Positions 1 through 64,000 of a stretch of 64,000 bases of DNA are shown piece after piece. Under the pieces are notes generated by a model, which saw only the letters and a list, made by a program, of their open reading frames with translations, was not told where the DNA came from and made no database searches. The stretch is taken from the NCBI GenBank assembly GCA_963851265.1, contig CAWKNZ010000002.1, positions 448,001 through 512,000 of the forward strand, written 5' to 3'. This stretch comes from an uncultured Gemmatimonadales bacterium. Its GTDB lineage: Bacteria; Gemmatimonadota; Gemmatimonadetes; Gemmatimonadales; Gemmatimonadaceae. The translations under genes were made by a program, and so were the position numbers. Every line of letters starts with the position of its first letter. Positions within the stretch are counted from its first letter, which is position 1.

Positions 1-1
1 C

Positions 2-1252
2 GGCGCACTCGCGGCGGTGAAGGCTGCCGCCGCGCGCGCGAACGCCGAGCTCGGACTGCTCGCCCCCGACGTCGCCGACGCGGTCGAACGCGCCGCGGAC
101 GAGGTGCGCGCGGGGCGACACCACGAACACTTCCTCGTCGACATGATCCAGGGCGGGGCGGGCACCTCGACCAACATGAACGCGAACGAGGTCATCGCCA
201 ACCGCGCCCTCGAGCTGTTGGGCCGTCCGCGCGGCGCGTACGACACGGTGCACCCCAACTCGCACGTCAACCTCAGCCAGAGCACCAACGACGTCTACCC
301 GACGGCGGTGAAGCTCGCGCTGCACGAGAGCATCGACGCGCTGCGCGCGGCGATGCGCGTGCTGGCCGAGTCGTTCCTCGACAAGGGGCGCGAGTTCGCG
401 CCGTTCGTGAAGATGGGGCGCACGCAGCTCCAGGACGCCGTGCCGATGACGCTCGGGCAGGAGTTTCGCGCGTTCGGCCACACGATGCTCGAGGACGTCG
501 ACCGCCTCGGCGAAGTGCAGGGGCTGCTACGCGAGATCAACATGGGCGCGACGGCGATCGGCACCGGGATCACGGCGCCCGCCGGCTACGCCGAGGCCGT
601 CCGGCGCCACCTCGCCGCGATCACCAACCTCGAGCTCGTGACGGCGCCCGACCTCGTGGAGGCGACGGCCGACACGGGCGTGTTCGTCCAACTCTCGGGC
701 GTGCTCAAGCGGTGCGCGGTGAAGTTGTCGAAGATCTGCAACGACCTGCGCCTGCTGTCGTCGGGCCCGCGCGCGGGCCTGGGGGAGATCAACCTGCCGG
801 CCATGCAGCCGGGGTCGTCGATCATGCCCGGCAAGGTGAACCCGGTCATCCCCGAGGTGGTCAACCAGGTCTGCTTCGACATCGTCGGCGGCGACGTCAC
901 GGTGACCATGGCGGCCGAGGCCGGACAGCTCCAGCTCAACGTGTTCGAGCCGGTGATCGCCTACCGCCTGTTAGGCGGACTCGCCACGCTGCGCAACGCG
1001 TGCGACGTGCTGCGCGAGCGCTGCGTCGTCGGGATCACGGCGAACCCCGACCGCATGCGCCACTTCGTCGAGCACTCGATCGGCGTCGTCACCGCGCTCG
1101 TGCCCGTGATCGGCTACGAGGCGGCCACCGACATCGCGCGCGTGGCGCTCGCGAGCGGGCGCGGCGTGTTCGACCTCGTGATCGAGCGCGCGCTGATGAC
1201 GCGCGAGGAACTCGAGCACGCGCTCGACCCCGTGACGATGGTCGGGGTCTAA
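2..1252 (+). CDS. aspA: Aspartate ammonia-lyase (5'-partial)
   Basis: Fumarase/aspartase signature GSSIMPGKVNPVIPE, GGAGTSTNMNANEVIAN and KMGRTQLQDAVP; frame is open to the window edge. Confidence 0.9.
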   Translation, partial: GALAAVKAAAARANAELGLLAPDVADAVERAADEVRAGRHHEHFLVDMIQGGAGTSTNMNANEVIANRALELLGRPRGAYDTVHPNSHVNLSQSTNDVYPTAVKLALHESIDALRAAMRVLAESFLDKGREFAPFVKMGRTQLQDAVPMTLGQEFRAFGHTMLEDVDRLGEVQGLLREINMGATAIGTGITAPAGYAEAVRRHLAAITNLELVTAPDLVEATADTGVFVQLSGVLKRCAVKLSKICNDLRLLSSGPRAGLGEINLPAMQPGSSIMPGKVNPVIPEVVNQVCFDIVGGDVTVTMAAEAGQLQLNVFEPVIAYRLLGGLATLRNACDVLRERCVVGITANPDRMRHFVEHSIGVVTALVPVIGYEAATDIARVALASGRGVFDLVIERALMTREELEHALDPVTMVGV

Positions 1253-1255
1253 CGC

Positions 1256-1293
1256 GGACCCGACGCGGGTCCTTCCGCACTCACGTGCGGAAG
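1256..1293. terminator. Twin hairpins between convergent aspA and MCP
   Basis: GGACCCG-acg-CGGGTCC and CTTCCGCAC-tcac-GTGCGGAAG. Confidence 0.45.
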
Positions 1294-3083
1294 CCCGCGA
1301 TCAGCCGCCGCACCCCGGCCGCACCGGCCGCGAGCTGGTCGGCCGTCGCCGACACCTCCTCCACGCTCGCCGCCGTCTGTTCGGTGGCCGCTGCCACCGA
1401 TTCGGCGGCCGCCGCGTGCCGCCCCGCGGCGTCGCGCGCCCGCGCGAGCGCGTCGTCCGCGGCCGCGACCGCGGGCCGGCTTCCGCGCACGGCGTCCGAC
1501 ACCCGCGACGCCGATTCGGCCACGCGCGCGACCGCGGCGTCCACGCGTCCGAGCGCGCCGGACGCGCCCGCCGCCACGAACTCGGCGTCGCGCAGGCGCG
1601 CCGCACCGGCGTCGGCCGCCGCGACGGCGCCGGCCACCTGAGCCCGCATGCGTCGCACCTGGCCCGCGACCTCGTCGGCCGCCGCCGCGCTCTGTTCGGC
1701 GAGGGCGCGCACTTCGTCGGCGACCACCGCGAACCCGCGACCGGCCGGACCCGCGCGCGCCGCCTCGAGCGCGGCGTTCAGCGCGAGCAGGTGCGTCTGC
1801 GCGGCCACCTCGCCGATGACCGCCGCGAAGTTGTCGGCCACGCCCGCCGCGTCGCGCAGGGCCCCGAGCTCGCGGGCCGACGTGTCGGCGACCTCACGGG
1901 CGCCTAACAGCAGCGCCACCGCGCGCCCGATCTCCGCGCGCGCCGACTCGGCCGTCCGGCGGATCTCGCGCCCCGCGCGCTCGGCGTCCACCGCGGCCTG
2001 TCGGATCGCGAGCCCGCGCTCGGCGAGTTCGCGGACCGCGCCGCCGGCCGCGTCCAGCGCGCCGAGCTGGGTGGCCGCGCCCGCCGAGATCTCGAGTACG
2101 GCCCCGGTGACGTGCTGCGTCGCCGCGGCCGTGCCGGTCGCGTTCCCGGCGAGCTCGGCCGAGGCGGCCGAGACCTGGTCGGCCTCGTCCTGCACGCGCG
2201 CGAGCAGGGTGCGTAGCCGTTCGCGTGCCTGGTCGAGCGTGTGGCCCAGTCGTGCGTACTCTGCCGAGGCGTCGCGGTCGGACGCGTCGCGCGCGTTTGT
2301 TGGAGGGTTCCACCCCGTCCATGGGGCGGGGTGCTCGTCGGTCCGGCCGCGGGCGTCACGCAGGTCGCCCTCGCCCATCGCGCCGATTTCGGCGCCCAGG
2401 GCGGCCAGGGGTTCGGTGACCGCGCGCGACGTGCGCATGGCCGCGTACGCGCCGACCACGACGGCGGCGAGCAGCAGGCCGAGGAGCCCGGCCTCGCGCT
2501 CGCGCAGGAGCGCGGCGGCGTCGGCCTCGCGTTCGGCGGCGCGGACCGACGCGGCTGCGCGCAGACGCCCAAGCTCCTGCTCCACCTGGTCGACGTCGGC
2601 CGTGGCGCGCGCGACCGCTGCCGACGCGTCGGCGTGCTGGCCGACTGCGGCGTACGCGCGAACCATCGTCAGCCGCGCTTCGATCGCGGCCTGCGTGCGG
2701 CCGACCGCCTCCAGCCGCTCGCGCTCGACGTCGCCGAGGCCCGGCAGGGCGATCGCATCGCGCCGAAGGCCGTCGGCCTCTTCCATGGCGCGCTGATAGC
2801 GGCGCGCCGCCTCGTCGCCGCCGCTTTCGGCGTAATGCGTGCCGGCGACGATCTCGCGGAGGAGCGCGGGGCTGACCTGCCCCACGGTGTCGTAGTGCGC
2901 GTGAAGTGCCGCGACGATGGCGGCATGGCGCTCCGCCGCCGCGTCCAACGTCGCGAGTCCGAGCGCGCCGGCGGCGCCGAGCAGGGCGAGCGTTCCACCG
3001 AACCCGAGGCGGAGTCGGCCCGTGATCGTCCACCGCGGGAGCACGGCGCGGGCGGGCCCGGCGTCGGCCAGAGTGACGGTCAC
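1281..3083 (-). CDS. Methyl-accepting chemotaxis protein
   Basis: Two TM segments flanking a helical sensor domain, HAMP-like region, hairpin tip [38 protein letters not shown] start overlaps the upstream TGA (GTGA). Confidence 0.9.
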
Positions 3084-4285
3084 GGAATCGAGGGCGAGGC
3101 GGCGGACACCACGGCGATCGTCACGCCGCGGCCGATCACGCCGTGGCGGGCGTCGAACGCGATCGGGCCGGCGACGCCACGGATCGCGGGCGTCGTGTGG
3201 CCGAGCGCGGCGAGCCAGTCGCGGACGCGCCGGCGCCGATCGGAGGCGTCGAGGTCGGTGGCGAGCGCGGCGCGTCCGAGGAGCAGGCCCGCCTCGTAGG
3301 CCATCGCGGCTCGGACGCCCGGGCGTTCGTGGTAGCGCGCCGTGTAGCGGGCGACGAACGCGCGGCCCTCGGCGGGCGCGCCGGGGCGGTCCGCGGCGGC
3401 GGCCGTGAACGGGACGGCGTAGCGCGCCCCGGCGAACTCGGCCGAGTCGGCGAGCGGGGCCACGGCGTCGCCGCCTAACAACGGCGTCCGGTCGCCCGCA
3501 GCGCGCAGCGCGCGGAGGAGGGCCGCGGCGTCCTCCGCGCTGCCCGGGAAGAGGATCACGTCCGGTCGGCGCGAGGCGAGAAAGCGGGCGTAGACCGGCC
3601 ACTCGGTGACGCCCGTGAGGTACGGGTCGCGCGTGGCGAGCGCGCCGCCGTGGCGTTCGAACGCGCGCCCGAACGCGGCGGCCCAGTCGCGGCCGTAGGC
3701 GTCGTTCCGGTAGACGATGGCCGCACGCCGCGCGCCGAGCGAGTCGGCGACGTAGGCGGCCACGGCACGGCTCGCCGTCTCGTCGTCGGGGGAGAGGCGA
3801 AACAACCAGGGCGAGCGGCCTGCGAGGGCGGCGCTCGTCGCCGTCGGCGTGATCGCGGCGACTGCGTGCGCGCCGTCGTGCTCGGCGTCTTCGAATACCG
3901 GCACCGCGTCGAGGGTGCGGCCGCTTTCCGGATCGCCGACGATGCCGATCACGGCCGGGTCGTCGCGCAGGCGTTCGGCGGCGGCGACCGCGCCGACGAC
4001 GCCGTGCGGCGTGGAACGCACGCTGAAGCGCAGCCCCCGCGCGCGCACGGCCGGCTCCGACGCGAGCGTTGCCGCGGCGAGCTCGACCCCGCGTTGGACC
4101 GCGGCCATGCCCGGCCGGTCGGGGTTGAGCGCCACGCCGATCGCGATCTCGCGTCGGCCCACGCTCGGTGCGGCCGCGGCGCGCGCGCACGACTGGGCAC
4201 AACTGGCGAGGATCACGACGTTGAGCACGTGCGTGATCGCGCGCGCTCGGTGTGATGAGCGGCCCGGCACACGGGGTGCTGGCAT
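3080..4285 (-). CDS. Periplasmic binding protein, branched-chain amino acid (LivJ/K-like) family
   Basis: C-terminal part of ORF 3080..6349: [49 protein letters not shown]. Confidence 0.8.
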
Positions 4286-4537
4286 CGGGGGCGGGGCGGG
4301 CGTGTGGCGGTATGCGGTGGGGCGGGTCACCAGCACGACGACCAGCGCGCGCCACGCGAAACCGGCACGTATCGCTCGGCCGCGCGGTTCGTACTCGGCG
4401 TGCCCCACGCATGAGCTGGGTGTGCGCTCGCTTGCTCCTCTGGAAACGCGAGGTTTACCTTGCCCACGCCGCCTTTCGGTCGCGCCCGACTTTGGCACGA
4501 CCCGCGGACGCTCACACGCCGCCCTACTCCGACTGGC

Positions 4538-6076
4538 ATGACACGCAATTCCCGCCCGCGGCCACGCGGCATGGCCTCGGCCATCCGCGCGGTATCGGGC
4601 CGCGCAACGGCTTACGCGCTGCCGCTCGCGGCCGTCGCGCTGCTGGCGCTCACGGCCTGCGAGGGCCCGCACACGCCCGACTCGGTCCTCACGACGCATT
4701 CCGAGACGAACGTCGCGGTGCTCGGGCTTTGGAAATACCTGTTCTTCTTCGGCACGTTGGTCTTCATCGTCGTCGAAGCGCTGCTGATGTACGTGATCGT
4801 CAAGTTCCGGCGGCGTCCGGGCGACTCGATCGAGCCGCGGCACGTGCACGGCAACACCACGCTCGAGGTGCTGTGGACGGCGATTCCCGCCGTCATCCTG
4901 GTGTTCATCGCCGTGCCCACGGTGCGGACCATCTTCCGCACGCAGGCCAAGGCGAAGGCCGGCGCGCTGCAGGTCGAGGTGATCGGCCACCAGTGGTGGT
5001 GGGAGTTCCGCTACCCCGAGTACAACATCACGACGGCCAACGAGCTGTACCTCCCGACGGGGCGCACGGTGAACTTCGCGCTCAAGACGGCCGACGTGCT
5101 GCACTCGTTCTGGATCCCGGCGCTGTCGGGCAAGCGCGACCTCATCGCGAACCACACCAACTATCTCTGGTTCACGCCCGACTCCGCGCTTGGCGCGGCG
5201 GCGTGGAACGGGCACTGCGCGGAGTACTGCGGGGCGAGCCACGCGAACATGCGGTTCCGGGTCTACACGGTGCCGCCGGCGCAGTTCGCGAGCTGGGCGA
5301 AGGGGCAGCAGCAGGTGGCGGAGTTCGGCGCGACGCCGACGACCGCGGCCCCGGGGACGGGCGCGCCGCAGAGCAGCATGCCCGTTTCGGTGGGTGATTC
5401 GGCCGCGGCCAAGGCCACGGCGCGGCAGCAGGCGGGGATCGCGACGGCCGGCCCGAAGGCGCAGACCGACCAGCCCGCGGTGAACAGCGACGTCGCGGCT
5501 CGCAACAACCCGGCGCCGACGGTCAACGCGTCGGGCGCGGGTACGCCGCAAGCGGGCGTGGCCGGCGCGCGTCCGGGCACGGTCAAGCCGCAGGGGCCCG
5601 TGACGCCGCAGACCGCGCAGCAGCAGGCGACGTATGCGGACGTGCCGGCCGGCTACACGTTCCCGGCGGCCAACATGCCGTCGAACATCCTCCCGGCGAC
5701 GCCGATCCCGGCCGAGATCGGGCAGGCGACGCTGCTCGCGGGCGACGCGACGCGCGGGCTCGCGACGATCAAGACCAAGTCGTGCGGCGGCTGCCACTAC
5801 GTGAACGGCAACCCGGTGATGATGGGGAAGATCGGGCCGAACCTGACGCACATCGGCTCGCGGAACACGATCGCGGGCGGGCTCTTCCCGAACGACGTGT
5901 CGCACCTGTCGGCGTGGCTCAAGAACGCCCGCGCGATGAAGCCGGGGGTCACGATGCCGGCGCTCGGCATCGGGCAGTACGATCCGCTCACGAAGGCCAG
6001 GGTGACGCCGGCGCTCGGCGGGCTCACCAACCAAGAGGTCGCCGACATCGTGGCCTACCTGCACGCCCTGAAGTAA
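4538..6076 (+). CDS. coxB: Cytochrome c oxidase subunit II with C-terminal cytochrome c (caa3 type)
   Basis: Lipobox LALTAC, two TMs, QWWWEF, CuA ligands DVLHSFWIP and CAEYCGASHANM, heme c motif CGGCH plus GPNLTHIGSR and MP; start could be 4538 or 4571. Confidence 0.93.
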   Translation: MTRNSRPRPRGMASAIRAVSGRATAYALPLAAVALLALTACEGPHTPDSVLTTHSETNVAVLGLWKYLFFFGTLVFIVVEALLMYVIVKFRRRPGDSIEPRHVHGNTTLEVLWTAIPAVILVFIAVPTVRTIFRTQAKAKAGALQVEVIGHQWWWEFRYPEYNITTANELYLPTGRTVNFALKTADVLHSFWIPALSGKRDLIANHTNYLWFTPDSALGAAAWNGHCAEYCGASHANMRFRVYTVPPAQFASWAKGQQQVAEFGATPTTAAPGTGAPQSSMPVSVGDSAAAKATARQQAGIATAGPKAQTDQPAVNSDVAARNNPAPTVNASGAGTPQAGVAGARPGTVKPQGPVTPQTAQQQATYADVPAGYTFPAANMPSNILPATPIPAEIGQATLLAGDATRGLATIKTKSCGGCHYVNGNPVMMGKIGPNLTHIGSRNTIAGGLFPNDVSHLSAWLKNARAMKPGVTMPALGIGQYDPLTKARVTPALGGLTNQEVADIVAYLHALK

Positions 6077-6094
6077 CCTCGAGACGCACCCCTC

Positions 6095-8131
6095 ATGGCC
6101 ACCACGATTGCGCCGCCGCGATACGCGCCGGCCGACACGCGAGTCGACACGCACGTCGCCGAGGATACCGGCCTCTGGAGCTGGCTCACCACGGTCGACC
6201 ACAAGCGGATCGGGACGCTCTACCTCGTCACCTCGCTCGCCTTCTTCATCTGGGGCGGGCTCGAGGCGGGGCTGATCCGCGCGCAGCTCGCGCAGCCCAA
6301 CCAGCACCTCGTCTCGGCCGAGACGTACAACCAGCTGTTCACGATGCACGGCACGACGATGGTGTTCCTCGCCATCATGCCGTTGTCGGCGGCGTTCTTC
6401 AACCTGCTCATCCCGCTCCAGATCGGCGCCCGCGACGTCGCGTTCCCGCGGCTGAACGCGTTCTCGTACTGGATCTATCTGTTAGGCGGCATCTTCATCA
6501 CGCTGCCCGTGCTGTTCCACGCCGCGCCGGACGGCGGGTGGTTCGGGTACGCGCCGCTGACGACGAAGGCGCACTCGCCCGGGATCAACATCGACTTCTG
6601 GGTGATCGGGCTCCAGATCCTCGGCATCAGCACGCTGGCGGCGTCGTTCAACTTCATCACGACCGTCATCAACATGCGGGCGCCCGGGATGAACATGATG
6701 CGCATGCCCATGTTCACCTGGAACGCGTTCATCGTGCAGTTCCTGATCCTGCTGGCCTTCCCGGTCATCACGATCGCGCTCCAGTTCCTGATCTTCGACC
6801 GGTTCTTCGGGACCAACTTCTACACGACGGCCGCGGGCGCGGACCCGCTGCTCTGGCAGCACCTGTTCTGGATCTTCGGGCACCCCGAGGTCTACATCCT
6901 CATCCTGCCCGCGTTCGGGCTGGTGAGCGAGGTGATCCCGACGTTCAGCCGCAAGCCGATCTTCGGCTACCCGGTGATGGTGTACGCGACCACGCTGATC
7001 GGCTTCCTCGGCTTCGGCGTGTGGGCGCACCACATGTTCGCGGTGGGCATGGGCCCGGTGGCGGACTCGGTGTTCTCGCTGACGACGATGCTCATCGCGA
7101 TCCCGACGGGCGTGAAGATCTTCAACTGGATCTCCACGATGTGGGGCGGCGCGCTGCGCTTCACGACCGCGATGAAGTACGCGACGGCGCTCGTCGGCCT
7201 GTTCACGATCGGCGGCATCTCGGGCGTGATGCACTCCTCGCCCCCGGCCGACCTGCAGCAGACGGACTCCTACTTCATCGTCGCGCACTTCCACTACGTG
7301 CTGTTCGGCGGCTCGATGATGGGCCTGTTCGCCGGCATCTACTACTACTTCCCGAAGTTCAAGGGGCGCCTGCTCGACGAGAAGCTCGGCAGCTGGAGCT
7401 TCTGGACGATGCTGGTCGGGATGAATCTCACGTTCTTCCCGATGCACTTCTCGGGGCTGCTCGGCATGCCGCGCCGCGTGTACACGTACGACGCGGACCA
7501 GGGCTACTCCGGCTTCAACCTCGCCTCGTCGATCGGCACGGCCATCCTCATCGTCGGGGTCTGGTTCACGATCTACAACCTGATCAAGAGCTGGAACAAG
7601 GGCGAGAAGGCGGGCAACGACCCGTGGGGCGCGGGCACGCTCGAGTGGACCATCCCGTCGCCGCCGCCGGATTACAACTTCGCCGAGCTGCCGCGCGTGA
7701 CCTCGCGCTACCCGCTGTGGGACGTGAAGGCCCCGCAGCTGACGGCGGAGGTGCCGCACTCGGAGCAGGGGGACTCGCGCCTCGGGATCGGCGTGCCCGG
7801 CGCGGGCATGGGGGCGAACGGCGCCGAGGCGTCGCACACGCACGTCAACCCGACCGGCGGCGCCGGACCGTTGGGTGGCGCGCCGGTGATGGCGAACGCG
7901 ATGCAGCGCACGGGCGGCCGCCTGCCCACTGCGAAGGAACTCGGCATTCCGATGCCGAACCCCAGCATCATGCCGCTCGTCTGCGCGATGGGCGTGGTGG
8001 TGATGTTCTCGGGGCTGATGTTCCTCGAGAAGGACCTCAAGGTCGGGATCAGCGTGATGGCGTTCGGCGCGCTCTGGTGGGTCTCGTCGCTCTTCAACTG
8101 GCTCACGACCCCGCTCGAGGACGCGCACTAA
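6095..8131 (+). CDS. coxA: Cytochrome c oxidase subunit I
   Basis: DHKRIG, MHGTTM, WIFGHPEVY (A1-type), WAHHMF, AHFHYV, GMPRR. Confidence 0.97.
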   Translation: MATTIAPPRYAPADTRVDTHVAEDTGLWSWLTTVDHKRIGTLYLVTSLAFFIWGGLEAGLIRAQLAQPNQHLVSAETYNQLFTMHGTTMVFLAIMPLSAAFFNLLIPLQIGARDVAFPRLNAFSYWIYLLGGIFITLPVLFHAAPDGGWFGYAPLTTKAHSPGINIDFWVIGLQILGISTLAASFNFITTVINMRAPGMNMMRMPMFTWNAFIVQFLILLAFPVITIALQFLIFDRFFGTNFYTTAAGADPLLWQHLFWIFGHPEVYILILPAFGLVSEVIPTFSRKPIFGYPVMVYATTLIGFLGFGVWAHHMFAVGMGPVADSVFSLTTMLIAIPTGVKIFNWISTMWGGALRFTTAMKYATALVGLFTIGGISGVMHSSPPADLQQTDSYFIVAHFHYVLFGGSMMGLFAGIYYYFPKFKGRLLDEKLGSWSFWTMLVGMNLTFFPMHFSGLLGMPRRVYTYDADQGYSGFNLASSIGTAILIVGVWFTIYNLIKSWNKGEKAGNDPWGAGTLEWTIPSPPPDYNFAELPRVTSRYPLWDVKAPQLTAEVPHSEQGDSRLGIGVPGAGMGANGAEASHTHVNPTGGAGPLGGAPVMANAMQRTGGRLPTAKELGIPMPNPSIMPLVCAMGVVVMFSGLMFLEKDLKVGISVMAFGALWWVSSLFNWLTTPLEDAH

Positions 8132-8132
8132 C

Positions 8133-8813
8133 ATGGCGACCACCGTCACGACGATGACGTCCGCCAACCAGGCGGACACGCACACCGCGGGGCACTACAC
8201 GACCACGGGCCTCGACAACCGCAAGATCGCCATCTGGGCGTTCATCGGGTCGGAGTGCATGCTGTTCACGTCGCTCATCTCGACGTACCTGATCTACAAG
8301 GGGCGGTCGCTGGTCGGCCCGTTCCCACACGAGGTGTGGCGCGACCCGTCGACGGGGCACGTGTTCAAGCCGATTCTGAACATCCCCGTCACGTCGGCCT
8401 CGACGTTCGTGCTCCTCATGTCGTCGCTGTGCATGGTGCTCGCGCACAACGCGGTCGTGAACGCGGACAACCCGCGGAAGAGCCTGATCACCAACTCCAA
8501 GCTGTGGCTCGCCATGACGGCGATCCTCGGCGCGACGTTCCTCGGGTTCCAGGCCTACGAGTTCACCTCGTTCGTGCACGAGGGGCTGACGATCCGCACC
8601 AACCTGTTCGGGTCGAGCTTCTTCACGCTCACCGGCTTCCACGGCGGCCACGTGACCGCCGGCGTGATCTGGCTGCTCGCGCTGCTCGCGATCGACATGA
8701 AGCGCGGACTGCGGCCGAGCGACGCGCTCGCCGTCGACCTCGCGGCGCTGTACTGGCACTTCGTCGACGTCGTCTGGATCGTGATCTTCACGCTCGTATA
8801 CCTCATCCAGTAG
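8133..8813 (+). CDS. coxC: Cytochrome c oxidase subunit III
   Basis: WAFIGSECMLF, FFTLTGFHGGHV, YWHFVDVVW. Confidence 0.93.
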   Translation: MATTVTTMTSANQADTHTAGHYTTTGLDNRKIAIWAFIGSECMLFTSLISTYLIYKGRSLVGPFPHEVWRDPSTGHVFKPILNIPVTSASTFVLLMSSLCMVLAHNAVVNADNPRKSLITNSKLWLAMTAILGATFLGFQAYEFTSFVHEGLTIRTNLFGSSFFTLTGFHGGHVTAGVIWLLALLAIDMKRGLRPSDALAVDLAALYWHFVDVVWIVIFTLVYLIQ

Positions 8814-8822
8814 GAGCGCGCG

Positions 8823-9197
8823 ATGGCCAATCCCCCGTCCGCCAACCCCGTCGCGGCCCAGGCCGCGCACGACGACCACCAGGCCGCGCACGGCGATCAC
8901 CCGACCGCCGCCACGTACATCAAGGTCGGCGTCGTGCTCACGGCCATCACCGTGCTCGAGGTGTGGGCCTACTACATCCCGAGCCTGGTGGCGATGCGCG
9001 GCGTCTTCATCACGCTCCTGCTCTCGCTGTCGGCGGTCAAGTTCTTCACGGTGGTCATGTTCTACATGCACCTGAAGTACGACCACAAGCTGTTCCGTGC
9101 GCTGTTCACCGGCCCGTTCATCGTCGCGTCACTGACGCTCATCGGGCTGATGTTCCTGTTCGGGAAACTCGCCGTCCGGCTCGGACTGCTGGCCTGA
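8823..9197 (+). CDS. Cytochrome c oxidase subunit IV family protein
   Basis: Three TMs, KFFTVVMFYMHLKYD motif, position in operon. Confidence 0.85.
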   Translation: MANPPSANPVAAQAAHDDHQAAHGDHPTAATYIKVGVVLTAITVLEVWAYYIPSLVAMRGVFITLLLSLSAVKFFTVVMFYMHLKYDHKLFRALFTGPFIVASLTLIGLMFLFGKLAVRLGLLA

Positions 9198-9211
9198 TCC
9201 CCGCAGGTTCG

Positions 9212-9255
9212 GAAGCGGCCGGGCGGGGATCCGCTCCGGCCGCTTCGTGCGTTAT
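9212..9255 (+). terminator. Hairpin terminator after cox operon
   Basis: GAAGCGGCCGGGCGG-ggat-CCGCTCCGGCCGCTTC followed by a weak T tail (gtgcgttat). Confidence 0.6.
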
Positions 9256-9428
9256 GGGGTAGCAGGTGCGCGGTGTATTCCGCTGCGTTCGCTCGGATGG
9301 AACGCCCGCAGGCGTGCCGCGGGGTACGGGACCGTGAGCATGCGACATCCCGACGACCCGATCCCCGTCCCGACCGAGCGCCGGCGGTTCGCCGCCCTCG
9401 GGACGACATCTTCGCTGTTGGCTCTCCC

Positions 9429-10280
9429 ATGCTGATGCTTCTTCACCCCGTCGCGCAGCTCGGCGGGGGCGTATCGATCCACGCGAGTACCGTCATCGGC
9501 TCGCTGGCCGTCGGCGCGCTCTACGAATGGCGTGCGCGTCAGGCGGCCACGTCCGCCGCGGACGGTGCTCCCGCGGGCTCGCCCACCACCGCGCAGCGCG
9601 CGATGTTCTTCGGCGCGCTCGCCATCCTGCTGGCGACGCTCAACGGCCCGCTGCACGACCTGAGCGACACGTACCTGTTCTCGGCGCACATGGTCCAGCA
9701 CCTCGTGCTGGAGCTGGTCGTGCCGCCGCTCATGATCGCCGGCACGCCGGGGTGGATGCTGCGGCCGCTGATTCGCGGACCGCGGATGCGCCGCTTCGCC
9801 GAGGTGGCGCTGAGCCCGATCAGCTGCTTCGCGATCTTCAACGTGGTGCTGAGTGCGTGGCACCTGCCGCCGCTGTACAACCTCGCGCTCGCCGAGCACC
9901 CGGTGCACATCGTACAGCACCTGATGTTCCTCAGCGCGAGCGTGGTGATGTGGTGGCCGCTGCTGAGCCCGTTGCCGGAGCTGCCGCGACTCAGCTACCC
10001 GGGACAGATGCTGTACTGCTTCCTGATGACCCTTCCCATGTCGGTGGTCGCGGTTTGCATCACGATGGCCGACCGGGTGCTCTACCCGCTGTACGCGATC
10101 GCACCGCGCGTCGCGGGGATCTCGCCCCTCGAAGACCAGCGGTACGGCGGGCTCGTCATGTGGATTCCGGGCGGGATGTTTTTCTACATCGTGATGAGCG
10201 TCGTGTTCTGGATGTGGACGCACCGCGGCGGCGACGACCGGGCGGACGCACAGGCGCCGGTGGGAGTCCCGGCCGCGTAA
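9429..10280 (+). CDS. ctaG: caa3-type oxidase assembly factor CtaG
   Basis: LFSAHMVQH, WHLPPLY, HIVQH, DQRYGGLVMWIPGG. Confidence 0.9.
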   Translation: MLMLLHPVAQLGGGVSIHASTVIGSLAVGALYEWRARQAATSAADGAPAGSPTTAQRAMFFGALAILLATLNGPLHDLSDTYLFSAHMVQHLVLELVVPPLMIAGTPGWMLRPLIRGPRMRRFAEVALSPISCFAIFNVVLSAWHLPPLYNLALAEHPVHIVQHLMFLSASVVMWWPLLSPLPELPRLSYPGQMLYCFLMTLPMSVVAVCITMADRVLYPLYAIAPRVAGISPLEDQRYGGLVMWIPGGMFFYIVMSVVFWMWTHRGGDDRADAQAPVGVPAA

Positions 10281-10286
10281 GTCGGG

Positions 10287-10331
10287 AGCACGCGGCCCGC
10301 GCTCCGGCGTGGGGCCGTGTGCTGCCGTTTC
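10287..10331. terminator. Hairpin between convergent ctaG and YkuD-like gene
   Basis: AGCACGCGGCCC...GGGCCGTGTGCT stem followed by gccgtttc. Confidence 0.45.
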
Positions 10332-10449
10332 GTGGTGCTACGCCAGCGAGGGAGGAGCGTCGTTGCGGAATCGTTCTGCGGCGGGGTCGACCACACGGCC
10401 ATTCGGCGTGCGATCAGCTCGGGTGCCGGGAATCGCAGCGCGCTCCGCG

Positions 10450-11268
10450 TTACCCGGCGTGCGGCGCGAGCCACGGGTCGCCGCTCATCCACCCGGGGTC
10501 GGGGGCGAACAGGAAGACGACGCCGCCGTTCGCGAGCTTGGGCAGGAGCCGCTCGGCGCGGGACGGTTCGAGGGCGGGGCACCCTTCGCTACGCCCCGCC
10601 CTGTCGTCCGTCACGTAGGGAGCGCCGTGCGCGACGACGCGCCGCGCGCGCGCGTTCTCGTTGAATCCGTCCGAGACGCCCATCAGGCGTAGGCCGAGCG
10701 AGCTGTACGTGCGGCCGCCGGCATGGCCGCGGAACGCGTACAACTCCTGCGCGACGTACAGCCCCAGCGAGGTGGCCTCGCTCCCGGACGCGTTCGAGAA
10801 GCGGGTCGGGACGCCGTACTGCGAGGTCGACGAGCCGCGTCCATGGGCGACCGCGAACGGGCCCTCGACCACCCGGAGCGCGTTCATGTCGAAGACGTAC
10901 CCGCGAGGCGCGGTGCTCGGCAGGCCGTAGTCGACGAAGTACAGGTAGGGCTTCGCGTCCGGGTGCTCGGTGCGGTACGCGAAGTAGCTCCGGAACGCGT
11001 CTTCGAGGGCGAGCGGGTGGCTCAACTGGCGGACGCTGCCGGCGAGCGTGCCGAGCGCGGTCGCGACCTCGGTGGAGAGCCGACCGGCCGGCCGGGCCGC
11101 GACGGAATCCGTCGCGCGTGGTCGGGCTCCGACGAGCGAGAGCGCGGCCGTGACGACGGGGCCAGTTCGCTGGCGGGCCGGCGCGACGCGGGCCGCGGTT
11201 GCGCACAGGACCGCGGCGGTCCCGAGGACGAGGTTGGGGAAGTGCCTGCGGAAGCTGCGTCGCGCCAT
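10450..11268 (-). CDS. Murein L,D-transpeptidase catalytic-domain protein (YkuD_2-like)
   Basis: VDYGLPS, VAHGRGS, FSN, SLGLY, VAHGAPYV, GRSEGCPA; N-terminal signal-like segment. Confidence 0.85.
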   Translation of the reverse strand: MARRSFRRHFPNLVLGTAAVLCATAARVAPARQRTGPVVTAALSLVGARPRATDSVAARPAGRLSTEVATALGTLAGSVRQLSHPLALEDAFRSYFAYRTEHPDAKPYLYFVDYGLPSTAPRGYVFDMNALRVVEGPFAVAHGRGSSTSQYGVPTRFSNASGSEATSLGLYVAQELYAFRGHAGGRTYSSLGLRLMGVSDGFNENARARRVVAHGAPYVTDDRAGRSEGCPALEPSRAERLLPKLANGGVVFLFAPDPGWMSGDPWLAPHAG

Positions 11269-11786
11269 GACTCGGAGCGGGGATAACCGAAATCGCTGCA
11301 CAACAGATGTTTATCGCTGCGCCGCGCGGTTGTGAAGCGCTGGCCTGGGGTGATGTGCGCCCGAGCGAGTGCCGTGAACCGGGACGTTCTGTCGTCGTCC
11401 GGCGCAACGCACGGCTGGTTCACGGCGTGGGCCAATGGTGACGCACCGCACCGGCGATCGAGCGGTCGCCGGGTCATGGCGCTGCTCGCGCCGGCGCAGC
11501 CGCTGCGCGCCGCGGGAGTCCCGGGGCCTGCGCCGTTCAACCCGGTGGTCAGCCTCACGGCAGGTGCGGCAGGCACTGGCGCGGACGTGATCGCGGCTGG
11601 CGGCGGCAACGTGCTTGCCGTGTCCGGGGCGCCGCTCCGGCAGGGCGACTGAGCGATGACGCGTTCGCGGTCACGAAACCCGATGTGTCGCGCGTCGCGC
11701 GCGAGCGCCTCGCCTCGGCGCTCGCCGCCGCACGATGATGTCGAACGACTTCGTGTCCGGCGTGTCCGACGACTGAGACTGCCGGC

Positions 11787-14735
11787 TCAGAAGCTCGGGC
11801 CGAGGAGCATGGCGTTGAGCACCAGACGGTCCATGCTCCGTACCCACCCGCGGAAGGTCGGGTCGTTCTCGAACAGCACGACGTGGCCGCGCCCCAACGA
11901 CTCCTCGACGACGAGTGCGGTGTTGCGCAGCAGCCGCTCGGTGTTGCCGGGCCACGTGAACCCGGCGCGCGTGAACGCGCCGGTGCGCGGGAACACCGCC
12001 ACGTTGTTGCCCTCGCGCGAGAGGCGGAGGAAGGTGCCGCCCTCGACGAGCGCCGTGACGCGCGGTTGCTCGTAGCCGAAGGTGAGCCAGTGTGTGCGGT
12101 CGAGCACCGCGTCGAACATCGCGCCCGGCACCGGGGCCGGTGTGTTGGGCGCGGCGCTCGGGCTGGTCACCGCGAGCAGGTCGGCACGCGGGGCCGCGGT
12201 GTCGGCGGTCGCAGGGCGGGCGGCGTTGGAGGTCGTGTCGCCGCCGACTCGGCGCGCGCTGGTGAGGTCGACCTCGGGTCGCACGGCCCATTCGGTCGCG
12301 CCTCCCATCGTCACGAGCGTGCCGCCGGCGCGAGCCCACACCTTGAGTCGGGCGAGGGCATCGGCGCCCACCGCACGGCCGATCGCGCCGGGCGAGCCGT
12401 CGGGCATCACGATCACGTCGAAGCGCGACAGGTCCCCGCCGGTGAGCGCGGCCCAGTTGAGGTGCTCGAAGTCGACGTTCCAACGCCGGTCCATCGTCCA
12501 CCAGAGCGCGCCGAACGCCGTCTGCGACAGGCCCTCGTCGCCGACGACCGCGATGCGCGGCCGCTTGAGTGCCGCGATCGCGGACGATCCGATGCCGAAC
12601 TGCGCGCGCTCGGTGTACGCGGACGCGACCGGCGTCACGGGGACGCCGCGCTCGCGCGCGAGGCGGTCGAGCGTCGTGCCTAACGTCTGCGCGTTGCGGG
12701 ACGCGAGGACGACGAACGTCCCGCGCGGCCAGAACCGGCCGCCGGCCTCGATCGAGTCGGTGGCGACGTTGACGCGGTAGCCGGAGGCCAGCAGGCGGAA
12801 GGCGAGCGGGGCCGCCCCGCTGCGCGCCGGGGCGAAGAGGTAGGCGGTCGGCGACGACACGGCGCCGGTGACGCCGCCGCCGAGCGGCGTCGGGAGCGGT
12901 TCGGTGGCGAGCGGTTCGGCGCCGGGCGGGCCGTAGGGCGCGGCGGCCGGACCGGCGAGCGCGACCGGGCGCGCCGCGTACGCGAGGCCCGCGTATTGCG
13001 CGCCGCCTCCGGGCGGCGCCGCCGCGACCGCCGGCCCCGGGAGCGTCGTGTTAGGCGCCTCGAGTAGCCGGCCGCCGGCCGCCGGCGCGTCCTCCGTCCA
13101 GTACGCCTCGACGCCGAACGCGACGGGGAGCGACCACGCGGTGACGTCGTAGAATTCCGCCTCCTCAGCGCTCGCGTTGCTGCCGCGGCGCAGGTTGCGC
13201 CGGAAGCGCTCGATCTGCCGGCTGGCGAAGGCGGAGTCGAGCGTGGGCGCGGGTTCGAGGATCGCGCGTGCCAGCCGGCCCTGCGGCTGGGCGAGGTCGA
13301 TCACGTACGCGCCCGGCTCGAAGCGGTGGGCGGCGCCGGCCGCGCTCGATGCTACCACGTCGGAGCCCGCGCCGTAGGCGTGCGTGCGGGCGCTCGCGGA
13401 CGCGCCGGCGGTCTGGCGCACCTCGATTCCCGCGCGCACGAGGGCCGTCGCCAGCTCGGCCGCGCGCTGCGGGTCGGCACCCGGGACGATCACGACCCCG
13501 CGCATGCGTCCGCTCCGCCCCTGCTCGACCGCGCGACGCCGGAACGCGCTGTAGTCGATCAGACGCTCGGCGCCGCGCGCGGCGGTGACCTCGATGGTTG
13601 CCATCGCGGCGGTCCAGTGCTTCGCGATGCCGTCGCGGAACGAGAGGAGCGAGCCGTCCTCGCGCCGCCACGAGATGCCCTTCCAGCCGCCGCCGTCCGT
13701 CTCGTACGTCATCCCGGTCGCGCCGTTGAGCGAGGGCCAGGTGTCCCAGTAGCCCGGGTAGTACAGGTCGAACTCGTTGCGCACGAAGTACTGCCAGCCC
13801 TGCGCGTCGAATGCCGCCGCGTTGGCGCGGCCGATGGCCGACAGCCACTTCTCGCTTTCCGTCCCGATGTTGACGTTGACCGGGCGCGCCGCGGGCGGGA
13901 AGAAGTACGTCGGGACCTGTCCGTGCTGGTCGACGGTGACCTGCGGGTGCCAGCGGAGCATGCCGCCCATGATCGCCTGGACCTCGGGCTGCGTGCTCGC
14001 GATCACGTCGCGGTTCATGTCGAACCGGTAGTGGTTGAAGCGGCCCTGGATGCTCCACGGCTCGCGGTGCTCGTAGGCGTCGTTGGCCGGGTCGCTGCGC
14101 GCCACCGAGTTGTACCACACGGCGAAGCGCTCGTGGCCGTCGGGGTTGGAACTGGGGTTGATGACGACGACGGCGTTGCGGAGCGCGGCGAGTGTGGCCG
14201 GCTCGGTGCTCGCGGCGAGTTGGTAGAGGAGCTGCATCCCGCTCTCGAAGCCGGGCGACTCGTTGCCGTGCACGCTCTCCGAGATCCAGACCACGGCGGG
14301 CGTGCGCCGCGCGATCGCCTCGGCCTCGCCGGCGCCTAACGTCCTGGGGTCGGCGAGGCGGGCGAGGTCGGCGCGGATCGCGTCGAGGCGCGCGACGTTC
14401 TCGGGCGCGCTGACGACGAAGACGCGCATCCGGCGCCCCTCGTGCGACGCGCCGATCTCTTCCACGCGCACGCGGTCGCGCGCCGCGTCGGCGATGGCGA
14501 GGAGCACGCGCTCCTGCTCGCCGTACTGCGTGTTGCGCGCGCCTAACGAGTACCCGAGCAGCGCCTCGGGGCGCGGGACCTCGGGGCGGTACGGACCGCG
14601 GGCGGTGAAGTCGAAGCGCCGGTCGTCGCGCGCGGCGGTGTCGCGGGCCGCGGGGAGGAGCGGCTGTGCGGCGGCGGGGACGGCGGTCGCCGCGAGGAGC
14701 AGGGCTGCGGCGAGGGGACGGGCGAGTGGGCGCAC
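11787..14735 (-). CDS. Secreted M14-family zinc carboxypeptidase with C-terminal GATase-like domain
   Basis: Signal peptide (AAALLLAATAVPAAAQ), SVHGNE zinc motif, NPDGHER, NHYRFDMNRD, DQH; start approximate. Confidence 0.85.
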   Translation of the reverse strand: MRPLARPLAAALLLAATAVPAAAQPLLPAARDTAARDDRRFDFTARGPYRPEVPRPEALLGYSLGARNTQYGEQERVLLAIADAARDRVRVEEIGASHEGRRMRVFVVSAPENVARLDAIRADLARLADPRTLGAGEAEAIARRTPAVVWISESVHGNESPGFESGMQLLYQLAASTEPATLAALRNAVVVINPSSNPDGHERFAVWYNSVARSDPANDAYEHREPWSIQGRFNHYRFDMNRDVIASTQPEVQAIMGGMLRWHPQVTVDQHGQVPTYFFPPAARPVNVNIGTESEKWLSAIGRANAAAFDAQGWQYFVRNEFDLYYPGYWDTWPSLNGATGMTYETDGGGWKGISWRREDGSLLSFRDGIAKHWTAAMATIEVTAARGAERLIDYSAFRRRAVEQGRSGRMRGVVIVPGADPQRAAELATALVRAGIEVRQTAGASASARTHAYGAGSDVVASSAAGAAHRFEPGAYVIDLAQPQGRLARAILEPAPTLDSAFASRQIERFRRNLRRGSNASAEEAEFYDVTAWSLPVAFGVEAYWTEDAPAAGGRLLEAPNTTLPGPAVAAAPPGGGAQYAGLAYAARPVALAGPAAAPYGPPGAEPLATEPLPTPLGGGVTGAVSSPTAYLFAPARSGAAPLAFRLLASGYRVNVATDSIEAGGRFWPRGTFVVLASRNAQTLGTTLDRLARERGVPVTPVASAYTERAQFGIGSSAIAALKRPRIAVVGDEGLSQTAFGALWWTMDRRWNVDFEHLNWAALTGGDLSRFDVIVMPDGSPGAIGRAVGADALARLKVWARAGGTLVTMGGATEWAVRPEVDLTSARRVGGDTTSNAARPATADTAAPRADLLAVTSPSAAPNTPAPVPGAMFDAVLDRTHWLTFGYEQPRVTALVEGGTFLRLSREGNNVAVFPRTGAFTRAGFTWPGNTERLLRNTALVVEESLGRGHVVLFENDPTFRGWVRSMDRLVLNAMLLGPSF

Positions 14736-14850
14736 GAGGGGTCGGACGGGAGACGATCTGGGCGTGCCCCGCCGTCGTCCTCCGCGCGGCGAACGATCTC
14801 GCTGCGGGCCGGGGGCAACGCGACGGGGCGAGTGACCTGCCGGCGCGCGA

Positions 14851-15315
14851 TCACCGTCGCCGTACGGCGTCGGCGCGCTCCTGCCGTTCGAGGCGCGCGA
14901 CGTACGCATCGTAGCGCGCCTGCTGGGCGGCGGTGAGGCGTTGCCGGATGTCGCGCCGGCCCGCGGCGCGGATGGAGTCGAGTTGCGGTCGGACGGGCGC
15001 GACGGCGGTCTCGATCGCGCGGCGCCGCGCGTCCATGATCGAGTCGACCGCGTTGCGTTGTTGGCGCGAGAGCCCTAACTCGGCGGCGAACGCGTCGAGC
15101 CCGCGCGCGGCCTGGGTGGGGCGGCTCGCCAGCACGAGGCGGTCGGCGGCGACGCCGAGCGCGCCGCCGGCGAGGACCGCGGCGACCACGACGGCCGCGG
15201 CCAGCCGGCGCGATCGTGCTTCGGGGCCCGACACGCCCCGAGCGTCTGGCGCGCGCGGCGCGGCGCGCGCGCGTCCTCCGAGGTCAGCGTGCGGCGTGGC
15301 CGACACGGCGGTCAC
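14851..15315 (-). CDS. Single-TM periplasmic helical protein (Spy/CpxP-like)
   Basis: GGALGVAADR TM, ELGLSRQQR...LTAAQQARY repeats resembling LTxxQ. Confidence 0.65.
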   Translation of the reverse strand: MTAVSATPHADLGGRARAAPRAPDARGVSGPEARSRRLAAAVVVAAVLAGGALGVAADRLVLASRPTQAARGLDAFAAELGLSRQQRNAVDSIMDARRRAIETAVAPVRPQLDSIRAAGRRDIRQRLTAAQQARYDAYVARLERQERADAVRRR

Positions 15316-15983
15316 TCGTCGGGGAGGAGCTCGCGGAAGGTGGCGTCGCGCCGCTGCTGGACGGTCGGCGCGGGAATCAACTCGCTGTCGTGTTCGGCCG
15401 CGCGCTCGGTCGCCGACGGGTGGCGTCGTGCGAGACCGCCGCTCAGCAGTTCGTCGACGAGCCGGTTGCGGCGCACGCGCGCCTGCTCGACCGGGTCGTC
15501 GCTCGCCGCGTCGTCACCCGCGCGCGCGAGACCGGCGTCGAGCACCGAGGCGCCCGCCGGCGCTGGCGCGGGGCTCGTGACGATCGGGGCGTCGAGGACG
15601 TCGCGGAACGCGGAGTGGGCGCGCGACGCGGCGACCGTGGCCCGGGCGTCGACGAACACGGCCGCCGCGATGACGAGCGCGACGCCCGCGGCCGCAAGGC
15701 CGGGCTCGGCCCACCGGGCGAGCGCGTGCCACCACTCGACGGCGACCGCGGGGACCGCGCGAAAGGCTCCCGTCGTGGTCGCGGTCGCACGCGCCGCGCC
15801 GTCGCGTACCGCCGCGAGGATGCGTGCCTCGAACGCGTCCCAGTAGCGCGGCTCGTCGGGCGTGGCGTACACGCCGCGCAGTTCGCGCGTGAGCCGGTCG
15901 GGCGCGTCGGGGGCCTGTCCCGCGGGTCCGCGTCGGCGCGACGGGCCGAAGGGCGGGCGGAGCGGCCGTTGCTCGCCGCTCAT
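15312..15983 (-). CDS. Putative anti-sigma factor (single TM)
   Basis: Directly downstream of ECF sigma; YWDAFEARIL cytoplasmic segment followed by one TM. Confidence 0.55.
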   Translation of the reverse strand: MSGEQRPLRPPFGPSRRRGPAGQAPDAPDRLTRELRGVYATPDEPRYWDAFEARILAAVRDGAARATATTTGAFRAVPAVAVEWWHALARWAEPGLAAAGVALVIAAAVFVDARATVAASRAHSAFRDVLDAPIVTSPAPAPAGASVLDAGLARAGDDAASDDPVEQARVRRNRLVDELLSGGLARRHPSATERAAEHDSELIPAPTVQQRRDATFRELLPDE

Positions 15984-16010
15984 CGCGTCGTACTCATCAT
16001 CGCGCGTTGC

Positions 16011-16667
16011 TCACAAGCCGCTGCGTATGGAGCCGAGCCAGCCACGTAGGGCGGCGCGCGCGTGGTGCAGGTCGGAGCGCGCGGTGCCTTCGGGAATACC
16101 GAGCATCGCGCCGATCTCGGCGTGCTTGAAACCCTCGACGTCGTGCAGCACGATCACCGCGCGCTGCCGTTCGGCGAGGCGCGCGAGACCCGCGCGCAGG
16201 CGGTCGCGCAACTCGTCGCTCTCGGCGGGATCGCGCTGCGGCCGCGGGGAGGCTACGGTCTCCGGCAGCTCGTCGGCGTCGCGCACCTTGCGGCGGCGTG
16301 CGATGTCGAGCGCCGCGTTGGCGACGATGCGGTGCAGCCACGCGCCGAAGGCCTGCTCGGGGCGGAAGCGGTCGAGCGCCTTGTAGGCGTGCAGGAAGCC
16401 TTCCTGCACCGCGTCTTCGGCGTCCTCGTGCGTCAGCACGATCGCGCGCGCGACCACGTACGCGCGACGCTGGTGCAGGCGCACGAGGCCGGCGAACGCG
16501 GCAGCGTCGCCGGCCTGGGCAGCGAGGACGAACGCGCGCTCCGAGGCGGCGCGGTCGGCGGCCTCGTCGGCATGACGCGACGGCGCCGACGATACGCGTT
16601 CGACCCGCGGGGTGCGGTCACCGAGGGCGAACGGAAGCGGCAGGGAGAGCGCGGGGCTGTAGGACAT
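16011..16667 (-). CDS. ECF RNA polymerase sigma-70 factor
   Basis: GDAAAFAGLV, DAEDAVQEGF, FGAWLHRIVAN, EIGAMLGIPEGTARSDLHHAR. Confidence 0.92.
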   Translation of the reverse strand: MSYSPALSLPLPFALGDRTPRVERVSSAPSRHADEAADRAASERAFVLAAQAGDAAAFAGLVRLHQRRAYVVARAIVLTHEDAEDAVQEGFLHAYKALDRFRPEQAFGAWLHRIVANAALDIARRRKVRDADELPETVASPRPQRDPAESDELRDRLRAGLARLAERQRAVIVLHDVEGFKHAEIGAMLGIPEGTARSDLHHARAALRGWLGSIRSGL

Positions 16668-16726
16668 CCGGCCAACATAACGCGCCAGGGTGCGGCGTCG
16701 TTGGCGGGCGTCGCGCATCGCGACGA

Positions 16727-16792
16727 TGAACCCCCGCCTTCGCGAGGCTGACACGGCCGTCCCAGCCGTCACGCCCGCGAAAGCGGGCGTCC
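16727..16792. repeat. Degenerate CGTC-tagged REP-like palindrome dimer
   Basis: CGTCACGCCCGC-GAAA-GCGGGCGTCC on + and TGTCAGCCTCGC-GAAG-GCGGGGGTTC on -, arranged head-to-head. Confidence 0.6.
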
Positions 16793-16807
16793 GTCCCGCC
16801 GACCGCC

Positions 16808-17386
16808 CTACAGCCCGAGTGCGCCGGCGTCGGCCTGCATCGCGGCAAGCACGCGGCCGATGTGCTCGTCGAGATCGACGCCGAGTTCGGCGGCCCCGTT
16901 GATCACGTCGTCGCGGTTCACTCCGCGGGCGAAGCCCTTGTCCTTCATCTTCTTGCGGACGCTCGCGACGTCGACGTCCGCCACCCGGCGCGACGGTTTG
17001 ACGAGCGCGGCGGCGGTGATGAGGCCGGTGAGCTCGTCGACCGCGAACAGCGTGCGCGCGATGGGCGTCGTGCGGGGCGCGTGGGTGTAGTCGGCGTGCC
17101 CCATCACGGCGTCGAGCACGTCCTCCGGATAGCCGAGCGCGCGCAGGTGACGCACGCCTGCCGCAGGGTGCTGCTCCGTCGCGGAGCGTTCGGCGTTCGG
17201 ATACCGCTCGTAATCGAAATCGTGCACGAGGCCGGCGAGGCCCCAGCGCGCCTCGTCCTCGCCGAAGTGGCGGGCGTAGGCGCGCATCGCGGCCTCGACC
17301 GCGAGCATGTGCTTGCGCAGTGACTCGCTCGCCGTCCACTCGTGCACGAGGGCGAGCGCGTCGTCGCGGCTGGGCAGAGTGGTCAT
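16808..17386 (-). CDS. HDIG/HD-domain metal-dependent phosphohydrolase
   Basis: SLRKHMLAVE, GLVHDFDYE, H..H, DELTG, KKMKDKGFARGVNR. Confidence 0.88.
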   Translation of the reverse strand: MTTLPSRDDALALVHEWTASESLRKHMLAVEAAMRAYARHFGEDEARWGLAGLVHDFDYERYPNAERSATEQHPAAGVRHLRALGYPEDVLDAVMGHADYTHAPRTTPIARTLFAVDELTGLITAAALVKPSRRVADVDVASVRKKMKDKGFARGVNRDDVINGAAELGVDLDEHIGRVLAAMQADAGALGL

Positions 17387-17439
17387 GCGCGGAGCGTCGT
17401 TCGCGAAACGTGAGTGGCGATGCCGTCAGCCGCGCAGCG

Positions 17440-18678
17440 TCACCGCGCGCCCGCTGCGGCGGGCGCCCCGCCGGACGTGGCAGCACCGGACGGAGCGGCG
17501 CCCGGGGCGGGACTCGCGGCCGCATTCGACTGCGTGCCTTCCCTCGTCGCGACTCGGACGTACACGCTCATTCCGGGGCGGAGCGGGCGCGTGGCACCGA
17601 GCCCGTTCGTGATCCGGATGCGCACGGGGACGCGCTGTACGACCTTCGTGAAGTTGCCGGTCGCGTTGTCGGGCGGGAGGAGCGCGAACCGGGCGCCGCT
17701 CGCGGCGGAGATGCTCTCCACGACGCCCTGCGCGGGCGCGCCGTCGTACGCGTCGATGTCGAGCTCGACCGGCTGGCCGACGCGGATGTCGTCGAGCTGC
17801 GTTTCCTTGAAGTTGGCGGTCACCCAGATGCCGGTATCGGCCACGACGCTCATCATGGTCTGGCCCGGCTGGACGAGCTGCCCGACTTCGACCGTCTTGC
17901 GCGACACGACGCCGCTCACCGGCGCGACGATGTGCGTGTAGGAGAGCTGCAGCTTGGCGTTGTCGAGCGCGGCGCGCGTGCCGGCGAGGCGCGCGTCGGC
18001 GAGGCGCACGCCGGCCTGCGCGTTGCCGACGCCCGACCCGGCCGCGGCCGCCTGGCGCTGCGCGGCCGTCACCTGCGCGGCGGCCACGTCGACCGCGGCG
18101 CGCGCCGCGTCGAGCTGCAGCTGCGAGATGATCTGCTGCGCGGCGAGCTGCTGGTAGCGGCGGAAGTCGCTCTGCGCCTTGACGAGCTGGGCGCGCGCGG
18201 CGGCGACGTTGGCCTGGCCGGCGGCCGTCTGGCTCTCGGCCGTCTGCACCTGCGCCACCGACGAGCCGCGCCCGCCGACGGCCGCCTGCGAGGCTTGCAG
18301 GTCGGCCTGCGCCTGCGTCACGCGGACGGCGTAGTCGGCGCTGTCGATCTGGACGAGGAGTTGCCCCTCCTTGACGGGCGTATTCTCGTCGACGGTCACG
18401 CGCTCGACGTAGCCGCCGACCTTGGCGAGGACGGGAACGATGTGGCCGTCCACCTGGGCGTCGTCGGTGGTCTCGTGTGCGCGCGCGTAGTTCCACGTCT
18501 TGTAGCCCCAACCGCCGCCGAGCAGGACGAGCGCGGCGATGATCGGGATGACGATACGCTTGCGGTTGCCGCCGCCGGCCGGGGCGGGCGTGGGCGGAGC
18601 CGCCGGCGGCGCCGCCGCGGGGGCGGCGGCCGGCGGGGCGGCGGACGTGGCGGGCTCGGGTCGGGTCGCGGTGGACAT
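17440..18678 (-). CDS. HlyD/EmrA-family membrane fusion protein
   Basis: TM anchor, TTDDAQVDG, WVTANFKETQL, FALLPPDNATGNFTKVVQRVPVRI. Confidence 0.92.
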   Translation of the reverse strand: MSTATRPEPATSAAPPAAAPAAAPPAAPPTPAPAGGGNRKRIVIPIIAALVLLGGGWGYKTWNYARAHETTDDAQVDGHIVPVLAKVGGYVERVTVDENTPVKEGQLLVQIDSADYAVRVTQAQADLQASQAAVGGRGSSVAQVQTAESQTAAGQANVAAARAQLVKAQSDFRRYQQLAAQQIISQLQLDAARAAVDVAAAQVTAAQRQAAAAGSGVGNAQAGVRLADARLAGTRAALDNAKLQLSYTHIVAPVSGVVSRKTVEVGQLVQPGQTMMSVVADTGIWVTANFKETQLDDIRVGQPVELDIDAYDGAPAQGVVESISAASGARFALLPPDNATGNFTKVVQRVPVRIRITNGLGATRPLRPGMSVYVRVATREGTQSNAAASPAPGAAPSGAATSGGAPAAAGAR

Positions 18679-18779
18679 GGTCGGGCGGCTGGTGGCGGTG
18701 TGAAACGGGTCGAGTGCCTAACGCGTGCCGGTCGGCGCCGGCCCGGCCAGGTCGGCCGGGCGGCGTCGGCGGCGCGGGC

Positions 18780-20477
18780 TCAGGGCAGGTCGACGACGGT
18801 GCCCTGGGCGCGTGCGAGCGCGACTCGGGCGTTCTGGTATGCGGTGAGGACGTCGACGTAGCCGGTGCGGGCGTTGGTGAGCGACTGCGACGCGGTGATC
18901 ACGTCGGCGTTGCCCGACACGCCCGCGCGGAAGCGGTCGCGCGCCTGCGCGACTTCCTGCTCGGCGAGGCGGAGGCGTTCGCGTGCGGCCGACACCTCCT
19001 GCCCCGCGGAGCGGAGGTCGAGGATCGCGCCGCGCACGTCGACGGAGGTCTGCGTCTGCAGGTCCCGGGCGCGCACGTCGAGCTCCGACGCGGCGGCACG
19101 CTGCTCCTGCTCGCGCCCTTCGCGCAGGCCGCCGGTGAAGATCGGCCACGACACCTGCACGCCGTACGTGTAGGTGTTGAGCAGACGGCCGCGCGTGAAG
19201 CCGAGGCCGGTGTTGCCGTCGTCGGCGAACGCCTGCAGCGCCGGGTAGCGTTCCGCCCGGATCGCGGCGGCGGCCTGCTGGGCGGCCGCGGCCTGCTCGG
19301 CGGCGACGCGCAGGTCGGCACGGCGCGAGGTGGCGATGCGTTCGGCCGCGCCCTGGTCGGGGACCGAGAGCGTGTCGATGGGGAGCGCCGCGAGCCGGTC
19401 GGTGAGCGTCAGCGGCTGGTCGAGCGCGACGCCGACGGCCCGGTTGAGGTCGAGCCGCGCGCGGTCGCGCGTGTTGCGCGCCGCGATGAGCGAGGCGCGC
19501 GTGGCGGCGAGCTGCGATTGCGCGCGCGTGACGTCGAGCGCGACGCCGACGCCCGCGGCGAGCTGCTGCTGCGCGATCGTGAGCAGTTCCCCGGCGAGCA
19601 CCGAGTCGGCGACGCGGTTCTCGAGCTGCGATTCGGCCTGCAGCACGCGGATGTACGTGGCGGCCGCACTCCCGGCGGCGATCTGCCCCTGGTTCTGCGC
19701 GTCGAAGGTGCCCGCGCGCACGAGCGTGCGCGACGCGCGGATGCGCTGCACCGCGCTCAGGTCGAGCAGGCTGGCCGCGACGCGCGCGCGGAAGTCGTAG
19801 ATGTTGACCGGGCCGGCCACCTGCCCGTTGGGGTCGAACAGCGCCGGCTGCCCGGGCGCGCTCGGGAAGGTGATGCCGAACGAGGCGGTGTTGAACGTGC
19901 GCTGGTTCTGGCTGCCGAGCCCCGAGAGCGACGGGAGGAGCGCGGCGCGGCTCTGCCGCAGGCGGCCGCGCGCCTGGTCGATGCGGTAGCGCGCCTCTTC
20001 GGAGTTCGCGCTCTGCACGGCCGCGAGGCGCGCGGCGCCGCCGAGCGAGAGCGGCCCGACGGGGCCGCCGAGCGTGGCGGCGCCGGCCTGGCCGGCGTCG
20101 GCCGGGGTGCGGGGCGCGCCGGGGTTCGCCGGGGTGACCACCGCGCCGGGCGCACCGGGCGTCGCACTGGGCGCGCCGCTTCCGCCGCCGCCGGGCACGT
20201 TGGGCGTGGCGGGCGCGGAGCCGGGCGCGGCGGGCACACCCGGCGAGGGCAGCGAGGGCGTCGACGTGGGCGCGCCGGGCGTCGAACTTCCCGGCGTCGT
20301 GGGCGTGGACGTCGGCGAGCCGGTACTCGGCGGCGCCGGGCTCGGCGGTGCGGGGGCGGGCACCTGGCTGCGCGCGGCGGTCGTCGCGAGCGCAGAGGTC
20401 GCGAGCGTGGCCGCCGCGGCGAGCACGAGGGCGGAGCCGGGGCTGCGCCCCCGAGTCGAAGGCCTGCGGTCGTTCAT
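18780..20477 (-). CDS. TolC-family outer membrane efflux protein
   Basis: Signal peptide, duplicated OEP repeats (ALLPSL; ERYPAL, WPIFTGG, RFRAGVS); ATG overlaps TetR stop. Confidence 0.88.
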   Translation of the reverse strand: MNDRRPSTRGRSPGSALVLAAAATLATSALATTAARSQVPAPAPPSPAPPSTGSPTSTPTTPGSSTPGAPTSTPSLPSPGVPAAPGSAPATPNVPGGGGSGAPSATPGAPGAVVTPANPGAPRTPADAGQAGAATLGGPVGPLSLGGAARLAAVQSANSEEARYRIDQARGRLRQSRAALLPSLSGLGSQNQRTFNTASFGITFPSAPGQPALFDPNGQVAGPVNIYDFRARVAASLLDLSAVQRIRASRTLVRAGTFDAQNQGQIAAGSAAATYIRVLQAESQLENRVADSVLAGELLTIAQQQLAAGVGVALDVTRAQSQLAATRASLIAARNTRDRARLDLNRAVGVALDQPLTLTDRLAALPIDTLSVPDQGAAERIATSRRADLRVAAEQAAAAQQAAAAIRAERYPALQAFADDGNTGLGFTRGRLLNTYTYGVQVSWPIFTGGLREGREQEQRAAASELDVRARDLQTQTSVDVRGAILDLRSAGQEVSAARERLRLAEQEVAQARDRFRAGVSGNADVITASQSLTNARTGYVDVLTAYQNARVALARAQGTVVDLP

Positions 20478-21127
20478 GCGGTCGGTTCGGGAGTAGGACG
20501 AAGGGCGTGGAACGCGAACTCCCGGAGCTGCGCGAACACCTGGTCGGGCGAGAGCTCGTGGAGGGTGGGCATGAACGACTGGTTCGGCCCCATCCAGAGG
20601 GAGTGCGTGATGAACATCGCGGAGAGCATACGGGCTGCCGCGTAGGGCTCGACGGGCCGAAATTCGCCGCGGGCGACGCCGCGAGCGATCACGCCGCCGA
20701 TGAGCCGGTTGCCGCGCGTGAGCACCTCGGTCGAGTAGAACTCCACGAGGTCGGGAAAGCGGTGCAACTCGCTCACGACTAGGCGATAGACCGTGCGGAA
20801 GGGCTCGGCACGGAGGTAGTTCCACCACTGGGCCATGCAGCCGTCGAGTTGCTGTGCGGCCGGCGCGTCCGGGTCGGCGCGGATGCCGACCTCCAACCGG
20901 TCGAGCCGGTCGACGATCGTGTGGCGGACGACCTCGCGAAACAGGGCTTCCTTGTTGGGGAAGTAGAGGTAGATGGTGCCCTTGGCGATCCCGGCACGGC
21001 GCGCGATGTCGTCGAGGCGCGCGCCCACGAGTCCATACTCGCCAAAGATCTCGAGGGCGGCCTCGAGGATCTGGTGCGGGCGCTCATCGGGCGCGCGTCG
21101 ACGGACGGGATCGTAAGCGAGAGACAT
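20474..21127 (-). CDS. TetR/AcrR family transcriptional regulator
   Basis: ILEAALEIF...DDIARRAGIAKGTIYLYFPNKEALF. Confidence 0.93.
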   Translation of the reverse strand: MSLAYDPVRRRAPDERPHQILEAALEIFGEYGLVGARLDDIARRAGIAKGTIYLYFPNKEALFREVVRHTIVDRLDRLEVGIRADPDAPAAQQLDGCMAQWWNYLRAEPFRTVYRLVVSELHRFPDLVEFYSTEVLTRGNRLIGGVIARGVARGEFRPVEPYAAARMLSAMFITHSLWMGPNQSFMPTLHELSPDQVFAQLREFAFHALRPTPEPTA

Positions 21128-21131
21128 CTGG

Positions 21132-21156
21132 TTACTGACTGGTCAGTCATTTTACA
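21132..21156 (-). promoter_or_regulatory. Probable TetR operator next to a -10-like TAAAAT
   Basis: Overlapping palindromes ACTGAC-tg-GTCAGT (21134-21147) and TGACTG-gt-CAGTCA (21136-21149) just upstream of the tetR ATG; TAAAAT on - strand adjacent. Confidence 0.7.
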
Positions 21157-21243
21157 CATGCAAGAACGGGGCGCAACGGCGCCCCGTCCCGACCCACGAC
21201 GACGGTCGTGACCGTGTCGTGAACTACGGCAGCGTGCTTCGGC

Positions 21244-21432
21244 CTACTTGGTCGCCGCGGCGACGGGCTCGCCCGCCTCGAGGTGGTGGTTGGTCCACTT
21301 CACCATCCCGAACAGGAATCCGCCGATGAGGACGAGGCCGGCAATCAGGCCCATGAACGCGGCGCTCTTGTCGGCGTTGACGTCGTGGTGCTCGCCGTGA
21401 CCGGCCCCGCCGTGGTTCGTGTCGTGTGCCAT
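21244..21432 (-). CDS. Small His-rich single-TM protein
   Basis: 62 aa, good codon usage, His-rich N-terminus plus one hydrophobic helix; 11 bp downstream of the cyclophilin. Confidence 0.7.
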   Translation of the reverse strand: MAHDTNHGGAGHGEHHDVNADKSAAFMGLIAGLVLIGGFLFGMVKWTNHHLEAGEPVAAATK

Positions 21433-21443
21433 CGGAACCCCGC

Positions 21444-21905
21444 TCAGCTCACCCGAACCGTGTTCATCACGTCGTTGCCCGAGATCTGGCGGACGACGTC
21501 CATGCCCTCGACGACCTTGCCGAATACCGTGTGTACCCCGTTCAGGTGCCGCGTGTTCGGCGTGCTGAGCACGATGAAGAACTGGCTACCCCCGGTGTTG
21601 GGGCCCGCGTGCGCCATCGACAGTGCGCCTTCCTCGTGCTTGTGAGGATTCCCCTTGAGCTCGTCCGGGATCGTGTACCCGGGGCCGCCGGTACCGATGC
21701 GGCGGTCGCCCGCGGGCAGGTCGCGCGACAACGGGTCGCCGCCCTGGATGACGAAGTCGGGGATGACGCGGTGAAACTTCACCCCGTCGTAGTAGTGCTC
21801 GTTGGCCAGCTTCTCGAAGTTGGCGACCGTCTTGGGCGCCTCCTTGTCGTAGAGCTCGGCGACGATGGTGCCCTTGTTGGTCTCGAACGTGACGCGCTTG
21901 GACAT
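21444..21905 (-). CDS. Cyclophilin-type peptidyl-prolyl isomerase
   Basis: [46 protein letters not shown]. Confidence 0.95.
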
Positions 21906-22014
21906 GCGACGGATGGCGGTTGGAGGTAGAACCCGGACAAGGTAAGCGCGTCGGGCGGCAAAGGTGGACGCCGCGGCCCCGCCTACATTCCCGCGCCCAC
22001 CCTCCGCACGCATC

Positions 22015-22983
22015 ATGCGCATCCTCGTCAGCCGCACCGACCGCCTGGGCGACGTCGCGCTCACGCTGCCCCTGTGCGGGCTGCTGAAGCACCGGCTCGG
22101 CGCCACGGTGGTCTTCCTCGGCCGCGACTACACGCGCCCCGTGCTCGAGGCGAGTGCGGCCGTCGACGAAGTGCTCGAGTGGGACGGCGTCGCGGACGCG
22201 TCGCTCGCACGGCGACGCGAGGCGCTCCGCGCGGCGCGCGCCGACGTCGCGCTGCACGTCTTCCCGCGCGCGGCCGTGGCGTGGGCCGCGCTCGCCGCGC
22301 GCGTGCCGCGCCGCGTCGGGACCACGCACCGGTGGTACCACTGGCTCACGTGCAACGTGCGCGAGCCGCTCGAGCGCCGCGCGTCGCCGCTGCACGAGGC
22401 GCAGCTCAACGTCCGCCTCGCGCGCACGCTCCTCCCCGCCGCCGACCTCGCGCTCGCGCCGGACGCGCTGGCGCCCTACGCCGCGCTCGCGCCGCGCGTG
22501 CCGGTGCCGGTGTGGGCCGCCCCGCTGGTCGGCGGCGACCGCTCGTCGCTCGTCGTCCACCCCAAGTCGTTAGGCAGTGCGCGCGAGTGGCCGCTCGCGC
22601 GCTGGCGCGCCCTGGTCGACGCGCTGCCCGCGGACCGGTATCGCGTGCTCGTCACGGGCTCGGCCCAGGAAGGGGCGGCGATGCGGGGGTGGCTCGACGC
22701 GCTGCCGGCGCACGCGCACGACCTCACCGGCCGGCTGTCACTCGCCGAACTGCTGGCGGTGCTCGCGGCCGCGGACGGGGTGGTGGCAGCGAGCACGGGG
22801 CCGCTCCACCTCGCGGCCCTGCTCGGCACGCCGACTCTGGGATTGTTCGCGCCGGTGCGCCCGGTGCACGCGGGGCGCTGGGCCCCGATCGGCACGCGGG
22901 CCGAAGTGCTGGAGGCGCAGATGGACGCGATCAGCCCGGCGTCTGTCGCGGCACGGGTCGAGGCGTGGGTGCCGACGCGCTAG
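22015..22983 (+). CDS. Glycosyltransferase family 9 (heptosyltransferase-like)
   Basis: [10 protein letters not shown]...[11 protein letters not shown]. Confidence 0.88.
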
Positions 22984-24178
22984 CCGCCGCCCGCGGCGCG
23001 TCGGTGTGCGTGACCAGCAACCGACCGCCGCGATCACCGCGGGTGCCGGACAGCAGGTCGTGCACGGCGTCGACGATATCCTGCACCGGGACGGCGTCGA
23101 TCTCACAGTCTTCCGGGAAGTGGACGACGCGCCGAGGCATCGCGCCCCACGCTCCCCACAGGTGCGCCTCGGTGTACGCCGTGTAGACGGCGACGAGCGG
23201 CGTTCCGACGGCCGCCGCGATGTGCATGTTGGCCGTGTCGGGGGTGAGCACGATCGCGGCGCGACTCAGCAGCGCGACGAGATCGGTGAGGTCGGCCGAG
23301 GGTGGGGCGACGACGACGCGCTCGGCGGCGGCCGGGTCGAGCGCCGCGATCGCGCCGGCCGCCATCGCCGCGGCTTCGGCCGCGCGGGCGGGCGGCGGCG
23401 TGAACACCACGGCGAGATCCGGGTGCTGCACGGCGAGCGCGATCGCGATCTCTGCCGCCCGCGCCACGCCGAAGCACCGCTTGCGCTGACTGCCCCACGC
23501 GTTGAACGCGACGAACGCTCGCCCGGCGAGCACCTCGGCGACGAACGCGCCCGTGCGCGCGTCCGCGACCGGCGTGGTCGTCAGGCGCGGCGGGTATTCG
23601 GCGGGCGTGGGCGGCGCGGCGTGCGGATCGCCCACCGCGGCCCACGCGAGGTGGAGGAAGCGGGTGGTCACGTGCCGGCGCGCGAGGGGTACGCGAAACT
23701 GGTGCGTGAACAGCCCCGCGTACTGCGGCGGGCGCCGCACCGTGGCACGCATCGCCCCAGGCGGCGCGACGAGCGCGGCCGTCACGCCCTCGTCCAGATG
23801 GTCGCGCAGCCGGAGGGTGAGGATCACGTCGTACCGGCGCGCCCGAAGCGTGTGCAGCATGCGCCACCACCCACGCAGCCCACGCCGGTACTGGTACACG
23901 TGATCGATGCGCGGGTCATGCGTGAGGAGCGAGGTCGCGCTCGCCGTCACCACGTCGATTTCCGCCGCCGGCAGTCGCGCGCGCAGGTAGGCGATGGTCG
24001 GGGTCAGCACCACCGCATCGCCCACCCGATCCGTGCGCGCCAGCAGCACGCGGCGCGCCCGCGCCGGAGGAAGCGGCGCAGGCGAGATCTCGTCGGAAAA
24101 GATCGCGCGATACAGGCAGTACAGCACCCGGTAGAAGCGTCGCGTGAGGCGCGTGCGGAACGGCCCGGTTCTCTTCAT
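22931..24178 (-). CDS. Glycosyltransferase family 9
   Basis: RTDRVGDAVVLTP, TPDTANMHIAAA; ATGA overlap with upstream gene. Confidence 0.85.
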   Translation of the reverse strand: MKRTGPFRTRLTRRFYRVLYCLYRAIFSDEISPAPLPPARARRVLLARTDRVGDAVVLTPTIAYLRARLPAAEIDVVTASATSLLTHDPRIDHVYQYRRGLRGWWRMLHTLRARRYDVILTLRLRDHLDEGVTAALVAPPGAMRATVRRPPQYAGLFTHQFRVPLARRHVTTRFLHLAWAAVGDPHAAPPTPAEYPPRLTTTPVADARTGAFVAEVLAGRAFVAFNAWGSQRKRCFGVARAAEIAIALAVQHPDLAVVFTPPPARAAEAAAMAAGAIAALDPAAAERVVVAPPSADLTDLVALLSRAAIVLTPDTANMHIAAAVGTPLVAVYTAYTEAHLWGAWGAMPRRVVHFPEDCEIDAVPVQDIVDAVHDLLSGTRGDRGGRLLVTHTDAPRAAASASAPTPRPVPRQTPG

Positions 24179-25437
24179 CGCTCGACGGACCAGGCGTGGT
24201 GAGAACGGCCCGCACCCGGCCGCACGACGCGCGGCGCGATCGCGGCACGTGCGGAGCCCAGGACCGCGTCGACCGCGTCGACGACGGCCGCGGCCGGAAG
24301 CTCGGCGAGGGGCCGCCGCCCGTCGACCGCCACGGCCCGGTGAGCGGGGCCGGGCGGGGCCCAGTGCACCATCTTCGTGCCGCTCAGTGGCGTGTAGAGC
24401 GCGACCGTCGGCCGTCCGGCGGCAGCGGCGAGGTGCACGTTGGCGGTGTCGGGCGTGACGACCAGCGCCGCGCGCGCGAGGACCGCGGCGAGTTCGGGAA
24501 GCCGTGGCGACGACGGGATCGCGACGACGCGCGTCGCGTCGGCCGGGGCGAGGCGCGCGCGGGCGGCGCGGACGATGGTCGCCGCCGACGCGTCCGCACC
24601 CGGCGGCGGGGTGAGCGCAACCCACAGCCCCGGGTGCCGCACGACGATGCCGGCCGCGATCTCCGCGGCCTGCGCCTCGCCCAGCGTGCGCATCGGCGCC
24701 GACGCCCACGCGTTGAGCGCCACGAACGCGCCGCCCACGTGATCGACGAGCCGGGCGTCCACGCGTTGGGCGACCTCCGCCGACACGTGTACCGAGAGGG
24801 GATACGCGGCCGTGCCGTCGGCCGCCCGGCCACGTCCGCCCGTGACCGCGGCGCGCACGGCGTAGAGCAGGCGCTCGGGCATGTAGCGCCGCTCGAACCC
24901 CTTCACACGGGCGCGGTGCGTGAAGAGTCCCGCGAAGCGCACCGGTCGGTGCGGCGTGACGCGGGCGCCGCGGCGTCCGGCCACGAACGCGGTGAGCAGG
25001 CCCTCGCGCAGGTGGTGCGGCAGCACGAAATCGGCGACGAGATCGTAGCGCTCGCGCCGGAGCCGCCGCGCGAGTCCGGTCCACGCGCGCGCCGCCGCGA
25101 GGGGCCCACGCCCGCGCCGCGGGTCGTGCACGACCACGCGGTCGACGCGCGGGTCGCCTTCCAGGAGCGAAGCGCTGCCGGGCGCCACGAGCACGTCGAT
25201 CCGGGCGTGCGGCGCGGCATCGCGCAGGAACGCCACGGCCGGCGTGGCGACGACGAGGTCGCCGACGAAGTAGTTGGCCATCACGAGCACGCGCCGCAGC
25301 GCGTCGCCGTCGATGGGGCCCGGGCCGACGTCGGTCGGGAACGCGCGCCGCGCGAGGCCGAACAGGGCGCGGTTGTAGCGCCGGCGCAGGCGCCGGCGTA
25401 GCCGCGCCGCGCCCGTGGTGATCGGCGCTCCGGTCAC
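24175..25437 (-). CDS. Glycosyltransferase family 9
   Basis: [25 protein letters not shown] overlap with nth stop. Confidence 0.85.
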
Positions 25438-26153
25438 CGGTCGGCGCCGTCGCGGTCGCCGTGCATGGGCCGGCTCGACGGGCAGATGGCGGCGAGCGTG
25501 CATGCCCCGCAGCGCGGCGTGCGCGCGTCGCACACGCGGCGGCCGTGGAAGATCAGCCGGTGCGAGAGCATCGCCCAGCCGTCCTGTGGGAAGAGCGGGA
25601 TGAGCTCCTGCTCGATCGTGACCGGGTCGTCGCCGCGGGCGAGGCCCAGCCGCCGGCTGAGCCGGTGGACGTGCGTGTCGACGGTGACGCCCGCGTTGAT
25701 GCCGAACGCGTTGCCGAGGATCACGTTCGCGGTCTTGCGCCCGACCCCCGGTAGCTCGACGAGCTCCGGCATCGTGCGCGGCACCTCGCCGCCGTGCCGC
25801 TCGACGAGGGCGCGGGCCATGCCGACGAGGCTCCGCGCCTTGTTGCGGAAGAAGCCCGTGGGCTGCACCAGGCGCTCGACGTCGGCCACGTCGGCGGCGG
25901 CGAGCGCGCGCGCGTCGGGGTAGGCGGCGAAGAGCGCGGGCGTGGTCAGGTTCACGCGGCGGTCGGTACACTGCGCGGAGAGGATCGTGGCGCAGAGCAA
26001 CTCGAAGGGGTCGCGGTGGGTCAACTCGCAGTGCGCGTCCGGGTGCGCGTCCGCGAGGGCCTGCCACACGCGCGCGGCGTGCGCGGGCATGTCCCGCTTG
26101 AGGATGCGCCCGGGCGCGCGCGGCCCGGCGGCCCTCGCACGCCTAACGGGCAC
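25434..26153 (-). CDS. nth: Endonuclease III
   Basis: LSAQCTD, Hh[17 protein letters not shown], 4Fe-4S motif C-x6-C-x2-C-x5-C. Confidence 0.95.
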
Positions 26154-27855
26154 GGGCCGCCCCGCCGGTGCCCCCGCGGCCCCCTTCGCGCTTCGCGCGC
26201 GCGAAGGCGAGCACGGCGTCGGCGTCGCGCGCGTTGAGCACGTCGCCCGGACCGAGCCAGCCCTTGCGCGCGACGCCGACCCCGAAGTCCACGTTGGCGA
26301 GCCCCGCGGGCGTGTGCGCGTCGGGCCCGATCTCGATCGTCACCCCCCGGTCCTTCGCGGCGCGCAGCTCACGCCAGTCGAGGTCCAGCCGGTGCGGGTC
26401 GGCGTTGAGCTCGACCGACGCGCCGTGCTGGGCGGCGGCCGCCACCACCTCGCCGACGTCGATCGCGTACGCCTCGCGCTGGAGCAGCAGCCGCCCGGTG
26501 GGGTGGCCCAGTACCGTGAGGAACGGGTTCGCCACCGCGCGGCAGACGCGGTCGGTCATCTCGCGCGCGCTCAGCCCGAAGCGCGAGTGCACGCTCCCGA
26601 CGACGAACTCGAAGCGCGCGAGGGTGTGCTCGTCGTAGTCCAGCTCGCCGTCGCCGAGAATGTCGCACTCGATCCCTTTCAGGACGCGGAACGCGACGTC
26701 GCGCGCGGCGTAGTCGTCGTTCACGCGGTCGATCTCCCCGTGCTGCTTGATGACGGCCGCGGGGGTGAGACCCCCCGCGTACGCCGCGCTCTGCGAGTGG
26801 TCGGTGATGCCGAGGTACGCCCACCCCATCGCGCGGGCCGCCTCGGCCATCTCGGCCACCGTCGCGCGGCCGTCGGAGTACTCGGTGTGGCAGTGCAAGA
26901 CGCCGCGCAGGTCCGCGGGCTCCAGCAGTCCGGGGAGGGCGCCCGCGGCTGCGGCTTCCACCTCGCCCGTGCCCTCGCGCAGTTCGGGGACGACGAAGGC
27001 GAGCCCCGCGAGCGCGTACACGTCGACTTCATCGCGGACCGGGACGATGTCGCCGTCCGCGCCGCGCAGCGCGCCCCCGTCGAGCGTGTACCCGCGCGCG
27101 GCGAGCCGGGCGGCCACCTGCGCAACGTGCGCCGCGCTCCCAGTCGCGCGCCAGAGCGCGAGCGCGTACGCCGCGGGCGCCGCGCGCGTGAGGCGCGCGG
27201 CGACGCCGTGGGCGGCGGGGAGGCGTACGGGGGTCGCTTCGGCCGCGGCGGCGACCACGTCCACCGCGGCCACCACCTCCAGCCGGCGCCGCACCTCGCC
27301 CGCTGCCTGCACCGCGACCACGCCGGGCTGCGCGCGCACCGCCTCGACCAGGCGCGCGGCCTCGATTGCCGCCTCGGGGAAGCGCACCAGTCCGGTACTC
27401 GCCCGCAGGAACGCGATCCCCGCGGCGATCTTCGCGGCCGTCTTCGCGCCGAACCCCTTCACGCTCGCGAGGCGCCCGTCCTGCGCGGCCGTCTCGAGCG
27501 CGTCGAGCGAGTCGACGCCCAGCGTCGTGTGCAGCTGGTGGATCTTGGACGTGCCGAGCCCCTGGACGTGCAGCAGCTCGGCGAGTCCCGGCGGCGTCTC
27601 GGCGGCGAGCTCGTCGAGCAGGTTGCTGCGGCCGTTGGTCACGAGGTCCCGCACGACGGCGAGCGTGCCCGGGCCGAGGCCCGGCACCTCTTCGAGCGAG
27701 CCGTCGGCGAACAGCGGCGCGAGGTCTTCGGCGTCGAGCGCGGTGAGCGCTCGGGCGGCGTTGTGGTACGCGCGCGTCTTGAACGGGTTGTCGCCGCGGA
27801 GTTCGAGGAGTTGGCCGATGCGTTCCAGGGCATCGGCGGCGGCGCGCGAGTCCAT
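26143..27855 (-). CDS. polX: DNA polymerase X / PHP domain protein (non-canonical palm)
   Basis: N-terminal [11 protein letters not shown], HhH motifs, PELREG, PHP ligands HCHT, DG, TDHS, GIE, SVH, GHPTGR, DAH. Confidence 0.88.
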
Positions 27856-27959
27856 ACGGCCAAGCTAGCGGCCGCTCGGCCGGTCCGGGGCAGGCGGGTC
27901 AGCTAAGTTCCATGACCAACCCCCGGTGACCGATCCCATCTCCGGATGTTTCACCGCTC

Positions 27960-28180
27960 CCGGTCCCCGTCCACGAAATCTAGAGGCACCTCTCCCGCCT
28001 GCTCGCGGCCGTCCAGCGGGGGAGGTCGTGGTGATCATGCGCGACCGCACGCCAGGGGCGCGGCTGGTCGAGTTCGAGGAGTAGCGCGCGCACCCGGTGT
28101 TCGGTGACATGCGCGGCCAGATCGGTGACATCCCGCCTGAGGCGGTCGCGCCGATGACCGAGGAGGCCTCGGACGAGTGA
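27960..28180 (+). pseudogene. Decayed Phd/YefM (VapB-like) antitoxin
   Basis: VHEI*RHLSRLLAAVQRG / frameshift in G-run 28018-28022 / EVVVIMRDRTPGARLVEFEE*RAHPVFGDMRGQI. Confidence 0.75.
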
Positions 28181-28205
28181 GGCCTGTCGCGGGCGGCGAC
28201 GTGCC

Positions 28206-28330
28206 GTGCGGATCCTGCTCGACACGCACGCACCGTTCGGGTACCGCGCCGGCAGCGGCGCGCGACATTCAGCAGACGCCCGCTGCGAGCTGCCGGACGT
28301 CGGAGCCCTCGCCGCCGACACGGCGTTAGG
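28206..28330 (+). pseudogene. Truncated VapC (PIN) toxin N-terminus
   Basis: GTG start reading MRILLDTHA...HSADARCEL directly after the antitoxin relic; similarity then disappears. Confidence 0.65.
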
Positions 28331-28424
28331 CGTACATCGTCGCGGCATCGCCTCGCGGCGGTGGGCGGCACGCCGCACCCGGCGGCGCGGAGAACCGCCC
28401 GGCGCGCGCCGCGCAGTGTTCCTG

Positions 28425-30899
28425 CTATGGCCTCGCGCCGAACCTCCGCGACGCGACTGCCTCGTCGCGTCGCGGGGCCGCCGCAGCCGAGTCGCCGCGA
28501 AGCAGTCGTGCGCGCGCCGCCCACAGCGCGCCGTCGGTCGTCGCGACGGCTGCGCCGTTCGCCATCCCGAACGCGCGAAGCCGCTCGGCGCGGTCGAGCA
28601 CTTCGGCCCACCGGCCGCGCGCGGCGAGGGCTTCGAGCGCGTTGTCGACGATGTCGACCCGCACCGGTGCGACCACTTCGGGGAGCGCGTCGAGGACCGC
28701 CAGCGCGCTGTCCGCCTCGGCCGATGCGGCCGCGGTGTCGCCGCGCCGGAGCAGTGTGAGCGACCGGTACGCCCGGAAGTGCGCCGCCTCGCGGCTGTTC
28801 GCGCCGTAGCCGATCGCCGCGAGCCGGATCCCCTCGCGCGCGACCGAGTCGGCGGCCGCGAGGGCGCCGGCGCCGCTGAGCGCCCCCTCGTGGCCGAGCA
28901 TCGCGTCGAGCCGCTCGACGGAGAGTGGAGCGCCGAGCGAGTCCATGATCGCGATCGCGCGGACGTAGTACGTGTCGGTCGAGTCGTGGCGCGTCGTGCC
29001 GAGCACGCGCCACGCCCACGCGCGCGCGGGTGTGGGCGCGCGCGTGCGGGCTCGCTCGATCGCGAGCACCTCGGTCGCGAGCGAGTCGGCCGTGCGCAGG
29101 TCTCCGCGCGCGAGGGCGAGCGTCGCGCGCGCGCCGACGACGCGGGCGCGCAGTTCGCCACGTACCGGGTCGCGTGCCGCCTCGTCCGCGGGAAGCGCCG
29201 CGCACGCCGCCTCGAGGCGGCGTTGGGCGGCGGCGAAGCCATTCGTGCGCATGGCGGCCAGCCCCGCCGCGAGGCTCGCCTCGGCGTACGCCGTGGACCG
29301 CGTGCCGTAGCTGCTCTGCGCAAGTATCACCGCCGAGTCGAGCACGGCGGCCGCCTCGCGCGCCCGATCTTGGGCGACGTAGGTCGCACCGATCGCGGTG
29401 TAGAGCCGGGCGCGCGTGCGCGGGTCCGCGGCGAACGCGGTGGGCACGCGTCCGGCCGCACTGTCGAGCGCCTCGGCGAGCGAGGCGTGCGGGCCGAGGC
29501 GCGTGAGCACGCCACCCGTAGTCACGTCGGGCGTGCCCAGCAGTTGCTGGAGGAACGACGCGACGCGCTCGGAGCGCTCGGCCTCGCGCCGGCTCTCGCG
29601 CGCCTGCCAGAGCGCGACGCCGCTCCCGCACACGAGCGCGGTCGCCGCGACGGCGAGGCCCGCGGCGAGCGCGCGTCGCCGACGCACGAACACGCGCGCC
29701 CGGTAGGCGAGCGTGTCGGGGCGGGCGAGGACGCGGTCGCCGCGCAGGTACCGCCGCACGTCGTCGGCGAGCGCGTCGACGGTCCCGTAGCGTCGCGCGG
29801 GTTCCTTGCGCAGGGCGGTGCGGACGATCGCGTCGAGGTCGCCGCGGAGCGTGCGCGCGAGGCGCGTCGCCGAGGGCGCGCCGCGCGCGCGGGCCGGCGC
29901 GTCGTCGCCCCGCGCGACCACGTCGGGGAGCGGCGGCACCGGACGGTCGAGCACGGCCACGATCGCCTCCGCCGGGCTCAGCTCGTCGGCGTCCAGCGGC
30001 GTGTGGCCGGTCAGCAGCAGGTGCAGGAGTGCGCCTAACGCGTACACGTCGGCCGCGGTCGTCACGCCGCCGCCGCGCACCTGTTCGGGCGCTGCGAACG
30101 CCGCCGTGAAGGGCGAGACGCCCGCCCCGGTGAGCGTCCCCGGGCGATCGGCCCCGTCGAGGAGCTTCGCCACGCCGAAGTCGAGCAGCTTGACCGTGCC
30201 TTCGCCGGTGACGAAGATGTTGGACGGCTTCAGGTCGCGGTGGATGACGAGCGCGCGGTGGGCGTGGGCGACGGCGGCGCACGCCTGCCGGAAGAGGTCG
30301 AGCCGCGCCGGAATCGTGAGGCGCCGCGTGTCGCACCAGGCGTCGATCGGCTCGCCCTCGACGAACTCCATGACGAGGTACGGCAGGCCCTCGGCCGTCG
30401 CCCCGCCGTCCAGTAACTGCGCGATGTTGGGGTGCGCGAGCGAGGCGAGGATCTGGCGCTCGCTCTGCAGCCGTCGCGTCATGAGCGTGCTGTCCGCGTT
30501 GCGCCAGACGGTCTTGATCGCCACCCGGTGCGTGTACGTGCCGTCGACGCGCTCGGCCTCGTACACGGTCCCCATGCCGCCCTCGCCGACGCGCCGCACG
30601 ACGCGGTAAGGGCCGAGTTGGCGCCCCTCGAACGGCGGCGCCTCCGGTGCGCCGGCGGGGCCCGAGGCGGACGGGTCGGCGAGCAGCGCGGCCCACCCTG
30701 CCCCCGTGCCGGCGTGACGTTCGAACCGCTCGCCCGCCGCCGCATCGGCGGCGAGCAGGCGGCGGACCTCTCGGAGGACCGCCTGGTCGGCGGCGCTCCG
30801 GGCGAGGTGGGCGTCGCGCTCCGCCGCGGGGAGGGCGGCCGTCTCCCAGAAGAGCTGCTTGACGGCCGGCCAGTGCTCCGCGGCGGGGGCGCGCGCCAT
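28425..30899 (-). CDS. Hanks-type Ser/Thr protein kinase with TM and TPR-like extracytoplasmic region
   Basis: GEGGMGTVY, VAIK, HRDLKPSN, DFG, APE, DVYALG, GDLDAIV. Confidence 0.93.
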   Translation of the reverse strand: MARAPAAEHWPAVKQLFWETAALPAAERDAHLARSAADQAVLREVRRLLAADAAAGERFERHAGTGAGWAALLADPSASGPAGAPEAPPFEGRQLGPYRVVRRVGEGGMGTVYEAERVDGTYTHRVAIKTVWRNADSTLMTRRLQSERQILASLAHPNIAQLLDGGATAEGLPYLVMEFVEGEPIDAWCDTRRLTIPARLDLFRQACAAVAHAHRALVIHRDLKPSNIFVTGEGTVKLLDFGVAKLLDGADRPGTLTGAGVSPFTAAFAAPEQVRGGGVTTAADVYALGALLHLLLTGHTPLDADELSPAEAIVAVLDRPVPPLPDVVARGDDAPARARGAPSATRLARTLRGDLDAIVRTALRKEPARRYGTVDALADDVRRYLRGDRVLARPDTLAYRARVFVRRRRALAAGLAVAATALVCGSGVALWQARESRREAERSERVASFLQQLLGTPDVTTGGVLTRLGPHASLAEALDSAAGRVPTAFAADPRTRARLYTAIGATYVAQDRAREAAAVLDSAVILAQSSYGTRSTAYAEASLAAGLAAMRTNGFAAAQRRLEAACAALPADEAARDPVRGELRARVVGARATLALARGDLRTADSLATEVLAIERARTRAPTPARAWAWRVLGTTRHDSTDTYYVRAIAIMDSLGAPLSVERLDAMLGHEGALSGAGALAAADSVAREGIRLAAIGYGANSREAAHFRAYRSLTLLRRGDTAAASAEADSALAVLDALPEVVAPVRVDIVDNALEALAARGRWAEVLDRAERLRAFGMANGAAVATTDGALWAARARLLRGDSAAAAPRRDEAVASRRFGARP

Positions 30900-30912
30900 C
30901 TATCGCAAGGCG

Positions 30913-31812
30913 TTAGGCACGCGCGCGCCGCCGGGCGAGCGTGCCGAGTGCTCCGACGCCCGCGGCCGTGAGCGCCCAGGTGGACGGCTCGGGAGCGGTG
31001 GTCACCCCGCCCGACCCCGCCGGCACGAGACGCGACGCATAGATGGTGGAGATCTGCGCCGCTGTCAGGTCCGTGTTGAACACCGCCACGTCGGCGATCG
31101 CGCCGTCGAAGTAGCGGCCGCCGAACACGTTACTCTGCCCGATGTAGAAGGGCGCGGAGTTGGTCCCGTGCGGACCGGGCGTGTCGCCGACCCCGCCCGC
31201 CAGGGCCCCGTCGATGTACACATAACGGTCGACGCCCGTGGCGAACGTGGCCGCCACGAACACCCACCGGTTTAGGTCGCTGCTGCCGAACGGAGTGTAA
31301 GACGTGGTGTTGCCACCGGCTTCGGTGTAGAAATGGAGGAGGTTGTCCGCCGGGTTAATCTGGAGGTCGAAGTCATTGCCGCCATTCGACTCGCCAGCGA
31401 TCGAGAACGCGCGGCCCTGCGCGGAGGGGAGCGAGGCGAGGTTGATCCACGCGACGATGCTGCCGCTGTTGCCGATCCCGCCGAGGAGCGGATTGCTGCC
31501 GCCGGCGGTGGCGTACTTCTGCCCGGTCGCGCCGTTGTTGAGGAGCAGTGCGGAGCTCGACGGGTCGCTGATGTTCGGTCCGCTGCCGGGGCCGCCGACG
31601 GTGGCGCCGTTCTGGAGCGTGCCGGTATAGCCGTTCACGACGCTGTTGGCCTGCGCCGATTGCGTGAACGTGTAGTACGCGAGCAGGCCGGGCGTGCTCT
31701 CGACGGTCGCGTTGTAGCCCTGCTGCGCGCCGGCGTGGGCCGCGACCGCCGCGAGCGCGAACGTGGTGAGGGCCGCCCGGCGCAGGCCGGACGTGGGGGG
31801 CAGTGCGGGCAT
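30913..31812 (-). CDS. LamG-like jellyroll PEP-CTERM protein
   Basis: Signal peptide ending AHAGAQ, SIVAWIN..WVFVAAT..YIDG..FDGAIADVAVFN, C-terminal APEPSTWAL-TM-RRR. Confidence 0.88.
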   Translation of the reverse strand: MPALPPTSGLRRAALTTFALAAVAAHAGAQQGYNATVESTPGLLAYYTFTQSAQANSVVNGYTGTLQNGATVGGPGSGPNISDPSSSALLLNNGATGQKYATAGGSNPLLGGIGNSGSIVAWINLASLPSAQGRAFSIAGESNGGNDFDLQINPADNLLHFYTEAGGNTTSYTPFGSSDLNRWVFVAATFATGVDRYVYIDGALAGGVGDTPGPHGTNSAPFYIGQSNVFGGRYFDGAIADVAVFNTDLTAAQISTIYASRLVPAGSGGVTTAPEPSTWALTAAGVGALGTLARRRARA

Positions 31813-31967
31813 CGGGGAACTCCGTGCGGGGGTGGCGGCCCGCGCGCCCGTGGACGGACGCGCGCCGGGCCGTGCCGGCCGCCGGGGATGGCGGCCGTAC
31901 CCGGCAACGCGTAGAACTGCTCCAGATCCCATCACGCAACGCAGTCGCTACACCGCGCGACCGGCGT

Positions 31968-32537
31968 TCACGCCCCCGCCAGCTCCGCCGACAGCCACGC
32001 GCGCGCCACCGCCCACTCGCGCGAGACCGTGATCGGCGCGATCCCGAGCGCCTCCGCCGTCTCCTCGACCGTGAGCCCGGTGAAGAAGCGCAGCTCGACG
32101 ATCCGCGCCTGCCGCGGGTCCACGCGCGCGAGCGCCCGGAGCGCCTCGTCCACCCGCAACACGTCCGCGGCCGGGCCGGCGTCCGGCAGGTCGGGGTCGA
32201 GCGTGACGAGCTGCCCGCCGCGCTTGGCCGCCTGCGCGCGCCGCGCGTGGTCGACCAGCAGCCGCCGCATCTGTTCGGCCGCCACCACGAAGAACTGCGT
32301 GCGGTTCTGCCACCGCGCCCGCCGCTGCGCGACGAGGCGCAGGAACGCGTCGTGGACGAGCGCCGTCGGCTGCAGCGTGTGGTCCGCGCGCTCGCGCTTC
32401 AGGTACGCCTCGGCCACGCGGTACAGCTCGTCGTAGACGGCCGCGGCGAGCCGGTCGACCGCGTGCGACCTCGCGTCGGCTCCGGCATCCCGGACGTCGT
32501 GCAGGAGCTGCGTGATCGAGGCGGCTGACGCGGTCAC
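31968..32537 (-). CDS. ECF sigma factor of the kinase-associated type (TIGR02999-like)
   Basis: ITQLL, YDEL, HTLQPTALVHDAFLRL, MRRLLVDHAR, KRGG, ELRFFTGL. Confidence 0.92.
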   Translation of the reverse strand: MTASAASITQLLHDVRDAGADARSHAVDRLAAAVYDELYRVAEAYLKRERADHTLQPTALVHDAFLRLVAQRRARWQNRTQFFVVAAEQMRRLLVDHARRAQAAKRGGQLVTLDPDLPDAGPAADVLRVDEALRALARVDPRQARIVELRFFTGLTVEETAEALGIAPITVSREWAVARAWLSAELAGA

Positions 32538-32613
32538 GGTGGGGCAGTGGAGGACCCGACAATATGCGCCGCCAGCCCGCGCGACGAAACGGCGGCGCGG
32601 GGTGACGGGTCTG

Positions 32614-33570
32614 CTACGAGGCCCGACCCGTCACCCCCGCGAGGAACGGCAGCACCGCCGCGAACAGCGCGTCCGGCTGCTCGACGTACGGGACGTGCCC
32701 GCACCGCTCCAGCACCGCGAGTCGCGCGCCCGCGACGGCCGCGACGAGCGCCTCGCTCGACGCGAGCGGGATCGGGTCCTCGCGCCCGTGCGCGACGAAC
32801 ACCGGGCAGGCGATCCGGCCGAGGTGCGGCACCAGGTCGTAGTCGCCTAACGATTCCCAGACGCTCTGCTGCACCCGCCCGGTGACGCGGAACGGCGTGA
32901 GGTCGCGCGCCCGCTCCGGATCGAAGAAGTACCCCGCCACGCTCAGCTCGAACGCGCGCTGCCGGTACGCCTCGGGGTCGCGCTCGCGCAGGCCGCCCGC
33001 TGCCAGCTCGGCGCGCATTGCCGCGATCCGCGGGTCCTGCGACCGCCGGGCGAACTCCCCCTCGAAGTGCTCGCGGAAGCGGCGCGTGACGGGCGCGGGG
33101 TCGATCAGCGTGAGCGAGGCGGGCGCGACCCTCGCGTGCGCGCTCGCGCCGCCGACGGGCGCGCCTAACGTCGCCAGCGCGACGCCGGCCGCGTCGAGCG
33201 CGTAGAGCAGCGCGAGCAGTCCGCCCCAGGAGTAGCCCACGAGGTGGAGCGGGCGGTCGCCGACGAGTTCGGCGGCGACGCGGGCGAGGTCGTCCACGTG
33301 GGTGCGCCAGGTGACCGGCCCCACGTCGTCGGCCGCCGTCTTCGAGCGCCCGCCGCCGCGCTGGTCGTAGAACACGCAGTCGTACCGATCAGCGAGCCGC
33401 AGCAACTGCGGCAGCAGGTACCGGTGGTCCGCGCCGGGACCGCCGTGGAGCACGAGCAGGCGGGGCGCGGCGGAGGTCGCCGGGCCGGGGCCCCAGGCGG
33501 CCCAGTAGAGCGGGCGGGTGGTCGTCGCGGTGTCGCCCGCGGCGCGAGGGGCGGGGATGGGGAGCGGCAT
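32614..33570 (-). CDS. Alpha/beta hydrolase (proline iminopeptidase-like)
   Basis: LHGGPG, YDQRGGGRS, GYSWGG, HGRED, GHVPY. Confidence 0.85.
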   Translation of the reverse strand: MPLPIPAPRAAGDTATTTRPLYWAAWGPGPATSAAPRLLVLHGGPGADHRYLLPQLLRLADRYDCVFYDQRGGGRSKTAADDVGPVTWRTHVDDLARVAAELVGDRPLHLVGYSWGGLLALLYALDAAGVALATLGAPVGGASAHARVAPASLTLIDPAPVTRRFREHFEGEFARRSQDPRIAAMRAELAAGGLRERDPEAYRQRAFELSVAGYFFDPERARDLTPFRVTGRVQQSVWESLGDYDLVPHLGRIACPVFVAHGREDPIPLASSEALVAAVAGARLAVLERCGHVPYVEQPDALFAAVLPFLAGVTGRAS

Positions 33571-33656
33571 GGGGCGAAGATAGCCACGGCTCACCGGCGC
33601 TCCGCCGGCGCGCGCGCCCATGGCGTCCCGGTCGCCGGCGGCTCACGCCGAGCCCG

Positions 33657-34559
33657 TCACGCGAACCGCGCGACCACCCCCACCGTGTTCACGTGCACCG
33701 CGACCGTGTCCCGCACGTGCCGCCCGTAGCCGCCGGCGATCGTCGCGCACACCGGGATCCCCACCTCGCGGCACGCCTCCAGCACCATCCAGTCGCGCCG
33801 CACGAGCCCGTCGAACGTCAGCTTCAACCGGCCCAGGCGGTCCCCCTCGTGCGGGTCGGCGCCGGCGAGGTAGACGACGAGGTCGGGCGCCGCGTCGCGC
33901 AACACGCGCGGCAGGTGGGCGCCCAACAGGGCGAGGTACTCGGCGTCGCCCGTCCCGTCGGCCAACTCCACGTCGCGGGCCCCAGGGACCTTGTGGAAGG
34001 GGAAGTTCTTCGCACCGTGCATCGAAAACGTGTACACGTCGGGGTCGCCCGCGAAGCACGCGTGCGTGCCGTTCCCCTGGTGCACGTCGAGGTCGACCAC
34101 GCACGCCCGGCGCACGTGCCCGGCGCGTTGCAATCGACGGATCGCAACGGCGACGTCGTTGAAGGTGCAGAACCCCTCGCCCCGGTCTGGGAACGCGTGG
34201 TGCGTGCCGCCCGCGAGGTTCATCGCCACGCCGTACTGCAGCGCGGCCTCCGCGGCCTCGCACGTGCCGCGTACCACGCGGTACGCGCGCTCGACGAACG
34301 CCGGCGACCAGGGAAGTCCGATGCGCCGCTGCTCGGCGTAGGGCAGGGTGCCGTCGGTGACCTGCCCGACGTACTCGGGCGTGTGGACGAGGAGCAGGTC
34401 GTCGAGCGGCGCCCGCGGCGGGTCGTGCATCCGCTCCGGCGGCACCAGCCCCGCGGCGAGCACACCCTCGCGCAGCAGGGCGTACTTCGCCATCGGGAAG
34501 CGGTGACCTTCGGGCAGCGGGATCGCGTACGCCGCGGAGGACCAGAGGTGGAGCGGCAC
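33657..34559 (-). CDS. Histone deacetylase-family (zinc) deacylase
   Basis: HRFPMAKY, GGTHHA, GFC, DLDVHQGNGT, GADP, GGY. Confidence 0.93.
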   Translation of the reverse strand: MPLHLWSSAAYAIPLPEGHRFPMAKYALLREGVLAAGLVPPERMHDPPRAPLDDLLLVHTPEYVGQVTDGTLPYAEQRRIGLPWSPAFVERAYRVVRGTCEAAEAALQYGVAMNLAGGTHHAFPDRGEGFCTFNDVAVAIRRLQRAGHVRRACVVDLDVHQGNGTHACFAGDPDVYTFSMHGAKNFPFHKVPGARDVELADGTGDAEYLALLGAHLPRVLRDAAPDLVVYLAGADPHEGDRLGRLKLTFDGLVRRDWMVLEACREVGIPVCATIAGGYGRHVRDTVAVHVNTVGVVARFA

Positions 34560-34612
34560 GTCGGGAAGGCCGGCGGGCGCGCGCCGCGGCGCCTGACGAA
34601 CCGTCGACTGCG

Positions 34613-35965
34613 CTACCGCGCCGCCACCGCCGTCGCGGCGCCGTTCTGCACGTACACCACGCCGCCCTTCATCACGAAGCTGACGCGCTGCGTGACCGTG
34701 ATGTCCTGCAGCGGATCCCCCGGCACGGCGACCACGTCGGCCAGCCGTCCCGCCGCGAGCGTGCCCACGCGGTCCTGCCAGCCGAGCAGGCGCGCCGCCG
34801 TCGACGTCCCGGCGACGATCGCCTGCATCGGCGTCATCCCCGAGCGCACCATCAGCCCGAACTCCTCCGCGTTCTTACCGTGCGGCCCGACGCCCGCGTC
34901 CGTGCCTAACGCGATCGGGATGCCGTAGCGCAGCGCGAGCTGGACGCGCCGCGGACCGGCCGCGTACGCCGCGAGCGCCTTCTGCGCGCGCAGCCCCTTG
35001 AGCGTGCCGTTCTCCGCCGCCGTCTTCGACGCCTCCATCGCCTGCAGCGTCGGGACGAGGTACGTGCCGCGCGCCTTCATCATCCGCGCGCCCTCCTCAT
35101 CGAGGAACGTGCCGTGCTCGATGCTCGTCACCCCCGCCTGCACCGCCAGCCGGATCCCCTCGGCCCCGTGCGCGTGCGCGGCGACCGGGCGTTCGAGCTT
35201 CTTCGCCTCGCCCACGATCGCCTGCATCTCTTCGAGCGTGTACTGCGTGGCGCCGATCGCGTCCCCCTCCGAGAGCACGCCGCCCGTCGCGCAGATCTTG
35301 ATCACGTCGGCGCCGTACTTCACCTGGTAGCGCACGGCCTTGCGCCCCTCGTCCGCGCCGTCGGCCACGCCGGTGCGGTAGTCGGCGTCGGCCAGCCCCG
35401 GCTTGAAGCCGTTCTCGTCGCAGTGGCCGCCCGTGATGCCGAACGAGTGCCCCGCGTTCTCCATCCGCGGGCCGACGGCGTGCCCCTCGTCGACGATCTT
35501 GCGCAGCGCCATGTCGTCGAAGTCGGGCGACCCCACGTTGCGGATGCTCGTGAAGCCCGCCATCAGCGTCTTGCGCGCGTTCTCCGCGCCCAGCAGCGCG
35601 TTGTAGGCGGGAAAGTCGCGCACGATCGCGTCGTCGCCGCCGGGCTGGCTCAGCGAGCGCCCGATGATGTGCGTGTGCGCGTCGATGAAGCCGGGCATGA
35701 GCGTGACGTCGCCGAGGTCGACTACGCGGGCACCGCTCGGGATGGTCACGCTCGCGGCCGGGCCGGCGGCGGTGATCCGGTCGCCGGTGATCACGACGGC
35801 CGCGTCGCGCACCGTGGCGGCACCGGTTCCGTCGATGAGGCGCGTGGCGCGAAGCACGACCGTCTGCCGCGCGACCTCGGGCGTGGCGGCGGGGAACTGC
35901 GCGGCGGCCGGGCGCGAAGCGGACAGGCCGAACAGCGCGAGCGAGGCGAGCGTGAGGCGGCGCAT
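34613..35965 (-). CDS. Secreted metal-dependent amidohydrolase (Xaa-Pro dipeptidase-like)
   Basis: Signal peptide, PGFIDAHTH, DVIK, AAHAHG, SIEHG, GTDAG. Confidence 0.9.
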   Translation of the reverse strand: MRRLTLASLALFGLSASRPAAAQFPAATPEVARQTVVLRATRLIDGTGAATVRDAAVVITGDRITAAGPAASVTIPSGARVVDLGDVTLMPGFIDAHTHIIGRSLSQPGGDDAIVRDFPAYNALLGAENARKTLMAGFTSIRNVGSPDFDDMALRKIVDEGHAVGPRMENAGHSFGITGGHCDENGFKPGLADADYRTGVADGADEGRKAVRYQVKYGADVIKICATGGVLSEGDAIGATQYTLEEMQAIVGEAKKLERPVAAHAHGAEGIRLAVQAGVTSIEHGTFLDEEGARMMKARGTYLVPTLQAMEASKTAAENGTLKGLRAQKALAAYAAGPRRVQLALRYGIPIALGTDAGVGPHGKNAEEFGLMVRSGMTPMQAIVAGTSTAARLLGWQDRVGTLAAGRLADVVAVPGDPLQDITVTQRVSFVMKGGVVYVQNGAATAVAAR

Positions 35966-36015
35966 GGGGCGCGGGGGGTGGGGGAGGCGGGGCAGGGCGG
36001 GAGGGAACGCTGAAG

Positions 36016-36933
36016 TTACGCGCGCAGGCCCCGAGCGTTGCGGTCGGCCGCCGCGACGCGGCGCAGCCGCCGGAGAGCGAGCGCCCCGACGCCGACCGAT
36101 ACGAGCACGCCGCCCGCCGCCGGCCAGAACACGCGCGGGTCGTGCGCCATGCGGAGCAGCGCACCCTCGTCGGTGCGCGGCGTGAGCACCCCGAGCACGA
36201 TCAGCGACGCGTTGTACGCGCCGTGGAGTACCACGCTCGGCCAGATCGACCTCGTGGCCCACGCGGCGTATCCCGAGGCGACCGCGAAGCCGAAGCGCAG
36301 CGGGAACCCGAACAGCTGCGCGTGCGCGGCCGCGAACGCGAACGCGGTGACCGCGATGGCGCCCCACGCTGGCAATCGCCGCTCGAGGCCGCGCTGCATC
36401 CAGCCGCGAAACAGGAACTCCTCGAGCAGCGGCGCCACCGCGGCCGCGAGGACCAGCAGCGCGACGGCGCCGAACGGCTGCCGCAGGTACGCGCCCGTCA
36501 TGCCGTCGTCGTCGTGCGGCACGGCCAGCACGCGCGGCAGCACGACGAGCGCGCACTGCGTTCCCGCAATCACGGCAGCCGCGGTGGCGGCGACCCACGG
36601 CCACGCGCCCGCCGGCACCGGGCGCAGGCGGAAGTGCGCCGCGCGCCACCATTCGCGCCGCCGCACCACGCGCACCACGAACCACCAGACGAACGCCGCG
36701 GCCACGGTCGCGTTGACCACGGCGCCGGCGAGCGGCGGGACGAGAAAGTGCACCGCGCCCGGGCCGATCGGCAGGCGCGGCAGCATGAACACCGCCTGCA
36801 CGAGGCCCCAGAGCACCACCGCCCCCGCGCGCCGCAGCCAGAGCGCGGACCCGCGCGGCCGCGCGCCCGGCGGGCGTGGCGGGGCCGCGAGCCCCGCGCG
36901 CGGCGCGGGGCTCGACGTCGCCGCCGCGGTCAC
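36016..36933 (-). CDS. CPBP/CAAX (Abi) intramembrane protease
   Basis: EEFLFRG, FAAAH, HGAYN; GTGA overlap with M28 stop. Confidence 0.88.
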   Translation of the reverse strand: MTAAATSSPAPRAGLAAPPRPPGARPRGSALWLRRAGAVVLWGLVQAVFMLPRLPIGPGAVHFLVPPLAGAVVNATVAAAFVWWFVVRVVRRREWWRAAHFRLRPVPAGAWPWVAATAAAVIAGTQCALVVLPRVLAVPHDDDGMTGAYLRQPFGAVALLVLAAAVAPLLEEFLFRGWMQRGLERRLPAWGAIAVTAFAFAAAHAQLFGFPLRFGFAVASGYAAWATRSIWPSVVLHGAYNASLIVLGVLTPRTDEGALLRMAHDPRVFWPAAGGVLVSVGVGALALRRLRRVAAADRNARGLRA

Positions 36934-38387
36934 TCCCCGCGCCGGCCTAACGTCACGCTCGTGCGCACCCGCTCGCCGCCGCGCAGCACCACCACGGCGA
37001 CCACGTCGCCCGGCGCGTGGCTGTAGAGCGCGTCGGTGTAGCTGTACAGGTCGGTCACCGGCTTCCCGCCGAACTCCACGACCAGGTCGCCGCCCTTGAG
37101 CCCGGCCCTGTCGGCGGGACTCCCCGGCGTGACGCCCTGCAGCTTGAGCCCCTTCACGTCGTCGGCCGACATGTCGGGCACCGAGCCCAGGTACGGCTGC
37201 GGGCCGCCCGAACCCGGCCCGCTGGCCATCGTCGGCCGCGCCGGTGCGCGGCGGAACGTGAGCCGCGCCGGCCGGTCCGCCACGCGCCGCAGCACGCCCT
37301 CGGCGAGCGCGATCACGCGCGCCTCGCCGGGCGCGTTGATCTTCGCGGCCACGTCGGTCGCGGCGTGGTAGTCCGCGTGCTGGTCGGTGAAGAAGTGCAG
37401 CACCGGGACGCCCGCTTCGTAGAACGACGCGTGGTCGCTCGGCCCCTCGCCGTCGCCTAACGCCTTCACCTGCAGCCGCGGGCCCGCCGCGTTCGACGAG
37501 TCGAGGAGCGCCGGCAGCTCGTCGGCCGTCGCGACGCCGTACACCAGCAGCTTGTCGTTCGCGAGCCGCCCGACCATGTCGAAGTTGAGCATCGCGCTCG
37601 CGCTGTCGAGCGGCAGCGGGCTGTGCGCGACGAAGTACTGCGAGCCGAGCACGCCGAGCTCCTCGCCGCTGAACGCCACGAAGAGTACCGAGCGGCGCGC
37701 CGGGCGCGCCGAGACGCGCGCCGCGAGCTCGAGCACCGCGGCCACGCCCGACGCGTTGTCGTCCGCACCGGGGTGGACGACCGCGCCGGCCTTGGGGTCG
37801 GTCGCGAACTGCGTCTCGCGGCCGAGGTGGTCGTAGTGGGCGCCCACCACCACCACCTGCCCGCGGAGCGCCGGGTCGGTGCCCGCGACGAGGCCGACCA
37901 CGTTCTCGGCCGGGAGGGCGAACGGCTTGCCCGCGTGCGCGAGCGCCGCGGAGCGGGCCGAGAAGCGCTGGTAGTAGCTCGCGCACGGAACGCTGTCCGC
38001 GGCGTCCGCGCCGGTCACCCCCGACGCGTTCGGCCCCGACGCGTTCGGCCCCGAAGCGTAGTCGCGGGCGGGACCGGGGACGGCCGACACGTGGGTCGCG
38101 CACCGCTCCGCGTCCGCCGGGTCGACGACGACGGGCGTGAGCCCGAGAGTGCCGAACCGCCGCGCCACGTACGCCGCGGCCGTGTCCGCGCCGGGCGAGC
38201 CGGTGAAGCGCCCCTCCAGCCGCGGGCTCGCGAGGTAGGCGATGTCGGCCTGCACGCGCGCGGCGACCGCGGCGGTCGAGGTGTCCGCCCTCGCCCGGCC
38301 GCGGTGGTCGGCGTGTTGGGCCGGCAGCACCGCCGGCGCGCCGAGGAGCACGCCCGCGGCCAGTCGGAGGGAACGTCGCAGCAGCAT
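36930..38387 (-). CDS. Secreted M28 peptidase with C-terminal PDZ
   Basis: GAHYDHLG, GADDNASG, SGEELG, NFDMVG, SDHASF, DYH; PDZ YLGSVPD..GSPADRAGL. Confidence 0.92.
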   Translation of the reverse strand: MLLRRSLRLAAGVLLGAPAVLPAQHADHRGRARADTSTAAVAARVQADIAYLASPRLEGRFTGSPGADTAAAYVARRFGTLGLTPVVVDPADAERCATHVSAVPGPARDYASGPNASGPNASGVTGADAADSVPCASYYQRFSARSAALAHAGKPFALPAENVVGLVAGTDPALRGQVVVVGAHYDHLGRETQFATDPKAGAVVHPGADDNASGVAAVLELAARVSARPARRSVLFVAFSGEELGVLGSQYFVAHSPLPLDSASAMLNFDMVGRLANDKLLVYGVATADELPALLDSSNAAGPRLQVKALGDGEGPSDHASFYEAGVPVLHFFTDQHADYHAATDVAAKINAPGEARVIALAEGVLRRVADRPARLTFRRAPARPTMASGPGSGGPQPYLGSVPDMSADDVKGLKLQGVTPGSPADRAGLKGGDLVVEFGGKPVTDLYSYTDALYSHAPGDVVAVVVLRGGERVRTSVTLGRRGE

Positions 38388-38398
38388 CCGGCGCCGCC

Positions 38399-39469
38399 TC
38401 AGCGGTCGGTGAAGTCGGTGTCCGCGGTCACGGAGCGGCACGCCTCGGCGATGACCTCAGCCGCGCGGTCCAGGTCGTCGAGCGCGACCATCTCGTTAGG
38501 CGAGTGCATGTAGCGGTTGGGGATCGAGACGAGCGCCGTCGCCACCCCGGCCGTCGCGTTGTGGATCGCGTCGGCGTCGGTGAAGCTCTCGCGTCCGGCG
38601 GCGTGCAGCTGGAACGGCACGCCCAGGCGCTCGGCCGCCTCGCGCACGAACCGGTACGCCACGGGCGACACCACCGAGCCGCGCGTGAACACCGGCCCGC
38701 CGCCGAGCGTCGCCTCGCCCACCTCCTTCTTCTCGACCCCGGGGTGGTCCGTCGCGAAGGTCACGTCGACGACCACCGCCATCTGCGGCTGCACGCGCAC
38801 GGCGCTCGGGAGCGCGCCGCCGCCGCGCCACGCGATCTCCTCCTGCGTGGTCGCCACCGCCGCCACGCGCGCCGCGCCCGGCCGCTCGGCGTAGCGCCGC
38901 AGCGCCTCGACCACGACGAACGCGCCCACGCGGTTGTCGATCGAGCGCGAGACGATCCGGCCGTTAGGCAGCTCCAGCAGCGGCGTGTCCAGCACGCCCG
39001 CGTCGCCCACCTCGAGCCGCGCGAGCGTCTCGGCCTTGTTGGCCGAACCGATGTCGACCCACAGGTCGGTCAGCTTCGAGGCCTTCTCGCGCTCCTCCGG
39101 CTTCATGAGGTGGATCGGCTTCTTGCCGACCACGCCGAGCACGGCGCCGCCGCGCCCCTCGAAGCGCACGCGCTGGCCGACGAGCACCTGCGGGTCCCAC
39201 CCGCCGATCGCGCCGACGTAGACGTAGCCCTCCGCGTCGACGTGCGTGACGATGAGGCCGATCTCGTCGACGTGCCCGGCCAGGAGAATGGTCGGCGCCC
39301 CCGGTGCGCCGCCGGCGATCGCGTAACTGTTGCCGAGCACGTCCGACGAGACGTCGGCGAACGCGCGGGCGTACTCGCGCCAGACGCGGGCGGGGCCGCG
39401 CTCGAAGCCGGACGGGCCCGGGGTGTCCAGCAGGCGCTTCAGAAAGGAGGTCGAGAGGTCGTTGAGCAT
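38399..39469 (-). CDS. M42-family metallopeptidase
   Basis: AGHVDEIG, SIDNRVG, QEE, VDVT, TDAD, RYMHSPNE. Confidence 0.92.
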   Translation of the reverse strand: MLNDLSTSFLKRLLDTPGPSGFERGPARVWREYARAFADVSSDVLGNSYAIAGGAPGAPTILLAGHVDEIGLIVTHVDAEGYVYVGAIGGWDPQVLVGQRVRFEGRGGAVLGVVGKKPIHLMKPEEREKASKLTDLWVDIGSANKAETLARLEVGDAGVLDTPLLELPNGRIVSRSIDNRVGAFVVVEALRRYAERPGAARVAAVATTQEEIAWRGGGALPSAVRVQPQMAVVVDVTFATDHPGVEKKEVGEATLGGGPVFTRGSVVSPVAYRFVREAAERLGVPFQLHAAGRESFTDADAIHNATAGVATALVSIPNRYMHSPNEMVALDDLDRAAEVIAEACRSVTADTDFTDR

Positions 39470-39561
39470 GAGGCGGACGAACGCGGCAACGCCTCACGCT
39501 TGTCAACCCCGGCGTGCGACGCGGACCTTGTGAACACCGGCGCGAGGAGGAAAGTTGCCGC

Positions 39562-39927
39562 ATGGTTCTCATCTTCCTGGCGATCGGCCTCGCCGCGGGC
39601 GTGCTCTCCGGACTGTTCGGGATCGGCGGCGGCATCGTCATCGTCCCGGCGCTTCTCTACTTCGCCCAGATGCAGCCGGCCCAGGCGACCGGGACCTCGC
39701 TCGGCGCGCTCCTCCTCCCCGTCGGCGTGCTAGGCGCGTGGGAGTACTACAAGACCGGCGCGCTCGACGTACGCGCGTCGCTGCTCGTGGCGGCCGGACT
39801 CACGGTCGGCGCGTACTTCGGCGCCCGCCTCAACCACCTGCTCTCGCCCGTGCAGGCCAAGCGCGCCTTCGCCCTGTTCCTCGCCGCGGTCGCGGTCCGG
39901 CTCTGGGTGACGGCGAAGGGGAGCTGA
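39562..39927 (+). CDS. Half-size TauE/SafE (TSUP) transporter family protein
   Basis: GVLSGLFGIGGGIVIVP, ATGTSL; about four TMs. Confidence 0.85.
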   Translation: MVLIFLAIGLAAGVLSGLFGIGGGIVIVPALLYFAQMQPAQATGTSLGALLLPVGVLGAWEYYKTGALDVRASLLVAAGLTVGAYFGARLNHLLSPVQAKRAFALFLAAVAVRLWVTAKGS

Positions 39928-39959
39928 CGCCCCGGAACGCCCGAGCCCACCCGGGCGGG

Positions 39960-40610
39960 TCAACCGGTCACGGCCGGCGTCCCGCCCCGCACCAGGTCCG
40001 CGACGAGGGCGGCCGCCTCGTCTATCCCGACGCGCCCGGTGTTGATCTGGACGTCGTAGAGCAGGGGATCGTTCCAGTCGCGCCGGTGGTGGCGTTGGAT
40101 GTACCGGCCGCGCTCGTCGTCCATCCGCCGGGCCTCCGTCGCCGCACGCGCCGCGTGCCAACCGAGCCGCGACGCCACCCGGTGTGCGCGCGCCTCCACG
40201 GGCGCGACGAGCCGGACGTGAAAACTCCCCGGGCGCTGGTGGAACAGGCACTGCGCGCCGTGCCCGACGACGACCACCGGTGGCGCTTGCGCCGCCTCCA
40301 CGATCACCCGCCGTACCGCATCGGCGACGTCGTCGGGGCCGAGCCGTTCGTGGGCGGGGACGTAGGCGGACGGGAGTTCGGGCGGGAGGACGAACATCGC
40401 GGCCGCGATGCGCGACAGGCGCGTCGGCGGGTGCTCGTCGAGCCGCTCCACCACGGACGCGTCCAGCGCGAGCTGCTCGGCCACGTGGTAGACGATCGCG
40501 CGGTCGAGCACCGGCCAGCCGAGCCTGGCGCCGAGGGCCTCGGCGAACTCGCTGCCGCCGCTGCCGAACTCGCGGGAGACGGTGATGAGGTCGATCGGTT
40601 GGGTGGGCAT
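39960..40610 (-). CDS. Cytidylate kinase-like family protein
   Basis: ITVSREFGSGG, D..R..Y, YDVQINT. Confidence 0.85.
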   Translation of the reverse strand: MPTQPIDLITVSREFGSGGSEFAEALGARLGWPVLDRAIVYHVAEQLALDASVVERLDEHPPTRLSRIAAAMFVLPPELPSAYVPAHERLGPDDVADAVRRVIVEAAQAPPVVVVGHGAQCLFHQRPGSFHVRLVAPVEARAHRVASRLGWHAARAATEARRMDDERGRYIQRHHRRDWNDPLLYDVQINTGRVGIDEAAALVADLVRGGTPAVTG

Positions 40611-40791
40611 CGTCCGGTCCTCGTGACGGCGTCGTGTGGGTCGCACGGGGTGTACATGAAGAGTACGACGCGTACCGCATCGGCGTTGCCCCGCCGGCCT
40701 GCACGTCCGGCGCCGAGTGCGCGGGCGGCGCCCGGCGACGTCGGCCGCCGGGGCGGGCTCCGTCCTGGAAGGCCCCGCCCCGGCGGCTCCG

Positions 40792-41706
40792 TTAGGCCAC
40801 GCGCGTCGCGCGCGACGCGTCGGGCGAGCCGAAGCACTGCGGGTGGAACAGGCGTGCGAAGAGTTCGACTCCGTCGACCAGGCGCGGCCCGGGGCGGCTC
40901 ACGTACGCGTTCGCGTCGACGGCCCACACCGCGCGCCCGCCGAGCCACCGCCAGTCCTGGTGCGCCAGAAGCGCGCGGGCCTCCGCGGTCGCCCGCGGCA
41001 GATCGTACCCGCACGGGGCGACGATGACGACTTCGGGGTCGGCCGCCGCGAGCACGTCGACCGGGACCGTCGTCGAGTGCGCGCCCGCGGTGCCGAGCAC
41101 GTCGACCCCGCCGGCGCGGCGCACCATCTCGGGGCCCCAGTGGCCGGCGAGGAATACGGGCTCGGTCCACTCCACCACGGCGACGCGCGGACGCGGCGCG
41201 CGGGCCGCCTTGAGCGCCTCGTGCACCGCGGCGAGCCGGGCGCCGAGCGCCGCCGCCAGCGCCTCGCCCGCAGGCTGTCGGCCGAGCGCTTCCGCCACGC
41301 GGCGGACATCGTCGCAGACGCCGGCGAGGGTCGTCCCGCCGAGCGTGACGACGGCGGGGGGCGACCCGGTCGTGGCGCCGAGACGCGCCGCGATCGCGCA
41401 CACGTCGTCCTGCGACACCGCGCACACGTCGCAGAGCGCCTGCGTGAGCAGCACGTCGGGGCGGAGCGCGGCGATGGCGCCGTCATCGAGGGTGAACATC
41501 GGCGCGCCCGCGGCGGCCGCGGTGCGCACGGCGGCGTCCACCTCGCCCGGCGGGGCGTGTACCGGGACGGCGCTCGCCGTCACCCGCGGCCGTCCCGCAG
41601 CCTCGGGCGGGAAGTCGCATTCGTGCGTGACACCGGCGACGGAATCGAACGCGCCTAATGCGGCACAGATTTCGGTGGCCGCGGGGAGGAGGGAGACGAC
41701 GCGCAT
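40792..41706 (-). CDS. Cobalamin/Fe-siderophore-type periplasmic binding protein
   Basis: MRVVSLLPAATE, GVTHECDFP, TQALCDVCAV, GHWGPEM, APCG, SRPGPRL. Confidence 0.85.
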   Translation of the reverse strand: MRVVSLLPAATEICAALGAFDSVAGVTHECDFPPEAAGRPRVTASAVPVHAPPGEVDAAVRTAAAAGAPMFTLDDGAIAALRPDVLLTQALCDVCAVSQDDVCAIAARLGATTGSPPAVVTLGGTTLAGVCDDVRRVAEALGRQPAGEALAAALGARLAAVHEALKAARAPRPRVAVVEWTEPVFLAGHWGPEMVRRAGGVDVLGTAGAHSTTVPVDVLAAADPEVVIVAPCGYDLPRATAEARALLAHQDWRWLGGRAVWAVDANAYVSRPGPRLVDGVELFARLFHPQCFGSPDASRATRVA

Positions 41707-41709
41707 GAA

Positions 41710-42040
41710 ATGAGTCAGGGTGAGCCCGCGCGCGCCGGCCGACGGCCGCGCGCGCGGTCGATGTGGACAATCGCGGCGCATGGCGCGCCGCGTACGTCGC
41801 GAGCGAGTCGTGGACGCGGACGTGGTGCGCGCGTGCGTCGGCGAGTGCGTCACGGTCCGCGACGAGTTCCTGCCGGATCGCCGCGAGCGCCTGCGCCGTG
41901 CGCGCCCGCTGCGCACGGTTCTGTGCCCAGTCGTTGACGACGAAGCCGAGCACCACTCCGAAGACGATGAGAAGTGAGTCGACGACCGGCTTCGCCAGTC
42001 CCGGTGCGCGCGCGCCGCGCGCCCCCGGCGCGTCGCTCAC
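41710..42040 (-). pseudogene. Probably truncated membrane-anchored hypothetical protein
   Basis: GTGA-coupled start, TM LLIVFGVVLGFVVNDW plus coiled segment; frame then runs to 41483 over the next gene with non-coding-like composition. Confidence 0.45.
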
Positions 42041-43011
42041 GCGACGGCGGGCCGCGCCGAGCCCCACACGCCGAGCAGCCGCAGCACCCCCGCCAGCACC
42101 AGCGCCGCCCCAGGCACCAGCCACCCCGACGGCACCTCGCCCAACGCGGCGGCCGCCGCGACCGCCGACACCACCGGCACGAGCAGCAGCGACCCGCTCG
42201 CGAGCACCGGCGACAGCCGCTCCGACGCGGTCGCGAACCCCACCGTCGGCACGAACGTGCACGCCACGCCGAACAGCGCGAGCAGCGCCCACCCCCGGCC
42301 GTCGAGCGCGCCGGCGGGGACGAACGGCACGCCCGTGGCGACCGCGTGCAGTGCGAGCGCCGCGCACCCGACGACGAACGTGAGCACCGCGACGCCGAGC
42401 GACGCGGGCGCGTCCCGCCCGCCGGTCGCGGCGCGCCGCTGTGCCGTGCGGAACGTGAGCGCGTACCCCGCCGAGAGCGCCGCCGACCCCAGCGCGAGGA
42501 GGTCGCCCAGGACGTGTGTGGGCGCCCCCCCGCCCGTACCGCTCCCGATGCCCGCGCGCAGCGCGGGCACGAGCGTCACCGCCACCCCGGCCACGGCGAG
42601 CGCGGCGCCCTGCCGCTCGCGGGGCGCGGCGGGCTCGCCCCCCAACCGCCGCATGCCGAGCGCGCAGAGCGGCGCCGTCGCGATCAGGAGCGCCACCTCG
42701 GCCACCGGCGCGAGACGGAAGGCGATCACCGCGACCACGTAGTACGCCGTGAGCGTCGCGGCGAGCGCCCACGCCACGGGCGTGCGGAGCGCCGCGCCGA
42801 CTTCCCGCCGCACGCGCGCTGCGGCAACCATCGGCAGCGAGGCCGCGAGCGCGAACGCCAGCCGCCCCGCGACGAGCTCGCGCGGCGAGAGCGCCGGGAT
42901 CTCGCGCACGAGCGTGCCGACCAGTCCCCACGCCAGCGCGGTCGCGCCCGCCGCCGCGAGCCCGACGCGGTCGAGCCGCGCCGCCGGCGCGGTGCCGGCC
43001 GGTGCCGTCAC
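42037..43011 (-). CDS. EamA/DMT family transporter
   Basis: About 10 TMs in two repeats, AWG, GDLLALGSA, LGE. Confidence 0.85.
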   Translation of the reverse strand: MTAPAGTAPAARLDRVGLAAAGATALAWGLVGTLVREIPALSPRELVAGRLAFALAASLPMVAAARVRREVGAALRTPVAWALAATLTAYYVVAVIAFRLAPVAEVALLIATAPLCALGMRRLGGEPAAPRERQGAALAVAGVAVTLVPALRAGIGSGTGGGAPTHVLGDLLALGSAALSAGYALTFRTAQRRAATGGRDAPASLGVAVLTFVVGCAALALHAVATGVPFVPAGALDGRGWALLALFGVACTFVPTVGFATASERLSPVLASGSLLLVPVVSAVAAAAALGEVPSGWLVPGAALVLAGVLRLLGVWGSARPAVA

Positions 43012-44762
43012 CGCGCCTCGTACACCGCGCGCCCGCCGACGTAGGTCGCGAGCACGCGCGCGGCGAGGATCTCGTCCGCCGCCGCGCGCATGACGTCGCG
43101 GTCGAGCACGACGAAGTCGGCGTACTTGCCCGCCGTGAGCGACCCGAGGTCGTGTTCCTGGAACGCCGCCATCGCCGGCCAGAGCGTGACCGAGCGCAGC
43201 GCCTCGTCCCGGGTCATCCGCTGCTCGGGGTGCCACCCGCCCGGGGGCCACCCCGCCGCGTCCTGCCGCGACACCGCGGCGTGGAACGAGATCAGCGGGT
43301 TCACGCGCTCCACCGGGAAGTCGCTCCCGTTAGGCACGATGCTTCCCGCGTCGATCAGCGAGCGCCAGGCGTAGGCGCCGTACAGCCGCCCCTCGCCGAG
43401 CCGCGTGCCCGCCCAGTACATGTCGCTCGTCTGGTGGCTCGCCTGCATGCTCGGAATCACCCCGAGCGCGGCGAAGCGCGGCACGTCGTCGTGGTGGAGG
43501 ATCTGCGCGTGCTCGATCCGGAAGCGGTGGTCCGCCGTCGGCACCTCGCGCAGCGCGGCCTCGTAGGCGTCGAGCACGAGCCGGTTGGCGCGGTCGCCGA
43601 TCGCGTGCGTGTTCACCTGGAAGCCGGCGCGCAGCGCGCGGGTCGCGACGTCGCGGATGTGCGCGGGCGCGCTCACCAGCAGCCCGGCGTTCCTCGGGTC
43701 GTCGTTGTACGGCTCGAGCAGCGCCGCGCCCCGCGACCCTAACGCGCCGTCGGCGTACAGCTTGACCGCGCGCACCCACAGCCGCCCGCCGGCGAGCGCG
43801 GAGCGCGGCCCGCGCGCGAAGTAGTACGCGAGCGCCGCCGAGTCGTCGCCCACCATCACGTACGTACGCAGCTCCAACTCGCCCGCGCCCGCCATCTCTT
43901 CCATCAACTCGATCACGGGGCGCGGTTCGCCGGGGTCGTGCACCCCCGTCAGCCCGTAGCGGTGCAGCTCGGCGGTCGCGTCGCGCAGCGCGGTCCGCAC
44001 CTCCGCCCGGGTCGGCGGCGGGATCACGCGCTCGACGAGCGACTTCGCGTTGTCGACGAACACCCCGGTCGGATTGCCGGCCGCGTCCCGCTCGATGCGC
44101 CCGCCCGCGGGGTCCGGCGTGTCGCGCGTGACCCCCGCCGCGCGCATCGCCGCCGCGTTCGCCAGCCCGGCGTGCCCGTCGATGCGCGCCAGCCACACGG
44201 GCCGGTCCGGCACGGCCGCCGACAGCGCTTCGTGCGTCGGGAAGCGCGTGTCGCCCCACGCGTTCTGGTCCCACCCGTGGCCGAGCACCCACGTGCTCCC
44301 CGCGCCTGCCACCGCCGGGTGCGCGCGCGCGCGCTCGGCCACGCGGCGCACCACCTCCGCGTACGCGCGCGTGCCGGCGACGTCCACCTCGTGCAGCACC
44401 AGCCCGAGCTCGAGCAGATGACCGTGCGCGTCGACGAGCCCCGGCAGCACGGTGCGCCCGCCGAGGTCGAGGACGCGCGTGCCCGGTCCGCCGAGCGCCC
44501 GCGCGCCGCCCGCGTCACCGACGAACGCCAGCCGCCCGCCGCGCACCGCGAGCGCGGTCGCGAGCGGACGTCCCGCGTCGGCGGTGTAGACACGCGCGTT
44601 GACGACGACGAGCTCCGCGGGCGGCGGGGCCGCGCCGCCCACGGGCGGCCGCGGCTGCGCGGCGAGCGGCGTCGACGGCGACACCGCAGCGAGGGCTGCG
44701 GCAAGCGCGGCGACGATCGCCGCGGACACGACGGACGGATGGATCCGGGCGAGTGCGCTCAT
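43008..44762 (-). CDS. Amidohydrolase_3 (YtcJ-like), secreted
   Basis: PGLVDAHGH, RIDGHA, KLYADGALGSRGA, HAIGDRAN, RIEHAQ, GSDFPVE. Confidence 0.92.
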   Translation of the reverse strand: MSALARIHPSVVSAAIVAALAAALAAVSPSTPLAAQPRPPVGGAAPPPAELVVVNARVYTADAGRPLATALAVRGGRLAFVGDAGGARALGGPGTRVLDLGGRTVLPGLVDAHGHLLELGLVLHEVDVAGTRAYAEVVRRVAERARAHPAVAGAGSTWVLGHGWDQNAWGDTRFPTHEALSAAVPDRPVWLARIDGHAGLANAAAMRAAGVTRDTPDPAGGRIERDAAGNPTGVFVDNAKSLVERVIPPPTRAEVRTALRDATAELHRYGLTGVHDPGEPRPVIELMEEMAGAGELELRTYVMVGDDSAALAYYFARGPRSALAGGRLWVRAVKLYADGALGSRGAALLEPYNDDPRNAGLLVSAPAHIRDVATRALRAGFQVNTHAIGDRANRLVLDAYEAALREVPTADHRFRIEHAQILHHDDVPRFAALGVIPSMQASHQTSDMYWAGTRLGEGRLYGAYAWRSLIDAGSIVPNGSDFPVERVNPLISFHAAVSRQDAAGWPPGGWHPEQRMTRDEALRSVTLWPAMAAFQEHDLGSLTAGKYADFVVLDRDVMRAAADEILAARVLATYVGGRAVYEAR

Positions 44763-44973
44763 GCGCGGCAAGGTAAGCGGCCGCGAGACTGGGCCGGCGA
44801 ACGGCGCCGGCGAACGGCGCCGGCCACCGCGGCGGGGAATCGGTGACGAACGCCGTTTCCCGCGGGGTCTTGCCTTCCGGGTCGTCCCGTGTGACCGTCC
44901 CGGGCTGCGCGGCTCGACGCCTCGCACCTAGTCGCACGCCCCCACTCAACGCTCGCCCGCAGGAGATCAGGAT

Positions 44974-46455
44974 ATGAGGCTTCGTGCGCACGCACGCCGG
45001 TGGTGGCCCACCCTCGCCGCAGCTGGTGCGGCCGCCACCGGCGTGATGGCCGCGGCCCCCGCCGCCCGCGCCCAGGGGTTTGGATTGAACGAGATCGGGA
45101 GCTGCGCGATCGCGCGCGGCTTCGCGGTCACGGGCGCGCCCTGCGCCGACGCGTCGTCGCTGTACTGGAACCCGGGTGCGGTGAGCAACCTGCCGATGGG
45201 CGTCTCGGTCTACGCCGGCTCGGCGGCGATCGGCATCAACGGGAAGTTCACGGCCGACGGCAGCGGCCGCGTTTACAACGCCAACGTGCCCACGGCGCTC
45301 CCGCCGTATCTCGGACTCGCCGTGCGCACCTCGCCGCGCCTGATGCTCGGCATCGCGACCTACGTGCCCTACGGCCTCACGTCGCAGTGGAACAACGACT
45401 TCCCCGGGCGCTTCTCCGCGCAGAAGTCGGCGCTCCAGGACTTCTACATCCAGCCGACCATCGCCTACGAGCTCGTCCCCGGCCGACTCTCCGTCGGCGG
45501 CGGCGCCATCCTCGCCTACTCGCAGCTCGAACTGCGCCAGTCGCTCGACTTCTCGCAGAGCCCCATCCCGGGGGGCGGCGGCGCGACCTTCGCCAGCCTC
45601 GGCATCCAGCCCGGCACCGAGTTCGCCCGCGCCAAGGTCGCCGGCAACGGCGTCGGCGGCGGCTACACCCTCGGCATCCACGCGCGCCCGATCTCCTCGC
45701 TCTCCATCGGCGCGCGCTACCTGAGCAAGGTGCGCATCGAGTACCGCGGCGCGCAGGCCGACTTCACCACGGTGTCCGCGGCCGACAGCGTCACCTTCGC
45801 CACCGGCAACCCGCTCGGCGTGCCTAACGGAACGTCGCTGCAGCAGGTGGTCGCCGCGCAGTTCCAGCCCGGCGGCTCGCTCGCGCGCGGACAGACCGCG
45901 AGCACGACGATCACCAACCCCGCGCAGTACCAGGTCGGGATCGGCTTCAACGGCCTCCCCAACACCACCCTGTCGCTCGACTACGCGCAGGTCCGGTGGT
46001 CGTCGTTCCAGTCGCTGCCCGTCAACTTCACGACCCAGGCCGGCGTGCCCAACGTCGCGCTCTCGCGCGTGCAGCTCGAGGACTACCACGACTCCAAGTC
46101 CTACCGCGGCGGCCTCGAACACCGCCTCGGCGGCGACGGCGGCATCGCCGTCCGCCTCGGCTACGCCTACGAGGAGGGCGCCGCGCCCGACGTCACCGTG
46201 ACGCCGCTCCTCCCCGACATGAACCGCTACGCCTTCGGCGGCGGCCTCGGGGTCCCGCTCGGCGGCCACAGCCTGCTCGGCCTCGGCCGCGGCGGCTACA
46301 TGCTCGACCTGTCGTACCTGCGCATCGACACCCGCGGGCGCCGCGGCCGCACCGGCGAGCGACTCTCCGAGACGCTCACCGCCCAGCAGGTCAACAACGG
46401 CTACTACAACCTGAACGCGAACGTCCTCTCCGCGAGCGTGCGGGCCAACTTCTGA
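44974..46455 (+). CDS. FadL/OmpP1/TodX outer-membrane channel
   Basis: Signal peptide followed by QGFGLNE, DASSLYWNPG, VPYGL, LPDMNR, C-terminal Phe. Confidence 0.88.
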   Translation: MRLRAHARRWWPTLAAAGAAATGVMAAAPAARAQGFGLNEIGSCAIARGFAVTGAPCADASSLYWNPGAVSNLPMGVSVYAGSAAIGINGKFTADGSGRVYNANVPTALPPYLGLAVRTSPRLMLGIATYVPYGLTSQWNNDFPGRFSAQKSALQDFYIQPTIAYELVPGRLSVGGGAILAYSQLELRQSLDFSQSPIPGGGGATFASLGIQPGTEFARAKVAGNGVGGGYTLGIHARPISSLSIGARYLSKVRIEYRGAQADFTTVSAADSVTFATGNPLGVPNGTSLQQVVAAQFQPGGSLARGQTASTTITNPAQYQVGIGFNGLPNTTLSLDYAQVRWSSFQSLPVNFTTQAGVPNVALSRVQLEDYHDSKSYRGGLEHRLGGDGGIAVRLGYAYEEGAAPDVTVTPLLPDMNRYAFGGGLGVPLGGHSLLGLGRGGYMLDLSYLRIDTRGRRGRTGERLSETLTAQQVNNGYYNLNANVLSASVRANF

Positions 46456-46477
46456 GCTAGCTGACGCGCCACCTCCC

Positions 46478-47851
46478 ATGACTTCGCGCTCCACCCTCCG
46501 CGCGGCCGTCCGCGCCGCCAGACCGGCCGCCGCCCTCGCCGCCGCCGTCGCAGCGGCCGCCTGCAGCCGGGACCCGATCCTCGTCGGCGCCACCCCGCCC
46601 GCCGCCGCGCCGTTCATGGCGCGTTACGTCGCGATCGGCAACAGCATCACCGCCGGGTACCAGTCCGGCGGCATCACCGACTCGACCCAGCGCCGCAGCT
46701 ACGCGCGCATGCTCGCGATCGCGGCCGGCGCGACGTATAACTACCCGTCGTTCCGAGCGCCGGGCTGCCCACCCCCGATCGTCAACTTCCTGACCGGAGT
46801 GCGCACCAACAACGACACGTCGAGCACGTCGTGCGCGCTGCGGGACCCCGCGTCGGCCACCGCGTCGCTCAACAACGTGGCCGTCCCGGGCGCCAACTCG
46901 TGGGACGCCGTCGGCCGCGGCCTGACGGCGACCACCACCACCCCCGCCTCGCTCACCACCGGCGGCTACAGCGCGCTCACCGCCTTCATCCTCGGCGGGC
47001 AGACGCAGCTCCAGCGTGCCGTGCAGCTCGACCCGACCTTCGCGACCGTCTGGATCGGAAACCTTGACGTGCTCGCCGGCGCGCTCCAGTCCGCAGGCGA
47101 CAGCACGAAGGCGACCAACGTCGCCAACTTCACCAGTAACTACGCCGCACTCGTCAACGGACTCACCAACGGCAGCCCCAACCTCAAGGGCGGCGTACTG
47201 ATCGGCGTCGTCGACCCGACCGCCGTCCCGCTCCTCGTTCCGTTCGCGGTGTTCAATCCGAACGTGCCAGGGTCGAGCGCCGCGGCGTACCAGGCGGTAC
47301 TCGGCGTGTTCGGGGTGGGCACCACGCGCCCGGTGACGTTCCGCCTTCTGTTCAGCGCCAACTGCACCACGTCCGGCGCGGCGATCGCGTTCCCCGCGCT
47401 CGTGCAACTCAACCGCCTGATCCCGGTCGCGGCCCCGAGCTTCACCATCGATTGCAGCGGCACGTCGCTCCTCGCCGCGAACACGCCGCAGACCCTCTTT
47501 TTCGTGACCGACGCGGAGCGGACGTTCTACCAGAACCGGGTCGTCGCCTACAACACCTACATCCACGCCAAGGCCGACAGCATCGGGTGGGCGTACGTCG
47601 ACCCGAACCCGCTGTTCGTCGCGCTCAAGCAGCAGGGCGCGATTCCGCCTTTCCCCGACCTCGCCCATCCGACGGCCCCTTTCGCGGTGGCGGCGGGAAC
47701 GGCCCAGCAGGTCCGGTACATCACCAACGACGGTGTCCACCCGAGCACGTCCGCGCACTTCGTGCTGGCCAACACGCTTATCACCGCGATCAACACGAAG
47801 TACGGCTCGACGATCCGCGCGCTCACGCCGGCGGATACGACGGGTCTGTAG
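46478..47851 (+). CDS. SGNH/GDSL hydrolase lipoprotein
   Basis: Lipobox AAAC, YVAIGNSITAG, NVAVPGA, WIGN, DGVHPS. Confidence 0.82.
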   Translation: MTSRSTLRAAVRAARPAAALAAAVAAAACSRDPILVGATPPAAAPFMARYVAIGNSITAGYQSGGITDSTQRRSYARMLAIAAGATYNYPSFRAPGCPPPIVNFLTGVRTNNDTSSTSCALRDPASATASLNNVAVPGANSWDAVGRGLTATTTTPASLTTGGYSALTAFILGGQTQLQRAVQLDPTFATVWIGNLDVLAGALQSAGDSTKATNVANFTSNYAALVNGLTNGSPNLKGGVLIGVVDPTAVPLLVPFAVFNPNVPGSSAAAYQAVLGVFGVGTTRPVTFRLLFSANCTTSGAAIAFPALVQLNRLIPVAAPSFTIDCSGTSLLAANTPQTLFFVTDAERTFYQNRVVAYNTYIHAKADSIGWAYVDPNPLFVALKQQGAIPPFPDLAHPTAPFAVAAGTAQQVRYITNDGVHPSTSAHFVLANTLITAINTKYGSTIRALTPADTTGL

Positions 47852-47941
47852 CCGCACTCCTCCGCCCGGTTCGTGCGAGCGTCGCCCCGCTCACGCGGGG
47901 CGCGCTCGGCGTCGGGGGCGCGCCCACGCCCCCGACGCGGG

Positions 47942-48979
47942 TCAGGCTCGCGTCCCGAAGGCGTCGACCAGCGCACGGGCCGCCATGGCCTGCGCCTCTC
48001 GCGCCGCCTCGACGGCGGCGGCCATGCCGAAGAACTCGTGCGTCACGCCCGGGAAGGTCCGCTGCTCGGTCCGGACACCGGCCGCCCGCAAGCGCTCGGC
48101 CAGCTGTTCGCCCTCGGTGCGCAGCGGGTCGAGCTCGGCGTTGATGATCGTCGTCGGCGGCAGCCCCGCGAGATTCCCGTTCACGAGATCGATCGCCTCG
48201 GTGCGGCCCTGCTCCGCATTCTCGAGGTACTTGTCGAAGAACCAGCGCATCATCGGCGAGCTGAGCGGCTTGGCCTGCTCCATCTCGCGGTAGCTCTCCG
48301 TCTGCGTGTCGTAGCCGGCGATCGGGTACACGAGCACCTCGTGCACCGGAAGCTGGACGCCCTCGTCGCGCGCGTTGATCGACACGACGGCCGCCATGTT
48401 GCCGCCGGCGCTCTCGCCGAGCACCGCCACGCGCGCCCGGTCGCCGCCTAACGATTCGGCGTTCGCGAGGGTCCACTTGTACGCCGCATACACGTCCTCG
48501 TGCGCGGCGGGGAACTTGTGCTCGGGCGCCTGGCGGTAGTGCGTCGAGACCACGATCGCGTGCGCCGCGTTCGCGATCCCGCGCGGCGAGGCGTCGTACA
48601 CGTCGAGGTCGGCGATCACCCACCCGCCGCCGTGGATGTAGAAGACGACCGGAAGCAGCTGCCCCTCGCGGGCGCTCGCCGGCTTGTAGACGCGGACCTT
48701 GATCCCGCCGGCCGGGCCCTCGATGGTGCGGTCGTCGACGTCGCCGACGTCCTCCGGAATCGTGTTCTCCTCGCCACGGTCCTGCAACACCGCCTTGACC
48801 GCGTCGGCCGGCGTGGGCTGCTTGCGCGCGTCGGCCGCGTCGAGCGTCTCGATCGGCTTCGCGCCTGACGCCTGCATCGCGCGGAGTACGGCCGCCATGT
48901 CGGGGTTGGGCCGGCGGCCGCCGAACATCGACGCCAACTCCTCGATCGACTGGCCCTGCTGGGTATCGGATTGTGCCAT
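47942..48979 (-). CDS. Alpha/beta hydrolase esterase (HSL family)
   Basis: HGGGW, GESAGG, DPL, HEFF. Confidence 0.92.
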   Translation of the reverse strand: MAQSDTQQGQSIEELASMFGGRRPNPDMAAVLRAMQASGAKPIETLDAADARKQPTPADAVKAVLQDRGEENTIPEDVGDVDDRTIEGPAGGIKVRVYKPASAREGQLLPVVFYIHGGGWVIADLDVYDASPRGIANAAHAIVVSTHYRQAPEHKFPAAHEDVYAAYKWTLANAESLGGDRARVAVLGESAGGNMAAVVSINARDEGVQLPVHEVLVYPIAGYDTQTESYREMEQAKPLSSPMMRWFFDKYLENAEQGRTEAIDLVNGNLAGLPPTTIINAELDPLRTEGEQLAERLRAAGVRTEQRTFPGVTHEFFGMAAAVEAAREAQAMAARALVDAFGTRA

Positions 48980-49124
48980 GTCGCGTGATGCTCCTGTAGA
49001 TAGACTGGATGGTCGGGCCGTCGTGCCGGGCACGTTCGGTGCCCGCGAGCCACGGAACCGTCGGCCGTGCCTGCACCGGTATGCCGCAGCACGGGACGCC
49101 GCGGTCACCGGGAGAACGCGCGCC

Positions 49125-49305
49125 GTCACGTACTCGGTCCACGCCACACTGCCGTATGCGTCCGTCCCGGTCGTGTTTGCCGTCGTCGGCGCGGTCGTGG
49201 GCACGTTGCCGCCGTGGGCCGCGCGGCTGCGCAGCTACGGCCTCCACATCGCGGCCGACGTAGTCTTCGCCGTCGACCCGCTCCCGGAGGTCCAGCGGCG
49301 AGCGA
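49125..49305 (+). pseudogene. Possible relic of a ZIP/GufA-type metal transporter N-terminus
   Basis: YASVPVVFAVVGAVVGTLPPWAARLRSYGLHIAADVVFAVDPLPEVQRR resembles the ZIP TM1-TM2 pattern (P...RS..HFAAGVVF...ELLP); no start codon or continuation. Confidence 0.4.
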
Positions 49306-49562
49306 GCGCGGTCACCTGGCCCGGCTCGCTATCCACGACCGGGACGTCGTGCGGCCAGCCGCTGGCGGCGTGGAGCTTCCGCCGCGGGCGGCGAGTGCGA
49401 TACCCCCGGGCGTGAGCCGACGTCGACCGAGCCGATCACGGCGCGGGTGCGCGTGGCCCGGAGTCCGACGGTGCCGTGCCGGCTGTGCGCCACGTAGACC
49501 GTGGCTCCGTCCGGTGCGAGCGCGCCCTGTTCGGCGCGCCCGAGCCGGCCGTGCGAAATCGC

Positions 49563-51866
49563 CTAACGCGCCGCCGCGACCGGCTTACGCGCGACCGCGT
49601 AGACCGGTACCAGGATCGCCAGCACGAAGATCCCGAACGCGACCCCGGGGTTCGTCGCCACCGCGCCGAGCCGCGATTCCATGTCGATCCCCCCGGCCAC
49701 GTCGTACGCCGCGAGCGCCGCGAGCGCGATCCCCGTGATCGCCCCGCCCGCGATGAGCCCCGACGAGATCAGCACCCCGGGCCCGCTCTCCGACTCCGCG
49801 TCCGAGGCCGCGCCGAGCCCCGCCGCCGCCCGCCGCCGCGCGACGACCCGCTCGGCCGCCCAGCGCACCACCCCTCCGGCAAAGATCCCCGCCGACGTCG
49901 AGATCGGCAGGTACAGCCCCACCGACACCGGCAGCGACGACACGCCGATGATCTCGAGCGCGACGGCGAAGAACGCGCCCACGAGGATCAACCCCCACGA
50001 CAGCTTCTGCGTGAGGATCCCGTCGACCACGAGCCGCATGATCTGCGCCTTCGGCGAGTCGAGCTTCTTCACGTGCCGCCCGGTCGTGGTCGTCTCCTCG
50101 GTGCCGCCGATCCCCGGGTCGACGAGGTACGTGATCGCCCCCGACCCGTCCACGAGGTAGCGCCCCGCCGGCGCCGCGCCGGTCTGCTCGTACAGGTGTG
50201 CCAGGCGGAGGGGCCCGTCGGGCGACGCGACTAGCCGGTCACCGGCCAGCTGGTACCGCGCGGGCTCCACGTCGCGCACCGCCACGCCCGCGTACGTCCT
50301 CGGCGCGTACGTCGTGTACGCGCGGTCGAGCGCCTGGATCGTGAAGCCGATCAGCAACGCGCTCGTCGTCACGCCGAACAGCAGCCCCACCTGCTGCCGC
50401 GCCGGGGTGGCACCGACGAGGTAGCCCGTCTTGAGGTCCTGCGACGTCGCCCCGGCCACCGCAGCCGCCACGCACACCACGCCGCCGATCGACAGCGCGA
50501 GCACGCGGTGCTCGATCCCCGTCCACCCCACCGCGAGGAAGATCAACGCGGTGAGCAGCACGGTCGCCACCGTCATCCCCGAGATCGGGTTGGACGACGA
50601 CCCGATCTGCCCCGTGATGCGGCTCGACACCGTGACGAACAGGAAGGCGAAGAACAGCGCGAGCAGCGCGCCGCCGACGTTGATCCCGATCTGCGGCAGG
50701 AGCACCATCGCCGCGACCAGCACCAGCGACCCCACGCCGACGAGCGCGAACGGCAGGTCGCGCCCGCGCCGGCCGCCCGACGCCGCCGAGCCGATCCCGG
50801 CCCCGTTCGCCGCCCCGTTCGCCGCGGTCCGGGCCGCCGCGCCCGCGCGTGGCGCTCGCCGCACCCCGCCCACGAGCGCGGCCGCGATCGTCGGCAGCGA
50901 CCGGCCTAACGAGATGAGCCCCGCCATCGTGACCGCGCCCGCGCCGACGTAGTACACGTAGTTCGCGCGCACGTCCATGGCCGACATGGCCGAGATGAGC
51001 TTGGTCGCCGGCGCCACGGGCGTCGTGAGGCCCGCGCCGAAGTACTTGATCGCGGGGATCAGCACGAAGAACGACGTCAGCCCGCCGCCGAAGAGGTAGC
51101 CCGCGATCTTCGGCCCGATGATGAACCCCACGCCCGCGAGCTCCGGGCTCACCTCGCACTGGATCTCGCCGAACAGCTCCGGGCGTCCGTTAGGCACGGC
51201 CCGCTGGAACGTCTGCTTCGGCACCTCCGCCCACAGGTGTGCGCCCGAGTTGAGGAACTTGTAGACCGCGCCGAGGAAGAAGCCGCCGAACACGGTCTTC
51301 GCCTGCGTGCCGCCCTCCTCGCCCGCGATCAGCACCTCCGCGCACGCGGTGCCCTCGGGGTACTTCAGGTTCTCGTGCTCGTCGACGATCAGCGACTTGC
51401 GCAGCGGGATCATCAGCAACACGCCGAGCAGGCCGCCGACGAGCGCGATCGCGGCCACCTTCGTCCACGGCAGCGAGTAGCCCAGCAGCAGCAGGGCGGG
51501 GAGCGTGAACACCGTCCCCGCCGCGATCGACTCGCCCGCCGAGCCCGTCGTCTGCACGATGTTGTTGCGCAGGATCGACGAGCGCCCGCCGGTGAGGTTG
51601 GTCACCCAGCGGAAGATCGTGATCGACAGCACCGCGATCGGGATCGACGCGCTCACGGTGAGGCCGATCTTGAGCGCGAGGTACACACTCGACGCGGCGA
51701 ACACGAGCCCGAGCACGACCCCGATCAGGATCGCCGGCGCCGTGAGTTCGGGCAGGTCGGTGTGGTCGGGAACGTAGGGCGCGAACTCGACCGAGTCGCC
51801 GGCCAGCGGAACGCGGTCGGCGCTCGGCGCGACGGCCGGCTGCTCGGGGATGGTGACGGTGGCCAT
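49563..51866 (-). CDS. OPT-family oligopeptide transporter
   Basis: YLALKIGLTVSASIP, NNIVQT, YPEGTACAEVL, SNPISG, SQDLKTG. Confidence 0.93.
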   Translation of the reverse strand: MATVTIPEQPAVAPSADRVPLAGDSVEFAPYVPDHTDLPELTAPAILIGVVLGLVFAASSVYLALKIGLTVSASIPIAVLSITIFRWVTNLTGGRSSILRNNIVQTTGSAGESIAAGTVFTLPALLLLGYSLPWTKVAAIALVGGLLGVLLMIPLRKSLIVDEHENLKYPEGTACAEVLIAGEEGGTQAKTVFGGFFLGAVYKFLNSGAHLWAEVPKQTFQRAVPNGRPELFGEIQCEVSPELAGVGFIIGPKIAGYLFGGGLTSFFVLIPAIKYFGAGLTTPVAPATKLISAMSAMDVRANYVYYVGAGAVTMAGLISLGRSLPTIAAALVGGVRRAPRAGAAARTAANGAANGAGIGSAASGGRRGRDLPFALVGVGSLVLVAAMVLLPQIGINVGGALLALFFAFLFVTVSSRITGQIGSSSNPISGMTVATVLLTALIFLAVGWTGIEHRVLALSIGGVVCVAAAVAGATSQDLKTGYLVGATPARQQVGLLFGVTTSALLIGFTIQALDRAYTTYAPRTYAGVAVRDVEPARYQLAGDRLVASPDGPLRLAHLYEQTGAAPAGRYLVDGSGAITYLVDPGIGGTEETTTTGRHVKKLDSPKAQIMRLVVDGILTQKLSWGLILVGAFFAVALEIIGVSSLPVSVGLYLPISTSAGIFAGGVVRWAAERVVARRRAAAGLGAASDAESESGPGVLISSGLIAGGAITGIALAALAAYDVAGGIDMESRLGAVATNPGVAFGIFVLAILVPVYAVARKPVAAAR

Positions 51867-51973
51867 GCCGCCCAATATGCGTTCCGGCCCGGTCAAACAG
51901 ACAGCGCGTACGCCGGCGTCTGCCAGCTTGGTGCCCCGTGCGCACCGCGGTATGCCGAGGTTGCACACTCGGA

Positions 51974-51990
51974 CGGGCACCCGCGTTGCC
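51974..51990 (+). promoter_or_regulatory. Candidate sigma-54 promoter for hsp20
   Basis: cgGGCACccgcgTTGCc: GG-N10-GC spacing about 100 bp upstream of the ATG. Confidence 0.45.
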
Positions 51991-52092
51991 CTCGTCAGGA
52001 CCGCCGCGGCACACGGGGTCGGCCGCGGAACGCAGGTCGACGTCGACCCCACCACCACCTCTCACGCAACGTTATTCGCGAGGACCTGTTCG

Positions 52093-52638
52093 ATGGCTTA
52101 CCGCAGCGGATTCCCCCTTGGCCCGGTCGGCGTTCCCGGCATCTTCGGCCTCCGTCGCGAGATCGACCGCCTGTTCGAGGACGCGTTCAGCACGCAGGAC
52201 GGCAACGGCCGTGGCACGACGCCGAGCTTCACCCCGGCGGCCGACGCGCGTGAGGACGCGCGCGAGATCACGCTTCACATGGACCTTCCCGGCGTTCGCC
52301 CCGCGGACGTCGACATCTCGGTCGAGAACGGGCTGCTCACCGTGCGCGGTCAGCGCAACCAGCACCGCAAGGAAGGGCAGGACGGCCGGTTCCACTTCGT
52401 CGAGCGCAGCTACGGCAGCTTCTCGCGCGGCTTCCAGCTCCCGCAGGGTGTCGACGAGTCGCAGATCCGCGCCGATTTCGAGCACGGCGAATTGATCATC
52501 CACGTGCCGAAGCCCGCGCTCCCGCAGCCGCGCAAGGTGCAGATCGGCGTCGGCGGCGTGACAAGCACGAACGCGGAGCCGGCCGCTGCTGCGGCCACCC
52601 CCGCCGCCGAGACCACGAGCCACGCCGCGTCGCACTGA
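52093..52638 (+). CDS. Hsp20/alpha-crystallin small heat shock protein
   Basis: IDRLFE, DLPGV, LTVRG, ERSYGSFSR, A...GELIIHVPK. Confidence 0.93.
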   Translation: MAYRSGFPLGPVGVPGIFGLRREIDRLFEDAFSTQDGNGRGTTPSFTPAADAREDAREITLHMDLPGVRPADVDISVENGLLTVRGQRNQHRKEGQDGRFHFVERSYGSFSRGFQLPQGVDESQIRADFEHGELIIHVPKPALPQPRKVQIGVGGVTSTNAEPAAAAATPAAETTSHAASH

Positions 52639-52665
52639 CGTCCGGCGATCGAGAGCGAGGGTGAC

Positions 52666-52706
52666 GGGCCCGGGGCCGCGTGCCATGCGGCCCCGGGCTC
52701 TTGCTT
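52666..52706 (+). terminator. Intrinsic terminator after hsp20
   Basis: GGGCCCGGGGCCGCG-tgcca-TGCGGCCCCGGGCTC followed by TTGCTT. Confidence 0.7.
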
Positions 52707-52948
52707 GTCGAGCCAACGCTTGTCGAGCCAGCGCCCCCCCGGCGCACGCCCCGTCGCTGGCGGGCCTCGCCCAACGCGGCGGCGCGCCGTCACCGTGGTG
52801 GAGCCGATGCGCTACAGACGGATCGCGGGTGCTCGGAAGCGGAAGATGGTAAAGAAAACTTTGTGCGGCGTGTGACGCGTGCCACGTGAGTGCGCGTTAG
52901 CGTCACGCGGTCCTTTGTTGTTGCCGCAGTCGTCCCCAATCGTCCGCC

Positions 52949-54121
52949 ATGTCCTCGTGTAACTCCCGCTCGCGACGCGCGTTTCCGCGCGCCGTCCCCG
53001 CCATCACGTTCGGTCTCGTCGCGGCCCTGACCAGCGTGTGCACCCGAGCTGCCGTCGCGCAGTCCACCGCCGGTCTGATCGGCGAGAAGGTGCCCACCAT
53101 GCTGCGCACCGACTCACCTGGGGGGACGTACAGTCCCACCGACCCGTCCCTGCGGTTCTTCTACGGTGCGACGATGGACGGAGTCAACCTCGACGGCGTC
53201 GCGCGCGTCGAGACGCCGGACGTGACGCCGGGGTACACCGACTACTGCACTGGCACCCGCATCAGCGCGCGCGCCGTACTCACGGCCGCGCATTGCGTCA
53301 CCGACGAGTACACCGGCGCGCTCACCGTCTCGCGTACCAGTCCGACGACCGCCCGCTTCGTCGGGCCGGGTGCTGGCGGCGTGGGAAGCGCCTTCTACAG
53401 CTTCACGACGTCGACGGTGTTCGTCCAGTCGTCCTGGCACGGCTTCTACAACGCCAACACGTCGCTCTCGCAGGACGTCGCCGTGCTGCTGTTCGATGCG
53501 CCGCTGCCGGCCTTCGTGACCACCTACGGACTGTTCGACAACGGCGTCCTCGGTAGCCAGACCGCGACTGGCCTGAACACGGTGAACGCCGGCTACGGCA
53601 CGTTCGGTAGCGGGACCGGGACGACCGGATTCGACGGGCGCCGCCGCGCCGGCGACAACGTCGTCGATTTCGTCGGCAACGACCCGACCTCCAACGACTT
53701 CGGCGATCTCTACACGAGTTTCGAGGACTCCAACAACAACTACAACTCGGTGTGCGGGCTCGCCGCGCTCGGCGAGTTCCCGTCCTTCGCCTGTCACGCG
53801 TCCCGTGGCACGACCGAAGCCGGCACCGCCCCGGGCGACTCGGGTGGCCCGCTGTTCATCAACGGCCTGCTCGCCGGTGTCACGTCGTTCGGCACGTACT
53901 TCTGCGATCCCGCGGTCACGACCACCTGCGCGCCCTACATGAGTGGCGACCCCACCCGGGCGACGAACGCCTACGGGTCGCTCAACGGCTTCGCGCCCGT
54001 CTCGCCGAACGCGGCCTTCATCGCCTACGCGATCTCCACCCCCGAGCCGACCACGGTCGCCCTCATGGGCGCTGGCGTGCTCGGCGTCGCCGCCGCGGCC
54101 CGCCGCCGACGCCAGAGCTGA
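52949..54121 (+). CDS. Trypsin-like serine protease with PEP-CTERM anchor
   Basis: CTG..TAAHC, DVAVL, GDSGGP; C-terminal TPEPTT-TM-RRRR. Confidence 0.9.
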   Translation: MSSCNSRSRRAFPRAVPAITFGLVAALTSVCTRAAVAQSTAGLIGEKVPTMLRTDSPGGTYSPTDPSLRFFYGATMDGVNLDGVARVETPDVTPGYTDYCTGTRISARAVLTAAHCVTDEYTGALTVSRTSPTTARFVGPGAGGVGSAFYSFTTSTVFVQSSWHGFYNANTSLSQDVAVLLFDAPLPAFVTTYGLFDNGVLGSQTATGLNTVNAGYGTFGSGTGTTGFDGRRRAGDNVVDFVGNDPTSNDFGDLYTSFEDSNNNYNSVCGLAALGEFPSFACHASRGTTEAGTAPGDSGGPLFINGLLAGVTSFGTYFCDPAVTTTCAPYMSGDPTRATNAYGSLNGFAPVSPNAAFIAYAISTPEPTTVALMGAGVLGVAAAARRRRQS

Positions 54122-54160
54122 CCCGTCTGCCGTCGTCCCCACGACGGCTGCGGACCCTGC

Positions 54161-54207
54161 ACGGCACGCGCGCCGGCAACCCAAGAGGTTGCCGGCGCGC
54201 GTGCCGT
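54161..54207. terminator. Perfect 21-bp stem hairpin between convergent genes
   Basis: ACGGCACGCGCGCCGGCAACC-caaga-GGTTGCCGGCGCGCGTGCCGT. Confidence 0.7.
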
Positions 54208-54242
54208 ACGGGATCCGACGTCGCGACGCTGCGCGCCCGACG

Positions 54243-55295
54243 TCAGCCTCGCCGCGTGCGCCCCCGAGCGGCGAGCCCGAACGCCGCGGCCGCCCCGACC
54301 GCCGCGGCCAGCAGGACCGCCGCGCCGCCACGCGGCGCACGTCCCGCGGCGTCCGTGTACGCGCTGTGCTCGAGCACCGGCCCGTCGTACCGACCACGCT
54401 CCGCACCCGCGTGCTGCGGCTCGTGCACCGGCGCGTCGAGATTGCCTCGCGCATGCTCCGGCGCCTCGTCGCTCTCCTGCGCGTCGAACATCACGCGCTC
54501 CATCACCTCGTCCGTGAGGCCGGGCGCCCACTCCTCCGTCGCTCCGATCGCCACCGCCGCCCCGCCCGCGTACAACTCGCGCGTCGGACGCGTCGCGCAG
54601 GTCAGGATCGCGCGCGCCGGCACCTCGGGCGCGTAGAGCGGCGGCACCGGCCGCGGTCTCCGCCGCATGTAGCTCCTTGCCCTGTCGTAGAACGGCGTGT
54701 CGATGCTCGCCGGCTTCACGAGCGACACCGAGATCGGCGCCCCACGGTGTGCCAGTTCCATCCGTAACGCGTCCGTGAACGCCTTCACGGCGTGCTTCGT
54801 CGCGCAGTACATCCCCTGCAGTGGGATCGCCCGCTCCGAGAGCACGCTCCCGACGTTCACGAGCGCCGCGCCGCCCGACGCCCGCCCGTTCGCCTCGAGC
54901 AACGGCAGTGCGGCGCGCGACCCGTGCACCACGCCCCAGAAGTTCACGTCCATCAGTCGCCGCAGGTCTGCGAGCGAGATTTCCTCGAGCGTCCCGTAGA
55001 TGCTGGTCCCGGCGTTGTTCACCCAGGTGTCGACGCCGCCGAACGCGTCGCGCGCCACCCGCGCCAGCCGCGCGACGTCGACCTCGTCGCTCACGTCGCA
55101 GACCACCGCCTCGGCTTCGCCGCCCGCCCGCACCACGGCGTCCGCCGCGGCGTCGAGCGCCTCGCTGTCGCGCGCCGCGAGCACGACTCGCGCCCCCGCC
55201 TCGCCGGCCAATCGCGCCGCCACGCGCCCGATCCCGCTCGACGCGCCCGTGATGACGAACACCTGCTCAGCGAGCGGCCTGAGTGTCAGACGCAT
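54243..55295 (-). CDS. SDR family oxidoreductase
   Basis: TGASSGIG, NNAG, YCATK. Confidence 0.92.
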   Translation of the reverse strand: MRLTLRPLAEQVFVITGASSGIGRVAARLAGEAGARVVLAARDSEALDAAADAVVRAGGEAEAVVCDVSDEVDVARLARVARDAFGGVDTWVNNAGTSIYGTLEEISLADLRRLMDVNFWGVVHGSRAALPLLEANGRASGGAALVNVGSVLSERAIPLQGMYCATKHAVKAFTDALRMELAHRGAPISVSLVKPASIDTPFYDRARSYMRRRPRPVPPLYAPEVPARAILTCATRPTRELYAGGAAVAIGATEEWAPGLTDEVMERVMFDAQESDEAPEHARGNLDAPVHEPQHAGAERGRYDGPVLEHSAYTDAAGRAPRGGAAVLLAAAVGAAAAFGLAARGRTRRG

Positions 55296-55539
55296 AGGTC
55301 GGGTCGGTTCCTCGTCGATCGCATGGTCGAGGGCCGAATGAAGCGACACCGGCGGCGGTTCCCGAACCTGCCGCGTCGGCGCGGCGACCGCGAACGCCGT
55401 CGTGCCCGGTTCGCGACCGCGTGATGATGGGAGGCTCAGGCGTTCGAACTGTTGGCGGGCGTCGTCCGGAGCGGCCTGAGAATCGTGTACTCGCCGAGCA
55501 CTTCGCGGTGCATCGGAATGCCGGCCGTGTCGCCGTCGT

Positions 55540-56709
55540 CTACCGCAGCACCGTCTTCGCGATCGTCTGCAGCTGCATGTTCGACGTCCCTTCGTAGATC
55601 GTCCCGATTTTTGCGTCGCGGTAGAACTTCTCCACCGGGTACTCCTTCGTGTACCCGTACCCGCCGAACAGCTCGACGCACAGCGACGTCACGCGCTCCG
55701 CCACCTGCGACGAGTACAGCTTCGCCATCGCCCCCTCGTGCGCGATGTCGCGCCCCGCGTCCTTGAGCCGCGCCGCGTTGTAGACCATCAGCCGCGCCGC
55801 TTCCAGCTCCGTTGCGGCCTGTCCGACCTGGAACTGGATGCCCTGGAACTCCGCGAGCGACTTGCCGAACTGCTTGCGCTCCTTGAGGTACTTCGTCGCG
55901 GCCGCGAGCGCCCCGCCCGCCACGCCGATCATCTGCGCCCCGATCCCGATGCGCCCACCGTTGAGCGTGTCGATCGCGACCTTGTAGCCCTTCCCCGGCT
56001 GGCCGAGCACGTTCTCGTCCGGCACGAACACGTTGTCGAAGTGCAGCGAGGTCGTGCTCGACGCGCGGATCCCGAGCTTGTCCTCCCGCTTGCCGACCGA
56101 GAACCCCTCCATCGACTTCTCGACGAGGAACGCGGTGATGCCCTTGTAGCCGGCCCCGGGGTTCTCCGACGCGAACACGACGAAGACCTCCGCCTCCGCG
56201 CCGTTCGTGATCCACGCCTTGCTCCCCGTGAGGCGGTGCCCGCCCGGGACCTTGTCGGCCCTGGTCGCCAGCCCGAACGCGTCCGACCCCGACCCCGCCT
56301 CCGAGAGGGCGTACGCCCCGATCGCGTCACTCGTTAGGCGTGTCAGGTACTTCGCCTTCTGCGCCTCCGTGCCGTACGCCGCGATCGGGTACTCGACGAG
56401 CGTGTTCTGCACGTCCACCTGGATCGCCGCGCTGGCGTCCACCTTCGACAGCTCCTCGACGGCGAGCACGATCATCATCGCCGTGCCCCCCGCACCGCCG
56501 TACTGCTCCGGGACCTCGATCCCCATCAGCCCGAGCTCGAAGAAGTGCTTGGTCAGCGCGGGGTCGATCTGCTTGGCGGCCTCCATCTCCATCACGCGCG
56601 GCCGAACCTGCTCCTCGGCGAGGGCGGTCACGGCGTCGCGGAACAGGGTCTCTTCTTCCGAGAGGAGCGTGAGGGGCGGGCGGGCGATAGCGACTTCGGT
56701 ATCGGACAT
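55540..56709 (-). CDS. Acyl-CoA dehydrogenase (short/branched-chain type)
   Basis: ALSEAGSGSD, GSKAWITN, KLGIRAS, RKQFG, FGGYGY, IYEGTSNMQ. Confidence 0.95.
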   Translation of the reverse strand: MSDTEVAIARPPLTLLSEEETLFRDAVTALAEEQVRPRVMEMEAAKQIDPALTKHFFELGLMGIEVPEQYGGAGGTAMMIVLAVEELSKVDASAAIQVDVQNTLVEYPIAAYGTEAQKAKYLTRLTSDAIGAYALSEAGSGSDAFGLATRADKVPGGHRLTGSKAWITNGAEAEVFVVFASENPGAGYKGITAFLVEKSMEGFSVGKREDKLGIRASSTTSLHFDNVFVPDENVLGQPGKGYKVAIDTLNGGRIGIGAQMIGVAGGALAAATKYLKERKQFGKSLAEFQGIQFQVGQAATELEAARLMVYNAARLKDAGRDIAHEGAMAKLYSSQVAERVTSLCVELFGGYGYTKEYPVEKFYRDAKIGTIYEGTSNMQLQTIAKTVLR

Positions 56710-56957
56710 GGCGACGCGAAAGCGATGGTGCGAGATGGCGTGCGCGCGAGCGACGGAAGTGCCCACGCCAGCTCCAAGTTAGCTACCGGCTGCCTCGGGC
56801 GTTGTGCCGAACGTGCTACACACGGCCTACACACGGCAGCGCACGCTGTTGCGCCTTGACCCGTCTCGCCCGTCCGCCGAGCTTGGGGCGTCGGCCACCC
56901 GGGGGCGGCAGGCGGTGACGCGGCCCGGACACGTCGGTCTCACCCTCACCAGTTCTC

Positions 56958-58040
56958 GTGTCGACGATTCTCATCACCGGCGGCGCCGGCTTCATCGGTT
57001 CGGCCGTCGTGCGCCACTTGGTTCGACGCGGCGGGGCGCGGGTCGTCAACGTCGACAAGCTGACCTACGCCGGCAACCTCGATTCCCTCGCCGACGTCGC
57101 CGACGATCCGGGATACGCCTTCGAGCGCGTCGACATCTGTGATGCCGAGGCCGTCGCGCGCGTCTTCGACGCGCACCGGCCCGACGCCGTGCTCCACCTC
57201 GCCGCCGAGTCGCACGTCGACCGCAGCATCGACGGCCCTGGCGCCTTCGTCCAGACCAACGTCGTCGGCACCTACGTGCTGCTCCACGAGGCGCGCCGAT
57301 TCTGGGCGGCGCTCCCGCCCGACGCCGCGGCCCGGTTCCGATTCGTCCACGTCTCGACCGACGAGGTGTTCGGCTCGCTCGGCGCCGAGGGCTTCTTCGA
57401 CGAGGCCACGGCGTACCGCCCGAGCTCGCCATACTCGGCGAGCAAGGCCGCGAGCGACCACCTCGTCCGCGCGTGGCATCATACGTACGGCTTGCCGACC
57501 ATCGTCACCAACTGCTCGAACAACTACGGCCCGTACCAGTTCCCCGAAAAGCTCATTCCGCTCACAATTCTCAACGCGCTCGCCGGCCGTCCGCTCCCGG
57601 TCTACGGGCGCGGCGAGAACGTGCGGGACTGGCTCTACGTCGACGACCACGCCGCCGCCCTCGTCGCCGTCCTGGAGCGCGGCCGCCCCGGCGAGACCTA
57701 CGCGGTCGGCGGCCACAACGAGCGCCGCAACCTCGATGTCGTCGAGACCATCTGCGACCTTGTTGACGAGCTCGGACCGCCGCGTGACACCCCGCGGCGC
57801 GATCTCATCAGGTTCGTCTCGGACCGCCCGGGCCACGACCTGCGTTACGCGATCGACGCCTCGCACATCGCGCGCGAACTCGGCTGGAACCCGCGTGAGA
57901 CGTTCGAGACCGGCCTCCGGAAGACCGTCCGGTGGTACGTGGATCACGAGTGGTGGTGGAGCCGCGTCCAGTCCGGTGGGTACCGCGGCGAGCGCTTGGG
58001 CCTCGCGCCGGCACCCGCGGCCGCCGCGGCCGCGTCCTGA
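56958..58040 (+). CDS. rfbB: dTDP-glucose 4,6-dehydratase
   Basis: [42 protein letters not shown]. Confidence 0.96.
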
Positions 58041-58064
58041 CCGTGCGATGCAGGTGAGACCCAC

Positions 58065-58967
58065 ATGAAGGGCATCGTCCTCGCCGGCGGATCCGGCACG
58101 CGCCTGTACCCGCTCACGCTCGCCGTGAGCAAGCAGCTGCTGCCGGTTTACAACAAGCCGATGATTTACTACCCGCTCACGACGCTGATGCTCGCCGGCA
58201 TCCGCGACGTGCTGCTCATCTCCACGCCGCACGACCTCCCGCTCTTCGAGCGCCTGCTCGGCGACGGTGCCGCATGGGGGATGTCGATCCGCTACGCCGC
58301 ACAGGCGGTGCCTAACGGCCTCGCGCAGGCGTTCGTGATCGGGCGCGACTTCGTCGGGAACGATCGCGCCGCGCTCGTCCTCGGCGACAACATCTTCTAC
58401 GGCGTCGGCCTCCGCGCTTTCCTCCGCCGCGCTGCCGCGCGCGCCGACGGCGCCACGATCTTCGGCTACACCGTCCGCGACCCCGAACGCTACGGAATCG
58501 TCGAGATCGACAGCGCGGGACGCGCCCTCAGCATCGAAGAAAAGCCCGCCCGCCCGAAGTCCAGCAGCGCGGTGACCGGGCTCTACTTCTACGACAACGA
58601 CGTGCTCGACATCGCGCGCGACCTCGCGCCGAGCGCGCGCGGCGAGTACGAGATCACCGACGTCAACCGCGTCTACCTCGACCGCGACCGCCTGCACGTC
58701 GAGCGCTTCGGGCGCGGCATGGCGTGGTTCGACACCGGGACGCACGAGTCGTTGCTCGGCGCCGCGATGTTCATCGAGGCCATCGAGAACCGTCAGGGGT
58801 TGCTCGTCGCGAGCCCCGAGGAGGTCGCGTTCCGCGAGGGCTTCATCGGGCGCGACCAGCTCGCGCGCGTTGCCGCGTCGCTCGGGAAGTCGTCGTACGG
58901 CGCCTATCTGGCCCACCTCGTCGACGACTCGACGGCACACGACTCTCCACACGACGGTCACGCGTGA
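58065..58967 (+). CDS. rfbA: Glucose-1-phosphate thymidylyltransferase
   Basis: [42 protein letters not shown]. Confidence 0.96.
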
Positions 58968-59404
58968 CCACGCCGCAGCGAGCACTCCCCGCGCCGAGCA
59001 TCCGCCGCCTCGATCGGCCCGCCGTGCGCTTCGCGATCGCCGGCGTGTTCAACACCGCGCTCGGGTTCGTCCTCTTCCGCGGCCTGCTCCGCGCGTTCGG
59101 AGACCGCCCGACGATGGCCTGGGTCGCGCAATCGCTGGCGTACGGCATCTGCGTCTCGCTGAGCTACGCGATCAACAGCACGTGGACCTTCCGCAGCGGG
59201 GGCGCACACGGGCGGCAGCTTCCCCGCTTCCTCGCGGCCCACGGCGGCTCGCTCGTCCTCTCGAGCACGCTCATCCAGACCGGCGTGACCACGCTCGCGC
59301 TCCCGTTCTCGTTCTGCTGGCTGTTGGTCACCGGTGTCACCACGGTGACCAACTTCGTACTGCAGCGATTCTGGGTCTTCCCGCACCGGCCGCCGGCGGC
59401 GTGA
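58964..59404 (+). CDS. GtrA family flippase-like protein
   Basis: [24 protein letters not shown]; four TMs; GTGA overlap. Confidence 0.88.
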
Positions 59405-59426
59405 CCGTCGCCGGCGCGATCGCCCC

Positions 59427-60230
59427 TCACCCCGCGCGCGCCGCCGTGACCGTGTAGCCCAGGCAGTCGGCACCGCCACGCCCGCGCAGCGACAGATTGC
59501 CGACTCCCGCGAGCGCGAGCAGCATCGGCGAGAGACACACGCCCAACGCGCGTTGCGCGAGGGCGACGACTCCGCCCGACGTGGGCGCGAGCAGCGGAAG
59601 GATCAACGCCATCGCCTTGTAGCACGCCACCGTCACCGCGTTCCCGCGCGCGTACACCGCGACGTGGTCGAATCCACTGTCCCGCAGCAGCAGGTCGAGG
59701 CTGCTCGGTGTGTACCGCCAGTAATCGTGCGGGATGAAGTGCCAGCGCGCCGCGAACGGCACGGTCAGAAGTAACCGCCCGCCCGGCCGCACCACGCGCG
59801 CGGCTTCCGCGAGAAACGGTGCGGGCTCGCGCACGTGCTCCAGCGTCTCGGTACAAAGGACCAGGTCCGCCGAGGCGTCGGCCACCGGCCACCGGTCACC
59901 CGAGTAGTAGATCGCGTCCGGCACGCGATAGCCGAACTGCTGGTCCGCCTGCTCGATGTCGATCCCGAGATAGCGGTTGCCCGGGCCGACGAGCGAGCGA
60001 AAGGGTTGCGCGCCGCATCCGACGTCGAGCACCGCCCCGTAAGGCGGCGCGAGCTCCGCCGACAGGTCCTGCCAGATCGACCCGAACTGCAGGTCGAGGA
60101 AGCGGCGCGCCACGAACGTGATGCGGCCGAACGCGGTCGTCGGCGGCGCGAGGTGCGGCGGGCGCCAGCGCTCGGCCGCACGCACGACCATGTTCTCGCG
60201 CCGCCGCAACCACCCCGCCCCCGCGGTCAT
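59427..60230 (-). CDS. Class I SAM-dependent methyltransferase
   Basis: VLDVGCG, LEHV, VRPGG, H..P.DYWRYT. Confidence 0.88.
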   Translation of the reverse strand: MTAGAGWLRRRENMVVRAAERWRPPHLAPPTTAFGRITFVARRFLDLQFGSIWQDLSAELAPPYGAVLDVGCGAQPFRSLVGPGNRYLGIDIEQADQQFGYRVPDAIYYSGDRWPVADASADLVLCTETLEHVREPAPFLAEAARVVRPGGRLLLTVPFAARWHFIPHDYWRYTPSSLDLLLRDSGFDHVAVYARGNAVTVACYKAMALILPLLAPTSGGVVALAQRALGVCLSPMLLALAGVGNLSLRGRGGADCLGYTVTAARAG

Positions 60231-62272
60231 GCGGGCGATCGCGCGCCGACCCCCGCGTCCGCCGCGCCGACCTCCGCCGCGCGGACCGCGCCGTCGCGGA
60301 GGATGCTCCGCCGGATGAAGTGCGGCCGTCGCTTCACCTCGTCGAAGATCTTCGCGACGTACTCGCCGAGCACGCCGATGCCTAACAACGTGAGCGATCC
60401 GAAAAACAGGATGAGCAGGATCGTCGTCGTCACGCCGCGCGGCGCCAGGGTCGGGAACGCGAGCCGCAGCACCGTCTGCACCACCCCCACCCCCACGCTC
60501 GCGATGAACACCACCACGCCCATGAAGCTGAGAAAGTTCAGCGGCGCGTTACTGAACGACAGAATTCCCTTCTTCGCCCACCCGACGTTCTTCATCAGGC
60601 TGTTGGTCGTCACGCCGAACTGCCGCTCCGGGCGTACGTAGTCCACGCCCGTCTGGCGGAATCCCGCGAACGCGCGCACGCCGCGCACGAACAGGTCGCG
60701 CTCGGGGAATTGCAGCAGCGCGCGCACCACGCGGCGGTCCATGAGCGAGAAGTCGCCCGCGTCGTGCGGGATCTTGATGTAGCTGAAGCGGTCGAACAGG
60801 CGGTAGAACGCCTTGTACGCCAGCTGCATGTGCCACGGCGCTTCCCGCTTCACCCGCCGCCCGTACACCACGTCGAACCCCTCGCGCCAGCGCGCGACGA
60901 ACTCCGCGATCAGCTCCGGCGGATCCTGCAGGTCGCCGTCCAGCAGCACGACGGAGTTCTTGCTCGCGATCTCCATCCCGCTCCGGAACGCACTCTGCGA
61001 GCCGAAGTTGCGCGAATGCGAGATCCCGATCACGCGCTTGTCGTCGGCGCTGAGCGCGCGGATGGTTTCCTCGCTGTCGTCCGGACTACAATCGTTGACG
61101 AAAATGATCTCGTAGTCCACCTGCAGCGCGGTGAACGTGTCGCGCAGCCGCCGGTACATGATCGGGATCGCCTGCCCGTCCTTGTAGCACGCGATCACGG
61201 CGCTCACACTGTGCTTCGTGTCGAGCCCGAACCGCTTGCTCGACCGATGGTACGCCTCGCGGTCCCCGATCGCGCGGTACCACGCCGTCGTGCGGGCGAG
61301 CCCGTCGCGCAACGACGTGCGCGGGCGCCACCCGATGCGCTCCCGCACCTTCGACACGTCGGCGTACCAGTCCGCCACGTCCCACCGCCGGCTCGGCATC
61401 GAAAAGCTCGGCTCCGCGCCGAGGTCGTACAGCTCGCGGGCCGCCTCCGCCACGTCGCCGATCGTCGTCTTCCGCCCCGTACCGATGTTGAAGCTCTCGC
61501 CGTAGTCCTCCTCGCGCAGCCGGAGCGCGACGTCGACGAACGCCTCGACCACGTCGTCGATGTAGACGAAATCGCGCGAGATCGCGGGGTCCACGAGCGG
61601 CGGGTAGCGCCCCTCCACCCCCATCGCGACCACCTGCGGGATCAGCCGCGACGCGTCCTCCAGCGGTCCGAACACCGAGTACAGCCGGAGGTTGGCGCAC
61701 GGCAGCCGCTTGCGTTTCCCGAAGAAGTGGATGAGCCCCGCGCTCGCCGCCTTCGCTACCGCGTACTCGCTGTTCGGCGCGAGCGACGCGTCCTCGCTCG
61801 GACCACTCGCGTTGTCGCCGTACTCCGACGAACTGCCCGCGTGCACGTACGCCGCCACGCCGCGCGACTCCAACCGCGCGAGAAGGCGTGCCGTGAACAG
61901 GAAGTTCGTCTGGTAGATGAGCTGCGGGTCCGTCTCGAACGAGTACGCCCCGTACGCGATGCAGTCGAAGATCGTGCGCGGCCGCACCTCGTCGAGGAGC
62001 CGGTCGAGGTTCGACTCGACGAGCAGGTCCGCCTGCCGCACGTTCGCCGCCGGCAGCCCGTCCAGCCGCCATGCCGGCAGTCGCGTCGCCGTGGCGTAGA
62101 CGTCCTCACGCTCCGCCAGCAGCGCGCGCGCGAGCACGGCGCCGACGAACCCGCTCCCGCCGAGGACGAGGATCGGGCCTTGCAGCTGTCGGATCTTGCG
62201 CGTGAGGTCGGCGGCGTGCTGCGCCGAACCGTCGTCGCGCGCGGCGGGAGAGACGGGCGTGTCGATCGACAT
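60227..62272 (-). CDS. Fused NAD-dependent epimerase/dehydratase + GT2 (polyprenol-phosphate glycosyltransferase-like)
   Basis: GGSGFVG, GSSSEYG, YAVAK; then VNDCSPD, SRNFG, DGDLQDPPE, GDFSLMDR and two C-terminal TMs. Confidence 0.88.
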   Translation of the reverse strand: MSIDTPVSPAARDDGSAQHAADLTRKIRQLQGPILVLGGSGFVGAVLARALLAEREDVYATATRLPAWRLDGLPAANVRQADLLVESNLDRLLDEVRPRTIFDCIAYGAYSFETDPQLIYQTNFLFTARLLARLESRGVAAYVHAGSSSEYGDNASGPSEDASLAPNSEYAVAKAASAGLIHFFGKRKRLPCANLRLYSVFGPLEDASRLIPQVVAMGVEGRYPPLVDPAISRDFVYIDDVVEAFVDVALRLREEDYGESFNIGTGRKTTIGDVAEAARELYDLGAEPSFSMPSRRWDVADWYADVSKVRERIGWRPRTSLRDGLARTTAWYRAIGDREAYHRSSKRFGLDTKHSVSAVIACYKDGQAIPIMYRRLRDTFTALQVDYEIIFVNDCSPDDSEETIRALSADDKRVIGISHSRNFGSQSAFRSGMEIASKNSVVLLDGDLQDPPELIAEFVARWREGFDVVYGRRVKREAPWHMQLAYKAFYRLFDRFSYIKIPHDAGDFSLMDRRVVRALLQFPERDLFVRGVRAFAGFRQTGVDYVRPERQFGVTTNSLMKNVGWAKKGILSFSNAPLNFLSFMGVVVFIASVGVGVVQTVLRLAFPTLAPRGVTTTILLILFFGSLTLLGIGVLGEYVAKIFDEVKRRPHFIRRSILRDGAVRAAEVGAADAGVGARSPA

Positions 62273-62342
62273 GACGAGAGGATGGGGCGTGGCGCGGGGA
62301 CCCACACCGCGCCAGGATCTTGATGTGTGCGCCGGCCCGCAG

Positions 62343-63242
62343 TTAGGCCGTGATCGCGGCGAGGATCGACTCGGGGTCGAGGCCAGACTCGCGCCGGTGG
62401 AACCGCTGCGAGCCGTACCGCCCCGACACGTACCCCCGCGCGCATCGATGCGTGAACCGGGGCGGAGCCTCACCGTGCATGAGGAGGGCGTGCGCTACGA
62501 GCTCGCCCACGCCGCCTCGCGCGACGTGCTCTTCGACCACCACGAGGTGCCCGCTTCGCCGCAGATCGGCGCGCAGCGCATCGGGCAGGTCGGCGAACGG
62601 CAGCTGCGCGACGACCCACACGGTCGGCCGACGATCCGCGTCCAACGCCTGACACGCAGCGATCAGCGGCGACACGACCGGTCCGACGCCGATCACCGTC
62701 GGCCCGCCTCCGTCCACCACGCGGCGCCACGGCGCGAACGCGGGCAGCGGCACGTCCTTCGGATCCTCCGCCAACCCGAGCCGCAGGTACGCCGGATGGT
62801 CGAACGTCCCGAGGTACCGCACCACGGCCCCGACGTCGGCCGCGAACGCGGGCACGAACACGTGCATGTGCTGCAGGCCGAGCATCGCGCCGTAGTCTTC
62901 GAGCGCATGATGCGTCGCTCCCATCACGCCGTACCCGTAGCCGCCGCCGTTCCCGACGAGACGGGCCGGCAGATCGTGCAGGCACACGCCATTCCGGATC
63001 TGCTCGTACGGGCGCGCGTACATGAACGGCGCAATGCTGTACGCCCAGGGACGCAGCCCGGCCCGCGCCAGCCCGGCGGCAACGGAGACCATGTTCTGCT
63101 CGGCAACTCCGGCGTTGATGAACCGGCGCCCCATCGCGTCGCGGAGCGGTTCGAGCGCGCGGTAGCCGAGATCCCCGGTGAGGAACACCACCGACGGGTC
63201 TTCCGCCGCCTCGATCATCGACTGACAGAACGCGTTACGCAT
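62343..63242 (-). CDS. Transketolase-like, C-terminal (pyrimidine-binding) subunit
   Basis: MRNAF, TGDLG, NAGVAEQNM, RPYEQIR, GATHHALED, VEEH. Confidence 0.9.
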   Translation of the reverse strand: MRNAFCQSMIEAAEDPSVVFLTGDLGYRALEPLRDAMGRRFINAGVAEQNMVSVAAGLARAGLRPWAYSIAPFMYARPYEQIRNGVCLHDLPARLVGNGGGYGYGVMGATHHALEDYGAMLGLQHMHVFVPAFAADVGAVVRYLGTFDHPAYLRLGLAEDPKDVPLPAFAPWRRVVDGGGPTVIGVGPVVSPLIAACQALDADRRPTVWVVAQLPFADLPDALRADLRRSGHLVVVEEHVARGGVGELVAHALLMHGEAPPRFTHRCARGYVSGRYGSQRFHRRESGLDPESILAAITA

Positions 63243-63999
63243 CGGCGCCGATCTCCGCCAGTGCATCGGCGTACTCCGCAGCGGTGAGCGGGCGGTAGTG
63301 CCAGTCCATGCGGTCCTCCATGAACGAGACGCCCGCGCCCTTGTGCGTGCGGGCCACGACCGCGAGCGGGCCGTCGTCGGCGCGCGCCGCGACCGCCTCG
63401 GCGAGCGCCGCGGTATCGTGCCCGTCCACCGACCGCGTCGGCACGCCGAACGCGCGGAACTTGTCCTCCAGCGGGTCGAGGTCGGCCACTTCGCGCGTCG
63501 TGCCGAATCCCTGCAGCCCGTTGACGTCGACGATCAGCGTCAGCGGCAGCCCGTGGTGCCGCGCGAAGATCAGCGACTCCCAGCACGACCCCTCGTTCCA
63601 CTCGCCGTCGGACGTTAGGCACACGACGCGTCCAGCCTCGTCCTTCAGGCGCTTGGCGAGCGCGAGGCCGTTCGCGAGACCGAGGCCGTGGCCGAGGCTC
63701 CCCGTCGCGAACAGCACGTCCGGTATGCCCGAGGTGGGCGGGTGCCCGCTCAGGCGCGTGTCGTCGCGGTGGAACGTCGTGAGGTCGTCGTCGGTGAGGC
63801 GCCCGCGTGTCCAGAGTGCGACGTAGAGCGCGCCCGCCGAGTGCCCCTTCGACAGCACGAATGCGTCGCCGGGTCCGAGCGCGACGTGATAGAGCGTGAG
63901 CAGGATGTCGAGGGCACTCAGGTTGCCGCCGATGTGTCCGGTGCCGGCCTCGTAGTGCATCCGCAGTAGCCGTCGCCGCGCCGTCGCGCGCAGCGATTC
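63235..63999 (-). CDS. Transketolase-like, N-terminal TPP-binding subunit (5'-partial)
   Basis: GHIGGNLS, LSKGH, TGSLGHG, SDGEWNEGS, KGAGVSFME..WH; frame is open to the window edge. Confidence 0.9.
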   Translation of the reverse strand, partial: ESLRATARRRLLRMHYEAGTGHIGGNLSALDILLTLYHVALGPGDAFVLSKGHSAGALYVALWTRGRLTDDDLTTFHRDDTRLSGHPPTSGIPDVLFATGSLGHGLGLANGLALAKRLKDEAGRVVCLTSDGEWNEGSCWESLIFARHHGLPLTLIVDVNGLQGFGTTREVADLDPLEDKFRAFGVPTRSVDGHDTAALAEAVAARADDGPLAVVARTHKGAGVSFMEDRMDWHYRPLTAAEYADALAEIGADA

Positions 64000-64000
64000 A

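Follow-up and report, generated by a model that had tools for sequence, protein, structure and literature searches.

A hyper-abundant GCCTAAC word in the genes of a soil Gemmatimonadaceae bacterium: a possible uptake-sequence-like tag spelled as the integron attC core

Described genome-wide words and the word of this genome

To our knowledge, uptake-type self tags are known from two proteobacterial families only, the Neisseriaceae (DUS) and the Pasteurellaceae (USS). The DUS of Neisseriaceae are read by the minor pilin ComP. There is continuing debate on whether such tags originate through selection or selfish drive, according to the excerpted text of PMC2397512, and a "significant even spacing" of USS is cited in the excerpted part of PMC1939737. 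For the attC sites of integrons, the core consensus given in excerpts of PMC3053210 and PMC12901181 is RYYYAAC (R'' box) and GTTRRRY (R' box), and the same excerpts describe IntI1 as binding the double-stranded R boxes of attI and as able to use genomic attG sites.

The word considered here, GCCTAACG, has eight letters and lies in the ordinary genes of a soil bacterium (coded G000, assembly of 4.60 Mb; other G-numbers denote relatives) about once per 2.6 kb. The window, which is the whole stretch of 64,000 nucleotides that was analysed, holds 33 copies of GCCTAAC/GTTAGGC between positions 970 and 63620, 19 on the + strand and 14 on the − strand. The base that follows GCCTAAC is G in 26 copies, A in six and T in one. 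A first-pass annotation had counted the same 33 copies with the same strand split and the same G and A extensions, and both count and coordinates were reproduced exactly; the five one-mismatch variants that it listed are also all present (1247, 15073, 39729, 41653 and 43737). Dinucleotide-preserving shuffles of the window gave a mean of 2.39 copies and a maximum of seven, with none of the 100 shuffles reaching 33.

The enrichment extends well beyond the window, the whole assembly containing 1762 copies of GCCTAAC (877 and 885 by strand), of which 1396 have the GCCTAACG form, and 71% of all CTAA tetramers in the genome fall within GCCTAAC. As the codon null, synonymous codons were shuffled 30 times within each of 2322 crudely called ORFs (3.27 Mb). 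Sense GTTAGGC occurred 791 times against 33.9 expected and sense GCCTAAC 251 times against 35.5, the highest z-scores among all 7-mers; with both orientations pooled, the count in genes was 1042 against 69.4, a 15-fold excess that makes this the top-enriched 7-mer. Forms with one mismatch were barely raised, only GTTGGGC (2.35-fold) and GTTCGGC (1.39-fold) standing out. The sequence logo of the genome copies shows Y-GCCTAAC-R alone, with 8-9 informative bases, and revealed no longer repeat, L box, second conserved element or AT-rich flank. Window, genome and codon-shuffle counts thus bear out what had been proposed from the window, a short over-represented word embedded in genes on both strands.

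The word resembles DUS and USS in being short and exact, in having hundreds to thousands of copies on both strands, mostly genic and in tolerated frames, and in its more than random evenness of spacing, its link to the native genome and its turnover by gain and loss, as far as these features are set out in the excerpts of PMC2397512 and PMC1939737. It differs from them in belonging to another phylum, which is not known to be competent, in having 8-9 informative bases with no AT-rich flank and few inverted terminator pairs, in being patchy within family and genus, and in equalling the integron attC core. HIP1 (GCGATCGC) of cyanobacteria is likewise a lineage-specific, hyper-abundant 8-mer written into genes, but it is a palindrome linked to methyltransferases, whereas the word of G000 is asymmetric. 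Chi and KOPS are also over-represented, gene-embedded octamers that occur once per few kb; unlike the word of G000, for which polarity is undetectable and which uses the rarest codons, they are replication-polar and built from common ones.

Copies in the window and their coding frames

The Leu-Gly copies, read in sense as G-TTA-GGC, lie in the genes for a fumarase (970..976, −), a chemoreceptor (MCP; 1902..1908, +), cytochrome oxidase subunit I (6481..6487, −; kept in G001 and G002, GTTCGGC in G004), an M14 peptidase (12678..12684, +, present in G000 only among the aligned relatives; 14334..14340, +; and 14541..14547, +, kept in 3/3 aligned relatives), a GT9 glycosyltransferase (22569..22575, −; again G000 only among aligned relatives), a Ser/Thr kinase (30033..30039, +; GCCCAAC, with TTG, in G001), an alpha/beta hydrolase (32845..32851, +, kept in 3/3 relatives; and 33163..33169, +), an amidohydrolase (34904..34910, +; kept in 4/4 relatives), an M28-PDZ peptidase (36945..36951, +; and 37455..37461, +, kept in 4/4 relatives), an alpha/beta hydrolase_3 (48446..48452, +), an OPT transporter (50904..50910, +; kept in 3/3 relatives) and an epimerase-GT2 protein (60380..60386, +). 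Pro-Asn copies (G-CCT-AAC) are found in the genes for the M14 peptidase (13050..13056, −), an M42 peptidase (38495..38501, −, where relatives have CCG or CCC; and 38963..38969, −), a cytidylate-kinase-like protein (40791..40797, −), an amidohydrolase_3 (43329..43335, −; G000 only among aligned relatives), a FadL-type porin (45822..45828, +), the OPT transporter (51189..51195, −; also G000 only among those aligned), a nucleotidyl transferase (58310..58316, +) and the epimerase-GT2 protein (62342..62348, −; the sole copy followed by T). The copy at 38495..38501 is spanned by a Logan contig (run X1) with 0 differences.

Other frames are used as well. The Val-Arg spelling GTT-AGG-C occurs in the MCP gene (3473..3479, +; G000 only among aligned relatives) and in a HhH-GPD glycosylase gene (26141..26147, +), while an acyl-CoA dehydrogenase gene carries CGC-CTA-ACG (Arg-Leu-Thr; 56333..56339, −) and a transketolase-N gene TGC-CTA-ACG (Cys-Leu-Thr; 63614..63620, −). 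The word forms the TAA stop (GCC-TAA-C) of a LamG-domain gene (30912..30918, −; ORF 30913..31935 on −) and, in one case in the window, a TAG stop (xGT-TAG-GC), that of the OPT transporter gene (49561..49567, +; ORF 49563..52058 on −). One copy, outside the listed ORFs, sits at the 5' edge of a HlyD-type gene (18716..18722, +), and another is intergenic, with PolX-type and kinase genes on either side (28325..28331, −). Two of the one-mismatch variants, GCCTAAT (41653..41659, +) and CCCTAAC (43737..43743, +), are decayed copies, the exact word being present in 4/4 aligned same-genus genomes at both.

The same breadth holds genome-wide, where GCCTAAC/GTTAGGC is used in every reading frame, in TAA and TAG stops and in spacers. 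Among the ORFs, G-TTA-GGC fills 743 of 9338 Leu-Gly sites and G-CCT-AAC 186 of 1566 Pro-Asn sites; the corresponding figures for GTT-AGG-C and xGC-CTA-ACx are 48 of 2927 and 65 of 1480, and GCC-TAA-C forms 81 of the 277 TAA stops. The word overrides codon preference, being built from the rarest codons: 749 of 1051 TTA codons sit in G-TTA-GGC, and in the context G_GGC 17.6% of Leu codons are TTA, against less than 1% elsewhere. The use of all frames, the stop codons and the confinement of TTA mostly to G-TTA-GGC show, with the codon-shuffle counts, a signal at the level of DNA and not a codon effect. Use of the word at available sites also climbs steadily with gene GC3, three-fold from 4.1% to 13.0%. 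The trend is consistent with a force coupled to recombination or with a long stay in the genome, although it may instead mirror gene age or expression.

Spacing, strand and turnover

Spacing was compared with 500 opportunity-matched, GC3-weighted placements of the 929 Leu-Gly and Pro-Asn copies. The expected numbers of copy pairs were 47.2 ± 6.5 within 150 bp, 89.9 ± 8.6 within 300 bp and 162 ± 10 within 600 bp, whereas three, 17 and 81 were observed, a short-range repulsion for which 0/500 null placements gave equally low numbers. Long gaps are not suppressed, with 11 exceeding 15 kb against 5.4 expected, and a 45-kb run of native core genes holds zero copies. Copies in the densest relative, G012, repel each other too (eight pairs within 100 bp against 39.9 expected); the mode of its gaps is 300-400 bp, and gaps below 200 bp or above 2 kb are few. 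Adjacent +/− pairs fall within 150 bp in 11 of 392 cases in G000, and inverted pairs of the terminator kind are few.

No replication polarity was detectable in the pooled tests (Leu-Gly OR 1.13, p = 0.56; Pro-Asn OR 0.60, p = 0.18), for which replichores were inferred from gene-strand bias and dnaA position only, GC3 skew being undetectable. Within the stretch of contig C2 that has a gene-strand bias, the word filled 8.8% of Leu-Gly sites in genes on the majority strand and 5.8% in those on the minority strand (p = 0.04), while the dnaA-anchored contig C1 showed the opposite trend. Orientation follows the coding frames able to hold GCCTAAC or GTTAGGC. The contrast with polar Chi and KOPS sites that was first drawn from the near-even strand split of the window holds for the genome, given the 877 and 885 copies and the undetectable replication-linked bias.

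Alignment with four same-genus genomes (about 82% identity) showed the word retained in 35 of 79 pairwise site comparisons, while 43 sites have it in a relative but not in G000. Sites are therefore gained and lost quickly within the genus; pairwise conservation of the word, at 44%, is modestly higher than the 30-37% of any 7-mer. The word-rich trait is itself patchy, confined to one order, where no fewer than three distinct lineages are enriched in the word, and absent from most of the family. Genus g42 is split, G235 and G292 holding 3896 and 4141 copies and G288 66, so that one of three sampled species is word-poor. Density spans 0.1 to 1.25 per kb, and all sampled word-rich lineages, with the rest judged by their counts, share the one word GCCTAAC. 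Neisseriaceae have dialects, whereas 200-kb samples of each of three word-poor relatives (G006, G015 and G028) held no hyper-abundant replacement word. The abundant word of G029 is an intergenic tandem heptamer, a different phenomenon.

Candidate explanations, the attC identity and significance

The best explanation, to which we give a probability of roughly 45% on the sequence data, is an uptake-sequence-like tag spread by recombination-coupled drive on whole DNA fragments. On this explanation the DNA itself would carry the signal, (C/T)GCCTAAC(G/A), which could be read both ways round, and the exchange of whole fragments would maintain about one copy per 0.6-3 kb. The likeliest process would be natural transformation with a sequence-biased uptake step, comparable to that based on DUS in Neisseriaceae and on USS in Pasteurellaceae: fragments bearing the word would be taken up and recombined more frequently, and the word would spread, counter to strong GC and codon pressure, wherever the protein permits (Leu-Gly, Pro-Asn, Val-Arg, x-Leu-Thr, stops and spacers). 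A second copy near an existing one would bring no gain and hence would decay. Even spacing, all-frame use, turnover and the GC3 link all fit an uptake-type signal, one of the options (uptake, methylation or nucleoid-protein site) raised by the first-pass annotation, although sequence by itself does not separate uptake from methylation or protein binding. The enrichment at DNA level, the use of all frames, the repulsion, the undetectable polarity, the GC3 link, the turnover and the patchiness are observed; uptake as the process acting on fragments, and a specific receptor, are inferred. This reading is weakened by the 45-kb word-free stretch of core genes, by the short word, its barely raised one-mismatch forms and the lack of a dialect in G006, G015 and G028, by the modest conservation of 44% where DUS are described as highly conserved, and by the exact identity with the attC R box, for which uptake leaves no account.

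That identity is close. GCCTAAC/GTTAGGC matches the integron core consensus RYYYAAC/GTTRRRY, and in G000 attC hairpins of 93-97 nt (C10:186-206 kb and C6:1-3.5 kb) have C-GCCTAAC-G as their R'' box and the complement as their R' box; hairpins with the same box adjoin intI in the word-poor G019. The spelling is shared with attC, attI and attG including one flanking base per side, and the hairpins of G000 are bounded by the word. The genome copies differ in being solitary and in frame in conserved genes, with no partner box, hairpin or cassette, and the paired arrangement of inverse core and core around a hairpin is found at a handful of true attC sites only and not at the 1762 copies. Beside intI in the word-poor G021 (C80) and G019 (C26), the word occurs in one-strand runs, 500-700 bp apart. 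The first-pass annotation did not mention that the word equals the attC core. IntI exceeds the family cut-off in 18 of 31 genomes of the order, and its presence does not track word abundance: among word-rich genomes, G000 has a split intI, G001 and G012 have it as a pseudogene or in pieces, and none was found in G002, G008 and G018, whereas 13 of 21 word-poor relatives, and also the word-poor G288, exceed the cut-off.

A reader of the integron type (an IntI-family tyrosine recombinase or its derivative, or some other protein that binds attC/attI R boxes) would turn the copies into thousands of double-stranded R boxes serving as attG-like docking or domesticated-recombinase sites. The spelling of word and flanks as R'' and R' boxes in G000 and G019, the binding and attG use described for IntI1 in the excerpts cited above, and enrichment in at least three lineages of an order with widespread integrons (18/31 over the cut-off) all speak for such a factor; it is nonetheless unlikely, since IntI presence does not follow the trait, the genome copies have no L box or second conserved element, thousands of insertion sites within essential genes should do harm, and precise integron recombination, to judge from its published mechanism, would not leave the word behind as a footprint. 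We see a similarly small chance that the word is the target of a methyltransferase or other modification, possibly with a repair bias, and accumulated by a modification-linked process as HIP1 may have done. It is short, exact, orientation-free and lineage-specific, and its fast gain and loss, even within g42, resembles the behaviour of mobile methyltransferase genes, but strong short-range repulsion is not what a repair or modification bias acting site by site would produce, and GCCTAAC is not a palindrome. Very-short-patch repair yields far weaker enrichment.

The quasi-regular spacing, with its mode of 300-400 bp in G012, and the use of both orientations would also suit a site for a nucleoid-organising or chromosome-maintenance protein that needs regular spacing. 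We hold this to be quite improbable, as the trait can be dispensed with over short evolutionary times, being missing from most of the family and from one of the three sampled g42 species, as sites turn over fast, and as long gaps, including the 45-kb desert, are not avoided in G000. A Chi- or KOPS-like polar signal for recombination or segregation has in its favour a Chi-like density of one per 2.6 kb and the strand difference on C2; with the trend reversed on C1, the pooled test null, the strand totals nearly equal and orientation accounted for by the frames able to encode the word, it is very improbable. That the word arises from sequencing or assembly error, or from a translational codon-pair preference, is hardly credible. 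Several word-rich assemblies have few contigs, suggesting long reads, but fragmented assemblies are equally word-rich (G003 with 960 contigs, G012 with 300, G017 with 780), and a codon-level cause is ruled out by the antisense enrichment and by use in four coding frames, both stop-codon frames and spacers.

To return to the uptake-like tag, G000 encodes generic uptake parts, namely ComEC, DprA, two secretins and six PilB/PilT-type ATPases, along with nine pilin-type motifs and a ComEA-like gene that adjoins pilB/pilT. ComEC and a ComEA-like protein occur in 31/31 genomes and a minor pilin in 29/31, in word-rich and word-poor relatives alike, so the tested machinery is merely permissive. For a second small ComEA-like protein, matches were strong (E 1e-35 or better) in three same-genus genomes alone; nine others gave weak ones (E 6e-7 to 6e-4), in the HhH region. 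Comparison of candidates across word-rich and word-poor relatives identified no reader protein: none of the four tracks the word by presence, a test to which allele-level shifts in specificity are invisible. Literature searches found no paper on competence or uptake sequences in the Gemmatimonad group and, to judge by the titles among the matches listed, no description of the word, in agreement with the earlier remark that it was undescribed in this lineage.

There is a slim chance that the attC-core match is no accident and that an exchange machine, either an uptake receptor or a recombinase-derived reader, recognises the R box in several Gemmatimonadales lineages. Cassettes and any other DNA bearing the box would then be captured preferentially, and as a by-product the box would be driven chromosome-wide as a quasi-regular, self-spreading tag. 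If so, an R-box reader would tie natural transformation, or some other fragment-level exchange, mechanistically to integrons, and uptake-type sequences would have arisen independently for a third time, in a new phylum.

What is new here is the short-range repulsion, the rise with GC3, the undetectable polarity, the rapid turnover, the patchiness, the lack of a replacement word in the three word-poor relatives sampled, and the attC identity with an integrase that does not track the trait, in a system that arose or spread in several lineages of an abundant, little-studied soil phylum. If the word is an uptake signal, soil Gemmatimonadaceae would exchange DNA frequently and with a sequence bias, and may have a built-in preference for integron cassettes. 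Presence and absence within one genus, together with the range of densities from 0.1 to 1.25 per kb, constitute a natural experiment; comparative genomics of these contrasts could reveal the reader, and models of drive can be tested on the relation of spacing to density, on the GC3 link and on decay after loss. The word also accounts for most TTA, CCT-AAC and TAA usage in these genomes, and analyses of codon usage or selection should mask it.

A DNA-level word within genes

A re-count of the window (G000:C2:448001-512000, G000 being the genome of the window) returned the 33 exact copies of GCCTAAC/GTTAGGC that the first-pass annotation had counted, 19 on the + strand and 14 on the − strand, followed by G in 26 cases, A in six and T in one, and all five of its one-mismatch variants are present. 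The claimed excess over chance was borne out by dinucleotide-preserving shuffles of the window, which held a mean of 2.39 copies and in none of 100 cases reached 33. Nor is the enrichment limited to the window: the G000 assembly (4.60 Mb, 12 contigs, 73% GC) contains 1762 copies (877/885 by strand), 1396 of them in the octamer form GCCTAACG, and 71% of its CTAA tetramers fall within the word. The logo of these copies reads Y-GCCTAAC-R (position −1: C 0.54, T 0.22; position +1: G 0.79, A 0.14), with no conservation detected in the flanks beyond this. As the flanks are unrelated, the word is free-standing and not a piece of a longer repeat. Among public reads, a single soil-metagenome run (X1) contained 21% of the sampled words, in low-depth contigs; this run may be the source sample.

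Maximal-order and order-4 Markov nulls were uninformative, because the sub-words of GCCTAAC occur almost solely as the word and the models therefore absorb it. Synonymous-codon shuffling, a null that the first-pass annotation had also proposed, was thus used, with 30 within-gene shuffles of crudely called G000 ORFs (stop-to-stop, GC3 >0.85; n = 2322, 3.27 Mb, 71% of the genome). Sense GTTAGGC was observed 791 times against 33.9 in the shuffles and sense GCCTAAC 251 times against 35.5 (together 1042 against 69.4), giving the highest z-scores among all 7-mers. Across these ORFs, 749 of 1051 TTA codons have GGC next, 743 of these with G before, and TTA accounts for 17.6% of the Leu codons flanked as G|Leu|GGC, versus <1% of those elsewhere. 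All reading frames contain the word, at per-opportunity rates that are approximate owing to the crude gene calls and the exclusion of genes of lower GC3: 743/9338 Leu-Gly (G-TTA-GGC), 186/1566 Pro-Asn (G-CCT-AAC), 48/2927 Val-Arg-C.. (GTT-AGG-C), 65/1480 in frame xGC-CTA-ACx and 81/277 TAA stops (GCC-TAA-C). The predominance of the Leu-Gly frame explains why the strand of the word tracks gene direction. The window's 33 copies comprise 16 Leu-Gly, nine Pro-Asn, two Val-Arg, two x-Leu-Thr and two stop codons (TAA at 30912, TAG at 49561), with two outside the listed ORFs, and their host genes are ordinary (fumarase, cytochrome oxidase, peptidases, a kinase and transporters among them). With the enrichment surviving synonymous shuffling, and with all frames and stops in use, an artefact or codon effect is excluded; the word is a DNA-level signal.

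The end of the fumarase gene (window 1247-1253) reads GTC-TAA-C, one mismatch from the word, and provides the TAA stop. Separately, words of the type AGCG(N)CT are 1.9-2.7-fold over maximal-order Markov expectation in the whole of G000 (AGCGCCT, 2075 vs 1040 expected; also AAGCGCT, AGCGGCT, AGCGTCT and AGCGACT), which may reflect codon-pair effects.

Spacing, base composition and turnover

Word copies in G000 repel each other at short range. The 929 Leu-Gly and Pro-Asn copies were compared with 500 random placements, which drew on an identical set of 10,904 Leu-Gly/Pro-Asn opportunities and weighted each by the rate in its gene's GC3 bin. Three neighbour pairs lay within 150 bp (47.2 ± 6.5 expected), 17 within 300 bp (89.9 ± 8.6) and 81 within 600 bp (162 ± 10), and none of the 500 placements gave counts as low. 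Among all G000 gaps (n = 1750), 66 were shorter than 250 bp against 161 under an exponential distribution, with an excess at 500-2250 bp, while 11 exceeded 15 kb against 5.4 expected, so long gaps are not scarce. The densest relative, G012, holds 295 copies in a 200-kb sample, where the commonest gap is 300-400 bp, gaps ≤100 bp number 8 (39.9 expected) and gaps >2 kb number 4 (15.2 expected). Repulsion extends over ∼600 bp in G000 and ∼200 bp in G012.

Word use at available G000 sites climbs with gene GC3, from 4.1% (GC3 0.85-0.865) to 13.0% (>0.953), and over 88 bins of 50 kb GC content correlates with word count (rho 0.51). The genes most averse to A/T-ending codons thus hold the most A/T-cored words. 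This trend fits a recombination-coupled force, provided that GC3 reflects biased gene conversion, and is also compatible with long residence in the genome. The largest word-free gap in G000, 45 kb at C1:182877-227963, has a GC3 of ∼0.89-0.90 and carries native core genes (mnmG, mnmE, phosphoglucomutase, an ABC transporter, GGDEF-EAL and Ada). Same-genus genomes keep it in synteny at the usual identity (74-86%), and the matching regions are also depleted (G004, 7 copies in ∼42 kb; G001, 3 copies in ∼37 kb). Core genes, synteny at the usual identity and word-poor matching regions together rule out a foreign island.

Individual sites turn over within the genus. In four same-genus genomes syntenic with the window at ∼82% identity, pairwise comparison found the window's words retained in 35 of 79 cases (G004, 12/25; G001, 7/24; G002, 12/22; G003, 4/8), and any 7-mer in 30-37%. 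A further 43 sites have the word in a relative and lack it in G000, where the sequence is mostly GCCGAGC (CTC-GGC) or GCCCAAC (TTG-GGC). All four relatives keep the exact word at the positions of the window variants 41653 and 43737, which are therefore copies that have decayed in G000. Only two one-mismatch forms, GTTGGGC (2.35-fold) and GTTCGGC (1.39-fold), exceed the synonymous-shuffle expectation, which is an overestimate for TTA-containing forms.

Phyletic distribution and the integron R box

The first-pass annotation had proposed looking for the word in related genomes, and 10 of 31 relatives proved word-rich, with a count at least twice that of the reversed control word: all five of the genus, G012 (6360 copies), G008, G017, G018 and G030. 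An RpoB tree was built from ORFs picked by BLASTP and covered 27 of the 31 genomes, those lacking RpoB at threshold being G002, G008, G013 and G014. The genus, G012 and G018 form one all-rich clade (SH-aLRT 94), outside which fall G017 and G030 (another family), with copies scattered over both strands. At least three trait changes are needed on this tree, two of them forced by strongly supported branches. By the same twofold criterion, a phylum sample of 301 genomes yielded word-rich members in the window's family (10/71) and a second family (2/125, both in genus g72), and none in nine other families (0/102). Genus g42 provides a sharp contrast, with 3896 copies in G235, 4141 in G292 and 66 in G288. 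Also word-rich is G299, with 4469 copies in a 7.5-Mb assembly of four contigs and 100% completeness that may be of isolate grade. The unpublished genomes G011, G078, G117 and G198 were counted only as word-poor rows, and no claim depends on them.

No replacement hyper-abundant word, or dialect, was found in 200-kb samples of the word-poor G006, G015 and G028, a 200-kb piece of G000 serving as positive control. An apparent alternative word in G029 was rejected as a different kind of feature, namely intergenic tandem heptamer arrays, (CCTCTTA/CCTCTCA)n, at G029:C4:100001-300000 (loci L037-L046). This 200-kb sample has 58 matches to CCTCTTAC, often in inverted pairs 60-160 bp apart, and the arrays are a repeat family separate from GCCTAAC in a word-poor relative.

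In word-poor genomes, matches to GCCTAACG form one-strand runs, 500-700 bp apart, adjoining the integron integrase gene intI (G021:C80, G019:C26). Folding of those beside intI in G019 gave imperfect hairpins, 93-97 nt in length, whose boundaries are GCCTAAC...GTTAGGC; attC-type hairpins of this length also occur in a G000 cassette array (C10:186001-206000), which is distant from that genome's split intI, and further pairs of this type lie at G000:C6:1-3500. Two integron papers give the attC core consensus as RYYYAAC (R'') and GTTRRRY (R'), and describe IntI1 as binding double-stranded R boxes and genomic attG sites as usable (PMC3053210, PMC12901181). Since both the hairpin boundaries and this consensus match, the genome-wide word is the R box of the order's attC sites, at every base and at one flanking position per side.

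The integrase itself (TIGR02249) scored over cut-off in 18 of the 31 relatives, including 13 of the 21 word-poor ones, as well as in the word-poor G288 and the word-rich G292, G235, G299 and G159. Among other word-rich genomes, the intI copies of G001 and G012 are broken, and none was found in G002, G008 or G018. Because intI does not track the trait, the integrase was ruled out as driver of the word on phyletic grounds. The G000 copy (C6:3005-6044) is split, with model positions 2-265 at 5244-6044 and 260-313 at 3005-3166, by the insertion of ∼2 kb bearing an opposite-strand large serine recombinase gene (Resolvase, Recombinase and Zn_ribbon_recom domains). This insert may be a recombinase-only element whose interruption of intI acts as a switch.

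Candidate explanations and readers

The reading with the strongest support, which we consider a realistic prospect at a probability of about 0.45, is that the word is an uptake-sequence-like tag, which would be maintained by a drive coupled to recombination and acting on whole DNA fragments. All sequence-level hallmarks of such a tag are present and agree with the properties of DNA uptake sequences (DUS/USS) described in two studies; uptake itself and a receptor we infer. One of these reports even spacing, an absence of orientation bias and drive-based accumulation (PMC1939737), the first two of which resemble the repulsion and near-equal strand counts in G000. The other links spacing to conversion-fragment size, describes a core-genome bias and states that point mutation does not account for new copies (PMC2397512). 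A process for which one copy per fragment suffices predicts short-range repulsion without an upper gap limit. Repair bias or any other per-site process does not, and a methylation-linked, HIP1-like origin seems improbable. A need for complete coverage likewise fails to predict the pattern, as long gaps are not lacking in G000, and a nucleoid-protein site is a more doubtful proposition still. That an integron-type reader recognises the R box is suggested by the identity of the word with that box, yet intI presence does not follow word-richness and the flank logo revealed no second box beside the genome-wide copies, making such a reader unlikely.

A polar signal is disfavoured. Separate analysis of + and − genes in G000 for replication-linked GC3 skew gave no usable replichore signal. 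A weak polarity hint in the gene-strand-biased part of contig C2 (p = 0.04) disappeared once contig C1, carrying dnaA (12 kb), was added, its trend being opposite. The pooled test, in which replichores were inferred rather than mapped, was null (Leu-Gly OR 1.13, p = 0.56; Pro-Asn OR 0.60, p = 0.18), in line with the first-pass preference for a non-polar site over one of Chi/KOPS type. Gene-strand bias is strong over G000:C2:800000-1830485 and flips near 1.35 Mb (+ genes left, − genes right), close to a XerC/D-like gene at C2:1346667-1347503; this switch may be the replication terminus, though it is unaccompanied by GC3 skew.

No printed description of the GCCTAAC word was found, the matches listed being on other subjects by title; a search joining "Gemmatimonad" and "uptake sequence" gave no match, and the matches listed for Gemmatimonadetes, integron and attC concerned other subjects only. 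New here are the short-range repulsion, GC3 dependence, conserved desert, null polarity test, within-genus turnover, lack of dialects, phylum-wide map with its g42 contrast, and lack of association with the integrase or the tested competence genes.

Generic DNA-uptake parts are present in G000, and in word-poor relatives where examined. None of four candidate readers tracked word-richness among the 31 relatives. ComEC was found in 31/31, word-rich and word-poor, a singleton minor pilin in 29/31, and a ComEA-like protein beside pilB, sought in a stricter first look, in 31/31. For a small periplasmic ComEA-like protein, strong matches (E ≤1e-35) were confined to the same-genus genomes G001, G003 and G004, and nine other genomes gave weak ones limited to the HhH region (E 6e-7 to 6e-4; any match, 13/31). 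The ComEA-like protein matched in 31/31 is encoded by a helix-hairpin-helix gene at G000:C7:759615-763025, directly followed downstream by ATPase genes of pilB and pilT type, a predicted gene order that suits pilus-driven DNA uptake.
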